Positions 1-64,000 of a stretch of 64,000 nt of DNA are shown here, piece after piece. Position 1 is the stretch's first letter; each line of letters begins with the position of its first letter. The position numbers and the translations under genes are program-made. The DNA comes from Mobula birostris. Taxonomy: Eukaryota. Where the stretch lies: positions 97,611,604-97,675,603 of the forward strand of contig NC_092383.1 of NCBI RefSeq assembly GCF_030028105.1, written 5' to 3'. The notes below the pieces were generated by a model. The model worked only from the letters and a program-made list of their open reading frames with translations, was not told the DNA's origin and made no database searches.

Positions 1-229
1 GTGGCCGATTGAAAGTTAACAAGGCGAGTGAAGTTCTTTTTAATCGAAAGGTACACCAAACATGCATAAAACTCTAAAACCAGCATGTTAGAGACAGTGA
101 AAAATTTGAAGAGCAAATCTCTGCATTAACTGAATGAGCGAAAGAACACTGTGGGTCAATGGATATGCTTTGTATGAAATTTCAAAATGAAAAACAAAAC
201 GTGAAAGCATAGCCAGCCAGTGACGCCTT

Positions 230-1400
230 GGGAGGATGATGGTGGTGATGTGACTGCTGTCGCTCTGTCTGGGAAGCCCCGTGTCCTGGGTTCTAGGGGT
301 CCTTAATAATGGATGCTGCCTTTCTCAGCTACCGCTCCCTAAAGATGTCCTGGGTACTTTGCAAGCTAATGCCCAAGATGGATCTGACTAGATTTGTAAC
401 CTTCTGCAGCTCCTTTCGATCCTGTGCTGTAGCTGCTCCATACGGCAGTGATGCAGCCTGTCAGAATGCTCTCCACGGTACAACTATTGAAGTTTTTGAG
501 TGTATTTGTTGACATGCTAAATCTCTTCAAACTCCTAACAAAGTATAGTCACTGTCTTGCCTTCTTTACAACTACATCGATATGTTGGGACCAGGTTAGA
601 TCCTCAGAGATCTTGACACCCAGGAACTTGAAGATGCCCACTCTCTCCACATTTGTTTCTCTATGAGGATTGGTATGTGTTCCTTTGTCTTATCCTTCCT
701 GAAGTCCACAATCAGCTCTTTCGTCTTACTGACATTGAGTGCCAGGCTGTTGCTGCGACACCACTCCACTAGTTGGTATATCTCACTCCTGTACGTCCTC
801 TCTTCGCCACCTGAGATTCTACCAACAATGGTTGTATTGTCAGCAAATTTATAGATGGTATTTGAGCTTTGCCTAGTCACACAGTCATGTGTATATAGAG
901 AGTAGAGCAGTGGGTTAAGCACACTCCCCTGAGGTGCGCCCTTATATATCATCAGCGAGGAGGATATATTACCACTAATCCGCACAGTTTGTGGTCTTCT
1001 GGTTAGGAAGTCGAGGATCCAATTGCAGAGGGAGATACAGAGGCCCAAGTTCTGCAACTTCTCAATCAGGATTGTGGGAATGATGGTATTAAATGCTGAG
1101 CTATCATCAATGAACAGCATCCTGATGTAGGTGTCTGTGTTGTCCAGGTGGCCTAAAGTCGTGTGGAGAGCCATTGAGGATGCATCTGCCGTTGACCTAT
1201 TGCAGCGATAGATAGATTGCAGTGGGTCCAGGTCCTTGCTGAGGCAGGAGCTCCATCTAGTCATGACCAACCCCTCTCAAAGCATTTCATCACTGTAGAT
1301 GTGAGTACTACCGGGCGATAGTCATTAAGTCATTATTCTTCTTAGGCACTGGTATAATTGCTGCCATTTTGAAGCAAGTGGGAACTTCCGCCCGTAGCAG
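230..1400 (-). mobile_element. Rex1/Babar-type non-LTR retrotransposon, degraded RT fragment
   Basis: ORF 596..1270(-) contains [46 protein letters not shown] and FAD-TT RT motifs typical of Rex1/Babar; homology continues with disruptions on both sides; ends approximate. Confidence 0.8.
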
Positions 1401-1669
1401 TGAAAGGGTGAAATGATTGCTAAGTGATGTATTGACAGGCTAGTGGCAGATTCATCGACCATTCTTCAACCAGTCAACAATCTGCTGAAGCACAGGAAGT
1501 GCTCAGATGATCCTGTGATTCTTTCTGAGGAACAGCTGGATGCATTTGAAACTTTAAAGGTGACATGTGCATTAAGAATCCCAGATACAGCTGGGCAATT
1601 CACTCTGTATGTCAATCAGAAACACACAATAACAGTCTTAAGTCAAGAACTTGGAGACCGACAGCATCC

Positions 1670-1830
1670 TTGTACTACTTCCTCCCCTCCCCCATGTTCT
1701 TGCTCCAACTTCTCATCTTTTTTACCCCAGTCTTAATGAAGGGTCTCGCACCGAAATGTCGACTGTTTTACTTTTTTTGGTAGATGCTACCTGGCCTGCT
1801 GGATTCCTCCAGCATTTTTTGTGTATTTCC
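1670..1830 (+). mobile_element. Penelope-like element terminal repeat remnant (degenerate hammerhead)
   Basis: Pyrimidine tract followed by cagtc-ttaatga-agggtctcgcacc-gaaa-tgtc-gactg and the shared tail gatgctacctggcctgctggattcctccagcatttt. Confidence 0.7.
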
Positions 1831-2963
1831 TGTTGGTTGTTAGTCTGCCAATGATTGAGAGAGGGTTCAAATGGCTGTTGCTGGAACCGAGGCCGTTGAT
1901 CAGTTAACGTCACTGCAACTGGAAGAGCAAGGGTCCCTTTCTGGGGAGCGGTAAAATTACCTGTACGGACCTGACTAATCTCAGTCCTCCCCATCCCCTG
2001 AAAGGGGTATGTGGTTACTGGGACTAACCCTGGCTACCGGGTGTGTCATAGAAACATAGAAAATCTACAGCACAATACAGGCCCTTCGGCCCACAAAGCT
2101 GTGCCGAACATGTGTCCCCGACTGTGATGGAAGTGGAGAGAAAAGGCAGCTGTTATATTGCCTGCATAGAGTCCCACATGCGGCACATGGCATCAGCACC
2201 TCACCACTGTCTGGGCCGGCGGGACTGGAGGTCCATGATAGAGGCTGAAAGGTTCTGGTTAATTGCCTTTCCGCGATATGGGACTGTGAGGTGGTCATAG
2301 ATGGTCAGCATCCTTGACTGCTGTGTAGCAGTGGTCAAGTATATTCGGGCCTCTAGTGGGGCAGGAGACATGTTGGTATAACTTTGACAGCGCCTTTCTG
2401 AGGTTGGTCTGGTTAAAGATGGACTTTTTTTTTAAATTTGCGCCTAAACCAATGCTGATTATTATTATTATTATTTTGTGGTAGATACCTCATAGTCCTT
2501 ATGTTTCCTGCAAATACTAAAATATTACATTTATTGCTATTAAGCCTACTTGTTTTGCTTAGACTTCCAAGCAGTGATTCTGTTGATTTTTGTTTTAAGT
2601 TCAATAGTCAAATTAATTGAGGTATTGCATGGTCAGAGTATGATTTGTCCAACTCCTGGTAAAGCCTTGCATATCTGTTGTTTGCCTTATTTGACTTTAA
2701 TAACCGTGTATCTTTTGGCATTGTCTGTCTATGTAATGTGAATAGCAGTGGACATTGTGGGTTAGTGTTGTGCTTTTTAGTTGAAAAGCACGCATCTGAG
2801 GCTGATTTCAGGATTGGTGCGTGATTCACGTGGGTCGGATGCTCTGTTGGTTTGTTTTGTTTATGCTCTGTGTAGCCCGGGTTGTCTCCGATGCTGTTAA
2901 CACTGTAACAGTTCACTTCTATATTAGATCTATCAATTGCTGTTGCTTGTGAATCAACAGAGG

Positions 2964-3470
2964 CAGACATCCCACCTCTCCCGGAAGTTCCGGGAGTCTC
3001 CCGCATATTAATAGTGGCTCCCTGATGCCTGCAATGTATATACAATATCACATAAATCAATTTTTTTGAGAGCGAGAGAGAAAGCAAGCGAGAGCGCGAG
3101 AGAGAGAGAGCGCGCCATGACAGAGTGTTCCAAAAAAAAGAAAATATAAAACGTACTTCACCCCAGACTACCCTAAAGCGTACCCCTGCCTAATAGGGGT
3201 CAAAAGTAATGACAGTGTTGCTCGCTGCACTGTTTGCAACAGTGACATTTCTATTGCCCATGGTAGGTTAAGACTGTAAAAGACATGTTAAGGTGAGTAT
3301 AACAGGTGTCATTCGTTCATTAGTATAGCTAACGTTATTTAAACTAGCTGGCTGGCTGCTAAGGAGCTAGTCTATTGCAGACATCCCACCTCTCTCAGAA
3401 GTTCCAGGAATCTCCCGCAAATTGATGGTGCTACCTCCCCGAAATCAGTTTTTGCAGGGTGGGATGTCTG
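2964..3470. mobile_element. Non-autonomous hAT-like DNA transposon derivative
   Basis: 13-bp terminal inverted repeats cagacatcccacc (2964) / ggtgggatgtctg (ends 3470); internal direct copy of the left end near 3378; remnant BED-finger-like peptide ARCTVCNSDISIAHG..DCKRHV with a frameshift near 3220-3290. No clean 8-bp TSD seen. Confidence 0.55.
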
Positions 3471-3629
3471 CAGGGGCATTTATAGTAGGCACATAATGCT
3501 TGAACGCCACGCGTCTGGCCTTGCATAATACATCTCTCAGCACCATCACTGAATAATTCAGCCCCACTGTAGAAACAACAAGAAAAAATCTCTCGCGCCG
3601 CCATGGCTTCCCAGCTCTTTACTGCATCC

Positions 3630-3810
3630 TTCCTCCCTCAGGTTTCACCTATCAGCTCATCTTTCTCCCTTTCACCCCTCCCCCGCCTTTTAAATCTATT
3701 TCGCAGCTTTTTACTCTAGTCCTGCCAAAGGTCTCGGCCCGAAATGTTGACTGTACTCTTTTCCATAGATGCAGCCTGGCCTGCTGAGTTCCTCCAGTAT
3801 TTTGTGTATC
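3630..3810 (+). mobile_element. Penelope-like element terminal repeat remnant
   Basis: Pyrimidine tract, then agtcctgccaaaggtctcggcccgaaatgttgactg and the family tail to cattttgtgt-like sequence. Confidence 0.7.
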
Positions 3811-3959
3811 ACTGCTGACAGTAGCCAGAGTTCGAATGTCTGAATCCCAGAAGCTGTCACGGTTGGAAACGTCTCGTAACTAAACCCTCTCCCTTGGCTG
3901 CTCGGAGAGGCGGTGATTGGAGTCACGGATGAAAGTCGGATACAAGATGTCCCTTTCAG

Positions 3960-4205
3960 GCAACCAGCACCTCTCCTCGGCTCCGAATCCTTCCCATTGC
4001 CGAATGCCTCAAAGTTACAGGAACAATTTCTTACCCTCCGTCATCAGATTTCTGAATGGTCAAGAATCCAGGAACTCACTATTCCTCCTCCTGTTTTTCG
4101 CGAGTGATTTAATAATTATTGTAATTTATAGTTTTATAACGTATTGCATTGTACTGCTGCCGCAAAACTACAAATTACGCAATGATATTAAACCTGATTC
4201 TGATT
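3960..4205 (+). mobile_element. Rex-Babar LINE 3' end
   Basis: NNFLPSVIRFLNG C-terminal motif (ORF 3917 frame) followed by AT-rich UTR and aaacctgattctgat tail. Confidence 0.6.
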
Positions 4206-4454
4206 GTATGTGTGTAGATCCGGTCCCTGACCGCGGATTTCCTGCAAACCCGACCGCCACACGGAGCTGGTCCTCAGACTGCTGGACGACGATTGTGGTG
4301 GAGCGAGGGTTGAGATAGGAGTGAGGGCGACAAAGCGGGTGGAAATAGTTTGAGCAAACAGGCGGGTAGAGAGATTTAAAAAGTCTGTGGGTAAAGATAC
4401 AACGGGTCGATGTGTCAAACAGACAGAGTGTCGTCTCACTGAATTCCTGACTTT

Positions 4455-4550
4455 TCTCTTCCGGGAGTGGCGGGCCGGGTGTAACCGGAAATCTCTTCCT
4501 GTTTTTCCCCGAGATTCTCCGAAACTCCAGATCGACAGAACGCCCTCACG
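4455..4550 (+). promoter_or_regulatory. Proximal promoter of the CD2/SLAM-like gene (ETS cores, GC box, local CpG enrichment)
   Basis: TTCCGG (4459-4464), GGCGGGCCGG, ACCGGAAAT (4484-4492) and TTCCTGT (4496-4502) lie within about 50 bp, just upstream of the leader ATG at 4551; no TATA box seen. Function is inferred. Confidence 0.55.
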
Positions 4551-4602
4551 ATGTGGATGGTCTCGCCCCTGCTCTGTGTTGTCGCCTGGGTCGCCCGTGT
4601 GG
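4551..4602 (+). CDS. Exon 1: signal peptide MWMVSPLLCVVAWVARV(A)
   Basis: ATG at 4551, hydrophobic 17-mer, phase-1 donor G|gtaagg at 4603; joins exon 2 in frame to give ...VARVAGTG|DSSTTV, a plausible cleavage region. Confidence 0.75.
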
Positions 4603-4959
4603 GTAAGGTCATATGTGGTGATCGATAGTGATTAGAGAACAGGAAGATCTTCCAGCTTCTCCCTTCTCCCGTGTGTTCAGAGTTCTGTCTCTTGCTCTCC
4701 TCTCTCCCTCTGTGTTCCAGAGTTCTGTCCCTCCCTCATCACTCCCCCCTCTCCTCTTCCCCTCTCCTCTCCACATCCCCTCTTCCCCTTCCCCCGTCCC
4801 CTCTGGTCAGAGCTCTGTTTATCCCGCTCCCTGTTCCCAGTGTTCAGAGCTCTGTCTACCTCTCTTCATAACTCAGAGCCTACCTTTGCCTTTCGCTCTC
4901 TCTCCCTTCGTCCATGTAGACAGAAATGATTTCGATCAAACTCTAGAGTTGGAGAGAGG

Positions 4960-5500
4960 TTTTCCTCATGGTGCAAACGCTGTGAGAATAATTGTGCTGT
5001 GGATGTCACAGCGCTTCCTTCCTGATTGTTTTCTGTTGGACAAGAGGCCAAGCATACAGTTGCAAAGGGAGGTGTTGTGTCTCATTTCTAGGAGTTTGGA
5101 GATGATTTTCCTTGGAATTGTGAAATGGAAGATGGATCTATTGTTGTTAAACAATTGCCTAAGGTAGGTGTCTTTACTACACGTGGACAGGGTGAAGACT
5201 CCCTCTGGATGGTACAAACATTGTTTCTGTGAACTGCAGTGAGGCGGAGAACTCCATGCCACAGTGAGAAGGAGATGATCTGTCCAGCTGGCTGGAGGTG
5301 GTTTGTCACCTAATGTTGATGTTCACTCCTAAGAACATGAAGGTCTCAACCTTCACAACTTCTACATCATTGATGCAGTATGTACACTGCTTCATCTTGA
5401 AATCAATGAACAACTCTTTTGTTTTGATGGCATTGAGGGATAGGTTGTTGTTATGACCCCATTTCACTTGGTGCTCTGTCTACTTCCTGTACTTAGATAA
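4960..5500 (-). mobile_element. Rex-Babar RT fragment (old)
   Basis: Degraded HNTSLCNCMLGLLSNRKQ..IHSTIILT and ELLLILR-type RT sequence homologous to 596..1270. Confidence 0.55.
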
Positions 5501-5569
5501 GTGCAAAGTGTTGTAGTTTGGGAAGTTAAACCAGACAATAATATACACAGCAAAAGGCAAGCCTTGGAC

Positions 5570-7150
5570 ATAGAAACATAGAAACATAGAAAATAGGTGC
5601 AGGAGTAGGCCATTCAGCCCTTCGAGCCTGTACCGCCATTCAGTATGATCATGTCTGATCATCCAACTCAGAACCCTGTACCAGCCTTCCCTCCATACCC
5701 CCTGATCCCTTTAGCCACAAGGACCATATCTAACTCCCTCTTAAATATAGCCAATGAACTGGCCTCAACTATTTCCTGTGGCAGAAAATTCCACAGATTC
5801 ACCACTCTCTGTGTGAAGAAGTTTTTCCTAATCTCGGTCCTAAAAGGCTTCCCCTTTATCCTCAAACTGTCACCCCTCATTCTGGACTTCCCCAACATCG
5901 AGAACAATCTTCCTGCATCTAGCCTGTCCAATCCCTTTAGGATCTTATACGTTTCAATCAGATCCCCCCTCAATCTTCTAAATTCCAACGAGTACAAGCC
6001 TAGTCGATCCAGTCTTTCATCATATGAAAGTCCTGCCATCCCAGGAATCAATCTGGTGAACCTCCTCTGTACTCCCTCTATGGCAAGAATGTCCTTCCTC
6101 AGATTAGGGGACCAAAACTGCACACAATACTCCAGGTGTGGTCTCACCAGGGCCTTGTACAACTGCAGTAGTACCTCCCTGCTCCTGTACTCGAATCCTC
6201 TCGCTATGAATGCCAGCATACCATTCGCCTTTTTCACCGCCTGCTGTACCTGCATTCCCACTTTCAATGTCTGGTGTATAATGACACCCAGGTCTCATTG
6301 CACCTCCCCTTTTCCTAATCGGCCACCATTCAGATAATAATCTGTTTTCCTGTTTTTGCCACCAAAGTGGATAACATCACATTTATCTACATTAAATTGC
6401 ATCTGCCATGAATTTGCCCACTCACCCAACCTATCCAAGTCACCCTGCATCCTCTTAGCATCTTCCTCACAGCTAACACTGCCACCCAGCTTCGTGTCAT
6501 CCGCAAACTTGGAGATGCTGCATTTAATTCCCTCATCGAAGTCATTAATATATATTGTAAACATCTGGGGTCCCAGCACTGAGCCTTGCGGTACCCCACT
6601 AGTCACTGCCTGCCATTCTGAAAAAGTCCCGTTTATTCCCACTCTTTGCTTCCTGTCTGCCAACCAATTCTCTATCCACATCAATACCTTATCCACAATA
6701 CCGTGTGCTTTAAGTTTGCACACTAATCTCCTGTGTGGGACCCTGTCAAAAGCCTTTTGAAATTCCAAATACACCACATCCACTGGTTCTCCCCTATCCA
6801 CTCTACTAGTTACATCCTCAAAAAATTCTATGAGATTCGTCAGACATGATTTTCCTTTCACAAATCCATGCTGACTTTGTCCGATGATTTCAACGCTTTC
6901 CAAATGTGCTGTTATCACATCTTTGATAACTGACTCTAAAATTTTCCCCACCACCGATGTTAGGCTAACCAGTCTATAATTCCCCGGTTTCTCTCTCCCT
7001 CCTTTTTTAAAAAGCGGTGTTACATTAGCCACCCTCCAATCCTCAGGAACTAGTTCAGAATGTAAAGAGTTTTGAAAAATTATCACTAATGCATCCACTA
7101 TTTCTTGGGCTAATTCCTTCAGCACTCTGGAGCGCAGACCATCTGCCCCT
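5570..7150 (-). mobile_element. CR1 (HER1-like) LINE, 5'-truncated, young
   Basis: ORFs 6295..7125 and 5668..6267 give RT (QHGF, GVPQGSVLGP, FADD) plus C-terminal domain, split by one stop; (ctatgttt)n tail at about 5570-5590. Confidence 0.95.
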
Positions 7151-7154
7151 GGGG

Positions 7155-7915
7155 ACAGAGAGAGCTAGGGGTACAATGATATAGCTCCCTGAAAGTGGCA
7201 GCTGTACGGGATAATGAAGAAAGCATTTGGCACACTTACCTTCATCAGTTGGACCATTGCGGCAGCAGTTGGGTATCATGTTAAAACTGATGTAGATGTG
7301 AACCACCTAGGTGTTGTTAAGGCTTTATAAAGTACTGGAGAGGCCTCACATGGAGTATTGTGAGAAGTTTTGGGCTCCTTTCCTAAGAAAGCATGTGCTA
7401 ACGTTGGAGAAGGTTCAAAGGAGGCTCACAAAAATGATTTCGGGATTGAAAGGTTTTTCATCTGAGAAGCATGTGAAGGCTCTGGGCCTGTACTCACTGG
7501 AGTTCAGAAGAATGAAGAGGAACTCATTGCAACCTATCTAATGTTGAAAGGTCTCGATAACATGGATGCGGAGAGGATGTTTCCGATGGTGAGGGAGTCT
7601 AAGACCAAAGGATACAGCCTGGCAATTAAGACCAATCCATTTAGAACGGAGATGATGAGCAATTTGTTTAGCCAGAGAGTGGTGAGTTTGTGGAATTTAA
7701 TTGCCACAAGTAGCTGTGGAGGCCAAGTCATTGGATAAATTTAAAGTGGAGGTTGATAAGGTCTTGATTAGCCAGTGTATGAAAGGATACAGGGAGAAGG
7801 CAGGAGATTGGGGTGGAGGGAAATCAATTAGCCATGATGAAATGGCGAAGCAGACTCAACGGGACAAATAACGTAACTCTGCTCCTGTATCTGTGGTCTT
7901 ATGGTCTTATAGTGT
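7155..7915 (+). mobile_element. CR1 LINE 3' fragment (older)
   Basis: LRLYKVLERPHMEYC..LEKVQRR and FSQRVVSLWN motifs with frameshifts; ends in cttatggtcttat tail. Confidence 0.85.
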
Positions 7916-8119
7916 GTAGTCCTGATCACCTAGGTATACGGAAGGATGTCATTAAATTGAAAAAGGTGCAGAATGCATTTATGCAGCTGTTATTAGGACG
8001 GAAGGGTTGGAAACATAGAAACATAGAAAATCCTAGAGCACAAAAGGGATTTTGTTGTTTCTTCGTATCTGGGTTCAGTGGTTTGTCAGTGCACACCATG
8101 ACACTGGATATTCTCTCTT

Positions 8120-8370
8120 CACAGAAACAAGTTCATTATCACCAGCATGTGATGTGAAATTTGTTAACTTAGCAGTGGCAGTTCAATGCAATACATAATC
8201 TAGCAGAGAAAAAATATAAAATAAAATACAAATAATAATAATTTTAAAAAGTGCCAAAACAGAAATACTGTATATTCAAAAAGTGAGGTAGTGTCCAAAG
8301 GTTCAATGTCGATTTAGGAATCGAATGGAAGAGGGGAAGAAGCTGTTCCTGAATCGCTGAGTGTGTGATT
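8120..8370 (-). mobile_element. Rex-Babar LINE 3' end
   Basis: Reverse complement of the same 3' UTR family seen at 3960-4205 and 41935-42185. Confidence 0.55.
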
Positions 8371-8443
8371 CCCCTCTCCTGTATGACAGCAGACAAAACA
8401 GACACACCCAAGCAGGTTTCAAAGACAGTTATCACAAGAGTTA

Positions 8444-8581
8444 CAATCAAGATGAAATCTGCCGAAGCTGGAAATCCAAGCAACACACAGAAAATGTTGG
8501 AAGAACTCAGCAGGCCAGGCAGGATCTACACAAAATACTGGAGGAACTCTGCACTGAGTTCCTCCAGCATTTTGTGTGTGT
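8444..8581. mobile_element. Fold-back mini-Penelope element with 15-bp TSD
   Basis: Family tail on - strand plus hairpin cacaaaatactggaggaactc..gagttcctccagcattttgtg; flanked by ttatcacaagagtta (8429-8443) / ttattacaagagtta (8582-8596). Confidence 0.7.
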
Positions 8582-9059
8582 TTATTACAAGAGTTATTAG
8601 ACTCTTACACGGATACCTAAAAGATGAGCTCAAGGTCACCTTATTGTTGGATCATGATTCATTTGCAATTCGAAGGTTCTTTGGAAATCAAGAATAAGGC
8701 ATAAAACATTGGTTTTGATCGAATTGTTAAGTGTTACAAAAGCAAAGTAATAATTAAAAGAATAAAGAAAAGACCAATCAAAAAAAGTTGTGGTCTTATA
8801 CTCAGACTAGAGTATAACAATTCATAACAATTAACCTATAAAATAGCAAGAGTTATGTAGCGTGACAACTGCTACTGAAAACCAATACGTATGAAGCAAC
8901 TGTGCCATATTTACTGGAAAATTCACAGAACTATTTTATGGATGCATGTGATTATCTATAAATAAAAGCAAGTATGCGATTAAGTTAAACCACAAAAATG
9001 TTTACAATTCTACACCCTAATACAACATTCCCTATTGGATTCTAAATCACACGTTTACA

Positions 9060-10720
9060 TAGACATAGAAACAGAAAACCTATAGCACAACACAGGCACT
9101 TCAGCCCACAAAGCTGTGCCGAACATCTGTCCTTACCTTAGAGTTGCTCATAGCCTTCTATTTTTTGAAGCTCCATGTACCTATCGAGGAGTCTCTTAAA
9201 AGACCCTAATATATCCGTCTCCACCACCATCGCTGGCTGCTCATTACACACAATCACCACTCTCTGCGTAAAAAACTTACCCCTGACATCTCCTCTGTAC
9301 CAGCTTCCAAGCACCTTAAAACTGCGCCCTCTTGTGTTAAACATTTCAGCCCTGGGAAGAAGCCTCTGACTATCCACACGATTAATGCCTCTCATCATCT
9401 TGTACACCTCTATCAGGTCACCCCTCATCCTCCTTTACTCCAAGGAGAAAAGGCCAAGTCCACTCAACCTATTCTCATAAGGCATGCCCCCCCAGTCCAC
9501 CAACATCCTTGTAAATCTCCTCTGCACCATTTCTATAGTTTCTACATCCTTCTTGTAGTGAGGTGACCAGAACTGAGCACAGTACTCCAAGTGGAGTCTG
9601 ACCAGGGTCCTAGATAGTTGCAACATTACCTCTCAGCTCTTAAACTCAATCCCACAATTGATGAAGGCCAATGCATCGTATGCCTTCTTAACCACAGACT
9701 CAACCTGTGTAGCTCCTTTCAGTGCCCAATAGACTCGGGCCCCAAGATCACTCTTATCCTCCACACTGCCAAGAGTCTTACCATTAATACTATATTCTGT
9801 CATCATATTTGACCTACCAAAATGAACACCTCACACTTATCTGGGTTGAACTCCATCTACAGCTTTTCAGCCCAGTTTTGCATCCCATTGATGTCCTGCT
9901 GTAATATGACCTGTCTACAACCACTCTTTGCCTTCTGTGGGCAAGCCAATTCTGGATCCACAAAGCAAGGTCCCCTTGGAACTCATGCCTCCTTACTTTC
10001 TCAATAAGTATTGCATGGGGTACCTTATCAAATGCCTTTCTGAAATCCATATACACTAGATCTAATGCTCGACCTTCATCAATGTGTTTAGTTACATCCC
10101 CAAAAAATTCAATCAGGCTCGTAAGGTACGACCTGCCTTTGACAAAGCCATGCTGACTATTCCTAATCCTATTATACCTCTCCAAATGTTCATAAACCCT
10201 GCCTCTCAGGATCTTTTCCATCAACTTATCAACCACTGAGTAAGACTCACTGGTCTATAATTTCCTGGCCTATCTCTTCTCCCTTTCGTGAATAATGGAA
10301 CAACATCCGTAACCCTCCAATTCTCCAGAACCTTTCCCATCCTCATTAGTGATGCAAAGATTATTGCCAGAAGCTCAGCAATCTCATCCCTCGTCCTCCC
10401 CGAGTAGCCTGGGGTATATCTCGTCTGGTCCCGGTGACTTACCCAACTTGATGCTTTCCAAAAGCTCCAACACATCCTCTTTCTTAATATCTACAAGCTC
10501 AAGCTTTTCAGTCCGCTGCAAGTCATCTCTACAATCACCAACTTCCTTTTCCGTACTGAATACTGAAGCAAAGTATTCATTAAGTACCTCTGCTATCTCC
10601 TCGCACTTCCAGACACACTTTTCCACTGTCACACTTGATTTACCCTATTCTCTCATGTCTTGTACTCTTGCTCTTCACAAACTTGTAGAATGCCTTGGGG
10701 GTTTCCTTCATCTTGTCTGC
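9060..10720 (-). mobile_element. CR1 LINE, 5'-truncated, internally deleted/degraded
   Basis: ORFs 10384..10632, 10221..10475, 9814..10236, 9435..9626 and 9138..9428 are consecutive CR1 ORF2 pieces; 3' tail near 9060. Confidence 0.9.
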
Positions 10721-10959
10721 CATGGCCCCTTCTGGCTCTGGCTCTTGAGTTATACGGAAAGACTGGATAGACTTGACATTTTTCTTCTGGGGCTTGGAAG
10801 CCTGAAGGTGACCTTGTGACTTTTATAAAATCATGATGGGTGGAGGGAAGCTGTGAAAGGTACTTGATAAGAAGGCAGACGAGAGAAACAGCAGCTAATA
10901 TTATGCCTGTGTAGATCACAGACTGTCAGCATTAACAGTGAATTCTTCAGTTTCAGGTA

Positions 10960-11385
10960 AGCAGCTCCTCCTTTGTGTACTGTCTTCACATCTTGATCTA
11001 CCTTGATCCCATCGCTATATCTCTTTCCCCTCCTCTAACTCCACCATCTGCCTATCACCTACACATTACCCTTCCCCCTAATGCCCCCTCTGCCCTCCAC
11101 AGTTCCCTCTCTTTAATCCGCGTGCTGCTTCCTTTCCAATCAGATCCCATCACCTTCAGCCCTTTGTCACTTCCACCAATCACCTGCCAGATGCTGGTGT
11201 CACTCCTTTCCCCATCGGCCTATCACCTCCCCCACAACACCTGGATCCGCCCATCACCTGCCCATTCGCGCCACTCCCTTCACCCCCCGCCCACCCCTGC
11301 CGCATCTCTCTACGCTGGCCATTTTCACTTTCCTTCAATCCAGATGGAGAGTTTCAACCTGAAACATCAACAGTTTCAGTCGTTA
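10960..11385 (+). mobile_element. Penelope-like element 3' region (pyrimidine tract and degenerate hammerhead end)
   Basis: Resembles 45240-45520 (cctatcacct repeats; ttcaatccagatggagagtttcaacctgaaacatcaacag). Confidence 0.55.
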
Positions 11386-11745
11386 CATTTCATTTCAGAG
11401 AAATGTATACAATATACATCTTGAAATTCTTTTTCTACGCAACTATCCAGGCAAACAGAGGAGTGCCCCAAAGGATGAATGACAGTTAAACGTTAGTACC
11501 CCACAGCACCCCCATCTCCCCCTCCCACACACAAGCAGCAGCAAGGCAACAACCCCTCCCTCCCCCACTAGCAAAATAACTGCATCAGCATCCTCCACCG
11601 AGCACTCAGCATCAATAAAGACACAGACTTGCAGTACCTCAAAGACCACTCGTTCACCCGATAAGTCAACATTCCATAGGCTCTCTCTCTCCCTAATAAG
11701 GGAAAAAGATGTGTCTCCGTTTCACCACGAGAGAGGAGACATCAT
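11385..11745 (-). mobile_element. Unclassified abundant non-LTR 3'-end family
   Basis: Reverse-complement homologue of 17690-18127; also matches 55740-56470. Confidence 0.55.
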
Positions 11746-11879
11746 CTGTTCATTTCTCCCCACAGATGCTGTCTGACATGCGGAGTTCCTCCAGCATTTT
11801 GTGTTGCTCCAAAGTCCAGTGTCTGCAGTCTCCTCAGTCTGCTTGATAGGAAATGTTCAAAAGGATATGGGCCAGATGG

Positions 11880-12240
11880 AGAGAAACAGGGTCATAGTGT
11901 CACAGAGCACAGAAACAGGCCTGAGGCCATGCTGAAACCATTTAAACTGCCTATTCCCATCGACCTGCACTGGGACCAAACAACTCAATTCCCCTACCAT
12001 CCATGTACCGATCCAAACTTTTCTTAAACGTTGAAATTGAGTTTGCATGAACCACCTGTGCTGTCAGCTTATTCCACACTCTCACAGTCCTCTGAGTGAA
12101 GGAGGTTTCCCTCAAGCTCCCCTTAATCTTTTCACCTTTCACCCTTAACTCATGACCTCCAGTTGCAGTCCCATCCAACCTCAGTGGAAAAAGCCTGCTT
12201 GCATTTACCCTATCTATACCTCTTACAATTTTGTATACCT
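11880..12240 (-). mobile_element. CR1 LINE 3' fragment
   Basis: EVYKIVRGIDRVNASRLFPLR..FTQR-VRVWN in ORF 11951..12343. Confidence 0.85.
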
Positions 12241-12241
12241 C

Positions 12242-12922
12242 TGAAACCCCCTTATACTGGGTGTCTCTGGAAACCTGGCTTGTTAGCCCCTCGCTAACAG
12301 CCACTAAATTCTGATAAACCCACCTTTCTCTGGCTTCGTACATCTAGGGTGCACACAACTTGTGTCCTGCCAAATCTGTGAGCTTAGGATGTCTCGCCCA
12401 CCCGAAACCTGGCTTGTGTGAATGCTGTGTGATTTACTGCCCCCGGCAAGGGATAACAGATCGTACAGTGCATACTATTAAAAATAAGTATATTTAAGAA
12501 TGTTAATTTAAACAAACAGTTATTAAATGAAAGAAAGAAAAAAAAAAGGCCATTACTCTTAAATATTCAAATGTGCACTTAAGTTGGGGATCATCTTGAA
12601 CTCCTCTGTCACTGACATGCTGGTCCCTCGGTCTGCGTAAAAGCACAAAGCACCTTCTGAACGTCACTCAAAATCCATCTGAAACAAACGGCTCTCCCAA
12701 GGGAGTATTGGGTCTTCCTCTTGATGCCGTTTATCTGTACAAAGCACCTTCTGCAATAGGAATGGCATCCTCAGCCATCTTTTCCCCCTGTCTTCTTCCA
12801 GCTCCCACCAACAAAGACCTTCTCCCAATCCAACCATTCTGATTGGCTGACAGCACATTCCTAAGTTGAATAGAAAACCTTTTAACTTAGTTCAAACTCA
12901 AACAGAACAGACTGCACTTACA
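12242..12922 (-). mobile_element. LTR-like sequence (probable solo LTR)
   Basis: On - strand begins TGTAAG and ends ..GGTTTCA; carries the cacacagcattc motif shared with 43117-43470 and 45904-46643. No TSD found. Confidence 0.45.
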
Positions 12923-12967
12923 GAACTGCTAAAATGAAATACCTATGGCATAGCATTATACATTCAT

Positions 12968-15662
12968 CACATAGAACCATAGGACCATAGAAACTACAGC
13001 ACAGAAACAGGCTCCTTGGCCCTTCTTGGCTGTGCCGAACCATTTTCTGCCTAGTCCCACTGACCTGCACACGGACCATATCCCTCCATACACCTCCCAT
13101 CCATGTATCTGTCCAATTTATTCTTAAATGTTAAAAAAGAACCCACATTTACCACCTCGTCTGGCAGCTCATTCCATACTCCCACCACTCTCTGTGTGAA
13201 GGAGCCCCCCCTAATGTTCCCTTTAAACTTTTCCCCACTCACCTTTAACCCATGTCCTCTGGTTTTTTTCTCCCCTTGCCTCAGTGGAAAAAGCCTGCTT
13301 GCATTCACTCTATCTATACCCATCATAATTTTATATACCTCTGTTAATTCTCCCCTCATTCTTCTACGCTCCAGGGAAAAAAGTCCTAACCTATTCAACC
13401 TTTCTCTGTAACTGAGTTTCTCAAGTCCCGGCAACATCCTTGTAAACCTTCTCTGCACTCTTTCAACCTTATTTATATCCTTCCTGTAATTTGGTGACCA
13501 AAACTGAACACAATACTCCAGATTCGGCCTCACCAATGCCTTATACAACCTCATCATAACATTCCAGCTCTTATACTCAATACTTCGATTAATAAAGGCC
13601 AATGTACCAAAAGCTCTCTTTACGACCCTGTCTACCTGTGATGACACTTCTAGGGAATTTTGTATCTGTATTCTCAGATCCCTCTGTTCCACTGCACTCC
13701 TCAGTGCCTTACCATTAACCCTGTATGTTCTACGTTGGTTTGTCCTTCCAACGTGCAATACCTCACACTTGTCAGTATTAAACTCCATCTGCCATTTTTC
13801 AGCCCATTTTTCCAGCTGGTCCAAGTCCCTCTGCAGGCTCTGAAAACCTTCCTCACTGTCTACTACACCTCCAATCTTTGTATCATCAGCAAACTTGCTG
13901 ATCCAATTTACCACATTATCATCCAGATCATTGATATAGATGACAAATAACAATGGACCCAGCACTGATCCCTGTGGCACACCACTAGTCACAGGCCTCC
14001 ACTCAGAGAAGCAATTTTCTACCACCACTCTCTGGCTTCTTCCATCGAGCCAATGTCCAATCCAATTTACCACCTCTCCATGTATACCTAGTGACTGAAT
14101 TTTCCTAACTAACCTCCCATGCAGGACCTTGTCAAAGGCCTTACTGAAGTCCATGTAGACAATATCCACTGCCTTCCCTTCATCCACTTTCCTGATAACC
14201 TCCTCGAAAAACTCCAACAGATTGGTCAAACATGACCTACCACGCACAAAGCCATGTTGACTCTCCCTAATAAGCCCCTGTCTATCCAAATGCTTGTAGA
14301 TTCTGTCTCTTAGTACTCCCTCCAATAACTTACCTACTACTGACGTTAAACTCACCGGCCTATAATTTCCCAGATTACTTTTTGATCCTTTTTTAAACAA
14401 TGGAACAACATGAACCACTCTCCAATCCTCCGGCACTTCACCCGTAGACAGCGACATTTTAAATATTTCTGCCAGGACCCCTGCAATTTCAACACTAGTC
14501 TCCTTCAAGGTCCGAGGGAATACCCTGTCAGGTCCCGGGGATTTATCCACTTTAATTTTCCTCAAGACAGCAAGCACCTCCTCCTTTTCAATCCGTACAG
14601 TTGCCATGGTTTCACTACTTGATTCCCTCAATTCCATAGATTTCATGCCAGCTTCCTTAGTAAATACAGACGCAAAAAAAACCTATTTAAGATCTCCCCC
14701 ATTTCCTTTGGTTCTGCACAAAGCCGACCACTCTGATCTTCAAGAGGACCAATTTTATCCCTTACAATCCTTTTGCTCTTAATATACCTGTAAAAGCTCT
14801 TTGGATTATCCTTCACTTTGACAGCCAAGGCAACCTCATGTCTTCTTTTAGCCCTCCTGATCACGTTCTTAAATATTTTCTTGCACTTCTTATACTCCTC
14901 AAGCACCTTACTTACTCCCTGCTTCCTATACACGTCATACAACTCCCTCTTCTTCTTTATCAGAGTTGGAATATCCCTTGAGAACCAAGGTTCCTTATTC
15001 CTATTCAATTTGCCTTTAATCCTGACAGGAACATACAAACTCGGCACTCTCAAAATTTCCCCTTTGAAGGCTTCCCACCTACCAATCACATTTTTGCCAG
15101 AGAACAACCTGTCCCAATCCACGCTTTTTAGATCCTTTCTCATTTCTTCAAATTTAGCCTTCTTCCAGTTCAGAACCTCAACCCTAGGACCAGATCTATC
15201 CTTGTCCATGATCAAATTGAAACTAATGGCGTTATGATCACTGGAACCAAAGTGCTCCCCTACACAGACTTCCGTCACTTGCCCGAATTCGTTTCCTAAC
15301 AGGAGATCCAATATTGCATCCCCTCTAGTTGGTCCCTCTATATACTGATTTAGAAAACTTTCCTGAACACATTTTACAAACTCTAAACCATCTAGACCCC
15401 TAACAGTATGGGAGTACCAATCAATGTATGGAAAATTAAAATCCCCTACCACCGCAACTTCATGTTTCCTGCAGTTGTCTGCTATCTCTCTGCAGATTTG
15501 CTCTTCCAAGTCTCGTTGACTATTGGGTGCTCTGTAATACAATCCCACTAATGTGGCCATACCTTTCCTGTTTCTCAGCTCCACCCATAGGGACTCAGTA
15601 GACAAGCCCTCTAATCTGTCCTGCCTGAGCACTGCTGTAATATTTTCCCTAACAAGCAACAT
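12968..15662 (-). mobile_element. CR1 LINE ORF2 (APE + RT), near-intact, 5'-truncated inside APE
   Basis: ORF 14643..15662 (VGLYYRAP, VGDFNFP, SDHNAI) and ORF 13051..14646 (QHGF, GVPQGSVLGP, FADD) are separated only by a frameshift at the A8 run 14674-14681; (ctatggtt)n tail near 12968-12990. Confidence 0.97.
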
Positions 15663-15821
15663 ACTCTAAATCTTCTGCATTCTCAGGAACACAGTCATAA
15701 CTTGTTCAATGTTTCCTGATAATTCAGGTCCACTGGACCCAGCAATTTTCTTTGTACCCCTTCAAGCTTGTTTACATCATTCCAACAGAACAGTGAGAAA
15801 GGCAGTGATTGACCTTGGATT

Positions 15822-15925
15822 CCAGCACAGCAGTGGGGAAGCAGAGGGTGTCACTGGATACCAGCACAGCAGTGGGGAAGCACAGGGTGACACTGAATAC
15901 CAGCACAGCGGCGGGGAAGCAGAGA
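15822..15925. repeat. 39-bp tandem repeat, about 2.7 units
   Basis: ccagcacagcagtggggaagc.. units start at 15822, 15861 and 15900. Confidence 0.85.
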
Positions 15926-16619
15926 TTGACTTTAGTCTCCAGTACATACAGTAAGTGGAGCGAGAAACGGCTCAGCCTGAGTTCCAGTTTAGCAACAGGT
16001 CAATGAGCTGTGATATTGAACGGTGGTTACATGAGGTTGCCTCCTGCTTCTGTATCAGAGGAAATATTTCTCAACTCATCATACTGCCGAATTCTCCTAC
16101 TTTCTCTCCACCCACACTGCAGTGATTATCAGCTCCCCCCGCAACCTGTTCACAAAACCTCGGCCAGGAGCAACAAACCGCCTCACCTTCTCCCTCACTC
16201 CTCCTTCAGGGATCCGTGGATGTGCCCGACAAGGCCCCACTCCGAGCTCCCTCTGTCCCTCACAGCACTCACGAACTTCCATTTATCACATGTTCCCTCA
16301 ACACGTTCGCCTCCCCAAGCACCTCACCCAACCCTTCTCCCGACTGGCTCTCATTTTTCATGCCTGTGCCCCTCTGACCTGCCTTTGATATCTGGCTGCA
16401 GGCTGCAACTTCCATCCTCCGGACTCGGTGCAAAGAGTCTTCACTCTGTTCCTCCCTTGAGCTTACCGTGTACTGTTGGAATGGTGGTCTGCTTCTCTCA
16501 CAGGGCCGGGAGACAAACAATGAGACCCATCACCCACTCTTGTAACTCTGATTCTCCCAGTCTGATTCATCCTCCAGTTACTGAGCTCATCTGCTGACTG
16601 TCTCCTCTTGTCTCCTCAG

Positions 16620-16940
16620 CTGGGACTGGGGATTCCTCTACCACTGTGAACGGAACTCGGGGACGCTCAGTCTCCTTACCTCCTGGGATACCAGTCGGAC
16701 CAGACATTGCTCAGCTTGTGTGGAGACGGTTCTCACCCAGGGCGAAGATAGTGACATATTCAAACAAGAACAGTGACTATTACGGATCTGAGGAGTACAA
16801 GAGACGGATAATTCTTCATCCCAGGAACTTCAGTCTGGAAATCCATGATCTACAGAAAAGTGACTCTGATGATTATGAGGTGTCTGTTACAGCATTTTCA
16901 GGAGCACAGACTCAGAACAAAATGCGACTGGAGGTGTACG
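16620..16940 (+). CDS. Exon 2: N-terminal IgV domain, CD2/SLAM type (no cysteines)
   Basis: Acceptor ttgtctcctcag|, donor G|gtgagt; (A)GTGDSSTTVNGTRGRSVSLP..LVWR..YKRRIILHPRNFSLEIHDLQKSDSDDYEV..LEVY; lacks the B-F disulfide, as CD2-family V domains usually do. Confidence 0.92.
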
Positions 16941-17689
16941 GTGAGTGAGACACCACGGAGAGGCTCAGGTTTCTTCGGTTCCTGAAACACCCCCAATTAA
17001 TGGGTGAGGGCAGATCCTGTGTGCTTCCCTGTTTACTGAACCCTACTGACCGCCCGTGTCCAGAGCTGGGCTCATGGTCCCAGTGTAGTGGGATTGAGAC
17101 AGTCTGGGGAACACACTTACCACATCCCCTGAGACTGAGTCAGAGCCCGAGAAGAAGTAATGATGACTCTCATTATTCTGAGTCCAGAGGAAATCAGCAC
17201 TTAGGTGGACTATGGAAGATGTGGTTACAGGGTGAGCGTTTAAACAGCATTTGGCCAGGTTCATGGATGAAAGGTCTGGAGGCAAATGGGACTAGCTTAG
17301 AACAGCACAGAGATTGTTGAGTTGGGCTGAATGGCCTCTTTCCATTGATGTTTCTCTACTTGACCCATGGGAACCTGAACTGAACAATGGACCCATAAGG
17401 TGGGAGGATCTGTAAAGGGGGTGAGTGGTCTGTGGGTCACTGTATCCCCAGTTAAAGATCTGGTCTGTCATGTTCAGGGATTCAAGTTATCCCATCAGTT
17501 TCCCAGGGCACTACTTGTTAATTGCCCAGACTGAGCTCAGCAAAGTGTTTATTCCTCAGCCTTCATGCTGTGCTGTGCTGACTGATACCCTGTGTACTCA
17601 TTACACTGAATATAGTGTCCCAGTGAGTGACACGGTACACGGGCACAACAGCACACTCACACACACCAATATGGTTCCTGACTCACTCT

Positions 17690-18127
17690 AGCAATAACAT
17701 TACATTCAAAGTAGACTGCAGACTGCAATATCGAAACAGTGATCTGTTTGTTGGTCTCCTCTCTCGCTGTGGAAGGGACGACACCTCTCTCTCCCTGTGG
17801 CATGTTGAAGTGCTGGTTTGTGGACTATAGTTTTTGATGGACCTCGATCATGGTCTCTTTGGGGGTTTGCTATCGCTTGCCTGAAGGTGGTGTGGGGCTG
17901 ATGCTTCCTGCTGGAATGTGGGTGAAACGGGAAGTGGGGAAGGTTCATGCTTTGCTGCCACTTGTGCGTGAGAGGGGGGTGGGGGGACTTTGTGGTTCCA
18001 ACATTTTTCTGTCAGTCATTCTTTGGGGTTTTCTTCTGTTTCGTGGATGTCTGTGAAGTGTGAGAATTTCAGGTTGGATACTGTATGCATTCTCTGATAT
18101 TAAATTGAACCAATGAACCATTGAAAA
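17690..18127 (+). mobile_element. Unclassified abundant non-LTR 3'-end family
   Basis: Ends in attaaattgaaccaatgaaccattgaa tail; homologous to 11385-11745 and 55740-56470 in reverse orientation. Confidence 0.55.
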
Positions 18128-18859
18128 TAATCTCACCCAGCAACATCCATCTGAAGTTTGGCTGAGAAATGTTCTCTCTTCCATCCCAGGGTTAACTGGT
18201 TTCCATTGGAGGGATAACATTAGAAAATGAGAAATAGGGGTAGCAGGCCAATCCGCCCCCAAGCCTAGTCCTGTCAGGGTTGGTTTGGCAGCCTCAGGTC
18301 CACTTTCCTGCCTGTTCCCCACACCCACAACTCCTCGTCTCTGTGTGAAATGGGCAGACACTTATTCTGATGCTGTGTCCTCACTCTAGGTTCCACCCTC
18401 TACCCCACAAGGTGGCGCATCCTCGTAGCTCCCCCGACTGTTGATTCACTCCAGGCAGGTCCTGTCCTTGACTATTTCACACCTGCTCCCAGTCTTTGTG
18501 ATCATTGCTGTCACTTGGTAACTTTACCAACTAAGGGCATTAACCCCTCTTCATCTGTTACAACTTCAGTGAGACAGAGGACACCTAAATAGTCTCACCA
18601 AGAACTCCCAATTAATTCTGACCTGAAAAGCATGGACCCAAGCTCTGTAATGAAGACAGGGAGTTTATTTAACTATCATGGAGAAACAGAGTCGACACTT
18701 AACAATACAATTACTGACAGTGAGACTCCAATGTTTTCAATGGCTTGATCAGCTCCATTCATAGATCCTGCTGGCTGCTCCATCTACGTCATCCAGACGT
18801 CTGCTGATATTCCGCAGCTCTGCCTTTCCCTGTTCTCCCAGAGGATGTCAGAGGTCATA

Positions 18860-19915
18860 GATTGTTTTGGCTGAATTATTCAGCTATTGCTGCCTCTCTG
18901 ACTGGATGTCTGTGACAAGGCGAGTGCTGCAGGGATTTGTGCTAGGTCCATTGTTGTTTGCCATCTATATCAACGACCTGGGCAATAATGTGGTTAACTG
19001 GATCAGCAAATTTGCAGATGACATCAAGATTAGGGATATAGTAGACAGCAAGGAAGACCATCAGATCTTGCAGCGGGGTCTGGACCAGCTGAAAATGGAC
19101 TGAAAAATGGCACATGGAATTTAATGCCGATAAGTGTGACGTGTTTTTCTTTGGTAGGACCAACCAGGGTAGATCTTACACTGTGAATGGTATGCCACTG
19201 AGAAGTGTAGTAGAACGAAGGGATATAGTAATACAGGTCTATAATTCATCGGAAGTGGTGTCAGAGGTAGATAGGGTCGTAAAGAAGAATTTTGGAACAT
19301 TAGCCTTCATAAAGCAAAGTATTGAGTACAGGAGTTGGCATGTTAGTTGAAGTTGCATAAAATGTTGATGAGGCCTACTTTGGAATATTATGTGCGGTGT
19401 TGGTCACCTGCCTACAGGAAAGATGTAAATAAGGTTGAAAGAGTGCAGAGAAAATTTACAAGGTTGTTGCCGGGTCTGGAAGATGTGAGTTATAAGGAAA
19501 GATTGAATAGGTTAGGACATTATTCCTTGGAATGTAAAAGACTGAGGGGACACTTGATTGAGATATACAAAATTATGAGGGTATAAATAGAGTAAATGCA
19601 AACAGGCTTTTTTTCACTGCAGTTGGGTAGGACTACAAACAGAGGTCATGGGTTAAGGGTGAAAGGTGAAAAGTTTAGGGGGAACATGAGGGAAAAATTC
19701 TTCACAGAGGGTCATGAGAATATGAAATGAGCTGTCACCAGAAGGGCAAGCTCAATTTCAACAGTTAAGAGAAGTTTGGACAGGTACATGTATGGTACTG
19801 TATGGAGAGCTATGTTCCCGGCACTGGTCGATTGGAGCAGACAGTTTAAATGATTTTGGCATGGAGCAGATGGACCAAAGATCTGTTACTGTGCTGTAAT
19901 CTTCTATGACTTGAT
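18860..19915 (+). mobile_element. CR1 LINE 3' part (degraded RT to tail)
   Basis: VLQGFVLGPLLFAIYINDL..FADD, MEFNADKC and RPTLEYYV..WSP motifs in ORFs 18867, 19114 and 19347. Confidence 0.9.
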
Positions 19916-20169
19916 GACTGTTCTAAACTCTGGGATGGTGTCTTTTCTATGTTGTAAGTGAATTGCGGACAAGTGTACATGGATAGGAGGCTGGTTTCCA
20001 TGATATACTTAGTTGTGTTCACAACTCTCTGCAGTTTCTTACGGTCACATACAAAACAGTTGCCATAACAAGTGTGATGCACCCATGATGCTTTCTATGG
20101 TGCATCTACAAAAGCTGGTGAGGGTTAAAGGGGACATGCCAATGGTTTTTAGTGTGTTGAAGTGCTGTT

Positions 20170-20420
20170 CTTTTCTGCGAGTGAGTGGGCTGGGGACTGT
20201 TATTATTGCAGTTAATTTTTGTGAGTGAGGGGTTTGGGGACTGTTACTGTCACTGTTCTTTTCTGCGAGTGAGGGGGCCAGGGACTGTTATTGTGGAAGT
20301 TAATTTTTGCGAGTGAGAGGGTCGGGGACTGTTATTGTGGCTGGTCTTTTCTGTGAGTGAGGGGTGTTGGGGATGGTCATTGTCACTTTTTTTTTTGCTG
20401 TGGGAAAGGGGGGATTTTGG
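20170..20420. repeat. Degenerate tandem repeat, about 45-50 bp units
   Basis: Recurring ttttctgcgagtgag...ggggactgttatt, about 5 copies. Confidence 0.7.
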
Positions 20421-21490
20421 GGACTGTGACTTCTGTTTCTTCTCTTTTTTTGTGTCCGGGAAGAGTTAATGGCTTTTCATTCAGCAATACCATTTCTTTC
20501 TGTGTTTGGTGGCTATCTGAAGTAGAGACATATCAGAGTTGTATTGTACACACATACTTATGAAGCTTTGAACCTTTATTGAGTTTGACCAGGACTGTCT
20601 ATCGGTGATGTTCAGTCCTGCGAACTTCAGCCTTCTCAGCTTCGACACTGTTGTGGTTAAGGATTGTCTATCCTCACTCTCCGCACCACCCACCCCCAAC
20701 ATTTTGAAGTCAATGACCAACTCTTGTTTTACTGACATTGAGAAAGATGGCTGTCATGGCAATACATCACTAGGCTCTTTACCTCACTCCTCGGCTCTGA
20801 CTCATCATTATTTGAGATTTGGCCGACTATGGTGGTGCTACTGCCAACTGAGGGGATGAGAGGTGATCACACTGAAACATCCAAACACCTCATCGGGTTC
20901 TGCAGGATGGAGCCCTGGCTGGAGTGATAGAATATGAGCTCAGCTGCTCCAGACTAAGAGAGGATGAAATACACGGGAGAAATCACACCCAGAGGGTAGT
21001 GAATTTTCACAGCTCTTTACTAAACAGCACTACAGAAGTTCAGTCACATGGGGTATTCAACGTAGATGTGGATGGTTTTTGGATATCAAGGGAATTAAAG
21101 GATGTGAGTTTGGTGCAGGAAAATGAGGTGGAGGGCAATCAGCCATGAATGGGGCAGCAGACAGGAAGGGGCTGAATGGTCAAACATAAAGTTTCTACTG
21201 AACAATTAAATGGAGCTGGAATGAATTCCTGCAATACAGAGACATCAGCAAGACATGACGCAGCTTTATGAGTAACTCTTGTGAAAGAGGGTGCAGCACT
21301 TGTGGGAACTTCCTCCAGCAGTAACTGGCTGAACTGAAGGGTGAGAGAAGAGTTAAACTGTTGGGTTGGAAATGAGTTGGGATTGGCATAAATTTCATTT
21401 GTTTCTGTTGGGATGGAATGCGGGAGTTGGGGATTAAGGTGTCGATAAGGATCTTCTTAATTCACCTTTCTTTTTCTGTCTCGACCTCAG

Positions 21491-21757
21491 ATCCTGTGTC
21501 AGGTACAGTCATCATGGTTCAGTACATCGTCAAGACTTGCAATATCATCTTGATCTGCTCTGAAGATTCAGGCAACTCCATTTTCAGGTGGTGGAGGGGA
21601 GGAGAAGTTGTGGGAACTGGCAGCTACTATCACCTCCAGCAGCATGGAGAGGCGAAAGGGGACGAAGAAGTCCTGTATAAGTGTGAGGCCCGGAACCCCG
21701 TCAGTAACGAAATGACAGAGGTCTGGCTGGGAGACATCTGTGGAAAGAACAAATCTG
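21491..21757 (+). CDS. Exon 3: IgC2 domain, CD2/SLAM type
   Basis: Acceptor ..ctcgacctcag|, donor G|gtgagt; (D)PVS..TCNIILICS..FRWWRG..YKCEARNPVS..DIC: four-cysteine pattern and the ARNPVS motif diagnostic of SLAM/CD2 C2 domains. Confidence 0.93.
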
Positions 21758-23012
21758 GTGAGTGTCAGAGGGAGCAATTGGAATTTAGAGAGGCTGCCCA
21801 GACTGTTCAATAAGATAGTGCTGATGGAGTTTTACTTTGTGTCTAATCTGCGCCCTTTTACAAAAAAAAGTTTACATACATTCACTGACTTTCATGAGAA
21901 TGGTTCTCATTTTAAAACATGGACATCCCTGTCCAGGACACATTCCAGTCCCGGAATATCCACTGATCGAAGAAGACATGGTATGCTTCCTTCCCCAGGG
22001 ACACCTGAGCATGGACATTTCCTCAGAAGAGGCACAGGCATTTGGTTCAGTCAGGAACCTCGATAGCTCTTTGTCAGGAACTAGGAATTCCAGGCTGAGG
22101 TAGACAGACAACAAATTTTCCTCCTCACTGGGTTGACTCTTGCTGTCCTGTGCTGGCTCTTGGTCTGGGGAAGGTTTCTTCACCCCAGTCATCTGGGAGC
22201 TGTCCACACAAGACTGTAATCAACCTTTCTTCCCACACAGCCTTGGGAGATGTGGGCCATTCACCTGGGGGTGTGGAGGAAGTTCACTGGGGTTAAACAA
22301 AATCAGTGCATTTATAACCCCACCCCACGGATTTGTCATCCTCTCCAAACACCCTCAACATTGCTCTGCCAGACTGACATTATATAACAGAAGGAAAGCT
22401 TTTCCTTTTGTGCAAGAATAAACTGTTCTCTGTGTGCTCACTCCCTCCACTGAGGCTGATGACAGTCTGGGCCCTCCCCACCTCCCCCTCTTTTCCATTG
22501 TCCCACACACTGACTGGCGATTTCCAATTGTAAATTCAGCTGAGTATTTCTTTATAAATATGATTTTCATATTAACATACACACTCGCATTGCAATATGT
22601 ACATAATTGAAGTTAACACATTGCCCTCTAGAGAGCCCATGTGCTCCTTCTCCTGGGACACGCAGGTATGGACACAACTCCAGAAGAAGGGCATTTGGCT
22701 CAGGGAAAACCCTCAAGTGGCCACCACTTGGATCCGAAAATGGTCACCTTGGCCAGGCCCAAGAGCAGACCGATCTGGAGAATTCCCAAGAGACTCACCT
22801 GCCTTTGCATTGAGTGACCAAAGGTCACAAGGGTAGGGCTGAGGTGCAGCAGACCTTGAGGTACAGTGCCTTCACATGGTTCAGTAGTCCTACAGCCTCT
22901 CACACTCCATATATACATGATACACTCTCTCCTCAAGGCTGCAGAAATGAGAGGTGGCTAGGGAGCCCGTTAATTGACTTGGGAACCTGTCACACAACAT
23001 TCTCTTCTCCAG

Positions 23013-23188
23013 GCCCCAGTGTCCAGTGTGAAAAACTGAAGAGTTTGCAGGAGCAGCCTGCAAAAGAAATACCTCTGCTCCTGGAGAAATGTCATAGAGA
23101 GGCCAGATCTCAAGAGGAGCCTCTGAGCCTTGGTCTGATGAATAGTTCTGGCCGTGGGTGGCAATCTGGTCTGAACGACCCTCAGTGA
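23013..23188 (+). CDS. Candidate alternative terminal exon (would give a secreted L-V-C2 form, 271 aa)
   Basis: Strong acceptor attctcttctccag|GC, phase 1, open to TGA at 23186-23188 (GPSVQCEKLKSLQEQPAKE...). No transcript evidence and no clear nearby polyA signal. Confidence 0.3.
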
Positions 23189-24734
23189 TGAGTCTCCTCA
23201 ACACCCGTTGTGACAGAACGGCCGGAGGCTTCAGCTATGAGTCTCATCCAATCCACTGCTTCATCCACCCACCCATCCATGGAGCCAGAAAGTCTCTCAC
23301 TGCTGGTGGAGGAACACTCTGAATGAAGGTGACCGTCCCAGTTCAGTACAACAGAGCAGGACAGCTGATATCTATTGCTGGGAGTCCTCCCGAGGGACAG
23401 TGTCTCTGGTAGATACACCACACCACCAGTCTGGGAGGATGCCCAGTGTGAAGATAACCCTGCAGGGTCTGAAAGTGGAACATTTCAGCCTGCCCTGTCC
23501 TAGAGGTCTGTGTTGAGACATTGTAGATGGGTTTGACTCTGTATGTAACCCTAGCCTGCCCTGTCCTAGAGGTGTGTGTCGGGACATTGTAGAGGGTTTG
23601 ACTGTATATAAACCCAGCTCTCCCTGGTGTGGGAACCCATAATGATGGGCCCACAGATGTTGGGAACTCATGAAACTGAGGAAGGTCATGTGGCCCATTG
23701 TGAACCAGCTCTGAAATTACTGAATCACCAGAAGATTTCAGCAAATGTGGCTCTTCAGCCTGTCAATTCCTGCTAGCTTCATGCTGTATCAGTCCAGCTC
23801 ATTTCACATATTCACACCTCTCTCTCTCTCTCTCATTCAGTGAGAGAGTGACTGGTCCTATTCATGCAGGGTTTGATCTGTGTGAGGACCATCATGGCCT
23901 CCACCTCCCCTCCCAACACATGACAATGTTTTCCCTGGAGTACACTCCCCACTTCCCTCTCACCGTTCGGTCTAGTACTTTCTGTGGCTCTTGGTATTGT
24001 CTTCTCTGCCCAGAGACAGAGATCCTTTCTGTTTAGTCAGAGACCCTCATCGTTTCACCACCCTATTAAATCTGCCCTCAGCCTCTGTTCCCTCATTGTG
24101 CCATGACCCCTCCATCAACCTTCCCCAGCCCTGTTCCATCCACAGAGCTCTCTTGTCCTGCCTCAGCTCTGACCATCCCCACCCAGACATTCATTATCCC
24201 CGTTCACAGATCTGGGATCCTGATCAACAAATGCAGGGATACAGACTGCCTCACCCTCTTGTCATTCCTCATTCAAAGATCTGTGGGCAAGTTCCCTTTG
24301 TCCCTCCACACCACTTACACTCTCCCATTCATCCCACCTTCCCTCATCATGTTCACCTTCCCCAAACAGTACCCCCACTGCATCCGTGGATGGGGTCCAA
24401 TTTGTCATGTCTGTGCCCCACCACGCCCAGCTCTGCCCCCTCTATTGATATCTGGCTGCAAGTTGCAACTTCCTTCCTCAGGACCAGGTGCAAGAAGTCT
24501 TCACTCTTCCCTGTGTGGGCTCAGTGTGGCCCAGCTCTCTCACTGGGCTGGGACCCAGACAATGTGCCAGCAGACTCCCCTCAAGCCATCAGGCTAATCT
24601 ACACCTCCACCGATAAACCCACCACCATTATGTTGTAACTTCCTGTCAGAGTAACATAATGTACAGATATTCCACTACCTATTGTCACTTTATGAACATG
24701 CAATCAGTTTATGTACATCAGCTACTCTTATGTA

Positions 24735-24845
24735 GGATTTCGGCCCAAAATGTCAACCGTTTATTCATTTCCATTGATGCTGCCTGACCTGCTGAGTTCC
24801 TCCAGCATTTTGTGTTTTGCTTTGGGTTTCCAGCATCCGCTGCCT
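24735..24845 (+). mobile_element. Penelope-like terminal repeat remnant inside a Rex-type 3' end
   Basis: gatttcggcccaaaatgtcaaccg..gatgctgcctgacctgctgagttcctccagcattttgtg..ccagcatc. Confidence 0.7.
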
Positions 24846-24963
24846 GTCTCATGTCTATGTTTATTGTTTTGTTTATGCTTCATGTTTTTTTTATGCTACA
24901 TCGGATCCAGTGACAATTATTTTGTTCTCCGTTACACTTGTGTACTGAAGTGTGACAATAAAC

Positions 24964-26219
24964 TGTCATGGTCCGGATCGGGGTCCCTTTAAATTTACTT
25001 TGTTTATGTTACGATCCGGACCGTTGACTCCCTGTTGCCCTTTGGTTCCCTGTTTTCCCGTGTCTCTCGGCTTTGGTGATTGGAGGCAATTTACTCTCGA
25101 CTGAACCGATAGTTTATGGTCTCCGGCTTTCAGCCGTTCGGCGCAAGAGCGTTTGCAAAGTCGCCAAAGGTACAGTGTGCCAATGTCATCTGGCCGGAGC
25201 AAGCCTAGTCTCCGCCCGAAGCGAGTGCCGGTAATTCGCCTTTCCTCACCGGAGCAACCCTGTCAAGTTACCTTGCCAAAGCGAGCTTGCAAAGTTTCCT
25301 CACCGAGGTGGGTCCGTCAGTTAACCCACCGGAGGGAATCAAGAACCGCTGTCCACTGTTTCCGGGCCGAGTCGAGAGCTCGCCACTACCCAGAGGCTCC
25401 AAATCAGGTCCGGCTCCAGGGGCATCCAAGTACCAAGTCGAGTCCCGGCCCTGGCGGCATCCAAGTACTGAGTCGAGTCCCGGCCCTGGTGGTCTATGAT
25501 TCCTGTCCTACCCCACTGTCTGAACCCCTTCTCTGTCCCTCTCGCCTCTCGCCCTTGTCTGCAGCCCTTGCCTGCACTTCGGTCTAGTTCTATTGCCGGA
25601 GCTAGATAGGTACTGTCTGGTGTTCTTTTGTGTTGGTCTCATCTTGTCCTTGCCTCCATGGGGTAAGTATGAACACCTTGCCATTGCCCCGCAGGGGGTC
25701 ATGTCTTGTCATATCTTGTCCTCACCTCCGTGGGGTAAGTCAGGCCGTCTTGCCATTGCCCCGTGGGGGTGTCATGAGTCCCGGCCCTATGTCCTGTACC
25801 CAAGGAGGGGTCCCGACTCTGTGTTCTGTGTATGTGTCCATGGTTCCATGTGCCTGCTCTCCCAAGACTGAGGTTCTGTTTTTCCATGTTCCTCCTCTCC
25901 CTAGCCCCTGTCATGTCCATGCCTGGTTCTGGGGTCCAAGCCCGGGGCAAGACCCAGGTACTGGGTCCTTGCCCAGTCTCTGGCTCGGAGTCCATACCCT
26001 AGCCTCTTCATGTCACTGCTGGTTCTGGGATCCAATTCCGAGTCCTAGCCCAGACCCCTAGTCCCAGCCTAGTCGTAGTCCTGAGTCCTTGTCCAGTTCG
26101 CTATTCCTGCTTCTGCTTTGCTCTCCTGGTATCAAACAATAAACTCAATTTAATTAACCTCACAAGATGTGTCTTGCATTTCGGTCCACCCTTGCTCCCA
26201 ATGCCCCACCATTGTGACA
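24964..26219 (+). mobile_element. Solo LTR (Gypsy/BEL-type), copy 1
   Basis: TGTCA...TGACA termini, AATAAA near the 3' end, 5-bp TSD taaac (24959-24963 / 26220-26224); homologous end to end to 46665-47870. Confidence 0.88.
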
Positions 26220-26327
26220 TAAACAACCTTGGATTTGAATCCTGAAACTTGAAATGGCTGCTCCTGTGTCTGTGATTCCTCAGCACTAATTCCTCCTCCT
26301 GATAACTGTTTTCACTTGTCTCCTCAG

Positions 26328-26636
26328 ATGAGATTCTCGTCCTGGAAGGTGCCCTCGGAAAAGTGGCTCGGTTAACTCCTGAGATCCTAAAAGCACCAAA
26401 AATTACCAATGTTGTGTGGAGAATATTATCAGACTCAACCAAGATAGCAGAATGCATGAATGGGAAATTGACATATCTCAATACTAAAAAGTACAAGCAA
26501 CGGATAAAATGTCATCCAGGGGACTGTAGTTTAATAATCCATGATCAACAGAAAGAGGACACTGATGTTTATGAGGTGATTGTTACAGCAAGTACAGGAA
26601 CACGGACTAGGAGGAAAGTGCAACTGAAGGTAGCTG
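26328..26636 (+). CDS. Exon 4: second IgV domain (paralogue of exon 2)
   Basis: Acceptor ttgtctcctcag|, donor G|gtaagt; (D)EILVLEGALG..VVWR..YKQRIKCHPGDCSLIIHDQQKEDTDVYEV..LKVA; gap-free alignment to exon 2. Confidence 0.9.
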
Positions 26637-27159
26637 GTAAGTGAGATACTGTGAAGGGGTCCGGGTTTCACCAGTTCCTGAAACACCCCTAATTAATGGG
26701 TGAGGGCAGATCCTGTGTGTTCCCCTGTTTTCTGAGCCCCACTGTCTGCCCGTGTCCAGAGCTGGGCTCATGGTCCCAGTGTAGTGGGATTGAGCCAGTG
26801 TGAGGCTCGAGGACACACTTACCACATCCCCAGAGACTGGACCAGAGGCTGTGAAGCAACAAACTGCCAATGGGAAACCACATGACTCTGAGGCTGGAGG
26901 AGCTGAGTACATATGGAGTGGAAAACAGAGCAATAGCCAATGGGGTGGGAGGGACTGTAATGGATGGGCCAAATGGTCTATATCTGTGGGTCACGGTTAA
27001 ACAGATCCCACAGCATCTCCAGGTCAAAGGTATGGTCTGTCATGTTCAGGGATCCCAGTTCCGTCTATTTCTCAGAGCACTGCTTGCTAATGGCCCAGAC
27101 TGCGGTCTGAGCTCAGCAAAGTACACAGATACAAGAGCACACCCACACCCAGCATAACA

Positions 27160-27345
27160 GAATCACAAGCAAGAGAAAATCTGCAGATGCTGGACATCTG
27201 AGCAACACACACAAAATGCTGGAGAAACTCAGCAGGCCAGGCAGCACCGAAGGAAAAAAGTACAGTCGACGTTTCAGGCCAAAACCCTTTGGCAGTCCTT
27301 TGAAGGGTCATGACCTATAACGTCGACTGTTTACTCTTTTCCATA
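27160..27345. mobile_element. Fold-back mini-Penelope element
   Basis: Long copy on - strand (ctgcagatgctgg..gtcgacgtttcaggcc) followed by a short + copy (gaagggtcatgacctataacgtcgactg); TSD not found. Confidence 0.7.
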
Positions 27346-28539
27346 CTTTTGATTTTTGTTTATTAATTGAAGGGTAAAATGAAATACAGTACAACAAGTA
27401 AATCTTTCATGTTTCAAAACTTTTTCTAGCTGCATCCAATTCCTGCTGCATGGCAACAAAGGCTATGTGCATGAGGGCATTTCAGTTATTGCGCAGCCAT
27501 GTGCCTGTGCAGTTTTAGAGGGAACAGTGCTGAGGTAATAATAAGCTGTCACTTTTGCTCAGTGTGACTTTACCCTTCCCCACGGAGCCTCATAGTGACC
27601 ACAGTGCCAACCACCTGGCTGCTGCTGCTGTGGCCTGAAAGGTCATTTCCCCATCTACCCCCAGCAGCAGCGTCTAAAGGGAAGTACTTGTTGCTGCTCC
27701 CTCTACCTTTCCTGGTGTTCACCAACTCATCTGCAGTGTACCTGTGACTACTGCACACAAACTGTTATCAATGATGGTCTCAGCGTCCTGGATGGCCCTG
27801 AATATATCCTCCTTCAGTTCCAGCAACTTAGCATGGTCAGTCAGGAGCTGCATAGTTCAAGGGATTGGCTATCATGTCTGTGGACCCAGCAGCTCACTTC
27901 ATCCCCCAACCCCAAATGGTCTCTGCACCTCAAGACCACCCTTCAACTTAGTGAGAGTATTTCCTCCTTCCCTGAGGGGTACAGAGGCTCAGACACTCTA
28001 TCAAACAGGAAGTCACCACCTCCAACACTCCATCCTCTTGCCTGACTTCCCCAGCCTTGGAACAGGTGGACTTCCCAAGGTCAGGCCCAGGGAAAGGGCA
28101 GTACTGGAGATGGTGGCCAGGTAATGTGAATGGAAGTGTTCAGTTACCCTCTGCACCTTCCTTCCACCCAAAAAGTCCCCTCCCTCCTTACCAGCTGCTG
28201 ATCCTCACCTACTTCCTCGGGCGTGGGTTAGAGGCCAGGCATAACAGTACTATCCCAGTGGCACAAAGCGCAGCCTGAGGGTTGGGACACACAGCTATCT
28301 GTCACTGGGAAGCAAACAATGAACTGCCCGTCAGTAACCTCCTTCCACATCAGCTTGCGGTAGAAAGAGGAGACGTGGCTGCTGTGCTGACGATTGAGTG
28401 GGAATGGGGTGATCTCCAGCAGCACCTCCCAGAAGATGCAGATGGTAGAGAAGGAGCTCATGGGGAATAGGCTGATTAGAAAGCTGCTGGAGACCTCGTG
28501 TGTCCACCAGCAGAAATATCTCATCCACAGTGAGTCCTT

Positions 28540-31360
28540 TAGAGTCATAGTCAAAGAGAAATACAGCACAGAAACCGGCCCTTCTGTCCATCTAATCCAT
28601 GCTGAAACCATTGAAACTGCCTACTCACAATGACCTGCACCGACATCATTGCCCTCCATATCCCTACTATCCATGTACCTACCTATCCAATTTTCTCTTA
28701 AGCATTGAAATGGAGCTCGCATGGACCACTTGCACTGGCAGCTCATTCCACAATCTCGTGACCCTCTGAGTGAAGAAGTTTCCCTTCACTTCTAACCTTT
28801 CAACCTTAACCAATGATCTCTGGTGGTAGTCCTACCCAACATCAGTGGAAAAAGCCTTTGTGTTGCCCCTATTATACCCTCATAATTTTGTATACCTTTA
28901 TAAATCTCCTCCCAATTGTCCACATTCTAAAGAAAACAGTTGTGATCTATTCAATCTTTCCTTATAATCCAGGTCCTCCCGACCCAGCAACAGCCTTGTA
29001 AATTTTCTCTTCACTCTTTCAACCCTGTTTACATCCTTCCTGGAGGTAGGTGACCAAAACTCCATTCAATGCTCCAAATTAGGCCTCACCGATGTCTTAT
29101 ACAACTTCATCATAACATCTCATCTTCTGAAGGCCAATGTGCCAAAAGCTTTCTTTATGACCCCCATCTATGATGTCATTTTCAATGAATTATGAATCTG
29201 TATTCCCAGATCCCTTTGTTCTACCACAGTCCTCAGTGCCCTACCATTCACTGCGTAAGACCTGCTGTTGGTCCTACTGAAATGCCAAACCTCGTACTTG
29301 TCTGTCTTAAATTCCATCTGCCATTTTTCGGTCCATTTTTCCAGCTGATACAGATCACTTTGCAATCCATGATATCTTTCCTCACTGTCCACTGCACCCC
29401 AAAACTGTCATCCACAAATTTGCTGATCTAGTTATCCACATGATTATTTAGATCATTGATACAGATGGCAAACAACAAAGGACCCAGCATTGACACCACT
29501 AGGACACCACTAGTTACAGGCCTCCAGTCCGAGAGGCAACCCTCTACTAGCACTTCTGGCTTCTTCCACAAAGCCAATGTCTAATCCAATTTACTCTCTC
29601 ATCCTGAATGCCAAGCAACAGATCCTTCTTGACCAGACACCCATGTCGGACCTTGTCAAATGCCTTTCTAAAACATCTACTACCTTGCCTTCATCCACTT
29701 TCCCAGTAACTTCCTCGATAAAAACTTACAAGATTAATTAGACACGACATACCACGTACAAAGCCATGCTGACTATCCTTAATCAGTCCATATCTATCCA
29801 ATTACTGATATATCTGGTCCCTCAGAGCCTTTTTTTAAACAGTGAAACACCATTGGCTATCCTCCAATCCTTTGGTACCACTCCTATAGTTAAGGGTGGT
29901 TTAAATATCTCTGCTAGGCCCCTGGAAATTTCTGCACTTGGTTTCCACAGGATCCGAGGGAACACCTTGTCAGGTCCTGTGGATTTATCCACACTGATTT
30001 GTCTCAGGGTGGCAAACACCTCCTGCTCTGTAATCTGTGGAGGATCCATGAAGTTGCCACTATGGCTCACTTCTGTAGACTCTGTATCCACCCGCCCCCA
30101 CCCCCCCCCAAGTAAATACAGATGCAAAGAAGGCATTTCAGATCTCCCCCCATCTGTTCTGGCTCCACACATGGACTACCATTCATGTCTTCCAGCAAAC
30201 CAATGTTGTCCCTAGCAATCCTTTTGCTCTTAACATACCTGTAGAATCCTTCAGGATTCTCCTTCATCTTGTCTGCTAGAGCAACTTCAAACCTTATTTT
30301 AGTCTTTCTAATTTCTTTCTAAAGCCTTCCCTTGCATTTCTTGTGTTTCATGAGCACCTCATTTGTTCATACTTGCCTATGCCTGCTATATACCCCCTTT
30401 TATCTCTGAAACAGGGGCTCAAGATCTCTTGTAAACCAAAGTTCCCTATGCATGCTATTAATTCATGCATGCACCTTTTATTCTGACAGGCATATAAAAT
30501 CTCTATTCTGAAAATTTCATTTTTGAAGGCCTTCTAGTTTCCAAGTACACCTTTGTCAGAAACAGCCTGTCCCAAACCACACTTGCCAGATAATTTCTGA
30601 TACCATCAAAATTAGCCTGTCTCTAATTTAGGATCTCAACTCACAGACCAGATCTATCTCTTGGTATCATACACAAAATGCTGGGGAAATCAACAGGTCA
30701 GGCAGCACCTAAAGAAAACAGTACCATCGACCCTGAGGGTCTCGGCCTGAAATGTCAACTGTACTCTTTTCCATAGATGCTGCCTGGCCGGCTAAGTTCC
30801 TCTAGCATTTTGTGGGTGTTGCTTGGATTTCCAGCATCTGCAAATTTTCTCTTGTTTGTGAATTGGACTACCTCTTTGTATATTTACTTTAAAACTAATT
30901 GCATTGTTGTCAATAGATGCAAAGTGTTCCTCTGCACCAACTTCTGTCATCTGCCCTGTCTCATTTCCTAATAGCAGACTAATTATCAGCAACTCTCGTT
31001 GGGACTTCTACACACTGATGAAGGAAACTTTCCTGAATACATTTAACAAACTCTATCCCATCTCGTCCTTTTACAGTATGGGATTCCCAGCCATTATGTG
31101 GAAAGTTAAAATCACCAACTATAACAACCTTATGTTTCTGGCAACAGTCTGCGAGCTCTCTATAAATTTGTTCCTCTAAATCCTGTGGTTGGGTTGTTTG
31201 TAATTTAGCCCCATTAACATGGTCATTCCTTTTTGATTTCTCAGTTCCAGCCGTAACACCTCACTAGTCGAGTTCTCCAGTCAATCTGCGGTGATATTCT
31301 CTCTGACTAGTAACGCCAGCCCTCCTCCTTTAGTCCCTCTCACTCTGTCACATCTAAAAC
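28540..31360 (-). mobile_element. Old CR1 ORF2 (APE to 3' tail), degraded
   Basis: Pieces such as KENPEGFYRYVKSKRI, VDKSTGPDKVFPRIL and MEFKTDKYEV in ORFs 30067, 29822 and 29168 (-). Confidence 0.88.
30668..30867. mobile_element. Fold-back mini-Penelope element inserted in CR1
   Basis: Short - copy then long + copy; flanked by ctatctcttggtat (30654-30667) / ctacctctttgtat (30868-30881), 12/14 match. Confidence 0.7.
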
Positions 31361-31699
31361 AATGGAACCCCGTAATATTGAGCTGCCAGTCTTGCCCCTC
31401 CTGCAATCATGTCTTCCAAATGGCTACAATGTCCTAATTACAGGTGTTCCCGAGGGCAAGCAACATAATCCACTCGATTGTCAGGCTGAGCTCGGTCTAA
31501 CCCTAGACCTAACTCAAAGCTGTGACAGTTGCAAAAGAGACAACAATCTCAACCATTCCCTTTAAATAGACTGAGGTTCATGTTGGTGTGACCATAGTTT
31601 GTCTCCACACTCTTCCATAGCAGTTTGAACAGCGACTGTGCAATACGAATGAATGAAGCTGCAATGTTACTGGGTGTCTGATAACCACTCACTGGAGAA

Positions 31700-32075
31700 A
31701 GCGAGGTATCCATTGTGTCCACAGTGGTGTAACTGCGGGAACGTCCCACCACCAGAAAGAATGATCTGTCCCCCAGGCCCACACTGGCGTAACTGTGGGA
31801 ATATCCCACCTCTGGAGACAATGAATTGTCCAGCAGGCACACAGTGGTCTAACAATGGAATGGTACCACCACCGGCGAGAGACATCCATCAGGTCCACAG
31901 TGGTAATGGTGGGAGGGTCCCACCACCAGAGAGAATGAGCTGTCCATCAGGTCCACAGTGGTAACTGTGGAAACATCCCACCACCGGTGAGAATGCGATG
32001 ACCATTAGGCCCGCGGTGGTAACTGTGGATGGGTCCCACCAGTGGTGAGCATGCAATGACCATCAGGTCCACAGG
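31700..32075. repeat. Minisatellite, 56-60 bp unit, about 6.5 copies
   Basis: ccacagtgg(t)-like anchors at 31719, 31779, 31839, 31895, 31953, 32011 and 32069. Confidence 0.9.
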
Positions 32076-32971
32076 CCTTAGGAGATATAACCACAGTACA
32101 ATCCAGTAACAACAGCACAGGGGAGGAGAGATAAATTATGGTGGGGCAGGGAGTGGAAGTGTGGGTTGGGGGATCTGTTCCTGCTCTCCTGTGCTGGGTC
32201 TTTGACATTGTGCGGCCTCTTCACCCAGGATTGTTGAGGCCTCACAAAAGCCCCTGATATAAAAATCAATCTTCTTCATGCAGAGAGGCCCGGCTGACCT
32301 GGGCTGTGCACTTTACCATCACACTCTTTCACTGTCACACCCAGGTGATCTTCCAGCCTCTACCAACAGTATTTCATTCCACAGTCACCAATCATAGAGT
32401 GTAAGGAACATTGTCATCTCCACCTACTACCTGCTCCCCTCTTTCCCACCAGCATCAGTCAGAGGGAGACAGATCACCTCCCTCCATCTCCGCAGCAGAT
32501 GCATATACCGACTGAGCACAGATTCCTGCACTAACTCAGGCTCTGCGAGTGGGTGATGGGTCAGTGCAAACGGAGCTTGCCTCTGTGTCTAATTCCTGTC
32601 CTGTGAGTGTGCAAGGGCTGTGTCACCATTTCATACTAGAAGCAGTCAGTCAGTCAGAGTGTGCTGGGGGAGAGGGGTTACTGAGGGTCTGAGTGAGGGT
32701 GCTGGACTAACATCATATGAGGATACTGTCAGAGACATTGGAGACTACAATTAGAAGGGACGATATGGGGCTGTTTGGAGCGGATGGAGATATTCAAGGT
32801 GAGCGGGGTGGTGGAGCAGAGTGATGTGGGGCTGACTAGAGAGGACTGGGGCACGGTGTTGCAGTGACAGGGAGTTTTCTCTGGCCTGTGGTGGGATGGA
32901 CTGGATCCATCAATTCCTTGTCACTGGGAGTGTAAGGATGGGATTAATGACAGAATCTTTTATCTCCCCAG

Positions 32972-33112
32972 ATCCAGATCTCAGAACATCATACAATGGT
33001 TGGAAGGTCGCCACCGTGATCCTCATTGTGATCGTCGTGATCCTCATTCTGTATCTGGTTTATAATAAATACTGCATAAAGCTGCGTGATTCTCGCTCAC
33101 GTGGGAACAAAG
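32972..33112 (+). CDS. Exon 5: stalk, transmembrane helix and start of cytoplasmic tail
   Basis: Acceptor ttttatctccccag|, donor G|gtaagg; (D)PDLRTSYNGWK-VATVILIVIVVILILYLVY-NKYCIKLRDSRSRGNK. Confidence 0.85.
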
Positions 33113-33376
33113 GTAAGGGAAAGAAATCCGGTACATCTGACAGTAGGTGTCTCCCCCACCCCCAAAAAATAATCCAGTATCGAAAACTCTAGCCAGGAAT
33201 AGCAGCAGGAGGGGTTGGGTCTGCAGGCAAGTGTCTCCCATTCCGACCCTGAGGACATGGGGTCCCACCTCAGGAATAAGGAGTCAGGCTGGGGCAAGAG
33301 TGTGAGGTTTGGGAGGAGGAGTTGAACTGGGTAGAGGGCTGTGGAGAGGAGTTGGCCACTGCACTCTGTCCCATAG

Positions 33377-33522
33377 ACTCGGTGAGGGAACCAGGGCTGA
33401 ACAGTGGTTCAGTCTGGGTTCTGGTATCCCCCCCGAGGGAAACACCAAGCACAGACTCCCTTGAAAGAGACATAGATGCCAGCATCCCAGGAGGGAGTCC
33501 CCAGCTCACATGTAGCCACTGA
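33377..33522 (+). CDS. Candidate alternative terminal exon 6a (tail DSVREPG...PQLTCSH*)
   Basis: Acceptor ctctgtcccatag|AC, phase 1, open to TGA; downstream sequence is homologous to that after exon 6b. Confidence 0.4.
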
Positions 33523-33849
33523 GGAAGACTGCAACACAAGCCACCCCTTCACCTGGACAGCTAGTACCTCTCCACAGACCCAGTTATTGGGTAATGGAGC
33601 CCACACCCAATGCAGAGTGAGGAGGTTGGGAGTGGGTTTCCATCCCAGTGGAACTTCTGTTCTTGTTCTACAGTCCCAGTGGGGTTGGACCCTCACTCTA
33701 TCGAGAGGACAAGGAATCAGGTGCAGCATAGAAGCAAAGCAAAGGAGGCATACAATATGGTGAATTTTAATAGGAAGGTTTTAAGACCTAGTGTGAACAA
33801 TTTTAAAACCAATAAGGAAAAAAGATGAAAGACAAGGGTAAATTATCCA

Positions 33850-34480
33850 ATAATGTAAAAGAAAATTTCAACATCTCTAGCGAACTGCCTGCAAGGATAT
33901 TGGTTCCCCTTGGATTCGGGTGCAACCCATCCCTTTGGAACAGGTCATAGATTCCCCAGCAGAGATCCCTTTGATCCAGAAATCTGAACTCCTGCCCCCT
34001 GCACCAGTTCTCAGGTGCACAGTTCTCTGCCCAATGATCCTATTTTGTACCAAGACTTCTCGATGCTGACCCTCTCCCTTCAGAATGCCATGGACTCGAT
34101 CCGAGATGTCACTGACCATGGCACCTGGGAGGCAACTTATCATCCCGGTGTCTATTACGTCCACAGAAAACCTTCTTTACTTCTTTAACCATGGAATCCC
34201 CCATCACTACTGTTACTGAAGTCCTCTTCTCCTCCATTCCCTTCTGGGTCGTAGCTCCAGAGTCTAGAGACCTGGCCATGGTGGCACCTCCCCTGCCTCC
34301 CCTTCCCCCCCCCCCCCACTCCGGTAGGTCATCCCGCTCAACAGCATCCAACAAGATATCATCATTATTGAGGGGAATGGCCACAGGGGTACTTTGTACT
34401 GGCTGCCCACTGTCTTCTGACAGTCACCCACTTACCTGCCTCCTGCAACTTGGGAGTTACCAGCTCATTGTACCTCCTGT
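33850..34480 (-). mobile_element. CR1 ORF1 (SGNH esterase) remnant
   Basis: VVMGDSMVK and CLPGAMVSDISDRVHGILKGEG, matching ORF1 of the copy at 56858. Confidence 0.75.
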
Positions 34481-34599
34481 CATCACCTCTTCTGGTTTCT
34501 GGATCACTGGGGAAGGATGAACTGTACAATAGGGTTGAATAACACCTGAACCCTAGTAGATGGTTAGCTTGACCTTGGCAATTGGGAAGGTTTTAAAAC

Positions 34600-36150
34600 C
34601 GATTATATCAGATGAAATTTCAGGATACTTGGAAGCAGGCGATAGAATAGGGTGAAGTTCGCACAATTTTGTTCTGATTCTTTGAGAAGGTAACAGGCCA
34701 GCTGAGAAAGGAGAGTAAGCTTCAGCAATTTACAAGTACTTTCACAAGGTATTTGACAAAGTTACACCCACGAGGCTATTGAACAAGATAATTCAAAATT
34801 TTGAAAGGGATAGATAAGATGGAAGTAGGAAAGTTGTTTCCATTGCTCGGTGAGACAAGAACTAGGGGATATTACCTCAAGATTCAGGGGAGAAGATTTA
34901 GGATGGAGATGAGGAGAAAATGTTTTTCCCAGGGAGTGGTTAATCTGTGGAATTCTCTGCCCAGGGAAGCAGTTGAGGCTTCCTCACAAGATATATTTAA
35001 GAAACAGTTAAATAGGTTTTTACACAGTAAGGGAATTAAGGGTTATGGGGAAAAGGCAGGTAGATGGAGATGAGTTTATGGACAGATCAGCCATGATCTT
35101 ATTGAATGGTGGGGCAGGCTCGATGGGCTGGATGGCCTACTCCTGCTCCTATTTCTTATGTTCTTATGTTTTTAAGAGCCCATGGCATCATTGGTAAGGT
35201 ACAGCATGGATAGAAGATTGTCTGACTGGCAGAAGTTAGAGAGAGTGGGGATATAAATGCTCTTTTTCGAACACCTGCCACAGACCAACGGAGTATCAAA
35301 GGTTTCTGGGCTGGGACGGTACCTTTTCACATTACACGTGAATGATCTCGATGAAGGAGCAGATGGCATTGTGGATATATCAGGATCAAGATAGCCCGGA
35401 GGTACAGTTGGTGTCACAGAGGCACAGAGTCGAGTCTGCTGCAGGACCTGGAGAGGTTGGGAGAATAGGCAAAGATGACTCTGAGAGGAAGAATAATGTT
35501 GTAGCCTGGAATGAAATGGACAGACAATTCGCGTTGAGTCAGTATTAAAGAAGGGGAATGAATTGTTAGTATTTAGTTTGGAAGGGTGTGGATATAATAG
35601 CAAGAACAAACTGCTGAGGCTTTGTAAGGAGTTGCTTAGACCCCATATGGAATATTGTGAACAATTTGTGTACTGTATCTAAGGAAATATGTGCTGCCTC
35701 TGGAGAGGGTCCAGATAATGTTCACAAGAATAATTGCCGGAGTGGAAGTCTTCAGGTATGAGGAGTGTTTGGCAGCTTTGGGCCTGAAAAGGATGGACCT
35801 CAGAAGAGTGATGGAAAGGATTCACTAAATCATAACAGGTACTGAAACGCCTGGATGACATGAAGGTGCAGAGGATGTTTGTCAGTGGGAGAGTCCAGGA
35901 CACAAGGGCACAGACTCAGAATAAAGAGATGTGCTTTTGGAACTGAGGTGAGAAGGAGTTTTTTCAGCCAGAGGCCAGGAATCTGGAATTTAAGGATGAG
36001 ATTGAAAGGTTTTCAATTGGTAGAGTAGTTCAGGGTTACAGAGAAAAGGCAGGAGAGTGGGGCTGCATAAGGAACCAACCACAGTAAAATGATGGAACAG
36101 GCTCAAAGGGCTAAATGTCTTAAATTTCCTCTTATATTTTATGGTCTTAC
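34600..36150 (+). mobile_element. Old CR1 RT-to-tail fragment with a younger CR1 3' end nested at about 34797-35170
   Basis: The old copy reads through as aacaagata|..|agagcccatggc; the nested piece has ORF 34801..35073 and a (cttatgtt)n tail. Confidence 0.8.
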
Positions 36151-36224
36151 GGATCTGCAGTAAATTGTGCTGACCACACTCCTCGATCTTTGACTCTCCA
36201 TTTCCTGTTCCTTATCCTGCACAC

Positions 36225-36662
36225 ACCCGATCACTGGGGTATACTGCCCTCACACCTGGTCACTCGGGTACACTGCCCCCAAACTCCCGGTCACTGGGGT
36301 ACCCTATCCTCCCACACACCCCATCACTGGGGTACACTGTCCCTGCACACCCAGTTGCTGGGGTACACTGCGCCCCCCCCCACACCAAATCACTGGGTCA
36401 CACTGTCCCCACACACCCAGTCACTGGGTCACACTGTCTCCACACACCCAGTCACTGGGTCACACTGTCTCCACCCACCCAGTCACTAGGTCACACTGTC
36501 TCCACACACCCAGTCACTTGGTCACACTGTCCCCACACACCCAGTCATTGTCCAACACAGACAATCACTGGGTCACACTGTTCCCACACACCCAGTCATT
36601 TTCCCACACAGACAGTCACTGGGTCACACTGTCCTCACACACCCAGTCATTGTCCCCACACA
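36225..36662. repeat. Minisatellite, 30-31 bp unit (cacacccagtcactgggtcacactgtc..), about 13 copies
   Basis: Directly visible tandem array; each unit contains the palindrome cccagtcactggg or a variant. Confidence 0.92.
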
Positions 36663-37362
36663 TATGGTTCGTCTTCATTGTCGCTATCTTTCAAGGTCGA
36701 GGATGATGGTCTTCGTTCCATAAATAGTGAAGACGCCTGTGCGTGTATTTGTTTAACGTGTACTTGATGTTGCACTCCAAGAAGCACACGATACTTCACA
36801 AATCAACCAACTGATTCCAATGGCATGGAAACCACGACGATTGGAGCTGATGGATTGGTTGCTGCCTTCATCCGCCTTCACAGCCGCTGAGTTCGAAGTA
36901 ACTTCGTCCGCCTGTTCCACTGTTGAGGTCATGGTTGGAGTACTGGAGTACTCAGTAACATAGGATTACCGGAGGACTCTGTACCCCTCATAACTAGTTA
37001 CTGGTGTACAATGTTCCCTACACACCCACTTACTGGGATTTACTGTCCTCCACACACCCAATTGTGAGATGTGGTGGGGAGACTTTGACTTGTGTGGGTG
37101 TGATGTTTTGCAGGATATTGACCAGTGTGAGAGATAGAGGCAGAGTAACTAAAGTGAGGTTTATGGGACATGTCAGTGGAGATGAGAATGAGGAAGGGAG
37201 TCGGGGTGTTGTGATTTGTGGCAGTCGAGGTGACATTGCAGAGGATGAGTAGGGACCAGATGAACATATCTCACGTTGAGGGTCACTGGGAGATTCTGTG
37301 GAGGGGAGGCCAGGTATCAGTATCACGACTGGAAGCCCTTAACTCTGCTCTCTATTCCACAG

Positions 37363-37427
37363 GCCAAGTGGAGACCCAGCCTTTGGAAAATCAAAAGAAG
37401 GAGCCTGCAACTGATGCCCCGGAATAG
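37363..37427 (+). CDS. Exon 6b: terminal coding exon, tail (G)QVETQPLENQKKEPATDAPE*
   Basis: Acceptor ctctctattccacag|GC, phase 1, TAG at 37425-37427. Confidence 0.65.
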
Positions 37428-37904
37428 AACCCAGCTCACAGATACCCCCTCCTTCGGGACAGCGAGTACCTCTCCAAACCCAATCACTGGGAAACGTTGC
37501 CCACACCCTCCTGGGTGTGTTAGGGGTTAGTCCTCCCCTCTACTGGAACCCCTGCCTTTGTTCAACAATTCCAAATTGCTTTATATACTGTGGGTTCCGC
37601 AGTGACTGGTGATAACCCCACTCCTGGATCTGGGATCCTCTCTACTGCACACAGGCCCATGTCCACTACTCGTCCACCTGACTCTCCCTCCTTTTCCTCC
37701 CTGCTGCTCAGATCTAACACTGCCCACCTTTCCTCCTGACTCTAGTCCTCAGAATTTACAACTTTCTTGTCCTCTCCTGTGTCCCCACTCAAAGCCCTGT
37801 GCCTACATCATTCCCCAACATCCCCACACTCTGTTATCACAGAATGCTCTGTTCATTTTCTCACATTTTTTTTTCTCTTCCTCTAACCTACCTGGGTAAA
37901 ATCA

Positions 37905-39230
37905 ATAAGACCACAAGACATTGGTGCAGAATCAGGCCATTCAGCCCATCGAGTCAGCTGCAATATTTGATCAAGGCTGGTCCATTTCCCTCTCAATCCC
38001 ATTCTTCTGCCTTCTCCACATAATCTTCCATGCCCTGACTTATCAAGAATCCATCAACCTCAGCCTTGAATACACTCAATGATCTGGCCTCCAAAGCCAC
38101 CAGTGGTAACAAATTCCACAGAAGGAATACCCTCTGGCTAAAGAAATTCCTCCTCATCTCCTTTTCAAATAGACATCTCTCTATTCTGACATTGTGACCT
38201 CTAGTCCTGTACTCTCCCACAATCAGAAACATCCTCTCCACATCCAGTCTATCTAGTACTTTCAACATTCGATAGGTTAGAATGAGGTCCTCCCTCATTC
38301 TTCTAAATTTCAGTGAGTACTGTTCCAGAGCTATAGAATGTTCATATGACAAGACTCTCAAGTCCAGAAACATTTTCTGAACCTCCTCTGAACCCCCTCC
38401 AACATCAGCACATCTTTTCTTAGAGAAGTGCCTTTAGAGAATCCTGCACAAGGAATCACATGTCCCTAGGGTTTTGGCCTGAAACATCAATTGTACTCGT
38501 TTCCATAGATGAGTTCCTTCGATCTCCAGCATCTGCAGAGTTACTCTTGTTTGTGGTTGTATTCCCTTTGCACTTTGCATTTATGAATTTTCTCCCCGTT
38601 TAGAAAATAGTCTACCGTTTTATTCCTCCTCCCAAAGTGTATGACCACTTAGTTCCCAACACAATGTTTCATCTGGCACTTCTTTGCCCAGTCTCCTCAT
38701 CTGTCCAAGTCTTTCAGCAGCCTCTCTGCCTCTGCAACACTATTTGCCCCTCTAACTACCTTCATATCATCCACAAACTTGCCCACAAAGCCATCAATTC
38801 CATCATCGAAATCATTGATACAACGTTAAAAGAATAAGTCCCAACATCGCTACCTGTTGGAACACAATTTGCCAGCAGCAGCCAATCAAAAATGTTCACT
38901 GTATTCATACTTCTTGTCTCCTAATTATCCAATGATCTTCCAATCCCATGTCACCTTTTTTCAAGGATATGATTTATTTTTTATCAATAGGCTGTGCTTC
39001 ACCCTCTACCTACCTGCCTGTCATTTCAATACAATGTGTATCCATGGATTTTAAGCTCCTAACAATAACTTTCTTTCAGTTATGACTCAGTGATGCCCAC
39101 AACATCATACCTGTCAAGCTCTAACGGTGCTACAAGACCATCTATCTTGTTTTGCATGCAGCGTGCATTCAAATATAACACCTTCAGTTAACTGTTTTCC
39201 CTTTCATAAACTTGTCAGCCCCAGCTGATC
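37905..39230 (-). mobile_element. CR1 fragments (3' end 37905-38430; older piece 38600-39230) with a Penelope terminal remnant at about 38470-38555
   Basis: ORF 37993..38373 (EQYSLKFRRMREDLI..FFSQRV); ctccagcatctgcagag family tail. Confidence 0.75.
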
Positions 39231-39779
39231 AGTCACCCCGAGCTTCACAATGTACTGCAGCCCCACACTGTAACTTCCTGTTCCCCACCCACAATCCCTC
39301 CCGGGACATCCTTTCCAATTCTTATTGCCTGATTAACCATTGACATCCTGGAGGACAGTCCCAGAGGTTGGAGCCTGAGCAAAACCCAGGATGTCGGATG
39401 TCGTGAAGGGTCCTGTGAAGCCCCCGCCCCAAGATTCTGGGGCTGTGGACCGCCACACACTGCAAGAGGTTTATTGTTAATATTGTGCACTCCCTGCCAA
39501 CATGAACCAGTGAAGGTTTCACCAGTGAAATCACGCTCAGTCTTTCAGCCCTAGAGATTGGTGATGAGGTATCGGGCAGAGGGCACATTTTTTATCTGTG
39601 CACTGTCAAATTTAATAGCTTGGCCAGCATCTGTGGAGAGTTAATGTTTCAGGTCACACACGTCTCTCTCCACAGATACTGCCTGACTTGCCTCAGGCTT
39701 CCAGCAGTTCCTGATTTTCCTAGAGATTTCCAACTTGTACAATTGCTTTATATTTACTGCTTGAGATTGTCTACTTTAT

Positions 39780-39785
39780 AATAAA
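39780..39785 (+). terminator. Candidate polyadenylation signal for the CD2/SLAM-like gene
   Basis: First AATAAA noticed downstream of exon 6b, in an AT-rich context; would imply a 3' UTR of about 2.4 kb. Confidence 0.25.
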
Positions 39786-39845
39786 TTCTTATACAATATT
39801 TTCCCAGACCATTCTGTTGTTGGAGTTTGTTGGGCTGCAGCAGGT

Positions 39846-40370
39846 TTACTCAGATATGGATGGGTGCAGGGCCAGAGGGTGTTAGAGAGATGGATGGGTG
39901 GAAGGCCTGTAGGGATTTTTACAGAGAGGTGGATAGGTATAGGAGCCAGAAGGGGTTTCACAGAGACGTGATGGGTGTTGGGGCCATAGGGTATGACCGA
40001 GAGATAAGATGGGTACAGGGCCAGAGGGGATTACAGGGAGATGGATGGGTGGAAAGACTGTTGCTGTCTGGGCCAAAGTGGGATTACTGAGAAATGAATG
40101 AATGAATGTTAGGGTTGGAGGGGTTACAGTGAAATGGATATTTATAGGGGCCGGAAGGGGTTGCAGAGAGATGGGTGGGTGCAGGGTCTGGAAGAGGTTG
40201 TAGAGAGATGACTGGGTGTAGGGTCTGGAGGGGGTTACAGAGAGACGGATAGGTATAGGGGCCAGAGGGGGTTTCACAGAGACGGGACGGGCGTAGGGGC
40301 CACAGCGTATTACCGAGAGATGGGTGGATATAGGGTCTGGAGGGGATTACAGAGAGATGGATGGGATCCA
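39846..40370. repeat. G/A-rich minisatellite, about 37 bp unit, about 14 degenerate copies
   Basis: agagagatggRtgggtgYagggYcWggagggggttac-like units. Confidence 0.85.
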
Positions 40371-40619
40371 CGGGAAGGACACTGGAATTGAACACTGAAC
40401 TCTGACGCTCTGTGAAGCTCCTCACATCCCACCCTTTCACTGACCAACACCCATATGGCACTCCCTGCCTCCCACCCCCACCCCTGAGATTACTGGGTCA
40501 CTTCGGGGTTGGGGAGGAGACACTGAGGACAGATATTGACCCACAGCAGCACCCGTTTGCGTGTTGTCTTCCTTCTCGCACCCTGTTCCATTGCTTCCAC
40601 TTTCCTTCCCCCATTTCAG

Positions 40620-41400
40620 TCCCCGTGGTGCCCTCAGCTCCTCGCTCCCCATCTCCACCGTGGATCGGAGACGCGCGGCGGCGGAAGTTAGCTCATGGCG
40701 TTCTGTAATCTGATTGGACAGCCCATGGACAAGCGCTCTAGGATTGGCCGAAGTGGTTATGGAACAATCCAATTGAGCACCGTTATTACTGCACATCTGA
40801 TTGTCCGTCGCCTGGCTGCCGTGTTTACCGATTGGCTGCTGGAATACCGCACTCCCTGATTGGGTCGGCTGGAGGCAGCGCAATATGCCGCTGACAGGAC
40901 GGATAAGGAGACGCCGGACTGGTTCGCTGATGTGACGGTACTTCTGCGTTAACTGGACGCCTTAACCTACTCAAGTGCCTACGCGCGCTTTGAGTATTTC
41001 TACTTGTGCGGTGGTGTGTCTGCGTCGCTCGGCAATGCGCGCACGTCACGCATGCGCACTCAGCTGCCCGCGCAAGGCTTCATGGTCATGGTAGTCTCGG
41101 GCTAAACAAGACGCGAGCGTCATTTTTCGTGCGAAATGTGTCCTCCCTAATTTCGAAGCATTATGGAAAGCATTGCAGCCAGAGTTCCTTCCCTGCCCTT
41201 CAGTCGCACAATGAGAAGCTATTGCAGCGTAGGATGACATGCGATGCTACCAAGCGGACCAAAGACAGCAGCAGCCGTCTGTGTTGCCGCGACGCGCGGT
41301 TACATTTTGGTGCGCGTCGCAGCAACGCAGGCTTTCGCGTAGGGTTTGCGGCGACGTGTTGACGCAGACGTATAAAGGCTCATTTAAAACAACGATGTAA
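40620..41400. promoter_or_regulatory. CpG-island promoter-like region (NF-Y array, ETS, YY1-like, NRF1-like and CRE-like motifs)
   Basis: Dense CpG; ATTGG at 40713, 40743, 40831, 40859, CCAAT at 40769, ATTGT at 40800; CGGAAGT at 40682; CATGGCG at 40694; CACGTCA and CGCATGCGC near 41042-41057. No downstream gene identified. Confidence 0.7.
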
Positions 41401-41732
41401 TAAGTTTAATTGAATTAAAGTACGTTTGATGCAGATTCAAGATAGAGTGAAGCAATAGCAGAAAACTGACCAGCGCCCTCTAGGGGCGATGCTGCCAGTG
41501 ACGCTGCTCCTTAGGAAACACCCCTCTACGGGACAGTCCTCCAAGACAGCGCCACCATCCAAACTCCGTGCAATTACTGGATGGACACAACATTGTCTCT
41601 CAGCGAGCCCTGGCGACTCAGGTGAGGGTGACAACGACGAATCATATAGGTTTAACTGCCATGTCACCAATTGCCCCATAAAGACCAGGGATGTGGAGAT
41701 TGGAGCTATGAATCTGAATCAGAATCAGGTTT

Positions 41733-41931
41733 CACACATCAAAGTTGCTGGTGAACGCAGCAGGCCAGGCAGCATCTCTAGGAAGAGGTACAGTCGACGT
41801 TTCTTCCTAGAGATGCCCGGCCTGAAACGTCGACTGTACCTCTTCCTAGAGATGCTGCCTGGCCTGCTGCGTTCACCAGCAACTTTGATGTGTGTTGCTT
41901 GAAATTCCAGCATCTGCAGAATTCCTGTTCT
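41733..41931. mobile_element. Fold-back mini-Penelope element with perfect 14-bp TSD
   Basis: Perfect 71-bp inverted arms 41733-41803 / 41824-41894; TSD tcagaatcaggttt at 41719-41732 and 41932-41945. Confidence 0.9.
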
Positions 41932-41934
41932 TCA

Positions 41935-42185
41935 GAATCAGGTTTAATAGCAACAGCATATGTCATGAAATTTGTTGTCTTTGCAGCAGCAGTACAATGT
42001 AATACATAATAATAAAGAAAAAACTGTCAATTACAATAACTATATACAATAAATTAAATAAGTATTGTAAAATAAATATACATAAACAGTAGTGAGGTAA
42101 TAAAGTTAGTGAGTATTAAAGGATACAGATATTTTTTTTCATCAACTGCCTGAACAGGAAAAGATTGATAAGTGGTTCCAGGAAG
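41935..42185 (-). mobile_element. Rex-Babar LINE 3' end (its tail is the target of the element above)
   Basis: Reverse complement of the aaacctgattctgattc tail and AT-rich UTR. Confidence 0.6.
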
Positions 42186-43116
42186 GGGCACATCCCAACC
42201 AAGAGAGTTGGGCTGAATTTCAGCATATTAAGGCAGATACAAATTGAACCCTTTTTATAGCAACTAAATTCTGTCTACCATGTTGCTTTCTCAACAAATC
42301 ACACAGTTGACACGTGGAGTTGATGACACCATAGGAGATGACAAATCAACATGTACAAGGTGGTGGAAGAATCAGAGGACTAGCAAGGAGCTAATGTTGC
42401 TCCATTATTCAAGAATGGAACCATGGATAAACATTAGCTGAACGTGGAAAGGATAGATCCTCGACTCTCATGATACTGGTAGGAAACTTGCTGGAGAAGG
42501 TTTTTATAGATAGGATTTATGACAATTCGGATAACCATAGACTGATGAGATGTAGCCGGTATGTCTCTGTACGGGACAAATCATGTCTCCCTAATCTGAT
42601 TGTGTTTTCTAATGAGGTGACGAGGGTGATTGGTGAAGGAAGAACTGTGGATATGTGGCAATTGACAGGGTCAATCAGGGGCGGCTCATCCAGAAGATTA
42701 AGATGTATGGGGTCCATGGCGAATAGGCCATTTGGATTCAGAACTGGCTTGTCCATAGGAGGCAGACGGTAAAGGGAATAGGAGGGAGGAGTGGGGATGG
42801 AGAGAAGGACAACATGGGAAGAATGGATGAGGGGTTTGTGTTGAAGGTAGACTAACTGGATCTCAGACTCCTTCTTCCCCGCTGATCCATCCACTGTTCC
42901 CACCACGTCCCCCTGTCCCAGATGTTATGGTCACCCTTTCGAATCTCTGTGGAACCCAGAGACGCCTCTGGAATACATTGGCCTCAACCATAAACATGGT
43001 AGCAGAATTAGGCCATTAGGTCCGCTTTTCAATCATGGCTGATCCTTTTTCCCTTCCTCAGCCCCACTTCCCGGCCTTCTTCCCATAAGCTTTGGTGCCG
43101 CGACCAATCAACAACC

Positions 43117-43470
43117 TGTAGCCCCCCCGGCCAGCCTCAGGGTCGCTCGGCTCACTGTCGTCGAAGGGAAACAGCCCTCGGCCCCGTCAAACTGGGTAAT
43201 TAGTTTGTGTGGATGCTGTGTGATGTACCTCACCCCGCCCAAATAACAGACAATACACCAGATACGATTAAATGATTTACAGTTTATAGATATTACTGGA
43301 ACTATATAATTAATAGTGAATAAAATATAAAAGGAAAATAAAAGGCGCCACACTTATCAACGTTCAATCTCTTCGTGCACAAACAGTTGGAGCTCGGGAC
43401 CCTTCTTCTTCACCCTGCGACCCCTCGGACCACCTCGACCGGCCGCCTGGGACCAACAACGAGTCCCTCT
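43117..43470 (-). mobile_element. LTR 3' fragment
   Basis: On - strand ends ..ggggggctaca; shares the cacacagcatcc motif with other LTR-like copies. Confidence 0.5.
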
Positions 43471-44369
43471 CCGTCTCCCCTCCTCGCCGAATGCCCCGCT
43501 TGGGGTTCGACCCCTTTAGCGCACTCACAGCACCTGTTCTAAATGACCTCCACCCAACCATTCCAATCTCTGTAATCCCCTCTTTCACAATCTCTGTGAT
43601 TTCCTCCCTCCTCTTCAATCCTCTCCATCTTTATGGACTCAATTTATTGCTACATTTCCCCGTCTCTGTGACACCCACCTCCATCACATGCCCCAGTCTC
43701 TGTAAACCCTTCCATCTTCTACGCCCCTCTCTCACTAAGCTCCCCTCCCTGTCTTTCCATTCCCCTTCACCCCTCTCCCTGTATGCCCCTGTAACCCCTT
43801 GGATCGGTCCGCGGCGTTAGTTGAGAGAAGACCATTTCTGGCCCCGCCAATCGTGTGAAATTTCAGGTGCAAAACCTTCTGTTTCAGTGGATGCTGCGTG
43901 ATTTGTTCCCCTGTTCTAAATCAGTACCATGAAATAACAGGCCATGTACCATATACAATTAAGTGATTTAGCTTTATAATTCTGAATTTGACTAAAGGGT
44001 TAGTAAAGAAAACAAAAAGAGAAGGGCTCTTTTTAATGAGCGAATCTAATGAGCACAGGTTGGAGCTCACGGTTTCCCTATCACAGCCCGGTACAGAAAC
44101 ACCAATGCACTGGAAAGGAAAATACGACAAAATGTAGCGGATACGACCCAGTCCATCACCGGGGTAAAGCCCTCCCCACCATTGAACCCATCTACACAGA
44201 GCGCTGTCACAGGGAAACAGCGTCTATTATCAGGGATCACCACCTTACAGACATCCAACATCCTTCACGATATCTCTGAATTTACTGAAGTGATCCCCTA
44301 CATCCACATCCAAATCATTTCAAACGATAAAGTCTCCATGTAGTATCACTGATTACCGGTATCCAATCA

Positions 44370-45590
44370 CGAAAACCTGGATCCACCTCCTCTTATTTCG
44401 AAGCAATGATTTCATACAACATGCAAGTTGTCCTCGTCAAGATGGATCACACTGCTTTGGTGCAGAATGTAGTGCTCCCAGCCTGAGGCTTTCCATTCCA
44501 GGACGTCTAAGGTGTCCTCTTTCTTTAAGGATTCTGGTTTCCTTCTGCCGTCATCAATGATGCCCTCACCCGCATCTCCTCCATTTCCCACACTTCGGTC
44601 CTCACCCCATCCTCCCGCCACCACAAAAGGAACAGAGTTCCCTTGTCCTCACCTACCACCCCACCAGCCTTCGGATCCAGCACATTATCCTCCATAACTT
44701 CCGCCACCTTCAACAGGACCCCACAACTAAGCACATCTTTCCATCTCCACCCCTCTCCACTTTCCGCAGGGATCAGTCCCTCAGCGACTCCCTGGTCCAC
44801 ACGTCACTCCCCACTGATCTCCCACCCGGCACTTATCCCTGTAAGCGTAAGTGCTACACCTGTCCCTACTCCTCCTCTCTTGCCACCATTCAGGGCCCCA
44901 AACAGTCCTTCCAGGTGAGGCAACACTTCACTCGTGAGTCTGTTGGGCTCATCTATTGCATCCGGTGCTCCCGGTGCGGCCTCCTCTACATCGGTGAAAC
45001 CCGACGCAGATTGGGAGACTACTTCGTCGAGCACCTCTGCTCCGTTGGCCACAACAGACAGGATCTCCCATTTGCCACCCACTTCAACTCTGCTTCACAT
45101 TCCCATTCGGATATGTCCATACATGGCCTCCTCTACTGCCATGATGAGGGCAAACTCAGGTTGGAGGGGCAAAACCTCATATACCATCCAGGTAGTCTCC
45201 AGCCCCCTGGTATGAGCATAGAATTCTCCAACTTCCAGTAATTACCTCCCCCTCCCTTCCCCTATCCCTATTTCACTCTACCCCCTCCCCCAGCTGCCTA
45301 TTATCTCCCTCATGGTTCTACCTCCTTCTACTACCCATTGTGCTTTCCCCTATTCCTTCTTCACCTTTCCTGCCTATCACCTCCCTGCTTCCCCTCCCCC
45401 ACGGGGCAGTATCTTTCCCGTTACTGGTTCTCCTTCCCACCCTCCCCCCCTTCTTTATAGGGCCTCTGCCCCTTCCCTCTTCAGTCCTGACAAAGGGTTC
45501 CGGCCCGAAACGTTGACTGATCGTTTCCACGGATGCTGCCTGATCTGCTGAGTTCCTCCAGCGTGTTGTGAGTGTTGCGCCGATCAATAC
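44370..45590 (+). mobile_element. Penelope-like element 3' portion: linker zinc motif, GIY-YIG endonuclease, terminal repeat with hammerhead
   Basis: YPCKRKCYTCP (from 44840), then LIYCIRCSRCGLLYIGETRRRLGDYFVEH (GIY-YIG); pyrimidine tract; cagtc-ctgacaa-agggttccggccc-gaaa-cgtt-gactg at about 45482-45519. Confidence 0.9.
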
Positions 45591-45903
45591 TTTATTGCCT
45601 TCTGCAAATGATCTATTTGATTGTGCAGGGAAAATCTTAAATCTGACAAAGTCCTATTGGTTATTTCTGATCAGTGAACGCTTTTCCTGCCCCTCAGGAC
45701 TTTTCATTATCTCCCCTCCCACTAACGTATACCTCCACTGCACCCTTTATAAACCTTCGACGCCGTTCTTATAATGAGACGACCAGATCTGAACACAATA
45801 CTCCAAGAGTAGCCTAACCATGATTTTATAACGCTGCAGCATTCCCCTCGTTGCTCTTGAGTTCTGTCTCCCGACTAACGAAAGTCAAAACAACATACAG
45901 CTT

Positions 45904-46643
45904 CGTAACCAGCTAGAAGATAAGGAGCTGTGACGCTCAATTTAGGAATGCTGTGTCAGCCAGTTAGGATGATGGAACTGGGAGAAAGATCTGGAGAGAC
46001 CTGGACGGAGTGAGATTTGTGACGGACAGGATTTTCGCGGGATTTTTTTGGTGGGAGCTGCGGAGAGGACGGGGGTGGGGGGAGGATGGGGTGTGGCTGT
46101 GGGTGCCGTGAGAAGGAGCAACCCCCTTGCACGAAGCCAGATGAATGGCTGCAAGAATGGAGGCCACACCTCGCAAGGGAGCGCCCGTTTATTCGAGATG
46201 GGTTCTGAGCAACGTTCGGAAGGCGGTGTTTGCGTTCACGGAGACGGTGGGTCCAGCGCGTCAGTAAAAAAGGATAACTTCAAGATGAGCTTCACATTTA
46301 GATTGAGTTAACTGTAATCGGTCCTTTTTTCCTTTTATTTTCCCTCCTAACTGTACGATTAAGCCGAACATTTGTAAATATACTTTCTTTGTAACTTTAT
46401 GCGATGTAGACTGTTAATTCCTGCTCACCGACAATGGCGTACGGGTAGTATTTACACAGCATTCACTCAAATCGAGGTTTCATTACTCGGAACATCGCAG
46501 CATTCCTGTTTGGCTGAACCCCAGAACATACCGACCCTAGAGGTATCTTGATCATGAGAGGTGGGCTTCTCACCACGGACTCTCGTGGCTGTTCGCAGAG
46601 CCGGCTACTGAGCCGTCTCCATACGAGCCCGGTCAGGGTTACA
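45904..46643 (+). mobile_element. LTR-like sequence (probable solo LTR)
   Basis: (c/t)gtaacc ... ggttaca inverted termini; tacacagcattc motif. No TSD found. Confidence 0.5.
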
Positions 46644-46664
46644 TTTCATTCCAAAATCTTCCTC

Positions 46665-47870
46665 TGTCATGGTCCGGATCGGGGCCCCTTTAAATTTACC
46701 TTGTTTATGTTACGATCCGGACCATTGATTCCCTGTTTTCCTGTGTCCCTCGACTTTGGTGATTAGAGGCAATTAACACTCGGCTGAACCGGTAGTTTAT
46801 AGTCTCCGGCTTTCAGCCGTTCGGTGGGAGAGCGTCTGCAAAGTCATCAAAGCTACGGTGTGCCGATGTCATCTGGCCGCAGCAAGCCTCGTCTCTTCCG
46901 AAGCGAGTGCCTCTCCTCACCGGAGCAACCCTGTCCAGTTACCTCGCCGAAGCGAGCCTGCAATGTTTCCTCACCGAGGTGGGTTTACCCGCCGGAGGGA
47001 ATCAAGAACCGCTGTTTACTGTTCCCGGGCCGAGACGAGAGCTCGCCACTACCCGGAGGCTCCAAGTCAAGTCCTGGCTCCGGGGGCATTCAAGCAGCAA
47101 GTCAAGTCCTTGTCCTGGTGGCATTCAAGCAGCAAGTCAAGTCCTGGCTCTGGCGGCATTCAAGCAGTAAGTCATGTCCTGTTCCTGGTGGCTTCCAAGT
47201 TCTGAGTCAAGTCCTGGCGGTCTGTGATTCCTGTCCTACCCCCTTGTCTGAATCCCTTCTCTGCCCCTCTCGCCTCTAGCCCTCGTCTGCAGCCCCCGCC
47301 TGCACTTCAGTCTAGTTCCATCGCCGGAGCTCGGTAAGTACTGTCTGGTGTTCATTCGTGTTGGTCTTGTCTTGTCCTGTCCTCTGTGGGGTAACTCAGG
47401 CTGTCTCGTCGTTGCCCCGCGGAGAGTCATGAGTCCCAGCCCTATGTCCTGTACCCAAGGAGGGGTCCCGGCTCTCTGTTCTGTGTATGTGTCTATGGTT
47501 CCATGTACCTGCTCTCCCGAGACCGAGGCTCTGTTTTCACGTTCCTCCTCTCCCTAGCCCATGTCACGTCCTTGCCTAGTTCTGGGGTCCGAGCCCGAGG
47601 CAAGACCCAGGTACTGGGTCCTTGCCCAGTCTCGGGCTCGGAGTCCATACCCTAGCCTCTTCATGTCTCCTCTAATTCTGGGAGCGGATTCCGAGTCCTA
47701 GCCCAGACCCTTGGTCCCAGTCTAGGCATAGTCCTCAGTCCTCGGCCAGTTCGCTACTCCTGCTCCTACCTAGCTCTCCAGATATCGAACAATAAACTAA
47801 ATTTAATTGACCTCACAAGATGTCTTGCATTTGGGTCCACCCTTTCTCCCAAACCCCCGCCATTGCGATA
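46665..47870 (+). mobile_element. Solo LTR, copy 2 (same family as 24964-26219)
   Basis: Starts TGTCATGGTCCGGATC, ends ..gcgata (decayed gtgaca); 5-bp TSD tcctc (46660-46664 / 47871-47875); internal ~33-bp tandem repeats near 47065-47220. Confidence 0.88.
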
Positions 47871-49445
47871 TCCTCATGGTGTGCTTCTCAATGTCTTTGT
47901 TCCCATAGGGAGGTTATAGAACAGGACCAATGAGGGATTGTTCCTTTCCTGTGTCTGACTTCCACCGGTATTACAAGTGGACGAGCCCTCCGTGGCTGAG
48001 AAGTATTTGAGCTACATTTCTTTCATTTCAGTTGGTCTGTTATTTTGAACTAGTTCATTGGTGTAAGCTCATGGGATAATTCGAGACGATAAAGAGCTTT
48101 GAAATATTAAGAGGACGGTAGATGCTTCGCTATCCTGACGACAGAAAACCATTTCAGTATTCCTGAATCTGAGATTTGGCATTGTTTTATTTTGGATTGT
48201 GTAATTTGGACTAGATTAACAAGCCTAGTTTGAAAAACTGCTTTGGGGTGTTCTGCCATCCTGAGATTTCTTTTTGCACTCTGCTGCAATAGTTCATTTC
48301 CAGGCTTTGCTGGAAGATTTGAAGACATTTATGTGATTAAAGTTCTGGCTCAGTTTGAGGGTGTTTCTTTGTTTTTGTGGCTCAATGACATTTCCTGGTC
48401 TTTATGTGCTGAATAATTGGTCAATCTCGATAAATTCGGAGGATAAGACCGTTTGTCTAAAGAGATTGTCATTGCAGTCACAGCTCTCAAAGGCTTTCTG
48501 ATGGATTTATGTTGAAGACCCGTGTCATCTGTAATCCTGTGGTTGAAGATTATTCTGAGAAAACATAAGATGCTTTATACGATTTTCATTCTGAAAGTTT
48601 GGATAATAGTGCGATGTTCGTCTCTTTATAGTGAAGATTTTATCATTTCCTTTTCCTAGCTACTGTCCGAGGAAAGTGCAGAAGTCTTGGGTTCTACCTT
48701 GCAAGGTCTGATCTCGTAGGTTCCTCGCTGGGGACAAATTTCGGGGGACTTTGAAGTACATGGTGCATGTGCTTGACACTGGTTATTCTCTTTTTTAAAT
48801 GTTCATGAGCAGTTTAATCGGGCACTTCGTCGAAGAGTGTCTTTGAGGTCCGCAGTCGGCTAGCAGTGCGGGGGGGAAATGAATGAACCAAATTGAGTAG
48901 TCCTGTACTGCGGGTTGATGTTTGATATTCTATGTGTTGTTCACTCGCTTTTTCCCGTTTGTATAATTTGTTTTTTTTTCACGGTGGGTTTTTAATGTTT
49001 TCTGTGAACTGGTTCCATGCTGTTTCTTTGCTTCGTGTCTGCGTGTGGAATGACGAATCTCAGAATTCTGTTATGTAGACCCGCACATTCTTTATTAATA
49101 AATGTACTTTGAATCTGTTATGGACTAGTCTGTTGTGTTAATTTCTATCGTTTTATGGATCTGAGATTTTGGATTCTGAGAAAGTGATTTTTCTGCGTCA
49201 CTTATTGGATCTATTTGTTCTGGTTTTCCAGACATATGAACCAAATAACTATCTGCTCTTTAATGTCCGTGATTTAAGGTGTGTTTTTTTTTGAATTTCT
49301 GAGCCACCGCACGTGTTTATTACTTCAGTAGTAATTCGATGTATATCCTGGGAGAGCATATGGTTCTGAGAAGCTCTGTTGAAAATCTTTATTTGTATAA
49401 GCATGTTATACTGTATTATGTTTTATTGTACACATATATGCACTA

Positions 49446-50548
49446 ATGGAGAATTGGTTAGCAGACAGGAAGCAAAGAGTGGGAATAAACGGGACCTATT
49501 CAGAATGGCAGGTGGTGACTAGTGGGGTACCGCAAGGCTCAGTGCTGGGACCCCAGTTGTTTACAATATATATTAATGACTTGGATAAGGGAATTAAATG
49601 CAGCATCTCCAAGTTTGCGGATGACACGAAGCTGGGTGGCAGTGTTAGCTGTGAGGAGGATGCTAAGAGGATGCAGAGTGACTTGGGTAGGTTGGGTGAG
49701 TGGGCAAATTCATGGCAGATGCAATTTAATGTGGATAACTGTGAAGTTATCCACTTTGGTGGCAAAAATAGGAAAACAGATTATTATCTGAATGGTGGCC
49801 GATTAGGAAAAGGGGAGGTGCAACGAGACCTGGGTGTCATTATACACCAGTCATTGAAAGTGGGCATGCAGGTACAGTAGGCGGTGAAAAAGGCGAATGG
49901 TATGCTGGCATTTATAGCGAGAGGATTCGAGTCCAGGAGCAGGGAGGTACTACTGCAGTTGTACAAGGCCTTGGTGAGACCACACCTGGAGTATTGTGTG
50001 CAGTTTTGGTCCCCTAATCTGAGGAAAGACATCCTTGCCATAGAGGGAGTACAAAGGAGGTTCACCAGATTGATTCCTGGGATGGCAGGACTTTCATATG
50101 AAGAAAGACTGGATGAACTGGGCTTGTACTCCTTGGAATTTAGAAGATTGAGGGGGGATCTGATTGAAACGTATAAGATCCTAAAGGGATTGGACAGGCT
50201 AGATGCAGGAAGATTGTTCCCGATGTTGGGGAAGTCCAGAACGAGGGATTACAGTTTGAGGATAAAGGGGAAGCCTTTTAGGACTGAGATTAGGAAAAAC
50301 TTCTTCACACAGAGAGTGGTGAATCTGTGGAATTCTCTGCCACAGGAAACAGTTGAGGCCAGTTCATTGGCTATCTTTAAGAGGGAGTTAGATATGGCCC
50401 TTGTGGCTACGGGGATCAGGGGGTATGGAGGGAAGGCTGGGGCGGGGTTCTGAGTTGGATGATCAGCCATGATCATAATAAATGGCGGTGCAGGCTCGAA
50501 GGGCCGAGTGGCCTACTCCTGCACCTATTTTCTATGTTTCTATGTTTC
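49446..50548 (+). mobile_element. CR1 (HER1-like) LINE, 5'-truncated, same young subfamily as 5570-7150
   Basis: ORFs 49446..49880 and 49884..50453 are split by one TAG; (ttctatgt)n tail. Confidence 0.95.
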
Positions 50549-50811
50549 TAATTGGCGCACCGGATGGAGGAGCGTGTTTAAGTCGTCAAAATACTTTGAG
50601 GTGGCCCGCGGATTTGAAGTGAAAGTCGACCCTAATCTCATTAAATCGGGGTTGCAGTGGAGTCGCAGCGGAGCAGGAAGCGTGAGGGGAGATGATGGAA
50701 CAATCCTTGGGGCACAGCGACAGCACGGAACCTCACTAGAGAAACATTTTCACACCCTGTTTATGGATTATGACGGTCATATGGGTCACAAGAGATATCC
50801 TCGAAGTTTCC

Positions 50812-51949
50812 TCAGCTTCTTTTACACTGGATGCACTTTGCGATCAGTGCCATCGCCGATTTCAGATGAGCTTTCAGCTGATCGCTGAACTTATTCTGGA
50901 TCATGGCGTAAAGAAAAGTATTTGTGCAGCAACTCGGGATCTTCAGCATCAAGCCCAGTTCTTGCAGGAAAGTGGCTAGATTTGTAGACACCAAATTCAA
51001 ACAATATAATCTGTACCGAATATAATACACTGTATACAGCGCCCATAAGAATATGAAATTACCGGAGATGACCAGCAGGAAAATGAGGGATTTCCTTCGG
51101 CTCTCCATCTCTGGGTCTTTAGGACACTCGCCACATCTCATAATCTTGAGCCTCTCGCGGGCAGCGCTGGCTGCTAAAACGTGTTAGATTATTGAAGCAT
51201 TGAGTAGCAGAACCAGCACAAATGGGACCACTAACAACAGGAATTCTGCAGATGCTAGAAATTCAAACAACACACATCAAAATTGCTGGTGAACGCAGCA
51301 GGCCAGGCAGCATCTCTAGGAAGAGAGACAGTCGACGTTTCAGGCCGAGACCCTTCGTCAGGATCTTCGAAGGGTCTCGGCCTGAAACGTCGACTGTATC
51401 TCTTCCTAGAGATGCTGCCTGGCCTGCTGCGTTCACCAGCAACTTTCAAATGGGACCACTGGCGTGAGGAAATAATAAAGGATCTCAATTCCTCCCCAGG
51501 TCGTTGAATCCAGCACTCCCTCCCTTTCACGACAGAACCAAGGGTCCTGCAGAAGAAGTTATTGGCCCGTCAGCATAAAATACTAGAAAATATTCTTCAA
51601 ACAGCTCAACACAATCACTGCTGCCAAAACCACGGCCGCCGTTCTCGCGATGCAATGTTTGCTTTTCAGTTTCGAGTAACCGATAGCCACACTTCGATCG
51701 AATGTGAAAACGACGGTGAAGCAAACCGAACAGTCGGTAGATGCATAAAGAACGGCGTGCATATTACACAGAGGGATGGAATACATGAAAGCAAACTGCC
51801 TGCTATACAGAATCGGAATTTGGCTGAGTATCAGATCGAAAAAAAAATAACGTACAGGTCAGCCGCGGCCATGGCCAAAGGGTATAAAGAGACACAGTTT
51901 GAAACACCGCACTTTCGCCGAGATAGGATCACAATCGTCACCACATTTG
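50812..51949 (-). pseudogene. GPR139/GPR142-like class A GPCR pseudogene, main exon (TM1 end to C-terminus)
   Basis: Acceptor ttttctctacacacag|; ANVVTIVILSRRKCG..AMAAADL..DCSVCFTVVFTFDRSVAI..DPWFC..TPVVPFVLVLLLNA..DPEMESRRKSLIFLLVISGNF..SCCTNTFLYAMIQ. Lesions: frameshift at the A9 run 51839-51847, stops at 51583-85, 51559-61 and 51184-86, and an insertion in TM5. Exon 1 not found. Confidence 0.9.
51233..51446. mobile_element. Fold-back mini-Penelope element with perfect 14-bp TSD, inside the GPCR TM5 codons
   Basis: 79-bp arms 51279-51357 / 51368-51446 (2 mismatches); TSD caaatgggaccact at 51219-51232 and 51447-51460. Confidence 0.92.
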
Positions 51950-53587
51950 CTGTGTGTAGAGAAAATAAGAACAGGTAAAATAGATCATATTTGAGACCAT
52001 TTTAAATATTCGGACGTCCGCTGAAAAATAATCGTGTTTTTGAAAGTCCATGCGTTACTGCTCGTGTGTATTCGACCACAAAGATAATACTCCTTTCCAC
52101 GTGTATTTTGCTCAATTCTTTGTCAATCTCCCGGTATATAAGTCTCAGGGGAAAAAAAAGAATTCCATGAAATATCTATCTCAATCAAAACCTTTGCAAA
52201 TCGATATCCATAAACACCAGAGGGAGGAAAGATGCTATACATCTTGAGCAAAACAAATATAATGCCGGAGGAATTCAGGCAACATTCAAAGCTTAAAATA
52301 GATTCATTACCAAATATTTATGTTGTATACAAACCTGAAACTCATCTTCTTATAGGGAACCACAAAAAAAATAATCTAATTAGGACCCATTGAAAGACGC
52401 CACAGAAGAAAAGCATCAATCACTCAATGTGTGAAAAGGAATAAATCGTGAAAACAATATAATGTTAGCAAATAAGACACAGACATGAACTGCAGAGTCC
52501 CCGAAAGTGAGTGCGCAGTCTTGAAACCAGTTCAGGGCTGAGGCAAATGCAGTTCATTGCGGAGCGCGTCTGCAGCAGCAGCTCAGAGCTGAAGGGCCTT
52601 GATCAAATGGCTTAAGTAGTTTTTTAAGAAGTGCAAAAACACATGAAACATGAGCTGCAGAGACCTGTTTAGCGCTGAGGCGAGTGAAGCCCGACCAGGA
52701 ACCCGATGACTGCAGGGCAACAATTGCTCCGGAACCTGCCGTTGCGTGATGGTCGCATCGGAAAGAGAGCGAGTCTGGTCACACGCAAGCACTCGGCGCT
52801 GAGCACCTGCACTCATCCTCGACGATTTAGCTCTTGTTCTCGAATTTAATCGAAGCGGAGTAATGGAGCCGATCACAGCTGGGCTTCTACTGTGATGTAC
52901 GGACGCAGCGAGCTCCCCTAGGGATGGTGGGTACGGATCGAGAGCCAATATCTATGAACATTGCAAAATATGCCGACCGAGATCCTTCCCCAGGATTGGA
53001 AATGAAGCAGGTAGGTTCCAGAAAAAGTGGCGGAGGTGAGAGGACTACTGCCCCGTATTAGCACAGACTCCTTAGAAAGCGATGTAGTTTCCATTTGGGC
53101 CGTATCGCTGTAATGATTATCCAATGCCCTGTGGAATCACTACTCTGGACTATTGAAGTCATCTTGTGCCTCCATCAAAGAGGAATTACAATTTGACCAA
53201 AGATATCATTCGTAACCGACCGGAGAAAAACGTCATAAAAACAGTATAAATATAAAACATATATATCTGGAAGGGTAACATTTAAGACGCCTTACAGTGT
53301 GAATGACGGATCGAAAGGGAGTTGGCGAGAGAGAAAAAGATAGAGAAAACGAGACAGACAGAGAGAGATTGTAATGGGGTGAAAAAACTGAGAAATTAAT
53401 CAATATGAATGTCTTAACGGAAAGCACAATTTCGCATATATGTGACAATCAAGATTCTTCTGGATAGCAAGGTGAACAAAGTGATTATGATTCTGATCGG
53501 TACGAGAGAATTTGCCAATTTTTGAGATCACACCTGCTCAGTACCTGGAGCACTGCATTCGGGACGCTTTACAACAATAACTATTCA

Positions 53588-54215
53588 GATAGATAGATAA
53601 ATAGATCTACTTTATTGATCCCGAGGGAAATTGGGTTTCGTTACAGCTAAACCAACCAAGAATAGAGCATAAATATAGCAATACAAAAACCACAAACAAT
53701 CAAACAACAAATGCAAACTATGCCAGATGGAAATAAGTCCAGGACCAGCCCATCGGCTCAGGGTGTCTGACCCTCCACGGGAGGAGCTGCAAAGTTCGAT
53801 GGCCACAGGCAGGAACAAACTCCCATGACGCCCAGTGTTGTATCTCGGTGGAATATGGCCGGAGTCCAACAGCAAACAGTTCAATATCCGGTCTACAAAC
53901 CAGTTAACAGCAAACAGAATCATTAAGTAACATGTCATATTACATGTGATACAACACTTGGCGGCACGGGAGGTCGTTCCTGCCTGTGGCCATCGAACTT
54001 GCAGCTCCTCCCGTGGAGGGTCAGACATCCTGAGCCAATAGACTGGTCCTGGACTTATTTTCCATCTGGCATAGTTTGCATTTGTTGTTTGATTGTTTGT
54101 GGTTTTTGTATTGCTATACTTACGCTCTATTCTTGGTTGGTGCGGCTGTAACCAAACCAAATTTCCCTCGGGATTAATAAAGTATATCTATCTATCTATC
54201 TGTCTATCTATCTAT
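53588..54215. mobile_element. Two Rex-Babar 3' ends head to head (long inverted repeat)
   Basis: Arms about 53588-53844 (-) and 53948-54215 (+), both ending in AATAAA plus (ctat)n tails. Confidence 0.85.
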
Positions 54216-54289
54216 ATTAGCTGGTGTTTTTCCACGTTGATAACGACAGGCGGATAAAACAATAGAAACAACTGACGGGTCACTGAAAT

Positions 54290-54390
54290 TGCTAACACAC
54301 AGAAAATACTGGAGGAAATCAGCAGGCCAGGCAGCATCTATGGAAAACAGCCGGCGTTTCAGGCCGAGACCCTTCATCAGGACTTGCTAG
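54290..54390 (-). mobile_element. Penelope terminal repeat with hammerhead core
   Basis: On - strand: agtc-ctgatga-agggtctcggcct-gaaa-cgcc-ggct; cleavage-site U replaced by C. Confidence 0.75.
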
Positions 54391-54687
54391 CTTTGCGTAA
54401 GAAGTAGAATTGATAAAACGACCATAAGAATGTAAAATACAACTACTGTGAAATAGAATTGAGCAGAATTTAATTAGGAAAATACATTTTTGCTTGAATC
54501 GCCAATTGAACTTCGCTAGGATATGGCTTGTCAAATGGATCCCAGTGAATTTGCGGTGGTGTTTAAATTCTCAGAAGGCTTTCAGTAAGCCTTTTACGTG
54601 ATATTGGTCAACAACCTGGAGCTCATAGAATTGGCAGCAATGTAACGACGTGAACTGGGAATTGGTTATTCAAATGAACGAAAAGAA

Positions 54688-55512
54688 ACCATAGAAACCA
54701 TAGAAAAACTACAGCACAGAAACAGGCCTTTTGGCCCTTCTTGGCTGTGCCGAACCATTTTCTGCCTAGTCATACTGACCTGCACACGGACCATATTCCT
54801 CCATACACCTCCCATCCATGTATCTGTCCAATTTATTCTTAAATGTTAAAAAAGAATCCGCATTTACGACCTCGTCTGGCAGCTCATTCCATACTCCCAC
54901 CACTCTCTGTGTGAAGAAGCCCCCCCCCAATGTTCCCTTTAAACTTTTCCCCCCTCACCCTTAACCCATGTCCTCTTTTTTTTTTCTCCCCTTGCCTCAG
55001 TGGAAAAAGCCTGCTTGCATTCACTGTATCTATACCCATCATAATTTTATATACCCCTATCAAATCTCCCCTCATTCTTCTACGCTCCAGGGAATAAAAT
55101 CCTAACCTATTCAACCTTTCTCTGTAACTGAGTTTCTCAAGTCCCAGCAACATCCTTGTAAACCTTCTCTGCACTCTTTCAATCTTATTTATATCCTTCC
55201 TATACTTTGGTGACCAAAACTGAACACAATACTCCAGATTCGGCCTCACCAATGCCTTATACAACCTCATCATAACATTCCAGCTCTTATACTCAATACT
55301 TCGATTAATAAAGGCCAATGTACCAAAAGCTCTCTTTACGACCCTATCTACCTGTGACGCCACTTTTAGGGAATTTTGTATCTGTATTCCCAGATCACTC
55401 TGTTCTACTGCAGTCCTCAGTGCCTTACCATTAACCCTGTATGTTCTACCTTGGTTTGTCCTTCCAACGTGCAATACCTGACACTTGTCTGTATCAAACT
55501 CCATCTGCCATT
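54688..55512 (-). mobile_element. CR1 3' fragment, same young subfamily as 12968-15662
   Basis: ORF 54884..55504 is nearly identical to the C-terminus of ORF 13051..14646. Confidence 0.95.
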
Positions 55513-55514
55513 TT

Positions 55515-55649
55515 CTTGCTTAAAATATTAAAGAAATATGTCATCTTTAACTTTATGCCTTTTGGAAATCAGTTCATCTTTTAGTCGCTTAGCTATTCGC
55601 AGTAATAGAAACTTTGACCGGGGTGTCCAAACTTTTGCATATCACTGTA
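55515..55649. mobile_element. Tc1/mariner-like terminal fragment
   Basis: Ends gggtgtccaaacttttgcatatcactgta (reverse complement of the TACAGTG.. Tc1-type TIR). Confidence 0.45.
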
Positions 55650-55739
55650 TGTTGTTATGTATGGTTTTTGTAAAGTCCTATCGCATTTATTTATTTTGCA
55701 AAAAATGCTCGCCCCTCCGACAAAATGCAATAGGTTTCA

Positions 55740-56470
55740 ATAGGTACATTTAAAGTCAGAAATGTGTACAATATACATCCTGACATTCTTCATCTTCGCA
55801 AACATCCACGAAAACAGAGAAGTGCCCCGAAGAATAAATGACAATTAAATGTTAGAACCCCAAAGGCCCCTCAGCTCCCCTTTCCCACGCATAAGCAGAA
55901 ACAAGGCAACAGTCCCCCCACCAGCAAAAATCAGCGGCAACCCCACTGAGAACTCAAGCGTGCAGCAAGGCACCAATAAAAATATAGACTTGTAGTACCC
56001 AAAGGCTACTTGTTCATCCGATAACTCGACATACCTCATGCTCTCTCTCTCTCTCTCTCCCTAAAGGAAAAAGAGGTGTCCTCGTTTCACAGCAAGAGGG
56101 GAGACATAACAAAACAACTCGCTGATTCATGGCGTTAAAAAGTCTGTTGTATCGCTTCTTCCGAGCTCTGTGCTCAAAGAACTCGGGCCTCCGCACATAC
56201 AGCCGGAAAGCAGCTCACCGCTTTCACTGCTTTCGATCTTCCGTCTCCCACGACACACCAGTTGTCTGCGACGGCACCGACCTCGAATCCGCCCGCTTCC
56301 TGGGGCCAGGAAATCCCTGAAGCCTGAAGGCGCGCTCGTCTTCTAGGCAGCGTCGTTGACATATCAAATAGCGGCCAGTCGTGAGACCCCGAGAGCGCGT
56401 CCCATTTCCGCAAAAGGTCAGGGTCTTCAAAATAACCCTGGAAGGGGAAAATAGAGATATTAAAAAATAT
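55740..56470 (-). mobile_element. Unclassified non-LTR 3'-end family
   Basis: Homologous to 11385-11745 and, in reverse, 17690-18127. Confidence 0.55.
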
Positions 56471-56624
56471 AGAAATAGAGCTGTTTCTGTCAATGCAAGC
56501 AAAGGAGTCGCGGTTAGGCGCTATCGTCCTCCTAAGCTCCGCCCCATTAACGCAGTAAATAGCAACTTTGCATTAGGAACAATTACGAGGAAGCTGCCTG
56601 GATTTGGGAGCATGTCATTTTCTT

Positions 56625-59600
56625 CGGCAGTTGAACGGGGCAGGACTGCGCAAGCGCGTGTAAGTCGGACCGTGAGGCAGCGGGAGTATTTAAAAGTGAG
56701 AAGATTAACGGAGGGGGCGACGGAGTAGAGGGAGACAGAGTAGGAAGGTTTTGGCTCCCGAGGCTTCGGCGAGCAGTGGCTGAGGAAAATCTTCACTCCA
56801 AGTGAGGCAAGGCTGGGTAAGTTCCTTTAATAAATCTAATTACCTTAAGAGCAGGTAATGGAGGCAGCTGTTAGGGCAGTTGAGTGCTCCGTTTGCAGGA
56901 TGTGGGAAGTCAGGGCGAGCACAATCGCCCCTGATAACTACACCTGCGAAAGGTGCATCCAGCTGCAGCTCCTGACAAACCGAGTTAGGGAACGGGAACT
57001 GGAACTGGAGCTGGATGAACTTCAGATCATTTGGGAGGCAGAGGCAGAAATAGAGAGGAGTTACAGGGAGATAGTCACCCCTAAGAGTCAGGAGACAGGT
57101 AGCTGGGTGACTGTCAGGAGAGGGAAGGGGAATAGACAGAATGAGCAGAGCACTCCTGTGGCCGTTCCCACCACAAATAAGTACATCGTTTTGGATACTG
57201 TTGATGGGGACGACCTACCAGGGACAAGTTGCAGTGGTAGCGTTTCTGGCACTGAGACGGGACCCTCAACTCAGAAGAGAAGGAGGGAAAAGATGAGAGC
57301 AGTAGTGATTGAGGATTCGATAGTTAGGGGGACAGAAAAGAAGTTCTGTGAAAGAGATCGAGAATCCCGGATGGTCTGTTGCCTCTCTGGTGCCAAGGTC
57401 AACGATATCTCGGATCGAGTTCTTGGTATTCTCAAGAGGGAGGGTGAGCAGCTGGATGTCGTGGTCCATGTAGGGACAAATGGCGTGGGTAGGAAGAGTG
57501 AGGAGGTCCTGAAAGGTGAGTGTAGGAAGGTAGGCGCCAAGTTAAAAGGACAGGTCCTCCAGGATAGCAATTTCAGGATTGCTAGTAGTGCCACGTTCAG
57601 GCCGGTTTAGAAATAGTAAGGTAGCGCAGATCAACACGTGGCTGAAGACGTGGGGCAGGAGAGAGGGCTTCAGATTTATAGATAATTGGGCAGTTTTCCA
57701 GAGAAGGTGGGACCTGTTCCGGCGGGACGATCTACATCTGAACAGGAAGGGGACAAATATTCTTGCAGGTAGGTTCGGTAGATAGGCTCCGGTGTATTTA
57801 AACTAGATACGAGGGGGTAAGGGAACCAGAGTGTAGGAACGGATGTAAGGAAGAAGAAAGAAGAAGAAAGAAAAAGAAAATAGTAAAGTTGTTTGCACGG
57901 TTAGTAGATAACCAGAGAGTAAGAGGTGGAAGATTTCTTAAATGCATTTATTTTAATGCTAGGAGCATTATAAGAAAGGTGCATGAGCTTAAAGCATAGA
58001 TTGATACCTGGAAGTATGGTGTGGTAGCTATTAGTGAAACATGGTTACAGGAGGGGTGTGATTGGCAACTAAATATTCCTGGGTTTAATTGCTTCAGGTG
58101 TGATAGAATCAGAAGGACAAGAGGGGGAGGTGTTGCATTGCTTGTCAGAGAAAATATTACAGTGATGCTCTGGCAGGATAGATTAGAGGGCTCATCTAGG
58201 GAGGCTATTTGGGTGCAATTGAGGAATAGGAAAGGTGTAGTAACACTTATAGGGGTGTATTATAGACCACCTAATGAGGACCGAGAATTGGAGGAGCAAA
58301 TTTGTAAGAAGATAGCAGATATTTGTAGTAAGCACAACGTTGCGATTGTGGGAGATTTTAATTTTCCACACATAGACTGGGAGGTCCATACTGTAAAAGG
58401 GCTGGATGGTTTGGGGTTTGTAAAATGTGTGCAGGATCGTTCTTTGCAGCAATACATACAGGTACCAACGAGAGAAGGGGCAGTGTTGGATCTCCTGTTC
58501 GGGAATGAGATAGGTCAGGTGATGGAGGTTTGTGTTGGGGAGCACTTTGCGTCCAGTGATCACAATGCTATCATTTTCAATATCGTTGTAGAGAAAGATA
58601 GGTCTGGACCCAGGGTTGAGATTTTTGATTGGAGAAAGGCTAACTTTGAGGAGATACGAAAGGATTTAGAAGGAGTGGATTGGGACAATTTGTTTTATGG
58701 GAAGAATGTAATAGAGAAATGGAGGTCATTTAAAAGTGAAATTTTGAGAGTACAGGATCTTTATGTTCCTGTTAGGTTGAAAGGAAAGGTTAAAAGTTTG
58801 AGAAAGCCATGGTTTTCGAGGGATATTGGAAACTTGGTTTGGAAAAAGAGAGATATCTAAAATAAATATAGGCAGCGTGGAGTAAATGAAGTGCTTGAGG
58901 AATATAAAGAATGTAAAAAGAATCTTAAGAAAGAAATTAGAAAAGCTAAAAGAAGATACGAGGTTGCTTCGGCAATAAGGTGAAAATAAATCCCAATGGT
59001 TTCTACCGTTATAGTAATAGCAAAAGGATAGTGAGGGATAAAATTGGTCCCTTAGAGAATTGGTCCCTGAGTCGACTGCTATGTGTGGAGCCAAAAGAGA
59101 TGGGGGAGATTCTGAACAATTTCTTTCGTTCGGTATTCACTAAGGAGGAGGATATTGGATTGCATAAGACAAGGGAAATAGGTAAGGATTTATGGAAACT
59201 ATGATGACTAAAGAAGAGGAGCTTTTAAGGAATATAAAAGTGGATAGGTCTCCGGGTCCTGACAGGATATTCCCTAGGACCTTGAGGGAAGTTAGTGCGG
59301 AAATAGCAGGGGTTCTGACAGTAATATTTCAAATGTCATTAGAAACGGTGATAGTGCCGGAGGATTGGCGTATTGCTCATGTTGTTCCATTGTTTAAAAA
59401 GGGTTCTAAGAGTAAGCCTAGCAATTATCAGCCTGTGAGTTTGACGTCAATGGTGGGTAAATTGATGGAAAGTATTCTTAGATATGGTATATATAATTAT
59501 CTGGATAGACAGGGTCTGATGAGGAACAGTCAACATGGATTTGTGCGGGGAAGGTCATGTTTGACAAATCTTACTGAATTTTTGAAGAGGTTATTTGGAA

Positions 59601-60823
59601 AGTTGACGAGGGTAAAGCGGTGGATGTTGTCTATATCGACTTCAGTAAGGTCTTTGACAAGGTCACACACGGAAGTTTAGTTAGGGAGGTTCAATCGTTA
59701 GGTATTAATATTGAAGTAGTAAAATGGATTCAGCAGTGGCTGGATGGGCCACGCCATAGAGTAGTGGTGGATAAATATTTGTCAAATTGGAGGCCGGTGA
59801 CTAGTGGTGTGCCTCAGGGATCTGTACTGGGTCCAATGTTACTTGTCATATACATTAATGATCTGGATGATGGGGTGGTAAATTGGATGAGTAGGTATGC
59901 AGATGATACTAAGATATGTGGCGTTGTGGAAAATGAAGTAGGTTTCCAAAGCCTGCAGAGAGATTTAGGCCAGTTAGAAGAGTGGGCTGAAAGATGGCAG
60001 ATGGAGTCTAATGCTGATAAATGTGAGGTGCTACATTTTGGTAGGACTAATCAAAATGGGACATACATGGTAAATGGTAGGGCATTGAAAAATGCAGTAG
60101 AACAGAGCGATCTAGGAATAATGGTACATAGTTCCCTGAATGTGGAATCTCATCTGGATAGAGTGGTGAAGAAAGCTTTTGGTATTCTGGTCTTTATAAA
60201 TCAGAGCGTTGAGTATAGGAGTTGGCATGTAATGTTGAAATTGTACAAGGCATTGGTGAGGCCAAATTTGGAGTATTGTGTACAGTTTTGGTCACCGAAT
60301 TATAGGAAGGATGTCAACAAAATAGATAGAGTACAGAGAAGATTTACTAGAATGTTACCTGGGTTTCATCACCTAAGTTACAGAGAAAGGTTGAATAAGT
60401 TGAGTCTTTATTCTTTGGAGCGTAGAAGGTTGAGGGGGGACTTGATAGAGGTATTTAAAATTATGAAGGGGATAGATAGAGTTGACGTGAATAGGCTTTT
60501 TCCATTGAGAGTGGGGGAGATTCAAACAAGAGGACATGAGTTGAGAGTTTAAGGGCAAACGTTTAGGGGTAACATGAGGGGTAACTTCTTTACTCAGAGA
60601 GTGGTAGCTGTGTGGAACGAGCTTCCAGCAGAAGTGGTTGAGGCAGGTTCGATGTTGTCATTTAAAGTTAAATTGGACAGCTATATGACAGGAAAGGAAT
60701 GGAGGGTTATGGGCTGAGTGCAGGTCGGTGGGACTAGGTGAGAGTAAGAGTTCAGCACGGACTAGAAGGGCCGAGATGGCCTGTTTCCGTGCTGTAATTG
60801 TTATATTGTTATATGGTTATATG
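56625..60823 (+). mobile_element. Full-length CR1 LINE: 5' UTR, ORF1 (Zn finger/coiled coil + SGNH esterase, about 56858-57806), ORF2 (APE-RT, about 57930-60720), tail
   Basis: ORF1 CSVC..CERC, VVIEDSIVRG, VHVGTN; ORF2 pieces 58021, 58980, 59192 and 59620 with several frameshifts; (ttatatgg)n tail. 5' end approximate. Confidence 0.93.
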
Positions 60824-63800
60824 TCGTATGAGGAAAAGATGAGCGAATTGGGGCTTTTCCCTTTGGAGTGTAGAAAAGTGAGAGGTGACTTCATAGAGGT
60901 TTCTAAGATGATAAGAGGCACAGATCATCGAAATTTCTCCCCAGCGTGGCAATGGCTAACACGACAGGGCGTATTTTAACTCGTCTTGGGGAAATTAGAG
61001 CGAAAATGTCGGAGGTTGTTATTTTTATTATACAGCTAGTGTTGCATGCATGGTACGCGCTGCCAAGGTAGTGGGAGAGGCGGATACATTAGATGCAGTT
61101 AAGAGACTCTCAGAGTTACATTGATCTTCGTGCAGATTAAAATGTCGACACATCATTGTGGGCCAAACTGCTGGTAATTTTTTATCTTGTATAGCAGATA
61201 CAGAGGCGCAAAGAGAAACTTACTTGCAGCATCATCAAAGCCCTCTGTTCTCTGACAGCTGAAATTCAGCCGTGGTTATTCTCTGGTTAGGGACGCCAGA
61301 GATACAAATGTATCTGTATCACAGGCAACTTTCATACTCCATGTCACAACAGAAGATTGTCGGAATCTTGACAATTAGTCTCTCGGACGTTGTTATCGAT
61401 GCACGTATGTTGGGGGGCGGTGCTGTTGTCGGGTGGCCTCTGTTTGAATGACTGGAAAGGTATCTCCTCGGCCTACCCCCTTCCGTTCTGTCCTGTAGAT
61501 CGTGGTCCCTACTACTGAAAGAGCCCACACTCTCTTCACATCCATGCCTTCAGACGTTGTGTGTAAGTTCTTCTCTTTCTCAGTCTGCCTTACCATCGAA
61601 GTTGTGGAAACTGATGTCTCGGCTGTAAGTCAGGTCCCTTCCTATCTATTTTCTCCAGAACTTTTTTCTATCCTGAGCTATTCAACTATTAGAACAGAAC
61701 ATAGAACATAGAAAATCTACAGCACATTACAAGCCCTTCGTCCCACCATGTCGTGCTGACCACTGGAAAATGATGCTAGTAAGGTGGTAATGCGGCAGCG
61801 GCGGGGCGGGGGCGTGGAGGTGGTGTGGAAGCAAAGAAATAGAGGATGAGCGTAATGGAAACTCTACAAAAGTCTTCACTAAGAAAGACACTAGCAGTAT
61901 TCTAGATGTCCGTGAGTATCAGGTAGCAGGAGATGTTTCCATTGCAATTACAAAGGAAAGAGTGCAAGGCAAAATCAAAGTACTCAAAGGTGGATAAGTC
62001 ACCTGGACCAGATGGACTACTTCTCAGAGTCCCGGAAGAATTTGCTGAAGGGATAACGGACACATTGGTCATGATCTTTCAAGAATCACTTGATTCTGGC
62101 ATGATCCTGGAGGACTGGAAGATTGCAAATATCATTCAACTCTTTAAGAAGGGAGGAATTCAAAAGAAAGGAAATTATACGCCAGCTCTCCTACCCTCAG
62201 TGGTTGGGAAAGTGTTGGAGTCTATTGTTAAGGATATGATTTCGGGGTACTTGGAGACTAATGATAAAATAAGTCAAAGTCAACATGGTTTCTGTAAAGG
62301 TACATATTGCCTGACCATTCTGTTAGAGTTCTTCGAGGAAGTAACAGGCAAGGTGGACAAAGGAAAGGCTGTGGAGGTCTTTTACTAGGATCTTAGAAGG
62401 CATTTGAGAAAGTGCCACAGATGATAGTGACTAACAAGATAAAATCCTATGGCGGTACAGGAAAGACACTGGGATGGACAGAGAAATGACTGACAGGCAG
62501 TAGGGAGAGAGTGGAAATAAAAGGAGATGTTTCTGATTGGTTGCCAGTGACGATAGTCTTCTTCTGGAGTCAGTATTTTGATCGCTACTTTTCACATTGT
62601 TTCTCAATGATTTATGTAATGGAATTGATGGCTTTATGGCAAAATTTGTAGATGATACGTAGACAGGTGGACGGCTAGGTAGTGCTCAAGAAGCAATGCG
62701 ATTACAGAAGGACATAGGCAATTTGGAAGACGAGGCAAAAGAGTGGCAGATGGAATACATTTTGGTAAAAGGAACAATTGTGCGGACTATTACCTAAATG
62801 GGGAGAAGGTTCAAGCATCAGAGGTGCACAGGGACTTGGCTGTCCTCGTGAAAGACTCCCAGAAGGTCAATGTAAAGGCCAAGGCTGTGGTAAAGAAGCC
62901 AAATGCAATGGTGGCATTTATGTCAGGGTAATAGAATATAGAAGAAAGGAAATAATGCTGTGACTATGTAAGGTACTAGTCAGGCCGTACTAGGAGTATT
63001 GTCAACAGTTTTTGGGTCCCATATCACAGAAAGAATGTGTTGTCATTGGAGAGAGTCCAGAGGAAGTTCACGGAATATTCCAGGAATATGCGGAGCGTTT
63101 GGCAGCTTTGGGCCTGCACTCATTTGAATTTAGAAGAATACTTTGTGTGTGTGGGGGGGGGGGTGGAATGAGGGGGATCTCATTGAAATCTACCGAATGT
63201 TGAAAGAACTAGATACGGCAGATGTGGAGAAGATGTTTCCTATGGCAGGTGTATCCAGAACTAGAGGGCACAACCTCAGAATTGAAGGGCCACCTTTTAG
63301 AACGGACGTAAGGACGTATTATTTTAGCCAGAAAGAAGTGAATCTGTGGAATGCTCTGACACAGACTGTTCTGGAGGCCAAGTCCGTGGGTAAACTTAAG
63401 GTGGAAGTTGATCGTTTCTTGATCAGTCAGGGCATCAAACGATATGGCGAGAATGCATGTGTATGGGCTTGAGTGAGATTCGGGTTCAGCCATGATGGAA
63501 TGGCGGAGCAGACTCGATGGGACGAATGGTCTAATTCTGTTCCAATGTCTTAAGGTCTTACGGTCTTATTGAAGGCTATAAGGATCAAACAGATATCAAG
63601 GTTGTAATACTGGGGCTTAAAAAGGCATTGATGAGATCCCCCATGTGTGGGACCTTATCAAAGGCCTTCTGAAAATCCATGTAAGTGACACCCACTCCAA
63701 CTCCTTTGTCATCCCTGCTTATTACGTCCTCGAAAAACTCTAAAGTTTTGCCAGGTAATATTTCCCTTTAAAGAAACCATGCTGACTTTGACTTATTTTA

Positions 63801-64000
63801 TCATTGGTATCTAGGTATAGTGAAAAGTCATCCTTATTAATGGACTGCAACACTTTCCCAACCACACAGGATAGGCTAACTGGCCTATAAGTTCGTTTCT
63901 TTTGCCTTCCTTCCTTCTTAAAGAGTGGAGTGATATTTGCAGTTCTCCAGTCCTCCGGAACCATGCCAAAATTAAGTGATTGTTGAAGACCATAACCGAT
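60824..64000. mobile_element. Further CR1 fragments: 60824-61170 (+), 61900-63570 (+), 63610-64000 (-)
   Basis: ORFs 61933..62388, 63143..63472 and 63740..63964 carry CR1 RT and C-terminal motifs. Confidence 0.85.

Follow-up and report, generated by a model that had tools for sequence, protein, structure and literature searches.

A predicted V-C2-V gene of the CD2/SLAM immune-adhesion family in the ray Mobula birostris

Exon structure and spliced product

The window analysed here, a 64,000-nucleotide stretch of Mobula birostris DNA, contains a six-exon locus that is an intact member of the CD2/SLAM family of immune-adhesion genes and encodes outer domains of the V, C2 and V types (Table 1). 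Splicing of the six exons gives a 1155-nt open frame encoding a 384-aa product, which matches the RefSeq protein XP_072135120.1 (P0072; titled "SLAM family member 8-like [Mobula birostris]") at 100% of its residues. In the assembly, the CDS of this gene spans 32,877 bp, equivalent to 4551-37427 of the window. Every internal junction has an AG acceptor, a GT donor and phase 1, and the layout, in which each domain has its own exon and the introns are phase 1, is that of the CD2/SLAM family. An earlier, sequence-only reading of this DNA had joined six phase-1 exons into a single 384-aa frame, and both the junction check and the RefSeq identity bear this out. The bounds it set for the interval following exon 4, 26637 and 32971, fall on the adjoining intron bases; the exons proper end at 26636 and start at 32972.

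The 17 residues of the exon 1 leader are the same as the leader of an M. birostris paralogue composed entirely of V domains (P0077), and the leader of the orthologues (MAFGWFL...) is absent from the 64-kb window. Exon 5 has two extra in-frame donors, at 33130 and 33142, which would give proteins of 390 and 394 aa in place of the 384 aa obtained with the RefSeq choice (33112); the 394-aa form is colinear with the stingray orthologues. The tail ending encoded by exon 6 is also present in P0077 and in the orthologues P0073 and P0075. The splicing pattern is drawn from gene models and conservation, and the supporting proteins are all automatic RefSeq models, among which mutual borrowing by homology is possible. 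A search for protein fragments that cross from C2 into V2 (residues 165-265), such as assembled transcripts might have yielded, found none.

Table 1. Features of the V-C2-V locus, in positions of the window
Feature	Positions	Strand	Remarks
Exon 1: start codon and signal peptide	4551..4602	+	17 codons + 1 nt, phase 1; donor GTAAGG
Intron stretch before V1	16245..16447	+	72-75% identical to 24290-24507; JC distance 0.31
Exon 2: domain 1 (V1), V-set of CD2/SLAM type, cysteine-free	16620..16940	+	Pfam, PDB sequence matches
Intron stretch directly after V1	16941..17154	+	85% identical to 26637-26856
Exon 3: domain 2, C2-set, four cysteines	21491..21757	+	family C2 profile
Intron stretch before V2	24290..24507	+	partner of 16245-16447
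Exon 4: domain 3 (V2), membrane-proximal second V-set	26328..26636	+	Pfam, tree, fold
Intron stretch directly after V2	26637..26856	+	partner of 16941-17154
LINE-derived repeat over much of intron 4, the expected place of a second C2	28543..31445	.	self-blastn
Exon 5: stalk, transmembrane helix, start of tail	32972..33112	+	spliced model
Exon 6: final 21 residues and TAG stop	37363..37427	+	without tyrosine motif

Domain identities and predicted fold

The domain calls of the sequence-only reading (V, C2, V) agree with Pfam, PDB sequence matches, the C2 profile and the cysteines. Domain 1 matches the Pfam V-set (1e-7) and Receptor_2B4 (0.004) models, and its PDB sequence matches are to CD48, CD58, SLAMF6, SLAMF5 and CD2; because its exon is cysteine-free, this V-set domain lacks the canonical B-F disulfide, as in the CD2/SLAM family. 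The cysteines of the C2 domain are residues 141, 147, 189 and 208, and its Pfam C2 match is weak when taken alone (0.02). Domain 3 matches the Pfam V-set at 1.7e-5, has PDB sequence matches that include CD48 and CD2, and is 41% identical to domain 1 within the M. birostris protein.

Structure prediction, which had been proposed beforehand as a check, gives a CD2/CD48-like V-C2 unit for domains 1-2 and the family V fold for V2 alone. In the full-length model V1 has a pLDDT >90, and the modelled domains 1-2 superpose on CD48/CD2, NTB-A, CD2 and CD58 with target TM values of 0.74-0.81 (2dru, 2if7, 1hng, 1hnf and 1ccz; rmsd 2.8-3.7 Å). The predicted structure has a two-disulfide C2 packed on the V domain as in CD2. 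Folded alone, V2 reaches a pLDDT of 91 and is best matched by V domains of CD48, CD2, 2B4 and CD84 (TM 0.79-0.88), all of them the N-terminal ones. With three domains and one C2, the ectodomain departs from the V-C2 build of the family, or the V-C2-V-C2 build in Ly9.

Conservation in rays and origin of the third domain

A survey of other elasmobranch loci, likewise called for in advance, found V-C2-V models in further ray species. The build is predicted in Mobula hypostoma (P0063 and P0001, the latter modelled without the TM exon), Hypanus sabinus (P0073) and Hemitrygon akajei (P0075), and M. birostris itself has a second, near-identical copy (P0122) of this build. It is predicted in Pristis pectinata too, but with a different third domain. 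The third domains of M. birostris, M. hypostoma, Hypanus sabinus and Hemitrygon akajei form a clade of their own (SH-aLRT 100, stem 0.71). Between manta and stingrays, domain 1 is 66-71%, domain 2 71-76% and domain 3 65-69% identical, while domains 1 and 3 are 41-44% identical to each other in every orthologue. At the level of sequence, the third domain is demonstrably a distinct orthologous type conserved across myliobatiform rays. No description of a V-C2-V family member or of a ray SLAM family was found in the literature; the V-C2-V build is already a RefSeq computer prediction.

The proposal that domain 3 came from an internal V-exon duplication stands insofar as V2 is a family V domain with homologous flanks, and a duplication is indicated because the intron flanks of both V exons are homologous: over 367 nt that take in the exon end and the intron beyond it, identity is 79%; over 218 nt upstream it is 72%. 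The intron stretches directly downstream of the two exons exceed 90% identity around 17000-17085 and have a JC distance of 0.17. The upstream stretch 24290-24507 has been parted from V2 by a later repeat insertion (24963-26220, which matches 46664-47871 at 75-87%), and no Rfam RNA family accounts for the conserved intron stretch. The duplication is old and no peculiarity of this locus, because the third-domain clade is common to stingrays. A C2 partner may or may not have been lost afterwards; no relic of one is present at the locus. Neither the tree nor pairwise identities single out one source for domain 3 among the family V domains: it sits on a long branch and is 40-48% identical to many of them. 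The dN/dS between the V1 and V2 exons is 1.13. The V exon and its intron flanks would have been duplicated before mantas and dasyatid stingrays split, after which domain 3 may have diverged fast (dN/dS about 1.1 against V1) and been conserved since.

Alternative gene models

A divergent or interrupted C2 exon might lie undetected in intron 4, which is 6.3 kb long and half repeat, and the true protein would then be Ly9-like (V-C2-V-C2), as are relatives in Hemitrygon (P0004) and Heptranchias (P0009). The searches, however, uphold the claim that 26637-32971 holds no second C2 exon. With tblastn, the C2 exon has a single match (5e-62), the next hit (E 0.18) falling outside this interval. A six-frame scan with filters off, using a profile built from 88 C2 domains of the family, finds 21491-21757 at E 4e-31 and gives E values of at least 0.7 elsewhere in the window, with a best E of 1.3 within 26637-32971. 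In 26640-32971, open phase-1 exons containing a spaced pair of cysteines occur only in antisense LINE sequence; the repeat that covers this part of the intron matches LINE copies at 12969-15659, 18891-19919, 54687-55514 and 58006-60824 (self-blastn). A census of exons over the 64 kb found one C2 exon and two V exons only, and the orthologues of M. hypostoma, Hypanus sabinus and Hemitrygon akajei also lack a second C2 exon. On the profile, the ORF scan and the orthologues, a hidden C2 exon is extremely improbable and was rejected.

Nor is it at all likely that annotation has wrongly joined two genes, one V-C2 and one V-TM, even though the family is tandemly duplicated and the sequence upstream of V2 has its homologue in intron 1, before V1, as if the start of a gene had been copied. 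Between the C2 exon and V2 there is no second leader or TM exon (the best tblastn match for a leader-like exon in 21757-26328 has an E of 0.6). The join of V-C2 to V2 is modelled alike in four species, and if a V-C2 gene stopped short at 21757, it would be left with neither an anchor nor a sensible in-frame stop; the reading as two separate genes was rejected. Less easily dismissed, though still unlikely, is that V2 is a cassette exon and the main product an ordinary V-C2-TM protein, with V-C2-V a minor or regulated isoform. All exons being phase 1, skipping of V2 leaves an open frame for a canonical V-C2-TM protein of 281 aa, and skipping of the TM exon leaves one for a soluble protein of 337 aa; the three-domain form may therefore not be the only or main product. 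Exon skipping is seen among the RefSeq models of the family: P0001 lacks the TM exon, and isoform pairs occur in Pristis and Hemitrygon. Against this, V2 has splice sites that equal those of V1 in quality, with a GTAAGT donor and a strong acceptor preceded by a long run of pyrimidines. The exon is open in five genes from four species, where it is conserved at the rate of domain 1, and a RefSeq isoform without V2 was not found for the XP_072135120.1 gene. The evidence supports leader-V-C2-V-TM-tail as the sole consistent predicted model for the CD2/SLAM-family locus at 4551-37427.

Anchor, tail and predicted role

The ectodomain is followed by a stalk of ten residues, a single transmembrane helix free of charged residues, and a tail some 35 residues long. 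The SAP-coupled SLAM receptors are SLAMF1, 3, 4, 5, 6 and 7, and the motif concerned, the ITSM, is TxYxxV/I. No ITSM or other tyrosine motif was found in the cytoplasmic tail of the manta protein, which thus lacks the one or more ITSMs of a SAP-coupled receptor: the only tyrosines after the stalk are residues 344, 347 and 350, which lie at the edge of the membrane and lack a T at -2, and the 21 residues of the last exon include none. The term "receptor", used in the sequence-only reading, is unsupported in its signalling sense, the tail having no tyrosine switch motif. Because a SAP-docking motif is missing, the protein is better regarded as an adhesion partner or ligand than as a self-signalling receptor, and it would act like CD48, CD58 or SLAMF8/9 as a putative adhesion partner or ligand.

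Relation to known family members

The canonical CD2/SLAM architecture and the short-tailed SLAMF8 and SLAMF9 have been described (PMC4718992). Like the manta gene, mammalian CD48 (SLAMF2), CD58, SLAMF8 and SLAMF9 have a V domain without the intersheet disulfide followed by a four-cysteine C2, one exon per domain, phase-1 introns and no ITSM (PMC4718992). The best sequence and fold matches of the manta protein lie in the CD2/SLAM family, and a predicted role as ligand or adhesion molecule, probably not coupled to SAP, is common to all. The manta gene differs from them in its extra V domain between the C2 and the membrane. RefSeq gave the titles "SLAM family member 8-like" and "CD48 antigen-like" automatically, and these carry no orthology, because the near-identical sister copy P0122 bears the second of them.

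Among the mammalian family members, only Ly9/SLAMF3 (V-C2-V-C2) repeats the V domain. In contrast to Ly9, the manta gene repeats the V without a C2 partner and has a tail without an ITSM. The Ly9-like build also occurs in the ray and shark relatives P0004 and P0009; in such V-C2-V-C2 models the two V domains are 77-95% identical, compared with 41-44% for the V pair of V-C2-V proteins. Ray genes with only V domains (V-V-V-TM; P0077, P0076, P0003 and others) share their stalk, TM and tail exons, phase-1 cassettes and leader type with the V-C2-V gene and probably belong to the same cluster. They differ in having lost C2 entirely, and neither their second nor their third V domain falls in the clade of the V-C2-V third domain. 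The chromosome-scale sequence of M. birostris that carries this gene also carries the family paralogues P0077, P0087, P0089, P0092, P0098, P0008, P0018 and P0122; a further paralogue, P0017, sits on another sequence.

Interpretation and significance

The preferred reading, to which a probability of roughly 0.78 is given, is that the locus encodes a ligand-like type I surface glycoprotein of V-C2-V build whose membrane-proximal V was duplicated before the split of mantas and dasyatid stingrays. By likeness to CD2, CD48 and SLAM proteins, domain 1 would be the trans-binding face. Raised by the extra V, this face would stand about one Ig domain higher; that V may also offer a second surface for interaction, and the V-C2-V topology may alter receptor height and ligand geometry.

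A bolder and more doubtful extension of this reading, considered possible at best, is that the ray SLAM/CD2 cluster shuffles phase-1 V and C2 cassettes and that the membrane-proximal V is a second recognition module, giving the protein two binding specificities. Similar intron flanks would help V and C2 exons to exchange, producing V-C2, V-V-V, V-C2-V, V-V-C2-V and V-C2-V-C2 proteins side by side. The membrane-proximal V would then be not a spacer but a recognition module with its own conserved surface; the third domain forms a distinct clade, has an unusual amino-acid composition and carries two new cysteines, one each in the C' and E strands. If this is true, the protein could engage, for example, a cis partner near the membrane and a trans partner at its tip.

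CD2/SLAM proteins determine both how leukocyte contacts are spaced and how specific they are, and the textbook rule is that every V domain is paired with a C2 partner. Rays break this rule in several ways, and the V-C2-V gene is the cleanest intermediate, keeping the canonical V-C2 pair with a lone, old, conserved V below it. The automatic names "SLAM family member 8-like" and "CD48 antigen-like" and, for relatives, "unc-89-like", "NCAM2-like" or "CEACAM5-like" hide a coherent ray-specific family. Its paralogues, with a common leader, anchor and tail, make a natural series in which ectodomain height and domain order can be set against adhesion, and the series also bears on the part that exon cassettes play in diversifying Ig receptor architectures.

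Gene model and domain architecture

The giant manta ray, Mobula birostris, belongs to the order Myliobatiformes, and the window is gap-free eukaryotic DNA. The six exons of the CD2/SLAM-family gene are joined at AG acceptors and GT donors, all in phase 1, into a 1155-nt frame encoding 384 residues. This frame, as read from the raw sequence, is the same model as that of the NCBI pipeline: the protein is identical to P0072 (XP_072135120.1, "SLAM family member 8-like [Mobula birostris]"), whose coding span in the assembly, 32,877 bp, is exactly 4551-37427. Exon 5 has three in-frame donors (33112 GTAAGG, 33130 GTACAT, and 33142 GTAGGT), yielding 384, 390, or 394 residues; RefSeq uses the first, and the 394-residue product of the third aligns colinearly with its stingray orthologues. 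Shorter and soluble isoforms are possible, as skipping either the V2 or the TM exon keeps the frame.

Features of the window
Feature	Positions	Strand
Exon 1 (leader)	4551-4602	+
Exon 2 (V1)	16620-16940	+
Exon 3 (C2)	21491-21757	+
Exon 4 (V2)	26328-26636	+
Exon 5 (stalk, TM)	32972-33112	+
Exon 6 (tail)	37363-37427	+
Nearly intact LINE, intron 1	13051-15662	-
Older LINE copy	18891-19919	
Older LINE copy	28543-31445	
Older LINE copy	54687-55514	
Older LINE copy	58138-60824	
Inverted repeat pair	5571-6675 / 49446-50550	
Direct repeats, intron 4	31685-32074	
Direct repeats, intron 5	36222-36655	

The V-set domain of exon 2 lacks cysteines altogether (Pfam V-set, 1e-7; a weak match to the 2B4 receptor family), and its sequence matches in the PDB are CD48, CD58, SLAMF6, SLAMF5, and CD2. 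The small domain of exon 3 has weak Pfam scores and four cysteines arranged as is usual in the CD2/SLAM family. In the AlphaFold model, these two domains superpose as a rigid pair on CD48/CD2 (2dru), NTB-A (2if7), CD2 (1hng, 1hnf), and CD58 (1ccz), with target TM-scores of 0.74-0.81 and rmsd of 2.8-3.7 A. A second V-set domain comes from exon 4 (Pfam 1.7e-5; in the PDB it matches CD48 and CD2). Modelled alone with an alignment of 35 family V domains, it reaches a pLDDT of 91 and lies closest to the N-terminal V domains of CD48, CD2, 2B4, CD84, and NTB-A (TM 0.79-0.88), bearing out its earlier assignment as an IgV domain. Exon 5 contributes a stalk of ten residues and a transmembrane helix free of charged residues, and the tail contains no ITSM or other tyrosine motif.

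Absence of a second C2 exon

The sequence-only reading had found no C2 exon between exons 4 and 5, and three tests agree with it. Using tblastn, the C2 exon matches only itself (5e-62), the next hit (E 0.18) lying outside intron 4. A profile of 88 family C2 domains, run with filters off over every open stretch in all six frames, recovers exon 3 at E 4e-31, nothing better than E 0.7 elsewhere in the window, and at best E 1.3 within 26637-32971. Candidate exons listed in that interval (AG-to-GT, phase 1, open, 150-450 nt) include only three, overlapping ones with a suitably spaced cysteine pair, all in antisense LINE sequence. On these results, intron 4, about half of which is LINE-derived repeat, is very unlikely to conceal a C2 exon. 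A V-domain profile finds two V exons only in the 64 kb, and the stretch from the C2 exon to V2 contains neither a further leader nor a further TM exon.

The third domain in other rays

Relatives were gathered by an exhaustive V2 profile search and a full-length search. The leader-V-C2-V-TM-tail build is modelled in Mobula hypostoma (P0063), Hypanus sabinus (P0073), Hemitrygon akajei (P0075), and a second M. birostris gene (P0122), and V-C2-V models also occur in the sawfish Pristis. No fragment bridging C2 and V2 turned up in a large protein collection. The third domains of the Mobula, Hypanus, and Hemitrygon proteins form one clade (support 100) on a long stem (0.71) in a tree built from 121 V domains of the family, apart from all first domains and from the extra V domains of all-V genes. 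Between manta and stingray, domain 1 is 66-71% identical, domain 2 71-76%, and domain 3 65-69%; domains 1 and 3 are 41-44% identical within every orthologue. V2 thus reads as a working coding exon, not a relic swept into the gene model, since in four species it is open, keeps its splice phase, and changes at the pace of domain 1, the ligand-binding domain.

A second M. hypostoma gene, P0001 (XP_062921216.1, 361 aa), has the same build without the TM exon; V2 is joined straight to the last exon, read in another frame, leaving no TM helix. The model represents a soluble isoform or else a damaged duplicate.

P0122 (XP_072135119.1, "CD48 antigen-like", 385 aa) lies outside the window and differs from the window gene by three residues beyond the leader. 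Its leader, different from that of the window gene, is of the type that the orthologues from stingrays and M. hypostoma carry, and it is absent from the window. The 17 signal-peptide residues of exon 1, by contrast, match exactly those of P0077, the all-V (V-V-V-TM) M. birostris paralogue, so the 5' end of the window gene seems to have been acquired from an all-V neighbour. The two V-C2-V copies point to a very recent duplication in which the 5' end was exchanged. Among the retrieved family members, V-C2(-TM), V-V-V-TM, V-C2-V(-TM), V-V-C2-V, and V-C2-V-C2 builds occur side by side in rays and sharks.

Origin of the second V exon

The flanks of V1 and V2 are homologous. Downstream, 16794-17154 and 26490-26856 (the 3' half of the V exon plus 215 nt of intron) are 79% identical, exceeding 90% around 17000-17085. 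Upstream, 16245-16447 and 24290-24507 are 72% identical, the latter block displaced from V2 by a later repeat insertion (24963-26220). The paired intron stretches differ by a distance of 0.17 on the downstream side and 0.31 on the upstream side, and a comparison of the two V exons gives a dS of 0.52 and a dN/dS of 1.13. This pattern fits a V exon duplicated with its flanks and then subject to fast amino-acid change. The internal duplication proposed in the sequence-only reading is therefore supported by the intron flanks; no relic C2 is present to show whether the ancestor was V-C2-V-C2 and lost C2 afterwards. Stingrays already have the third domain as a type of its own, which places the V-exon duplication before the manta-dasyatid split. 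In Pristis V-C2-V-TM models (P0006, P0083), the second V is 62-67% identical to the first and falls in a different clade from the manta and stingray third domains, and V-C2-V proteins may therefore have more than one origin.

The introns directly downstream of the V exons (16964-17120 and 26660-26820) are 83-93% identical, the exons less so (45-83%). This stretch has no Rfam match. Neutral decay could explain the similarity if the genome evolves slowly, as could gene conversion or a splicing element common to the V exons of the cluster.

Repeats and other features

The LINE in intron 1 carries ORFs for a 339-aa endonuclease (Pfam Exo_endo_phos_2, 5e-9) and a 531-aa reverse transcriptase (RVT_1, 6e-35), in different frames with a 4-nt overlap at 14643-14646. 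No repeat pair in the window is younger than the inverted one, which is 95% identical over 1105 nt; identity is likewise 95% between 12975-13798 and 54687-55514. The short tandem or dispersed direct repeats of introns 4 and 5 have units of about 120-190 nt that are 71-75% identical. No Rfam family reaches its gathering threshold anywhere in the window, including 45482-45519, at which thresholds minimal motifs could escape.

Likely function

The window gene sequence is already in RefSeq under uninformative automatic names, and a full-text literature search turned up no publication describing the ray SLAM/CD2 family or any V-C2-V member. Its product is a membrane-anchored CD2/SLAM protein with three Ig domains and without a SAP or EAT-2 docking site. 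By analogy with the family, domain 1 would bind in trans, either homophilically or to another member of the cluster, and the protein would resemble CD48, CD58, and SLAMF8/9 in acting as an adhesion partner or ligand (PMC4718992). With the extra V domain, the binding face would stand roughly one Ig domain higher, and a second surface may be gained (PMC4718992).

What the first reader, a model, noticed from the sequence alone, without database searches (positions are those of the whole stretch)
8429..51460. Family of fold-back 'mini-Penelope' insertions with 14-15 bp TSDs
Seen: at least five elements of 140-215 bp (8444-8581, 27160-27345, 30668-30867, 41733-41931, 51233-51446) consist only of the Penelope terminal repeat plus an inverted truncated copy of it. 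Four have 14-15 bp TSDs (two perfect), so each fold-back unit inserted as one event. The same terminal sequence caps the GIY-YIG-encoding element at 44370-45590, and about eight further single-copy remnants occur. Established: PLE insertions often carry an inverted partial pLTR. Inference: a non-coding, ribozyme-derived, retrozyme-like parasite mobilised by the PLE, with a fixed-length staggered cut, present at very high density (at least 5 in 64 kb).
Basis: partly seen in the sequence, partly recalled or inferred. Interest (0 to 1): 0.75.

Follow-up and report, generated by a model that had tools for sequence, protein, structure and literature searches.

The report
Head-to-head Penelope retrotransposon stubs
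The five small palindromic insertions are real, but they are the usual by-product of Penelope-like retrotransposon integration in a manta-ray genome (two very short copies laid head to head in one event), not a new ribozyme-based parasite.

Summary
Observation confirmed. All five fold-backs exist at the stated coordinates. Four have 14-15 bp target-site duplications (two perfect). The same about 135-nt terminal sequence follows a GIY-YIG open reading frame at 44780-45241, and eight further remnants are present.

Interpretation only partly supported. Each fold-back is a single insertion made by Penelope-like element (PLE) machinery with a 14-15 bp staggered cut. It matches the published canonical PLE insertion form:
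- extreme 5' truncation;
- an adjacent inverted truncated copy;
- a 30-40 bp "tail" at one end only (35 nt here, 5 of 5).

The five have five different internal architectures. Both arms of each always carry the same subfamily-specific bases. The hammerhead catalytic box is absent by construction in two, was never captured in a third, and is mutated in a fourth. No direct tandem of ribozymes exists, so they are not retrozyme-like and there is no sign of a separately amplifying family.

Three of five short arms end at the tail-less terminus. This fits priming of reverse transcription from both nicked target strands.

The family is very high-copy in three related species, so the density is genome-wide.

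The parts
8444..8581 (-). Fold-back E1. On the - strand it reads: antisense fragment (profile 98->67), a short sense fragment (65-90), then a sense copy (49->tail). It contains no hammerhead box. TSDs at 8429-8443 and 8582-8596 (14/15).
27160..27345 (-). Fold-back E2. Long sense arm with tail at 27160-27296 and short inverted arm at 27301-27345 (profile 8-49 only). The junction lies at the first base of the hammerhead box. No TSD found.
30668..30867 (+). Fold-back E3. Short inverted arm at 30668-30734 that begins at the tail-less terminus, and long sense arm with tail at 30734-30867. TSDs at 30654-30667 and 30868-30881 (12/14).
41733..41931 (+). Fold-back E4 (young). Short inverted arm at 41733-41803, 13-nt filler copied from the arm at 41804-41816, and long sense arm with tail at 41817-41931. 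It lacks the CUGANGA box by construction. The arms match 71/71. TSDs at 41719-41732 and 41932-41945 (14/14).
51233..51446 (-). Fold-back E5 (young). Long sense arm at 51233-51363 including the 35-nt tail (51233-51267), loop at 51364-51367, and short inverted arm at 51368-51446. The arms match 77/79. TSDs at 51219-51232 and 51447-51460 (14/14).
44560..45241 (+). 3' part of a PLE open reading frame: the linker with a Cys-rich motif and the GIY-YIG endonuclease. The element is 5'-truncated and no RT domain is present in the window.
45242..45584 (+). C/T-rich 3' UTR followed by the terminal repeat at 45485-45584. The hammerhead-like box is mutated (CUGACAA). The copy ends at the tail-less terminus.
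1731..1832 (+). Single-arm copy. It continues upstream into C/T-rich PLE-type UTR, so it is an ordinary 5'-truncated copy.
3720..3809 (+). Single-arm copy, tail-less. It continues at least 130 nt upstream into PLE-type UTR.
11340..11829 (+). Decayed copy split by about 360 nt of other sequence (11340-11376 and 11738-11829). PLE-type UTR lies upstream.
24729..24843 (+). Single-arm copy truncated inside the hammerhead region, with part of the tail.
38465..38541 (+). Single-arm copy with an internal deletion. It is truncated inside the hammerhead region and carries the tail.
39666..39737 (+). Weak, decayed remnant (nhmmer E = 7e-4).
52231..52278 (-). Weak remnant (nhmmer E = 0.02).
54292..54382 (-). 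Single-arm, tail-less copy. It has the best-kept CUGAUGA...GAAAC box and starts at or near the first base of the box.

Best explanation
These are ordinary integration products of an endonuclease-bearing Penelope-like retrotransposon in a manta-ray genome. The PLE GIY-YIG endonuclease nicks the two target strands 14-15 bp apart.

Inferred mechanism: both 3' ends prime reverse transcription on PLE RNA at the element's two internal start sites. One start site gives a copy that carries the 35-nt tail. The other lies 35 nt further in and gives a tail-less copy. Each cDNA covers only about 70-135 nt, often stopping at the first base of the hammerhead box. The two cDNAs are then joined head to head by template switching or microhomology.

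The product reads TSD, tail-less inverted arm, sense arm plus tail, TSD. The fold-back is therefore a scar of how the enzyme integrates. It is not a replicating unit and does not depend on the ribozyme.

Shown: the anatomy, the TSDs, the two termini, the heterogeneity and the link to a GIY-YIG ORF. Inferred: dual-strand priming and the way the copies are joined.
For: 1. Canonical PLE anatomy. An inverted truncated copy lies next to a sense copy, and the tail is at one end only in 5 of 5 units. The literature describes exactly this (PMC8557442; PMC3846280).

2. Two recurrent termini 35 nt apart. In contigs of the same species and a sister species, a LINE 3' end at 50550 abuts 51233 (12 and 14 contigs) and 51268 (9 and 11 contigs). 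Frangieh 2024 (PMC11167929) shows two internal RT start sites that define the tail. That study also shows cleavage and extension of both DNA strands.

3. Three of five short arms (E1, E3, E4) begin within a few nt of the tail-less terminus used by single copies. The binomial probability is about 0.007 if the ends were random.

4. TSDs of 14, 14, 14 and 15 bp flank whole units.

5. The five units have five different junction architectures. E4 and E5 are about 95% alike in sequence but differ in structure.

6. Both arms of each unit carry the same subfamily-specific bases: the young type in E4 and E5, the old type in E1 and E3. A long-lived fold-back lineage would need parallel changes on both arms.

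7. The hammerhead box is missing by construction in E1 and E4, incomplete in E3, and mutated in E2 and in the PLE copy. This fits the published finding that ribozyme mutants still insert.

8. Single-arm copies have scattered 5' ends, and several run into PLE 3' UTR. De novo PLE insertions with a median of 128 bp are documented.
Against: - An E5-like junction recurs: both arms meet at the first base of the hammerhead box. It appears in at least 26 distinct contigs of the same species, 33 of the sister species and 6 of a third, and also in the older E2. This needs either a fixed 5' end of the template RNA or some copying of fold-backs.
- E5's short arm ends about 9-12 nt inside the tail-less terminus, and E2's ends far inside it.
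- E2 has no TSD.
- Only contigs, not raw reads, were available. No RNA starts, copy numbers or junction census could be obtained.
- No RT domain is in the window.
- The GIY-YIG Pfam hit is below the gathering score.
Confidence: 0.8

Rival explanations
1. The fold-backs, or the about 135-nt terminal unit alone, form a self-sustaining non-autonomous family. Its own transcripts are copied in trans by the PLE enzyme and it amplifies independently to very high copy number.
For: - The family is enormously abundant: summed word depth is about 10^5-fold that of the single-copy flanks in three species.
- A junction class like E5's recurs in tens of distinct contigs, and a second class (51363->51400 plus one letter) occurs in 2-4 contigs.
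- Three of five sense arms start at the same base.
- Copies that extend upstream show a pyrimidine tract plus CAG. In two cases a TATA-like box lies about 30 nt before that base, so short transcripts could start there.
- PLE enzymes act in trans on RNAs that carry only the terminal sequence (PMC3846280). Non-autonomous PLE partners exist.
Against: - The five units in the window have five different architectures.
- Both arms of each unit always share the same subfamily state.
- A copy that starts at the putative transcription start would lack the upstream promoter.
- Single-arm copies have scattered 5' ends, and several continue into PLE UTR.
- A near-perfect 70-120 bp RNA hairpin is a poor reverse-transcription template.
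- The depth of contigs is not a copy number (tool caveat).
Confidence: 0.14
2. The elements are retrozyme-like. Hammerhead self-cleavage releases a small RNA that circularises and serves as the template.
For: - Two copies keep a CUGANGA...GAAAC core with the extra base before helix II and a palindromic GUCGAC in helix III. These are features reported for PLE minimal hammerheads (PMC4209133).
- Vertebrate non-LTR retrozymes are PLE derivatives.
Against: - Retrozymes need at least two ribozymes in direct tandem (PMC7229834). Here the copies are inverted, and TRF finds no tandem of the unit.
- Four of five fold-backs lack an intact box, two of them from the moment of insertion.
- The arms run across the predicted cleavage site, so the templates were uncleaved.
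- No Rfam hammerhead match appears even at E <= 10.
Confidence: 0.03
3. The elements are MITE-like or foldback DNA transposons moved by a transposase, or hairpins made by replication or repair error.
For: They have terminal inverted repeats flanked by direct duplications.
Against: - The ends are asymmetric: a 35-nt tail sits on one side only.
- The sequence is identical to the 3' end of a GIY-YIG retroelement.
- TSDs of 14-15 bp are not typical of TIR transposons (own knowledge).
- The inner junctions vary.
- Single-arm copies of the same sequence are common.
Confidence: 0.03

Closest known systems
Canonical insertion structure of endonuclease-bearing Penelope-like elements (Penelope/Poseidon/Neptune; Arkhipova 2013 PMC3846280, Craig 2021 PMC8557442, Frangieh 2024 PMC11167929)
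   Same: - Heavy 5' truncation.
- An inverted truncated copy head to head with the sense copy.
- A 30-40 bp tail at one end only.
- Palindromes and fillers at the inverted junction.
- Short TSDs.
- A minimal hammerhead motif in the terminal repeat.
- A GIY-YIG ORF upstream.
- Insertion next to microsatellite-like sequence.
   Different: Here the whole insertion is reduced to the terminal about 70-135 nt on each side, with no ORF. TSDs are 14-15 bp, against 8-10 bp reported in the rotifer. The family is extremely abundant in manta genomes.
L1 twin priming (inversion with 5' truncation)
   Same: It works like it. Both nicked target strands prime cDNA synthesis in one event, which gives an inverted 5' part, a sense 3' part and one TSD pair.
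   Different: In L1 the second primer anneals internally on the RNA, so the inverted part comes from a different, upstream region. Here both primings use the element's own start sites, so the two arms are copies of the same segment and form a hairpin. No paper in the searched library links PLEs to twin priming as a mechanism.
Metazoan non-LTR retrozymes (PMC7229834; bioRxiv 10.64898/2026.07.22.740005)
   Same: They are PLE-related, hammerhead-bearing, non-coding and high-copy.
   Different: Retrozymes are direct tandem repeats of 150-450 bp with canonical type I hammerheads, and they are expressed as circular RNAs. These units are inverted pairs with minimal, mostly broken motifs.
Very short de novo Chlamys (PLE) insertions in Chlamydomonas mutation-accumulation lines (PMC9977147)
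   Same: The median insertion length is 128 bp because of 5' truncation, from an autonomous/non-autonomous PLE pair.
   Different: They belong to a different PLE clade with an N-terminal endonuclease and no canonical hammerhead. Fold-back form is not stated in the passage read.

Membership tests
Penelope-like element insertion (EN+ PLE) | A GIY-YIG endonuclease is encoded immediately upstream of the terminal repeat. | tested here: met
   The ORF at 44780-45241 has a Cys-rich linker and a GIY-YIG motif. Pfam PF01541 gives E = 7e-4 (20.2 bits, below the 22.6 cut-off). The Atlas feature score is 0.96 to eukaryotic GIY-YIG clusters. The terminal repeat lies 244 nt downstream.
Penelope-like element insertion (EN+ PLE) | A telomerase-like reverse transcriptase lies in the same ORF. 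| not testable with these tools
Penelope-like element insertion (EN+ PLE) | An inverted 5'-truncated copy lies adjacent to the sense copy. | tested here: met
   Seen in five of five units.
Penelope-like element insertion (EN+ PLE) | A 30-40 bp tail is present at one end only. | tested here: met
   The tail is 35 nt (51233-51267). It is defined by two recurrent termini in contigs of two species and is present on exactly one arm in 5 of 5 units.
Penelope-like element insertion (EN+ PLE) | A minimal hammerhead motif lies in the terminal repeat. | tested here: inconclusive
   At motif level it is present in two copies: CUGANGA, an extra base, a G-C closed helix II, GAAAC and a palindromic GUCGAC. 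No compensatory changes were seen. There is no Rfam hammerhead hit at E <= 10. Cleavage was not tested.
Penelope-like element insertion (EN+ PLE) | Target-site duplications flank the whole complex insertion. | tested here: met
   Four of five units have TSDs of 14-15 bp. Three are far beyond the random-pair null.
Non-LTR retrozyme | Two or more hammerheads lie in direct tandem repeats of 150-450 bp. | tested here: not met
   The arms are inverted. TRF finds no tandem of the unit in 64 kb.
Non-LTR retrozyme | A canonical type I hammerhead with loop-loop contacts. | tested here: not met
   No Rfam hammerhead match. The box is intact in only one arm of one fold-back.
Non-LTR retrozyme | Expression as unit-length circular RNA. 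| not testable with these tools
   Only Logan contigs were available, and no run is on record as RNA.
MITE / foldback DNA transposon | Equivalent terminal inverted repeats at both ends and a family-specific short TSD. | tested here: not met
   The termini differ by the 35-nt tail. Inner junctions vary. The sequence equals a retroelement 3' end.

The most novel reading that the evidence does not exclude
The terminal about 135 nt (hammerhead box to tail) is a self-contained template. Short RNAs start at a promoter just upstream of the hammerhead box (TATA-like box at about -30, initiator-like TCAGTCC) in any copy that keeps about 40 nt of UTR. The PLE enzyme primes internally on them from both target strands. 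This short-template lineage, rather than truncation of full-length RNA, would then account for most of the very large copy number in manta rays, with complete head-to-head pairs as its signature product.
Probability: 0.15. Interest if true: 0.55.

Novelty: new member of a known kind. Interest (0 to 1): 0.27.

Why it matters
As a discovery it is minor, because the structure is the textbook scar of Penelope-like element integration.

Its use is as natural data on a mechanism that is still poorly understood. Four clean insertions show three things:
- a 14-15 bp stagger between the two target nicks;
- outer ends that coincide with the two alternative reverse-transcription start sites;
- inner ends that often coincide with the first base of the hammerhead box.

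This is the footprint expected if both strands are cleaved and extended, as seen in vitro for the anole element. The great abundance of such stubs in manta genomes offers a large sample for a census of junctions. They also matter practically. They sit in introns of immune-receptor genes, form stable hairpins of up to -172 kcal/mol, and will be mis-called as miRNA-like hairpins or MITEs by annotation tools (sub-threshold Rfam miRNA-precursor hits appeared).

Tried and rejected
- **Rfam.** A gathering-threshold scan of the whole window gave nothing. Permissive scans of E5 and of the best-kept copy gave no hammerhead. On E5, two miRNA-precursor models (mir-789, mir-3926) scored well below their gathering cut-offs on the hairpin, and I take these as generic hairpin matches. 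On the best-kept copy only chance-level hits appeared.
- **TSDs for single-arm copies.** None was significant at the homology boundaries. No 14-mer match with one mismatch or fewer was found within 6 kb upstream of their 3' ends. The controls E4 and E5 were recovered. Their 5' ends therefore remain undefined.
- **Further PLE coding remnants.** tblastn of the GIY-YIG region and blastn of the PLE fragment against the window found none.
- **Discrete 135-nt SINE-like unit.** Rejected for the single-arm copies. Three of them continue into C/T-rich PLE-type UTR, and two are cut inside the hammerhead region.
- **Read laying.** All runs were Logan contigs. Depth cannot be read as copy number, and no RNA ends could be seen.
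- **Empty site for E5.** The sister species has the outer end of the short arm on the same flank. In a third species the alignment stops exactly at the element boundary (51447), which hints at an empty site. The record's remaining letters were not shown, so this stays unresolved.
- **Target motif at the nick sites.** With four cases no consensus emerged.
- **MITE and replication-error readings.** Rejected because of the asymmetric termini and the identity to a retroelement 3' end.


Full report
**What is there**

Reading the five stated places shows in each a shared sequence of about 130 nt followed or preceded by an inverted, shorter copy of itself. blastn with the E5 long arm and an nhmmer profile built from ten copies find 14 loci in 64 kb:
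- the five fold-backs;
- one copy attached to coding sequence;

A search for inverted repeats with 120 nt or less between the arms finds only four pairs in the whole window. Three of them are E5, E4 and E2. E1 and E3 are too decayed for that tool but fold with z = -8.4 and -6.1. Arm-to-arm identity runs from 71/71 (E4) and 77/79 (E5) down to 47/60 (E3), so the events span a long time.

**Orientation and link to a Penelope-like element**

At 44780-45241 on the + strand lies an open reading frame with a Cys-rich linker followed by GIY-YIG motifs. Pfam GIY-YIG gives E = 7e-4, just under the gathering score. The Atlas feature score is 0.96 to eukaryotic GIY-YIG clusters. The frame stays open back to about 44560.

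After the stop codon come 243 nt of C/T-rich UTR, and then the shared sequence at 45485-45584. This fixes the sense strand. In sense, the unit starts with a hammerhead-like box (TCCTGAYGAAGGG ... GAAAC GTCGAC TGT) and ends in a GT-rich stretch plus a further about 35 nt.

**Target-site duplications**

A systematic search gives the following:

| Unit | TSD |
|---|---|
| E1 | 15 bp (14/15) |
| E3 | 14 bp (12/14) |
| E4 | 14/14 |
| E5 | 14/14 |
| E2 | none |

All abut the outer ends of the whole fold-back. In 400 random position pairs only 3 reached the score of E1 or better, and 14 reached E3's score. Each fold-back therefore went in as one event with a 14-15 bp staggered cut. Single-arm copies gave no detectable TSD, as expected at their divergence.

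**The tail and the two termini**

In all five fold-backs, one arm runs about 35-45 nt further out than the other. The last stretch of E5's longer arm is 51233-51267.

Laying Logan contigs of four runs on 49500-55499 shows that both ends are family-wide termini. The runs were the same species, a sister species about 3% diverged, a third species about 6% diverged, and a possible RNA run. In other genomic copies, the 3' end of a CR1/L2-like LINE (50550, ending in an 8-nt microsatellite) is joined directly to two places:
- to 51233 in 12 (X1) and 14 (X5) contigs;
- to 51268 in 9 (X1) and 11 (X5) contigs.

Single-arm copies in the window likewise end either with the tail (24729-24843, 38465-38541, 11738-11829) or without it (3720-3809, 45485-45584, 54292-54382).

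This is the optional 30-40 bp tail of PLEs, often present at only one end of the insertion (Craig et al. 2021; Arkhipova et al. 2013). Frangieh et al. 2024 traced it to two adjacent internal start sites of reverse transcription.

**Architecture of the five units** (profile coordinates; as = antisense, s = sense)

| Unit | Segments |
|---|---|
| E1 | as 98->67; s 65-90; s 49->tail |
| E2 | as 49->8; s 3->tail |
| E3 | as 101->26; s 9->tail |
| E4 | as 101->24; 13-nt filler copied from the arm; s about 17->tail |
| E5 | as about 91->8; s 2->tail |

No two are alike. E4 and E5 belong to the same young subfamily (about 95% identical) yet differ at the outer end, the junction and the filler.

In every unit both arms carry the same subfamily-specific bases. 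A lineage of fold-backs evolving on its own would need every diagnostic change twice, once on each arm. Fresh formation from a single-stranded template explains the pattern simply.

**Ribozyme**

The motif has the features reported for PLE minimal hammerheads:
- CUGANGA;
- one extra base;
- a G-C closed helix II;
- GAAAC;
- a palindromic GUCGAC in place of a real helix III.

The box is intact only in the E5 long arm and in 54292-54382. In the other units its state is:
- E1 and E4 never contained it.
- E3 lacks four bases of it.
- E2, 3720-3809 and the PLE copy carry box mutations, partly shared.

Sources without a canonical box therefore still proliferated. This agrees with the in-vitro finding that ribozyme mutants insert normally.

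The arms run across the predicted cleavage site, so the templates were uncleaved. Rfam finds no hammerhead at any threshold. No direct tandem of the unit exists in the window. Retrozymes are defined by direct tandems of canonical type I hammerheads, so that membership fails.

**Are the single copies a discrete short element?**

No. Copies 1731-1832, 3720-3809 and 11340 continue upstream into the same kind of C/T-rich UTR as the coding copy, with shared short motifs. Copies 24729-24843 and 38465-38541 are cut inside the hammerhead region. Only 54292-54382 starts at the box. That is the scattered pattern of 5' truncation. De novo PLE insertions of median 128 bp have been recorded in mutation-accumulation lines.

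**Mechanism**

With the sense strand on top, the structure reads TSD, antisense arm starting at the tail-less start site, sense arm ending in the tail, TSD. This is what results if the bottom-strand nick primes one cDNA and the top-strand nick, 14-15 nt away, primes a second cDNA, each at one of the element's own start sites. The two short cDNAs are then joined by template switching. The 13-nt filler in E4, the extra direct fragment in E1 and the GTCGAC-adjacent junction in E3 are traces of such switches.

Three of five short arms (E1, E3, E4) begin within a few nt of the tail-less terminus. The binomial probability is about 0.007 for random ends. Snap-back self-priming would not predict this.

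Frangieh et al. observed cleavage and extension of both strands in vitro. The library holds no paper that discusses twin priming as a mechanism for PLEs. Arkhipova et al. 2013 proposed self-priming instead. The dual-priming step is my inference.

**Unexplained residue**

In E2 and E5 both arms stop at the first base of the box, and in E3 the sense arm does. A junction like E5's, with one extra G that restores part of the missing box, is present in 26, 33 and 6 distinct contigs of the three species.

The template RNA therefore often has a fixed 5' end there, or some fold-backs have been recopied. Longer copies show a pyrimidine tract plus CAG just before that base. Two of them also have a TATA-like box about 30 nt upstream. 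A transcription start in the terminal repeat is therefore a reasonable, untested explanation. I give the independent-amplification reading about 14%.

**Abundance**

Summed word depth on the E5 arms is about 2.4 million, against 13-30 on the single-copy flanks in the same species. The contrast is similar in the two other species. More than 128 distinct contigs (the counting cap) cover position 51399, and 685 to 956 distinct contigs leave the arm at 51363. The tool warns that this is not a copy number, but the family is clearly very high-copy genome-wide. Five fold-backs in 64 kb is therefore not a local peculiarity.

The outer 25 nt of E5's short arm lie on the same flank in the sister species (record 25). 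In the third species the alignment stops exactly at 51447 (record 20), which may mean an empty site. This is unresolved.

**Earlier notes of the scan**

The same structures were noted on other DNA of this genome. One follow-up (s1-145291) concluded that they are the usual head-to-head PLE stubs. Another (s1-145165) described a 4-kb PLE fold-back with a 14-bp TSD and a one-sided tail. First-reader notes mention TSDs of 10, 11 and 12 bp. I did not see those sequences. They suggest that the stagger is modal at about 14 bp rather than fixed.

**Limits**

- Only contigs were available for laying.
- No RT domain is in the window.

Noticed in passing
window 49446-50550 (+): This is the 3' part of a CR1/L2-like LINE, with RT motif FADD and the usual C-terminal domain. 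It ends in an 8-nt microsatellite (TTCTATGT-like). In other genomic copies this LINE end is directly joined to either PLE terminus in 9-14 distinct contigs per species, which suggests PLE insertion bias for this microsatellite.
   Followed up: partly
window 45440-45490, 3690-3725, 54383-54430: Copies that extend upstream of the hammerhead box show a pyrimidine tract plus CAG immediately before it. Some also have a TATA-like box about 27-30 nt upstream (TTTATAGG, TTTAAATC, TTTTATC). This could be a core promoter or initiator, or a 3' splice site, at the start of the terminal repeat.
   Followed up: partly
window 53792-54000: An unrelated inverted repeat (53-nt arms, 91% complementary, 103 nt apart) lies inside another very high-copy repeat (53500-54100). 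It was not identified.
   Followed up: no
window 43879-43905: A 25-nt direct match (80%) to the terminal repeat lies 1.64 kb upstream of the copy at 45523-45547. It may be a decayed upstream pseudo-LTR of the GIY-YIG element. The ORF at 44049-44279 between them looks like the C-terminus of a different retroelement.
   Followed up: no
window 11377-11737: About 360 nt of A/C-rich sequence interrupt a decayed PLE terminal repeat between its hammerhead region and its 3' part. This may be a nested insertion or captured DNA.
   Followed up: no
window 51313-51412: The E5 hairpin scores as a miRNA precursor in Rfam (mir-789 at 56 bits, mir-3926 at 42 bits, both below gathering). Such stubs can be mis-annotated as miRNA genes.
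   Followed up: yes

Follow-up and report, generated by a model that had tools for sequence, protein, structure and literature searches.

Two V-set exons of Mobula birostris, here V1 and V2, encode domains of a single surface receptor gene of the CD2/SLAM family. The window analyzed is 64,000 nucleotides long (RefSeq assembly GCF_030028105.1, contig NC_092383.1, positions 97,611,604 to 97,675,603), and all features given below lie on its + strand. The initial annotation had described a duplicated exon pair, with an arms race as one possible driver; reading the pair as two separate genes is wrong, as a single transcript contains both domains. We consider it probable that this is one V-C2-V gene in which the V exons evolve at a near-neutral rate or faster, V2 is old, and a constrained, exon-linked block sits in the introns.

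Splice joints and loose contig ends from four RNA runs gave the domain order leader-V1-C2-V2-transmembrane (TM)-short tail. The leader (signal peptide) exon (4551..4602; MWMVSPLLCVVAWVARV) ends at a GT donor and is part of a spliced model equal to protein P0113; in RNA contigs X1 and X2, the loose end 5' of V1 matches 4576-4601 exactly. The RNA-covered V1 exon (16620..16940; 321 nt, phase 1-1) encodes the N-terminal V-set domain, has no cysteine, and is spliced to the C2-set exon (21491..21757; 267 nt, phase 1-1, four cysteines) through a GT..AG joint, 16940>21491, present in four RNA runs. The loose end 3' of the C2 exon is the beginning of V2 (26328..26636; 309 nt, phase 1-1), a membrane-proximal, strongly diverged V-set domain with two lineage-specific cysteines; both V exons have AG/GT borders. 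Contigs from all four runs cover the TM exon (32972..33112; 141 nt, phase 1-1), with a 5' loose end equal to the final stretch of V2 and a 3' loose end matching 37364-37393, inside the last coding exon (37363..37428; short tyrosine-free tail, stop at 37426-37428, from the model translation). The end of V1, C2, V2, and TM are spanned by a single 754-nt contig (X4). The model product (384 amino acids [aa]) is identical to P0113 from M. birostris, annotated by NCBI as "SLAM family member 8-like," and the gene span also matches. Two separate genes are ruled out by the RNA contigs joining leader-V1-C2-V2-TM; the second C2 or TM exon that two genes would need was not found in the window (tblastn). 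The tail, NKYCIKLRDSRSRGNKGQVETQPLENQKKEPATDAPE, has its sole tyrosine in NKYC, at the membrane edge, and contains no ITSM motif (TxYxxV/I). RNA contigs over V1 show two single nucleotide polymorphisms (SNPs), each of which changes an amino acid.

Pfam V-set and Receptor_2B4 (PF11465) matched above their cut-offs. For Receptor_2B4, the whole protein scored 27.3 bits (cut-off, 21) and V1 alone 17.7 bits, under the cut-off; V1 alone scored 32.5 bits for V-set, which V2 also matches. V1 lacks the canonical B-F disulfide, as expected of a CD2/SLAM N-terminal V-set, and the C2 exon carries four cysteines (C141, C147, C189, and C208) that are unchanged in four species and fit a two-disulfide C2-set (predicted pairing). 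The AlphaFold model had a pLDDT of 81 overall and about 95 for V1, and its V1-C2 part resembled NTB-A, CD48, CD2, and CD58 (Foldseek, target-normalized TM score 0.77-0.81, rmsd 2.9-3.7 Å; structures 2if7, 2dru, 1hnf, 1hng, and 1ccz). Searching proteins with the open reading frames of the two V exons gave no match, and the Logan fragments fell into 90% clusters with one member each. Several ray relatives carry the automatic name "Ly-9-like." Some proteins (P0003, P0117, and P0009) bear nearly identical V repeats. The outcome is a fast-evolving, unstudied ray family of CD2/SLAM-like receptors; in the V-C2-V member described here, the second of the V domains appears to have been remodeled long ago.

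Orthologues with the same architecture were found in M. hypostoma, Hypanus sabinus, and Hemitrygon akajei, placing V2 in four myliobatiform ray species. Identities for V1/C2/V2 were 89/90/85% between the Mobula pair and 72/76/69% between the manta and Hypanus orthologues. The V2 clade (support, 100/100) follows the species tree, and its stem is long (0.8 changes per site); on this phylogeny, the V2 lineage is old. V1-type exons cluster by lineage and not by gene, which could reflect homogenization; lineage-specific duplication gives the same pattern.

The gap-free alignment of the two domains reported earlier was confirmed (41/102 aa, 60% nucleotide identity), with identities of 55/61/65% by codon position. 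Conserved residues mostly keep the same codon, again as first described (35 of 41 identical; 6 of 41 with a synonymous change). Divergence between V1 and V2 was 0.585 for dN and 0.518 for dS (dS range, 0.44-0.52), and pairwise omega was 1.13 (NG86) or 1.55-1.6 (maximum likelihood). The initial annotation had offered strong positive selection as one reading of this pair and named dN/dS as the check; tested against omega = 1, the ratio is not significantly above 1 (2dlnL about 2), the outcome that it had said would refute that reading.

Faster divergence of the exons than of the adjacent introns, as first claimed, is seen relative to a single ~160-nt block and not relative to the remaining alignable intron. 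The block (copy 1, 16978..17137; copy 2, 26674..26839) starts at +38 after each V donor, and its copies are identical at 147/160 positions (92%), with 13 substitutions, a 6-nt indel, and a longest perfect run of 47 nt; the count first given for 16978-17098 versus 26674-26794, 113/121, was reproduced. The spacer after the V1 donor (16941..16977; 37 nt) keeps its length in V2 at 65% identity (Jukes-Cantor [JC] K, 0.47). Two looser homologies proposed at the outset were recovered by self-blastn, one upstream (16245..16447 with 24290..24507; 71.6%, JC K 0.36) and one distal (17438..17546 with 27009..27122; 76.9%). These alignable pieces beyond the block and spacer have identities of 72-77% and K of 0.28-0.36, and about 280 nt of intervening intron is unalignable between the V1 and V2 copies. 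Repeat insertions at 24734..26220 (blastn), one of which has a copy at 46664-47871, displace the upstream homology about 1.65 kb from V2. Since exon dS is close to spacer and intron K, the exon shows roughly ordinary intron divergence; what stands out is the block.

The start of the block also lies 3' of a paralogous V exon on skate contig L003, within 1 nt of the same offset from the donor. The comparison covers the first 61 nt of the block on one contig, and the 47-nt perfect run sits in the other ~100 nt. Over those 61 nt, copy 1 matched the skate at 52 positions (85%) and copy 2 at 54 (89%), against exon identities of 69% and 61%, respectively (Fisher P = 0.012 and 2e-5). Spacer identities to the skate were 20/37 and 23/37 (54% for V1, 62% for V2), and the block was higher in both cases (P = 0.001 and 0.004); this conservation is to be set against a dS of 0.44-0.57. 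Two observations weigh against constraint: elasmobranch DNA evolves slowly, with the intron upstream of V1 retaining 75% identity to a skate copy, and the skate V exon may be dead, as its donor is mutated to AT and it lacks 1 nt. The block, exon, and spacer comparisons point to a constrained element at a fixed donor distance rather than a recent conversion tract. Because it is conserved beside a skate V exon, the block is unusable as a neutral baseline, and the contrast between intron and exon loses its force as evidence of selection.

Intron-limited gene conversion, the alternative offered in the initial annotation, would repeatedly or recently homogenize the V1 and V2 flanks by non-allelic exchange while selection removed conversions reaching the exons, giving an opsin-type "peak of divergence." Such a pattern is well described in converting paralogues (PMC3924837), and the sharp tract borders with the 47-nt perfect run would suit it. 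V1 and V2 also show less synonymous divergence over the 3' exon half, beside the block, than over the 5' half (0.21 versus 0.75), which could be a trace of old conversion. The grouping of V1-type exons by lineage across neighboring genes and the near-identical V repeats of the three proteins named above fit homogenization or recent duplication. However, the first third of the block is kept beside the skate V exon, where exchange with the manta gene is impossible, so conversion within the manta gene is not needed. No single tract spans exon and block, because the spacer between them is only 65% identical; the flanks outside the block are too diverged to seed exchange; and any conversion of the block is not recent, given its 13 substitutions and 6-nt indel. 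We think this explanation unlikely.

The main reading of the initial annotation took the intron as a fair neutral yardstick and proposed that a ligand- or pathogen-driven arms race particular to this pair, above all to V2, is still under way. Part of it survives at the level of the family. Omega was at or above 1 over the whole domain and 1.24-1.38 tree-wide. When site classes were fitted to four sequences (V1, V2, and two V exons from skate), M2a was favored over M1a, with a class at omega ~3 (2dlnL 15.1, P = 5e-4; alternative topology, 2dlnL 11.9, P = 0.003), in both cases from four deeply diverged paralogues and codon tests of our own implementation that ignore synonymous-rate variation. 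In 60 simulations under the null, the statistic never rose to the observed value. Diversifying selection on the V domains of this family thus has support, although neither the V1/V2 pair nor the V2 branch stands out, the latter differing from neither background nor 1. With L001 as outgroup, V2 had 19 unique amino-acid changes and V1 had 7, which speaks for V2 acceleration, but with a second outgroup the excess was not significant (21 versus 13); the excess falls on the old stem, and the later V2 rate is about that of V1 and C2. Candidate sites mapped on a V model fell mostly on the C, C', C'', F, and G strands or loops (~11/17), without clear enrichment, given that about half of the domain belongs to the GFCC'C'' face. 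The replacement SNPs of V1 lean toward an arms race, but most of the intron is as diverged as dS. A pair-specific arms race is, in our judgment, decidedly doubtful.

Other identities of the block were considered. A common repeat or SINE was rejected (blastn and nhmmer found no further copy in the repeat-rich window, and there is no tRNA-like gene), as were a known RNA (no credible Rfam match) and a structured RNA, the z-scores of the two copies (+0.6 and -3.2) differing so that no fold is common to both. It is not an exon: its words occur in no RNA run, and translation continued past the donor runs straight into a stop codon. G-runs, which might have marked a splicing enhancer, were not distinctively enriched in the block, and a metagenome scan with the block core found nothing. 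A transcriptional enhancer or other DNA-level element that lies in V-exon introns by chance and is kept for expression control would agree with conservation across orders, absence from RNA contigs, and the lack of shared RNA structure, but is highly improbable, as it would need neither a fixed 37-nt donor distance nor one copy per V exon in the same gene.

Under the favored reading, a single V-C2-V gene with an exon-linked block, V exons of the batoid family would on average match or exceed the neutral rate of change (omega about 1-1.4), with approximately one sixth of sites a frozen framework and a large class positively selected. V2 would have undergone a burst of change along its stem and since been kept in mobulid and dasyatid rays at a rate about that of V1 and C2. 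The block, presumably copied along whenever V exons duplicate, is most likely a cis-acting pre-mRNA element, a role suggested by the constant interval between it and the 5' splice site and by its occurrence strictly with V exons; it may help to define exons or control splicing where introns are long and filled with repeats. The exon would then look accelerated against the block because the block is constrained. More tentatively, the block is possibly a V-exon "cassette signal" that predates the skate-ray split, starts 38 nt after every V-exon donor of this family, and moves with the duplicated exon. If so, V exons would be splice-competent wherever they land, which could explain the many batoid V/C2 orders. 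The case suggests that a single intron tract is a poor neutral baseline, the apparent selection signal coming mostly from a constrained intron element, and it yields a candidate exon-linked regulatory element directly testable in published ray and skate genomes.

In the red/green opsin genes, conversion homogenizes introns while selection keeps exons apart, giving mosaic divergence (Teshima & Innan; PMC3924837). The manta gene likewise has paralogous exons more diverged than an adjoining intron tract, but its tract is short, set off by a diverged spacer, and conserved in another ray order. Intronic splicing enhancers near 5' splice sites and Dscam-type selector sequences share with the block the arrangement of one element per variable exon at a fixed splice-site distance; unlike for the selectors, no complementary docking sequence was found in the manta window, and V1 and V2 are both in the same transcript, not mutually exclusive. 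With the CD2/SLAM family (CD2, CD48, CD58, NTB-A/SLAMF6, and 2B4), the protein shares a disulfide-free V-set followed by a four-cysteine C2-set, phase 1-1 exons, and a single TM. It differs in adding a third domain, the membrane-proximal V-set, and in belonging to a large batoid expansion with highly variable domain order (V-V-V, V-C2-V-C2, and V-V-C2-V). Its tail, unlike those of the SAP-binding SLAM receptors proper, is without an ITSM; the family also includes tail-less or ITSM-less members such as SLAMF8 and SLAMF9. Ly9/SLAMF3 (V-C2-V-C2, by internal duplication) likewise places another V domain behind its first C2, whereas the manta receptor has no second C2, splices V2 straight to the TM exon (tblastn, RNA joint), and carries a V2 far more diverged from V1 (41%).

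The two V-domain exons of the initial annotation were borne out at 16620-16940 (V1, 321 nt) and 26328-26636 (V2, 309 nt), each with AG/GT borders, phase 1-1, and a V-set domain that lacks the canonical disulfide. Aligned from the 3' end without gaps, V1 and V2 shared 41 of 102 residues and 60% of nucleotides (55, 61, and 65% at codon positions 1, 2, and 3); 35 of the 41 conserved residues kept the same codon, and 6 differed synonymously.

RNA contigs of four same-species runs (X1 to X4) were mapped to the window. V1 was spliced to a C2-set exon in all four (16940>21491, GT..AG), the RNA sequence after the C2 exon was the first 30 nt of V2, the sequence before the TM exon (32972-33112) was the last 30 nt of V2, and a single 754-nt contig spanned the end of V1, C2, V2, and TM. 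With a leader exon (4551-4602) and a last exon (37363-37428) completing the gene model, the spliced 384-aa product was identical to the annotated protein P0113 (SLAM family member 8-like [Mobula birostris]), and the gene span agreed. Neither a second C2 exon nor a second TM exon was found in the window. These RNA joints, the P0113 identity, and the single C2 and TM exons give the order leader-V1-C2-V2-TM-short tail; both V domains are therefore in one transcript and belong to one gene, not two. No ITSM was present in the short tail of this V1-C2-V2 receptor.

Several transcript variants were recorded. In X3 and X4, V1 carried two protein-altering variants, at 16658 (CGG>TGG, R13W in V1-domain numbering) and 16860 (AGT>AAT, S80N), and was preceded by a leader (..LWLMLSISE) not present in the window and similar to that of the Mobula hypostoma protein P0004; in X1 and X2, the leader at 4551-4602 precedes V1. 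The two leaders could be alternative first exons or may reflect a haplotype difference between the run pairs. Contigs of X3 and X4 also contained a joint that goes back 320 nt (16619-16938), from V1 end to V1 start with one T between; this may mark V-to-V splicing in a paralogous gene whose exon ends are nearly identical, or a circular RNA made of one exon. Loose ends at 32971 in X1 and X2 showed another form of the 3' end of V2 (ACTAAGACGAAAG..GGTAGAC) also spliced to the TM exon; this form may be allelic or may come from a further V2-like exon at a different place in the genome. The orthologue P0004 is annotated without the TM exon, so that V2 runs straight into the last exon, which is then read in a different frame (..KVAGQWRPSLWKIKRRS..); such skipping would yield a secreted form.

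The initial annotation held that the exons had outrun their introns, citing 113 of 121 identical nucleotides downstream of V1 and V2. That count was exact, and two looser intron homologies proved real (71.6 and 76.9% identity). High identity was limited to a block at 16978-17137 and 26674-26839 (147/160 identical, one 6-nt indel, 47-nt perfect run). The 37-nt spacer from donor to block was 65% identical (K, 0.47), the ~280 nt downstream of the block was not alignable, other alignable intron pieces had K of 0.28 to 0.36, and V1/V2 exon synonymous sites had dS of 0.44 to 0.52. Since spacer and intron K lie near exon dS, the outlier in divergence is the block and not the exon, and the exons have outrun their flanking introns only with respect to the block. 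There was no third copy of the block in the repeat-rich window, no Rfam family match, and no RNA fold common to both copies; the block was absent from the RNA contigs and present in DNA runs from four organisms.

Among the repeats, an element of ~1.2 kb directly upstream of V2 (24734-26220) had a 75 to 87% copy 21 kb downstream (46664-47871), and a short interspersed repeat at 24734-24840 had at least nine more copies in the window. Within the last intron, at 36124-36764, none of the three plus-strand frames was closed over ~600 nt, and the translation gave a repeated motif (..HTQSLGHTV..PSHWVTLSP..), in what looks like a minisatellite.

The Logan genomic contig L003 was assigned to a skate because its paralogous V exon matched the second V domain of a protein from Amblyraja radiata at 82% identity. 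The intron after this exon contained the beginning of the block, just as far from the donor as in manta. Over the first 61 nt of the block, identity to L003 was 85% for V1 (exon, 69%; spacer, 54%) and 89% for V2 (exon, 61%; spacer, 62%), the block exceeding the exon (Fisher p, 0.012 for V1 and 2e-5 for V2) and the spacer (0.001 and 0.004), all on 61 nt of this one contig. As conversion is impossible between skate and manta, at least these 61 nt are either held by purifying selection or situated in a mutational cold spot. At L003:1046-1060, AT replaces GT at the V-exon donor, with a 1-nt deletion five bases earlier and an open reading frame; this exon may be recently inactivated. Upstream of V1, 230 nt (16390-16619) were 75% identical to L001:1021-1250, the intron upstream of another skate V exon, exceeding the exons themselves (70%). 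A branch-site/polypyrimidine/acceptor stretch (CTGACTG..TCTTGTCTCCTCAG) was near-invariant across V1 and both skate copies, and V2 kept just its 3' part (CTTGTCTCCTCAG).

Gene conversion could instead have homogenized the block between the V1 and V2 flanks, a "divergence peak between homogenised introns" being a well-described pattern (PMC3924837). In its favor, the skate comparison draws on 61 nt beside an exon with an AT donor and a deletion, V1/V2 dS dropped from 0.75 in the 5' half of the exon to 0.21 in its 3' half, and V1-type exons cluster by lineage across neighboring genes, some proteins having near-identical V repeats, through what could be homogenization or lineage-specific duplication. 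However, the diverged spacer excludes one tract covering both exon and block, and the block start is conserved beside a skate V exon, beyond any exchange with manta. If block and synonymous divergence stood in the proportion seen with the skate, V1/V2 block identity would be ~89%, against 92 to 93% observed, so conversion is not needed. The comparisons show a short element in the intron, at a fixed donor offset, whose conservation exceeds that of the exon. Given that offset and one element per V exon, we infer that it would act on pre-mRNA, e.g., in exon definition across retroelement-filled introns of 4.5 to 12 kb; it may alternatively be an enhancer.

Positive selection on the V domain, one of the initial annotation's two explanations, fared unevenly. 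For the V1/V2 pair, omega was 1.13 with NG86 (dN, 0.585; dS, 0.518) and 1.55 to 1.6 with a custom GY94 maximum likelihood fit, not significantly above 1 (2dlnL, ~2), an outcome that the initial annotation itself had named as refuting this explanation. In a codon set of V1, V2, and the skate V exons of L001 and L003 (DNA), the six pairwise omegas were 0.73 to 1.28, tree-wide omega was 1.24 to 1.38 (p, 0.08 to 0.23 versus 1), and the V2 branch (1.4 to 1.9) differed from neither background nor 1. Site classes gave a positive result, M2a being preferred over M1a (2dlnL, 15.1; p, 5e-4; alternative topology, 11.9; p, 0.003) for four deeply diverged paralogues under home-written code with a uniform synonymous rate. 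Omega was 0 at 16% of sites and about 2.7 to 3 at 42 to 48%; a second implementation gave matching likelihoods, and 0 of 60 M1a simulations reached 15.1 (maximum, 9.4). About 11 of 17 candidate sites fell on C, C', C'', F, and G strands or loops, without clear enrichment, because roughly half of the domain belongs to that face. On average, exon evolution is near-neutral or faster.

The V2 lineage is old. One protein each in M. hypostoma, Hypanus sabinus, and Hemitrygon akajei had the same architecture and a recognizable V2, and two V2-specific cysteines (C256 and C280) were the same in these species and manta, without exception. When 73 V domains were placed in one tree, those of V2 formed a clade of four (100/100 support) in species-tree order, with a stem measuring 0.8 changes per site and the 69 others on its far side. 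V1, C2, and V2 were 89, 90, and 85% identical within the Mobula pair and 72, 76, and 69% identical when manta was compared with Hypanus, and V2 is unexceptional in rate after its stem. Unique amino-acid changes in V2 versus V1 were 19 versus 7 with one skate outgroup (significant) and 21 versus 13 with the other (not significant). Because the excess sits on the stem, later rates are ordinary, and the relative-rate results are mixed, the extra V2 divergence is mostly an old burst.

The initial annotation was thus right in its arithmetic and in part of its inference. The gene was already annotated, its family and kind of pattern are known, and what is modestly new is a V-C2-V member whose second V domain has been remodeled, together with a candidate conserved element, linked to exons, that rays and skates have in common. 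Pfam placed V-set in V1 and V2, with Receptor_2B4 exceeding the cut-off. A representative-library search returned 112 proteins (E up to 0.001); named proteins among the top matches and 66 relatives of P0004 came from rays, sawfish, and skates, with one weaker match in the elephant shark Callorhinchus milii. Relatives were auto-named SLAM5/8/9-, CD48-, or Ly-9-like, and their domain orders include V-V-V, V-C2-V-C2, and V-V-C2-V. In an AlphaFold model of the receptor (mean pLDDT, 81; V1, about 95), the predicted V1-C2 pair fits the CD2/SLAM-type receptors NTB-A, CD48, CD2, and CD58 at TM 0.77 to 0.81, and the manta receptor thus has a CD2/SLAM-type fold in this model.
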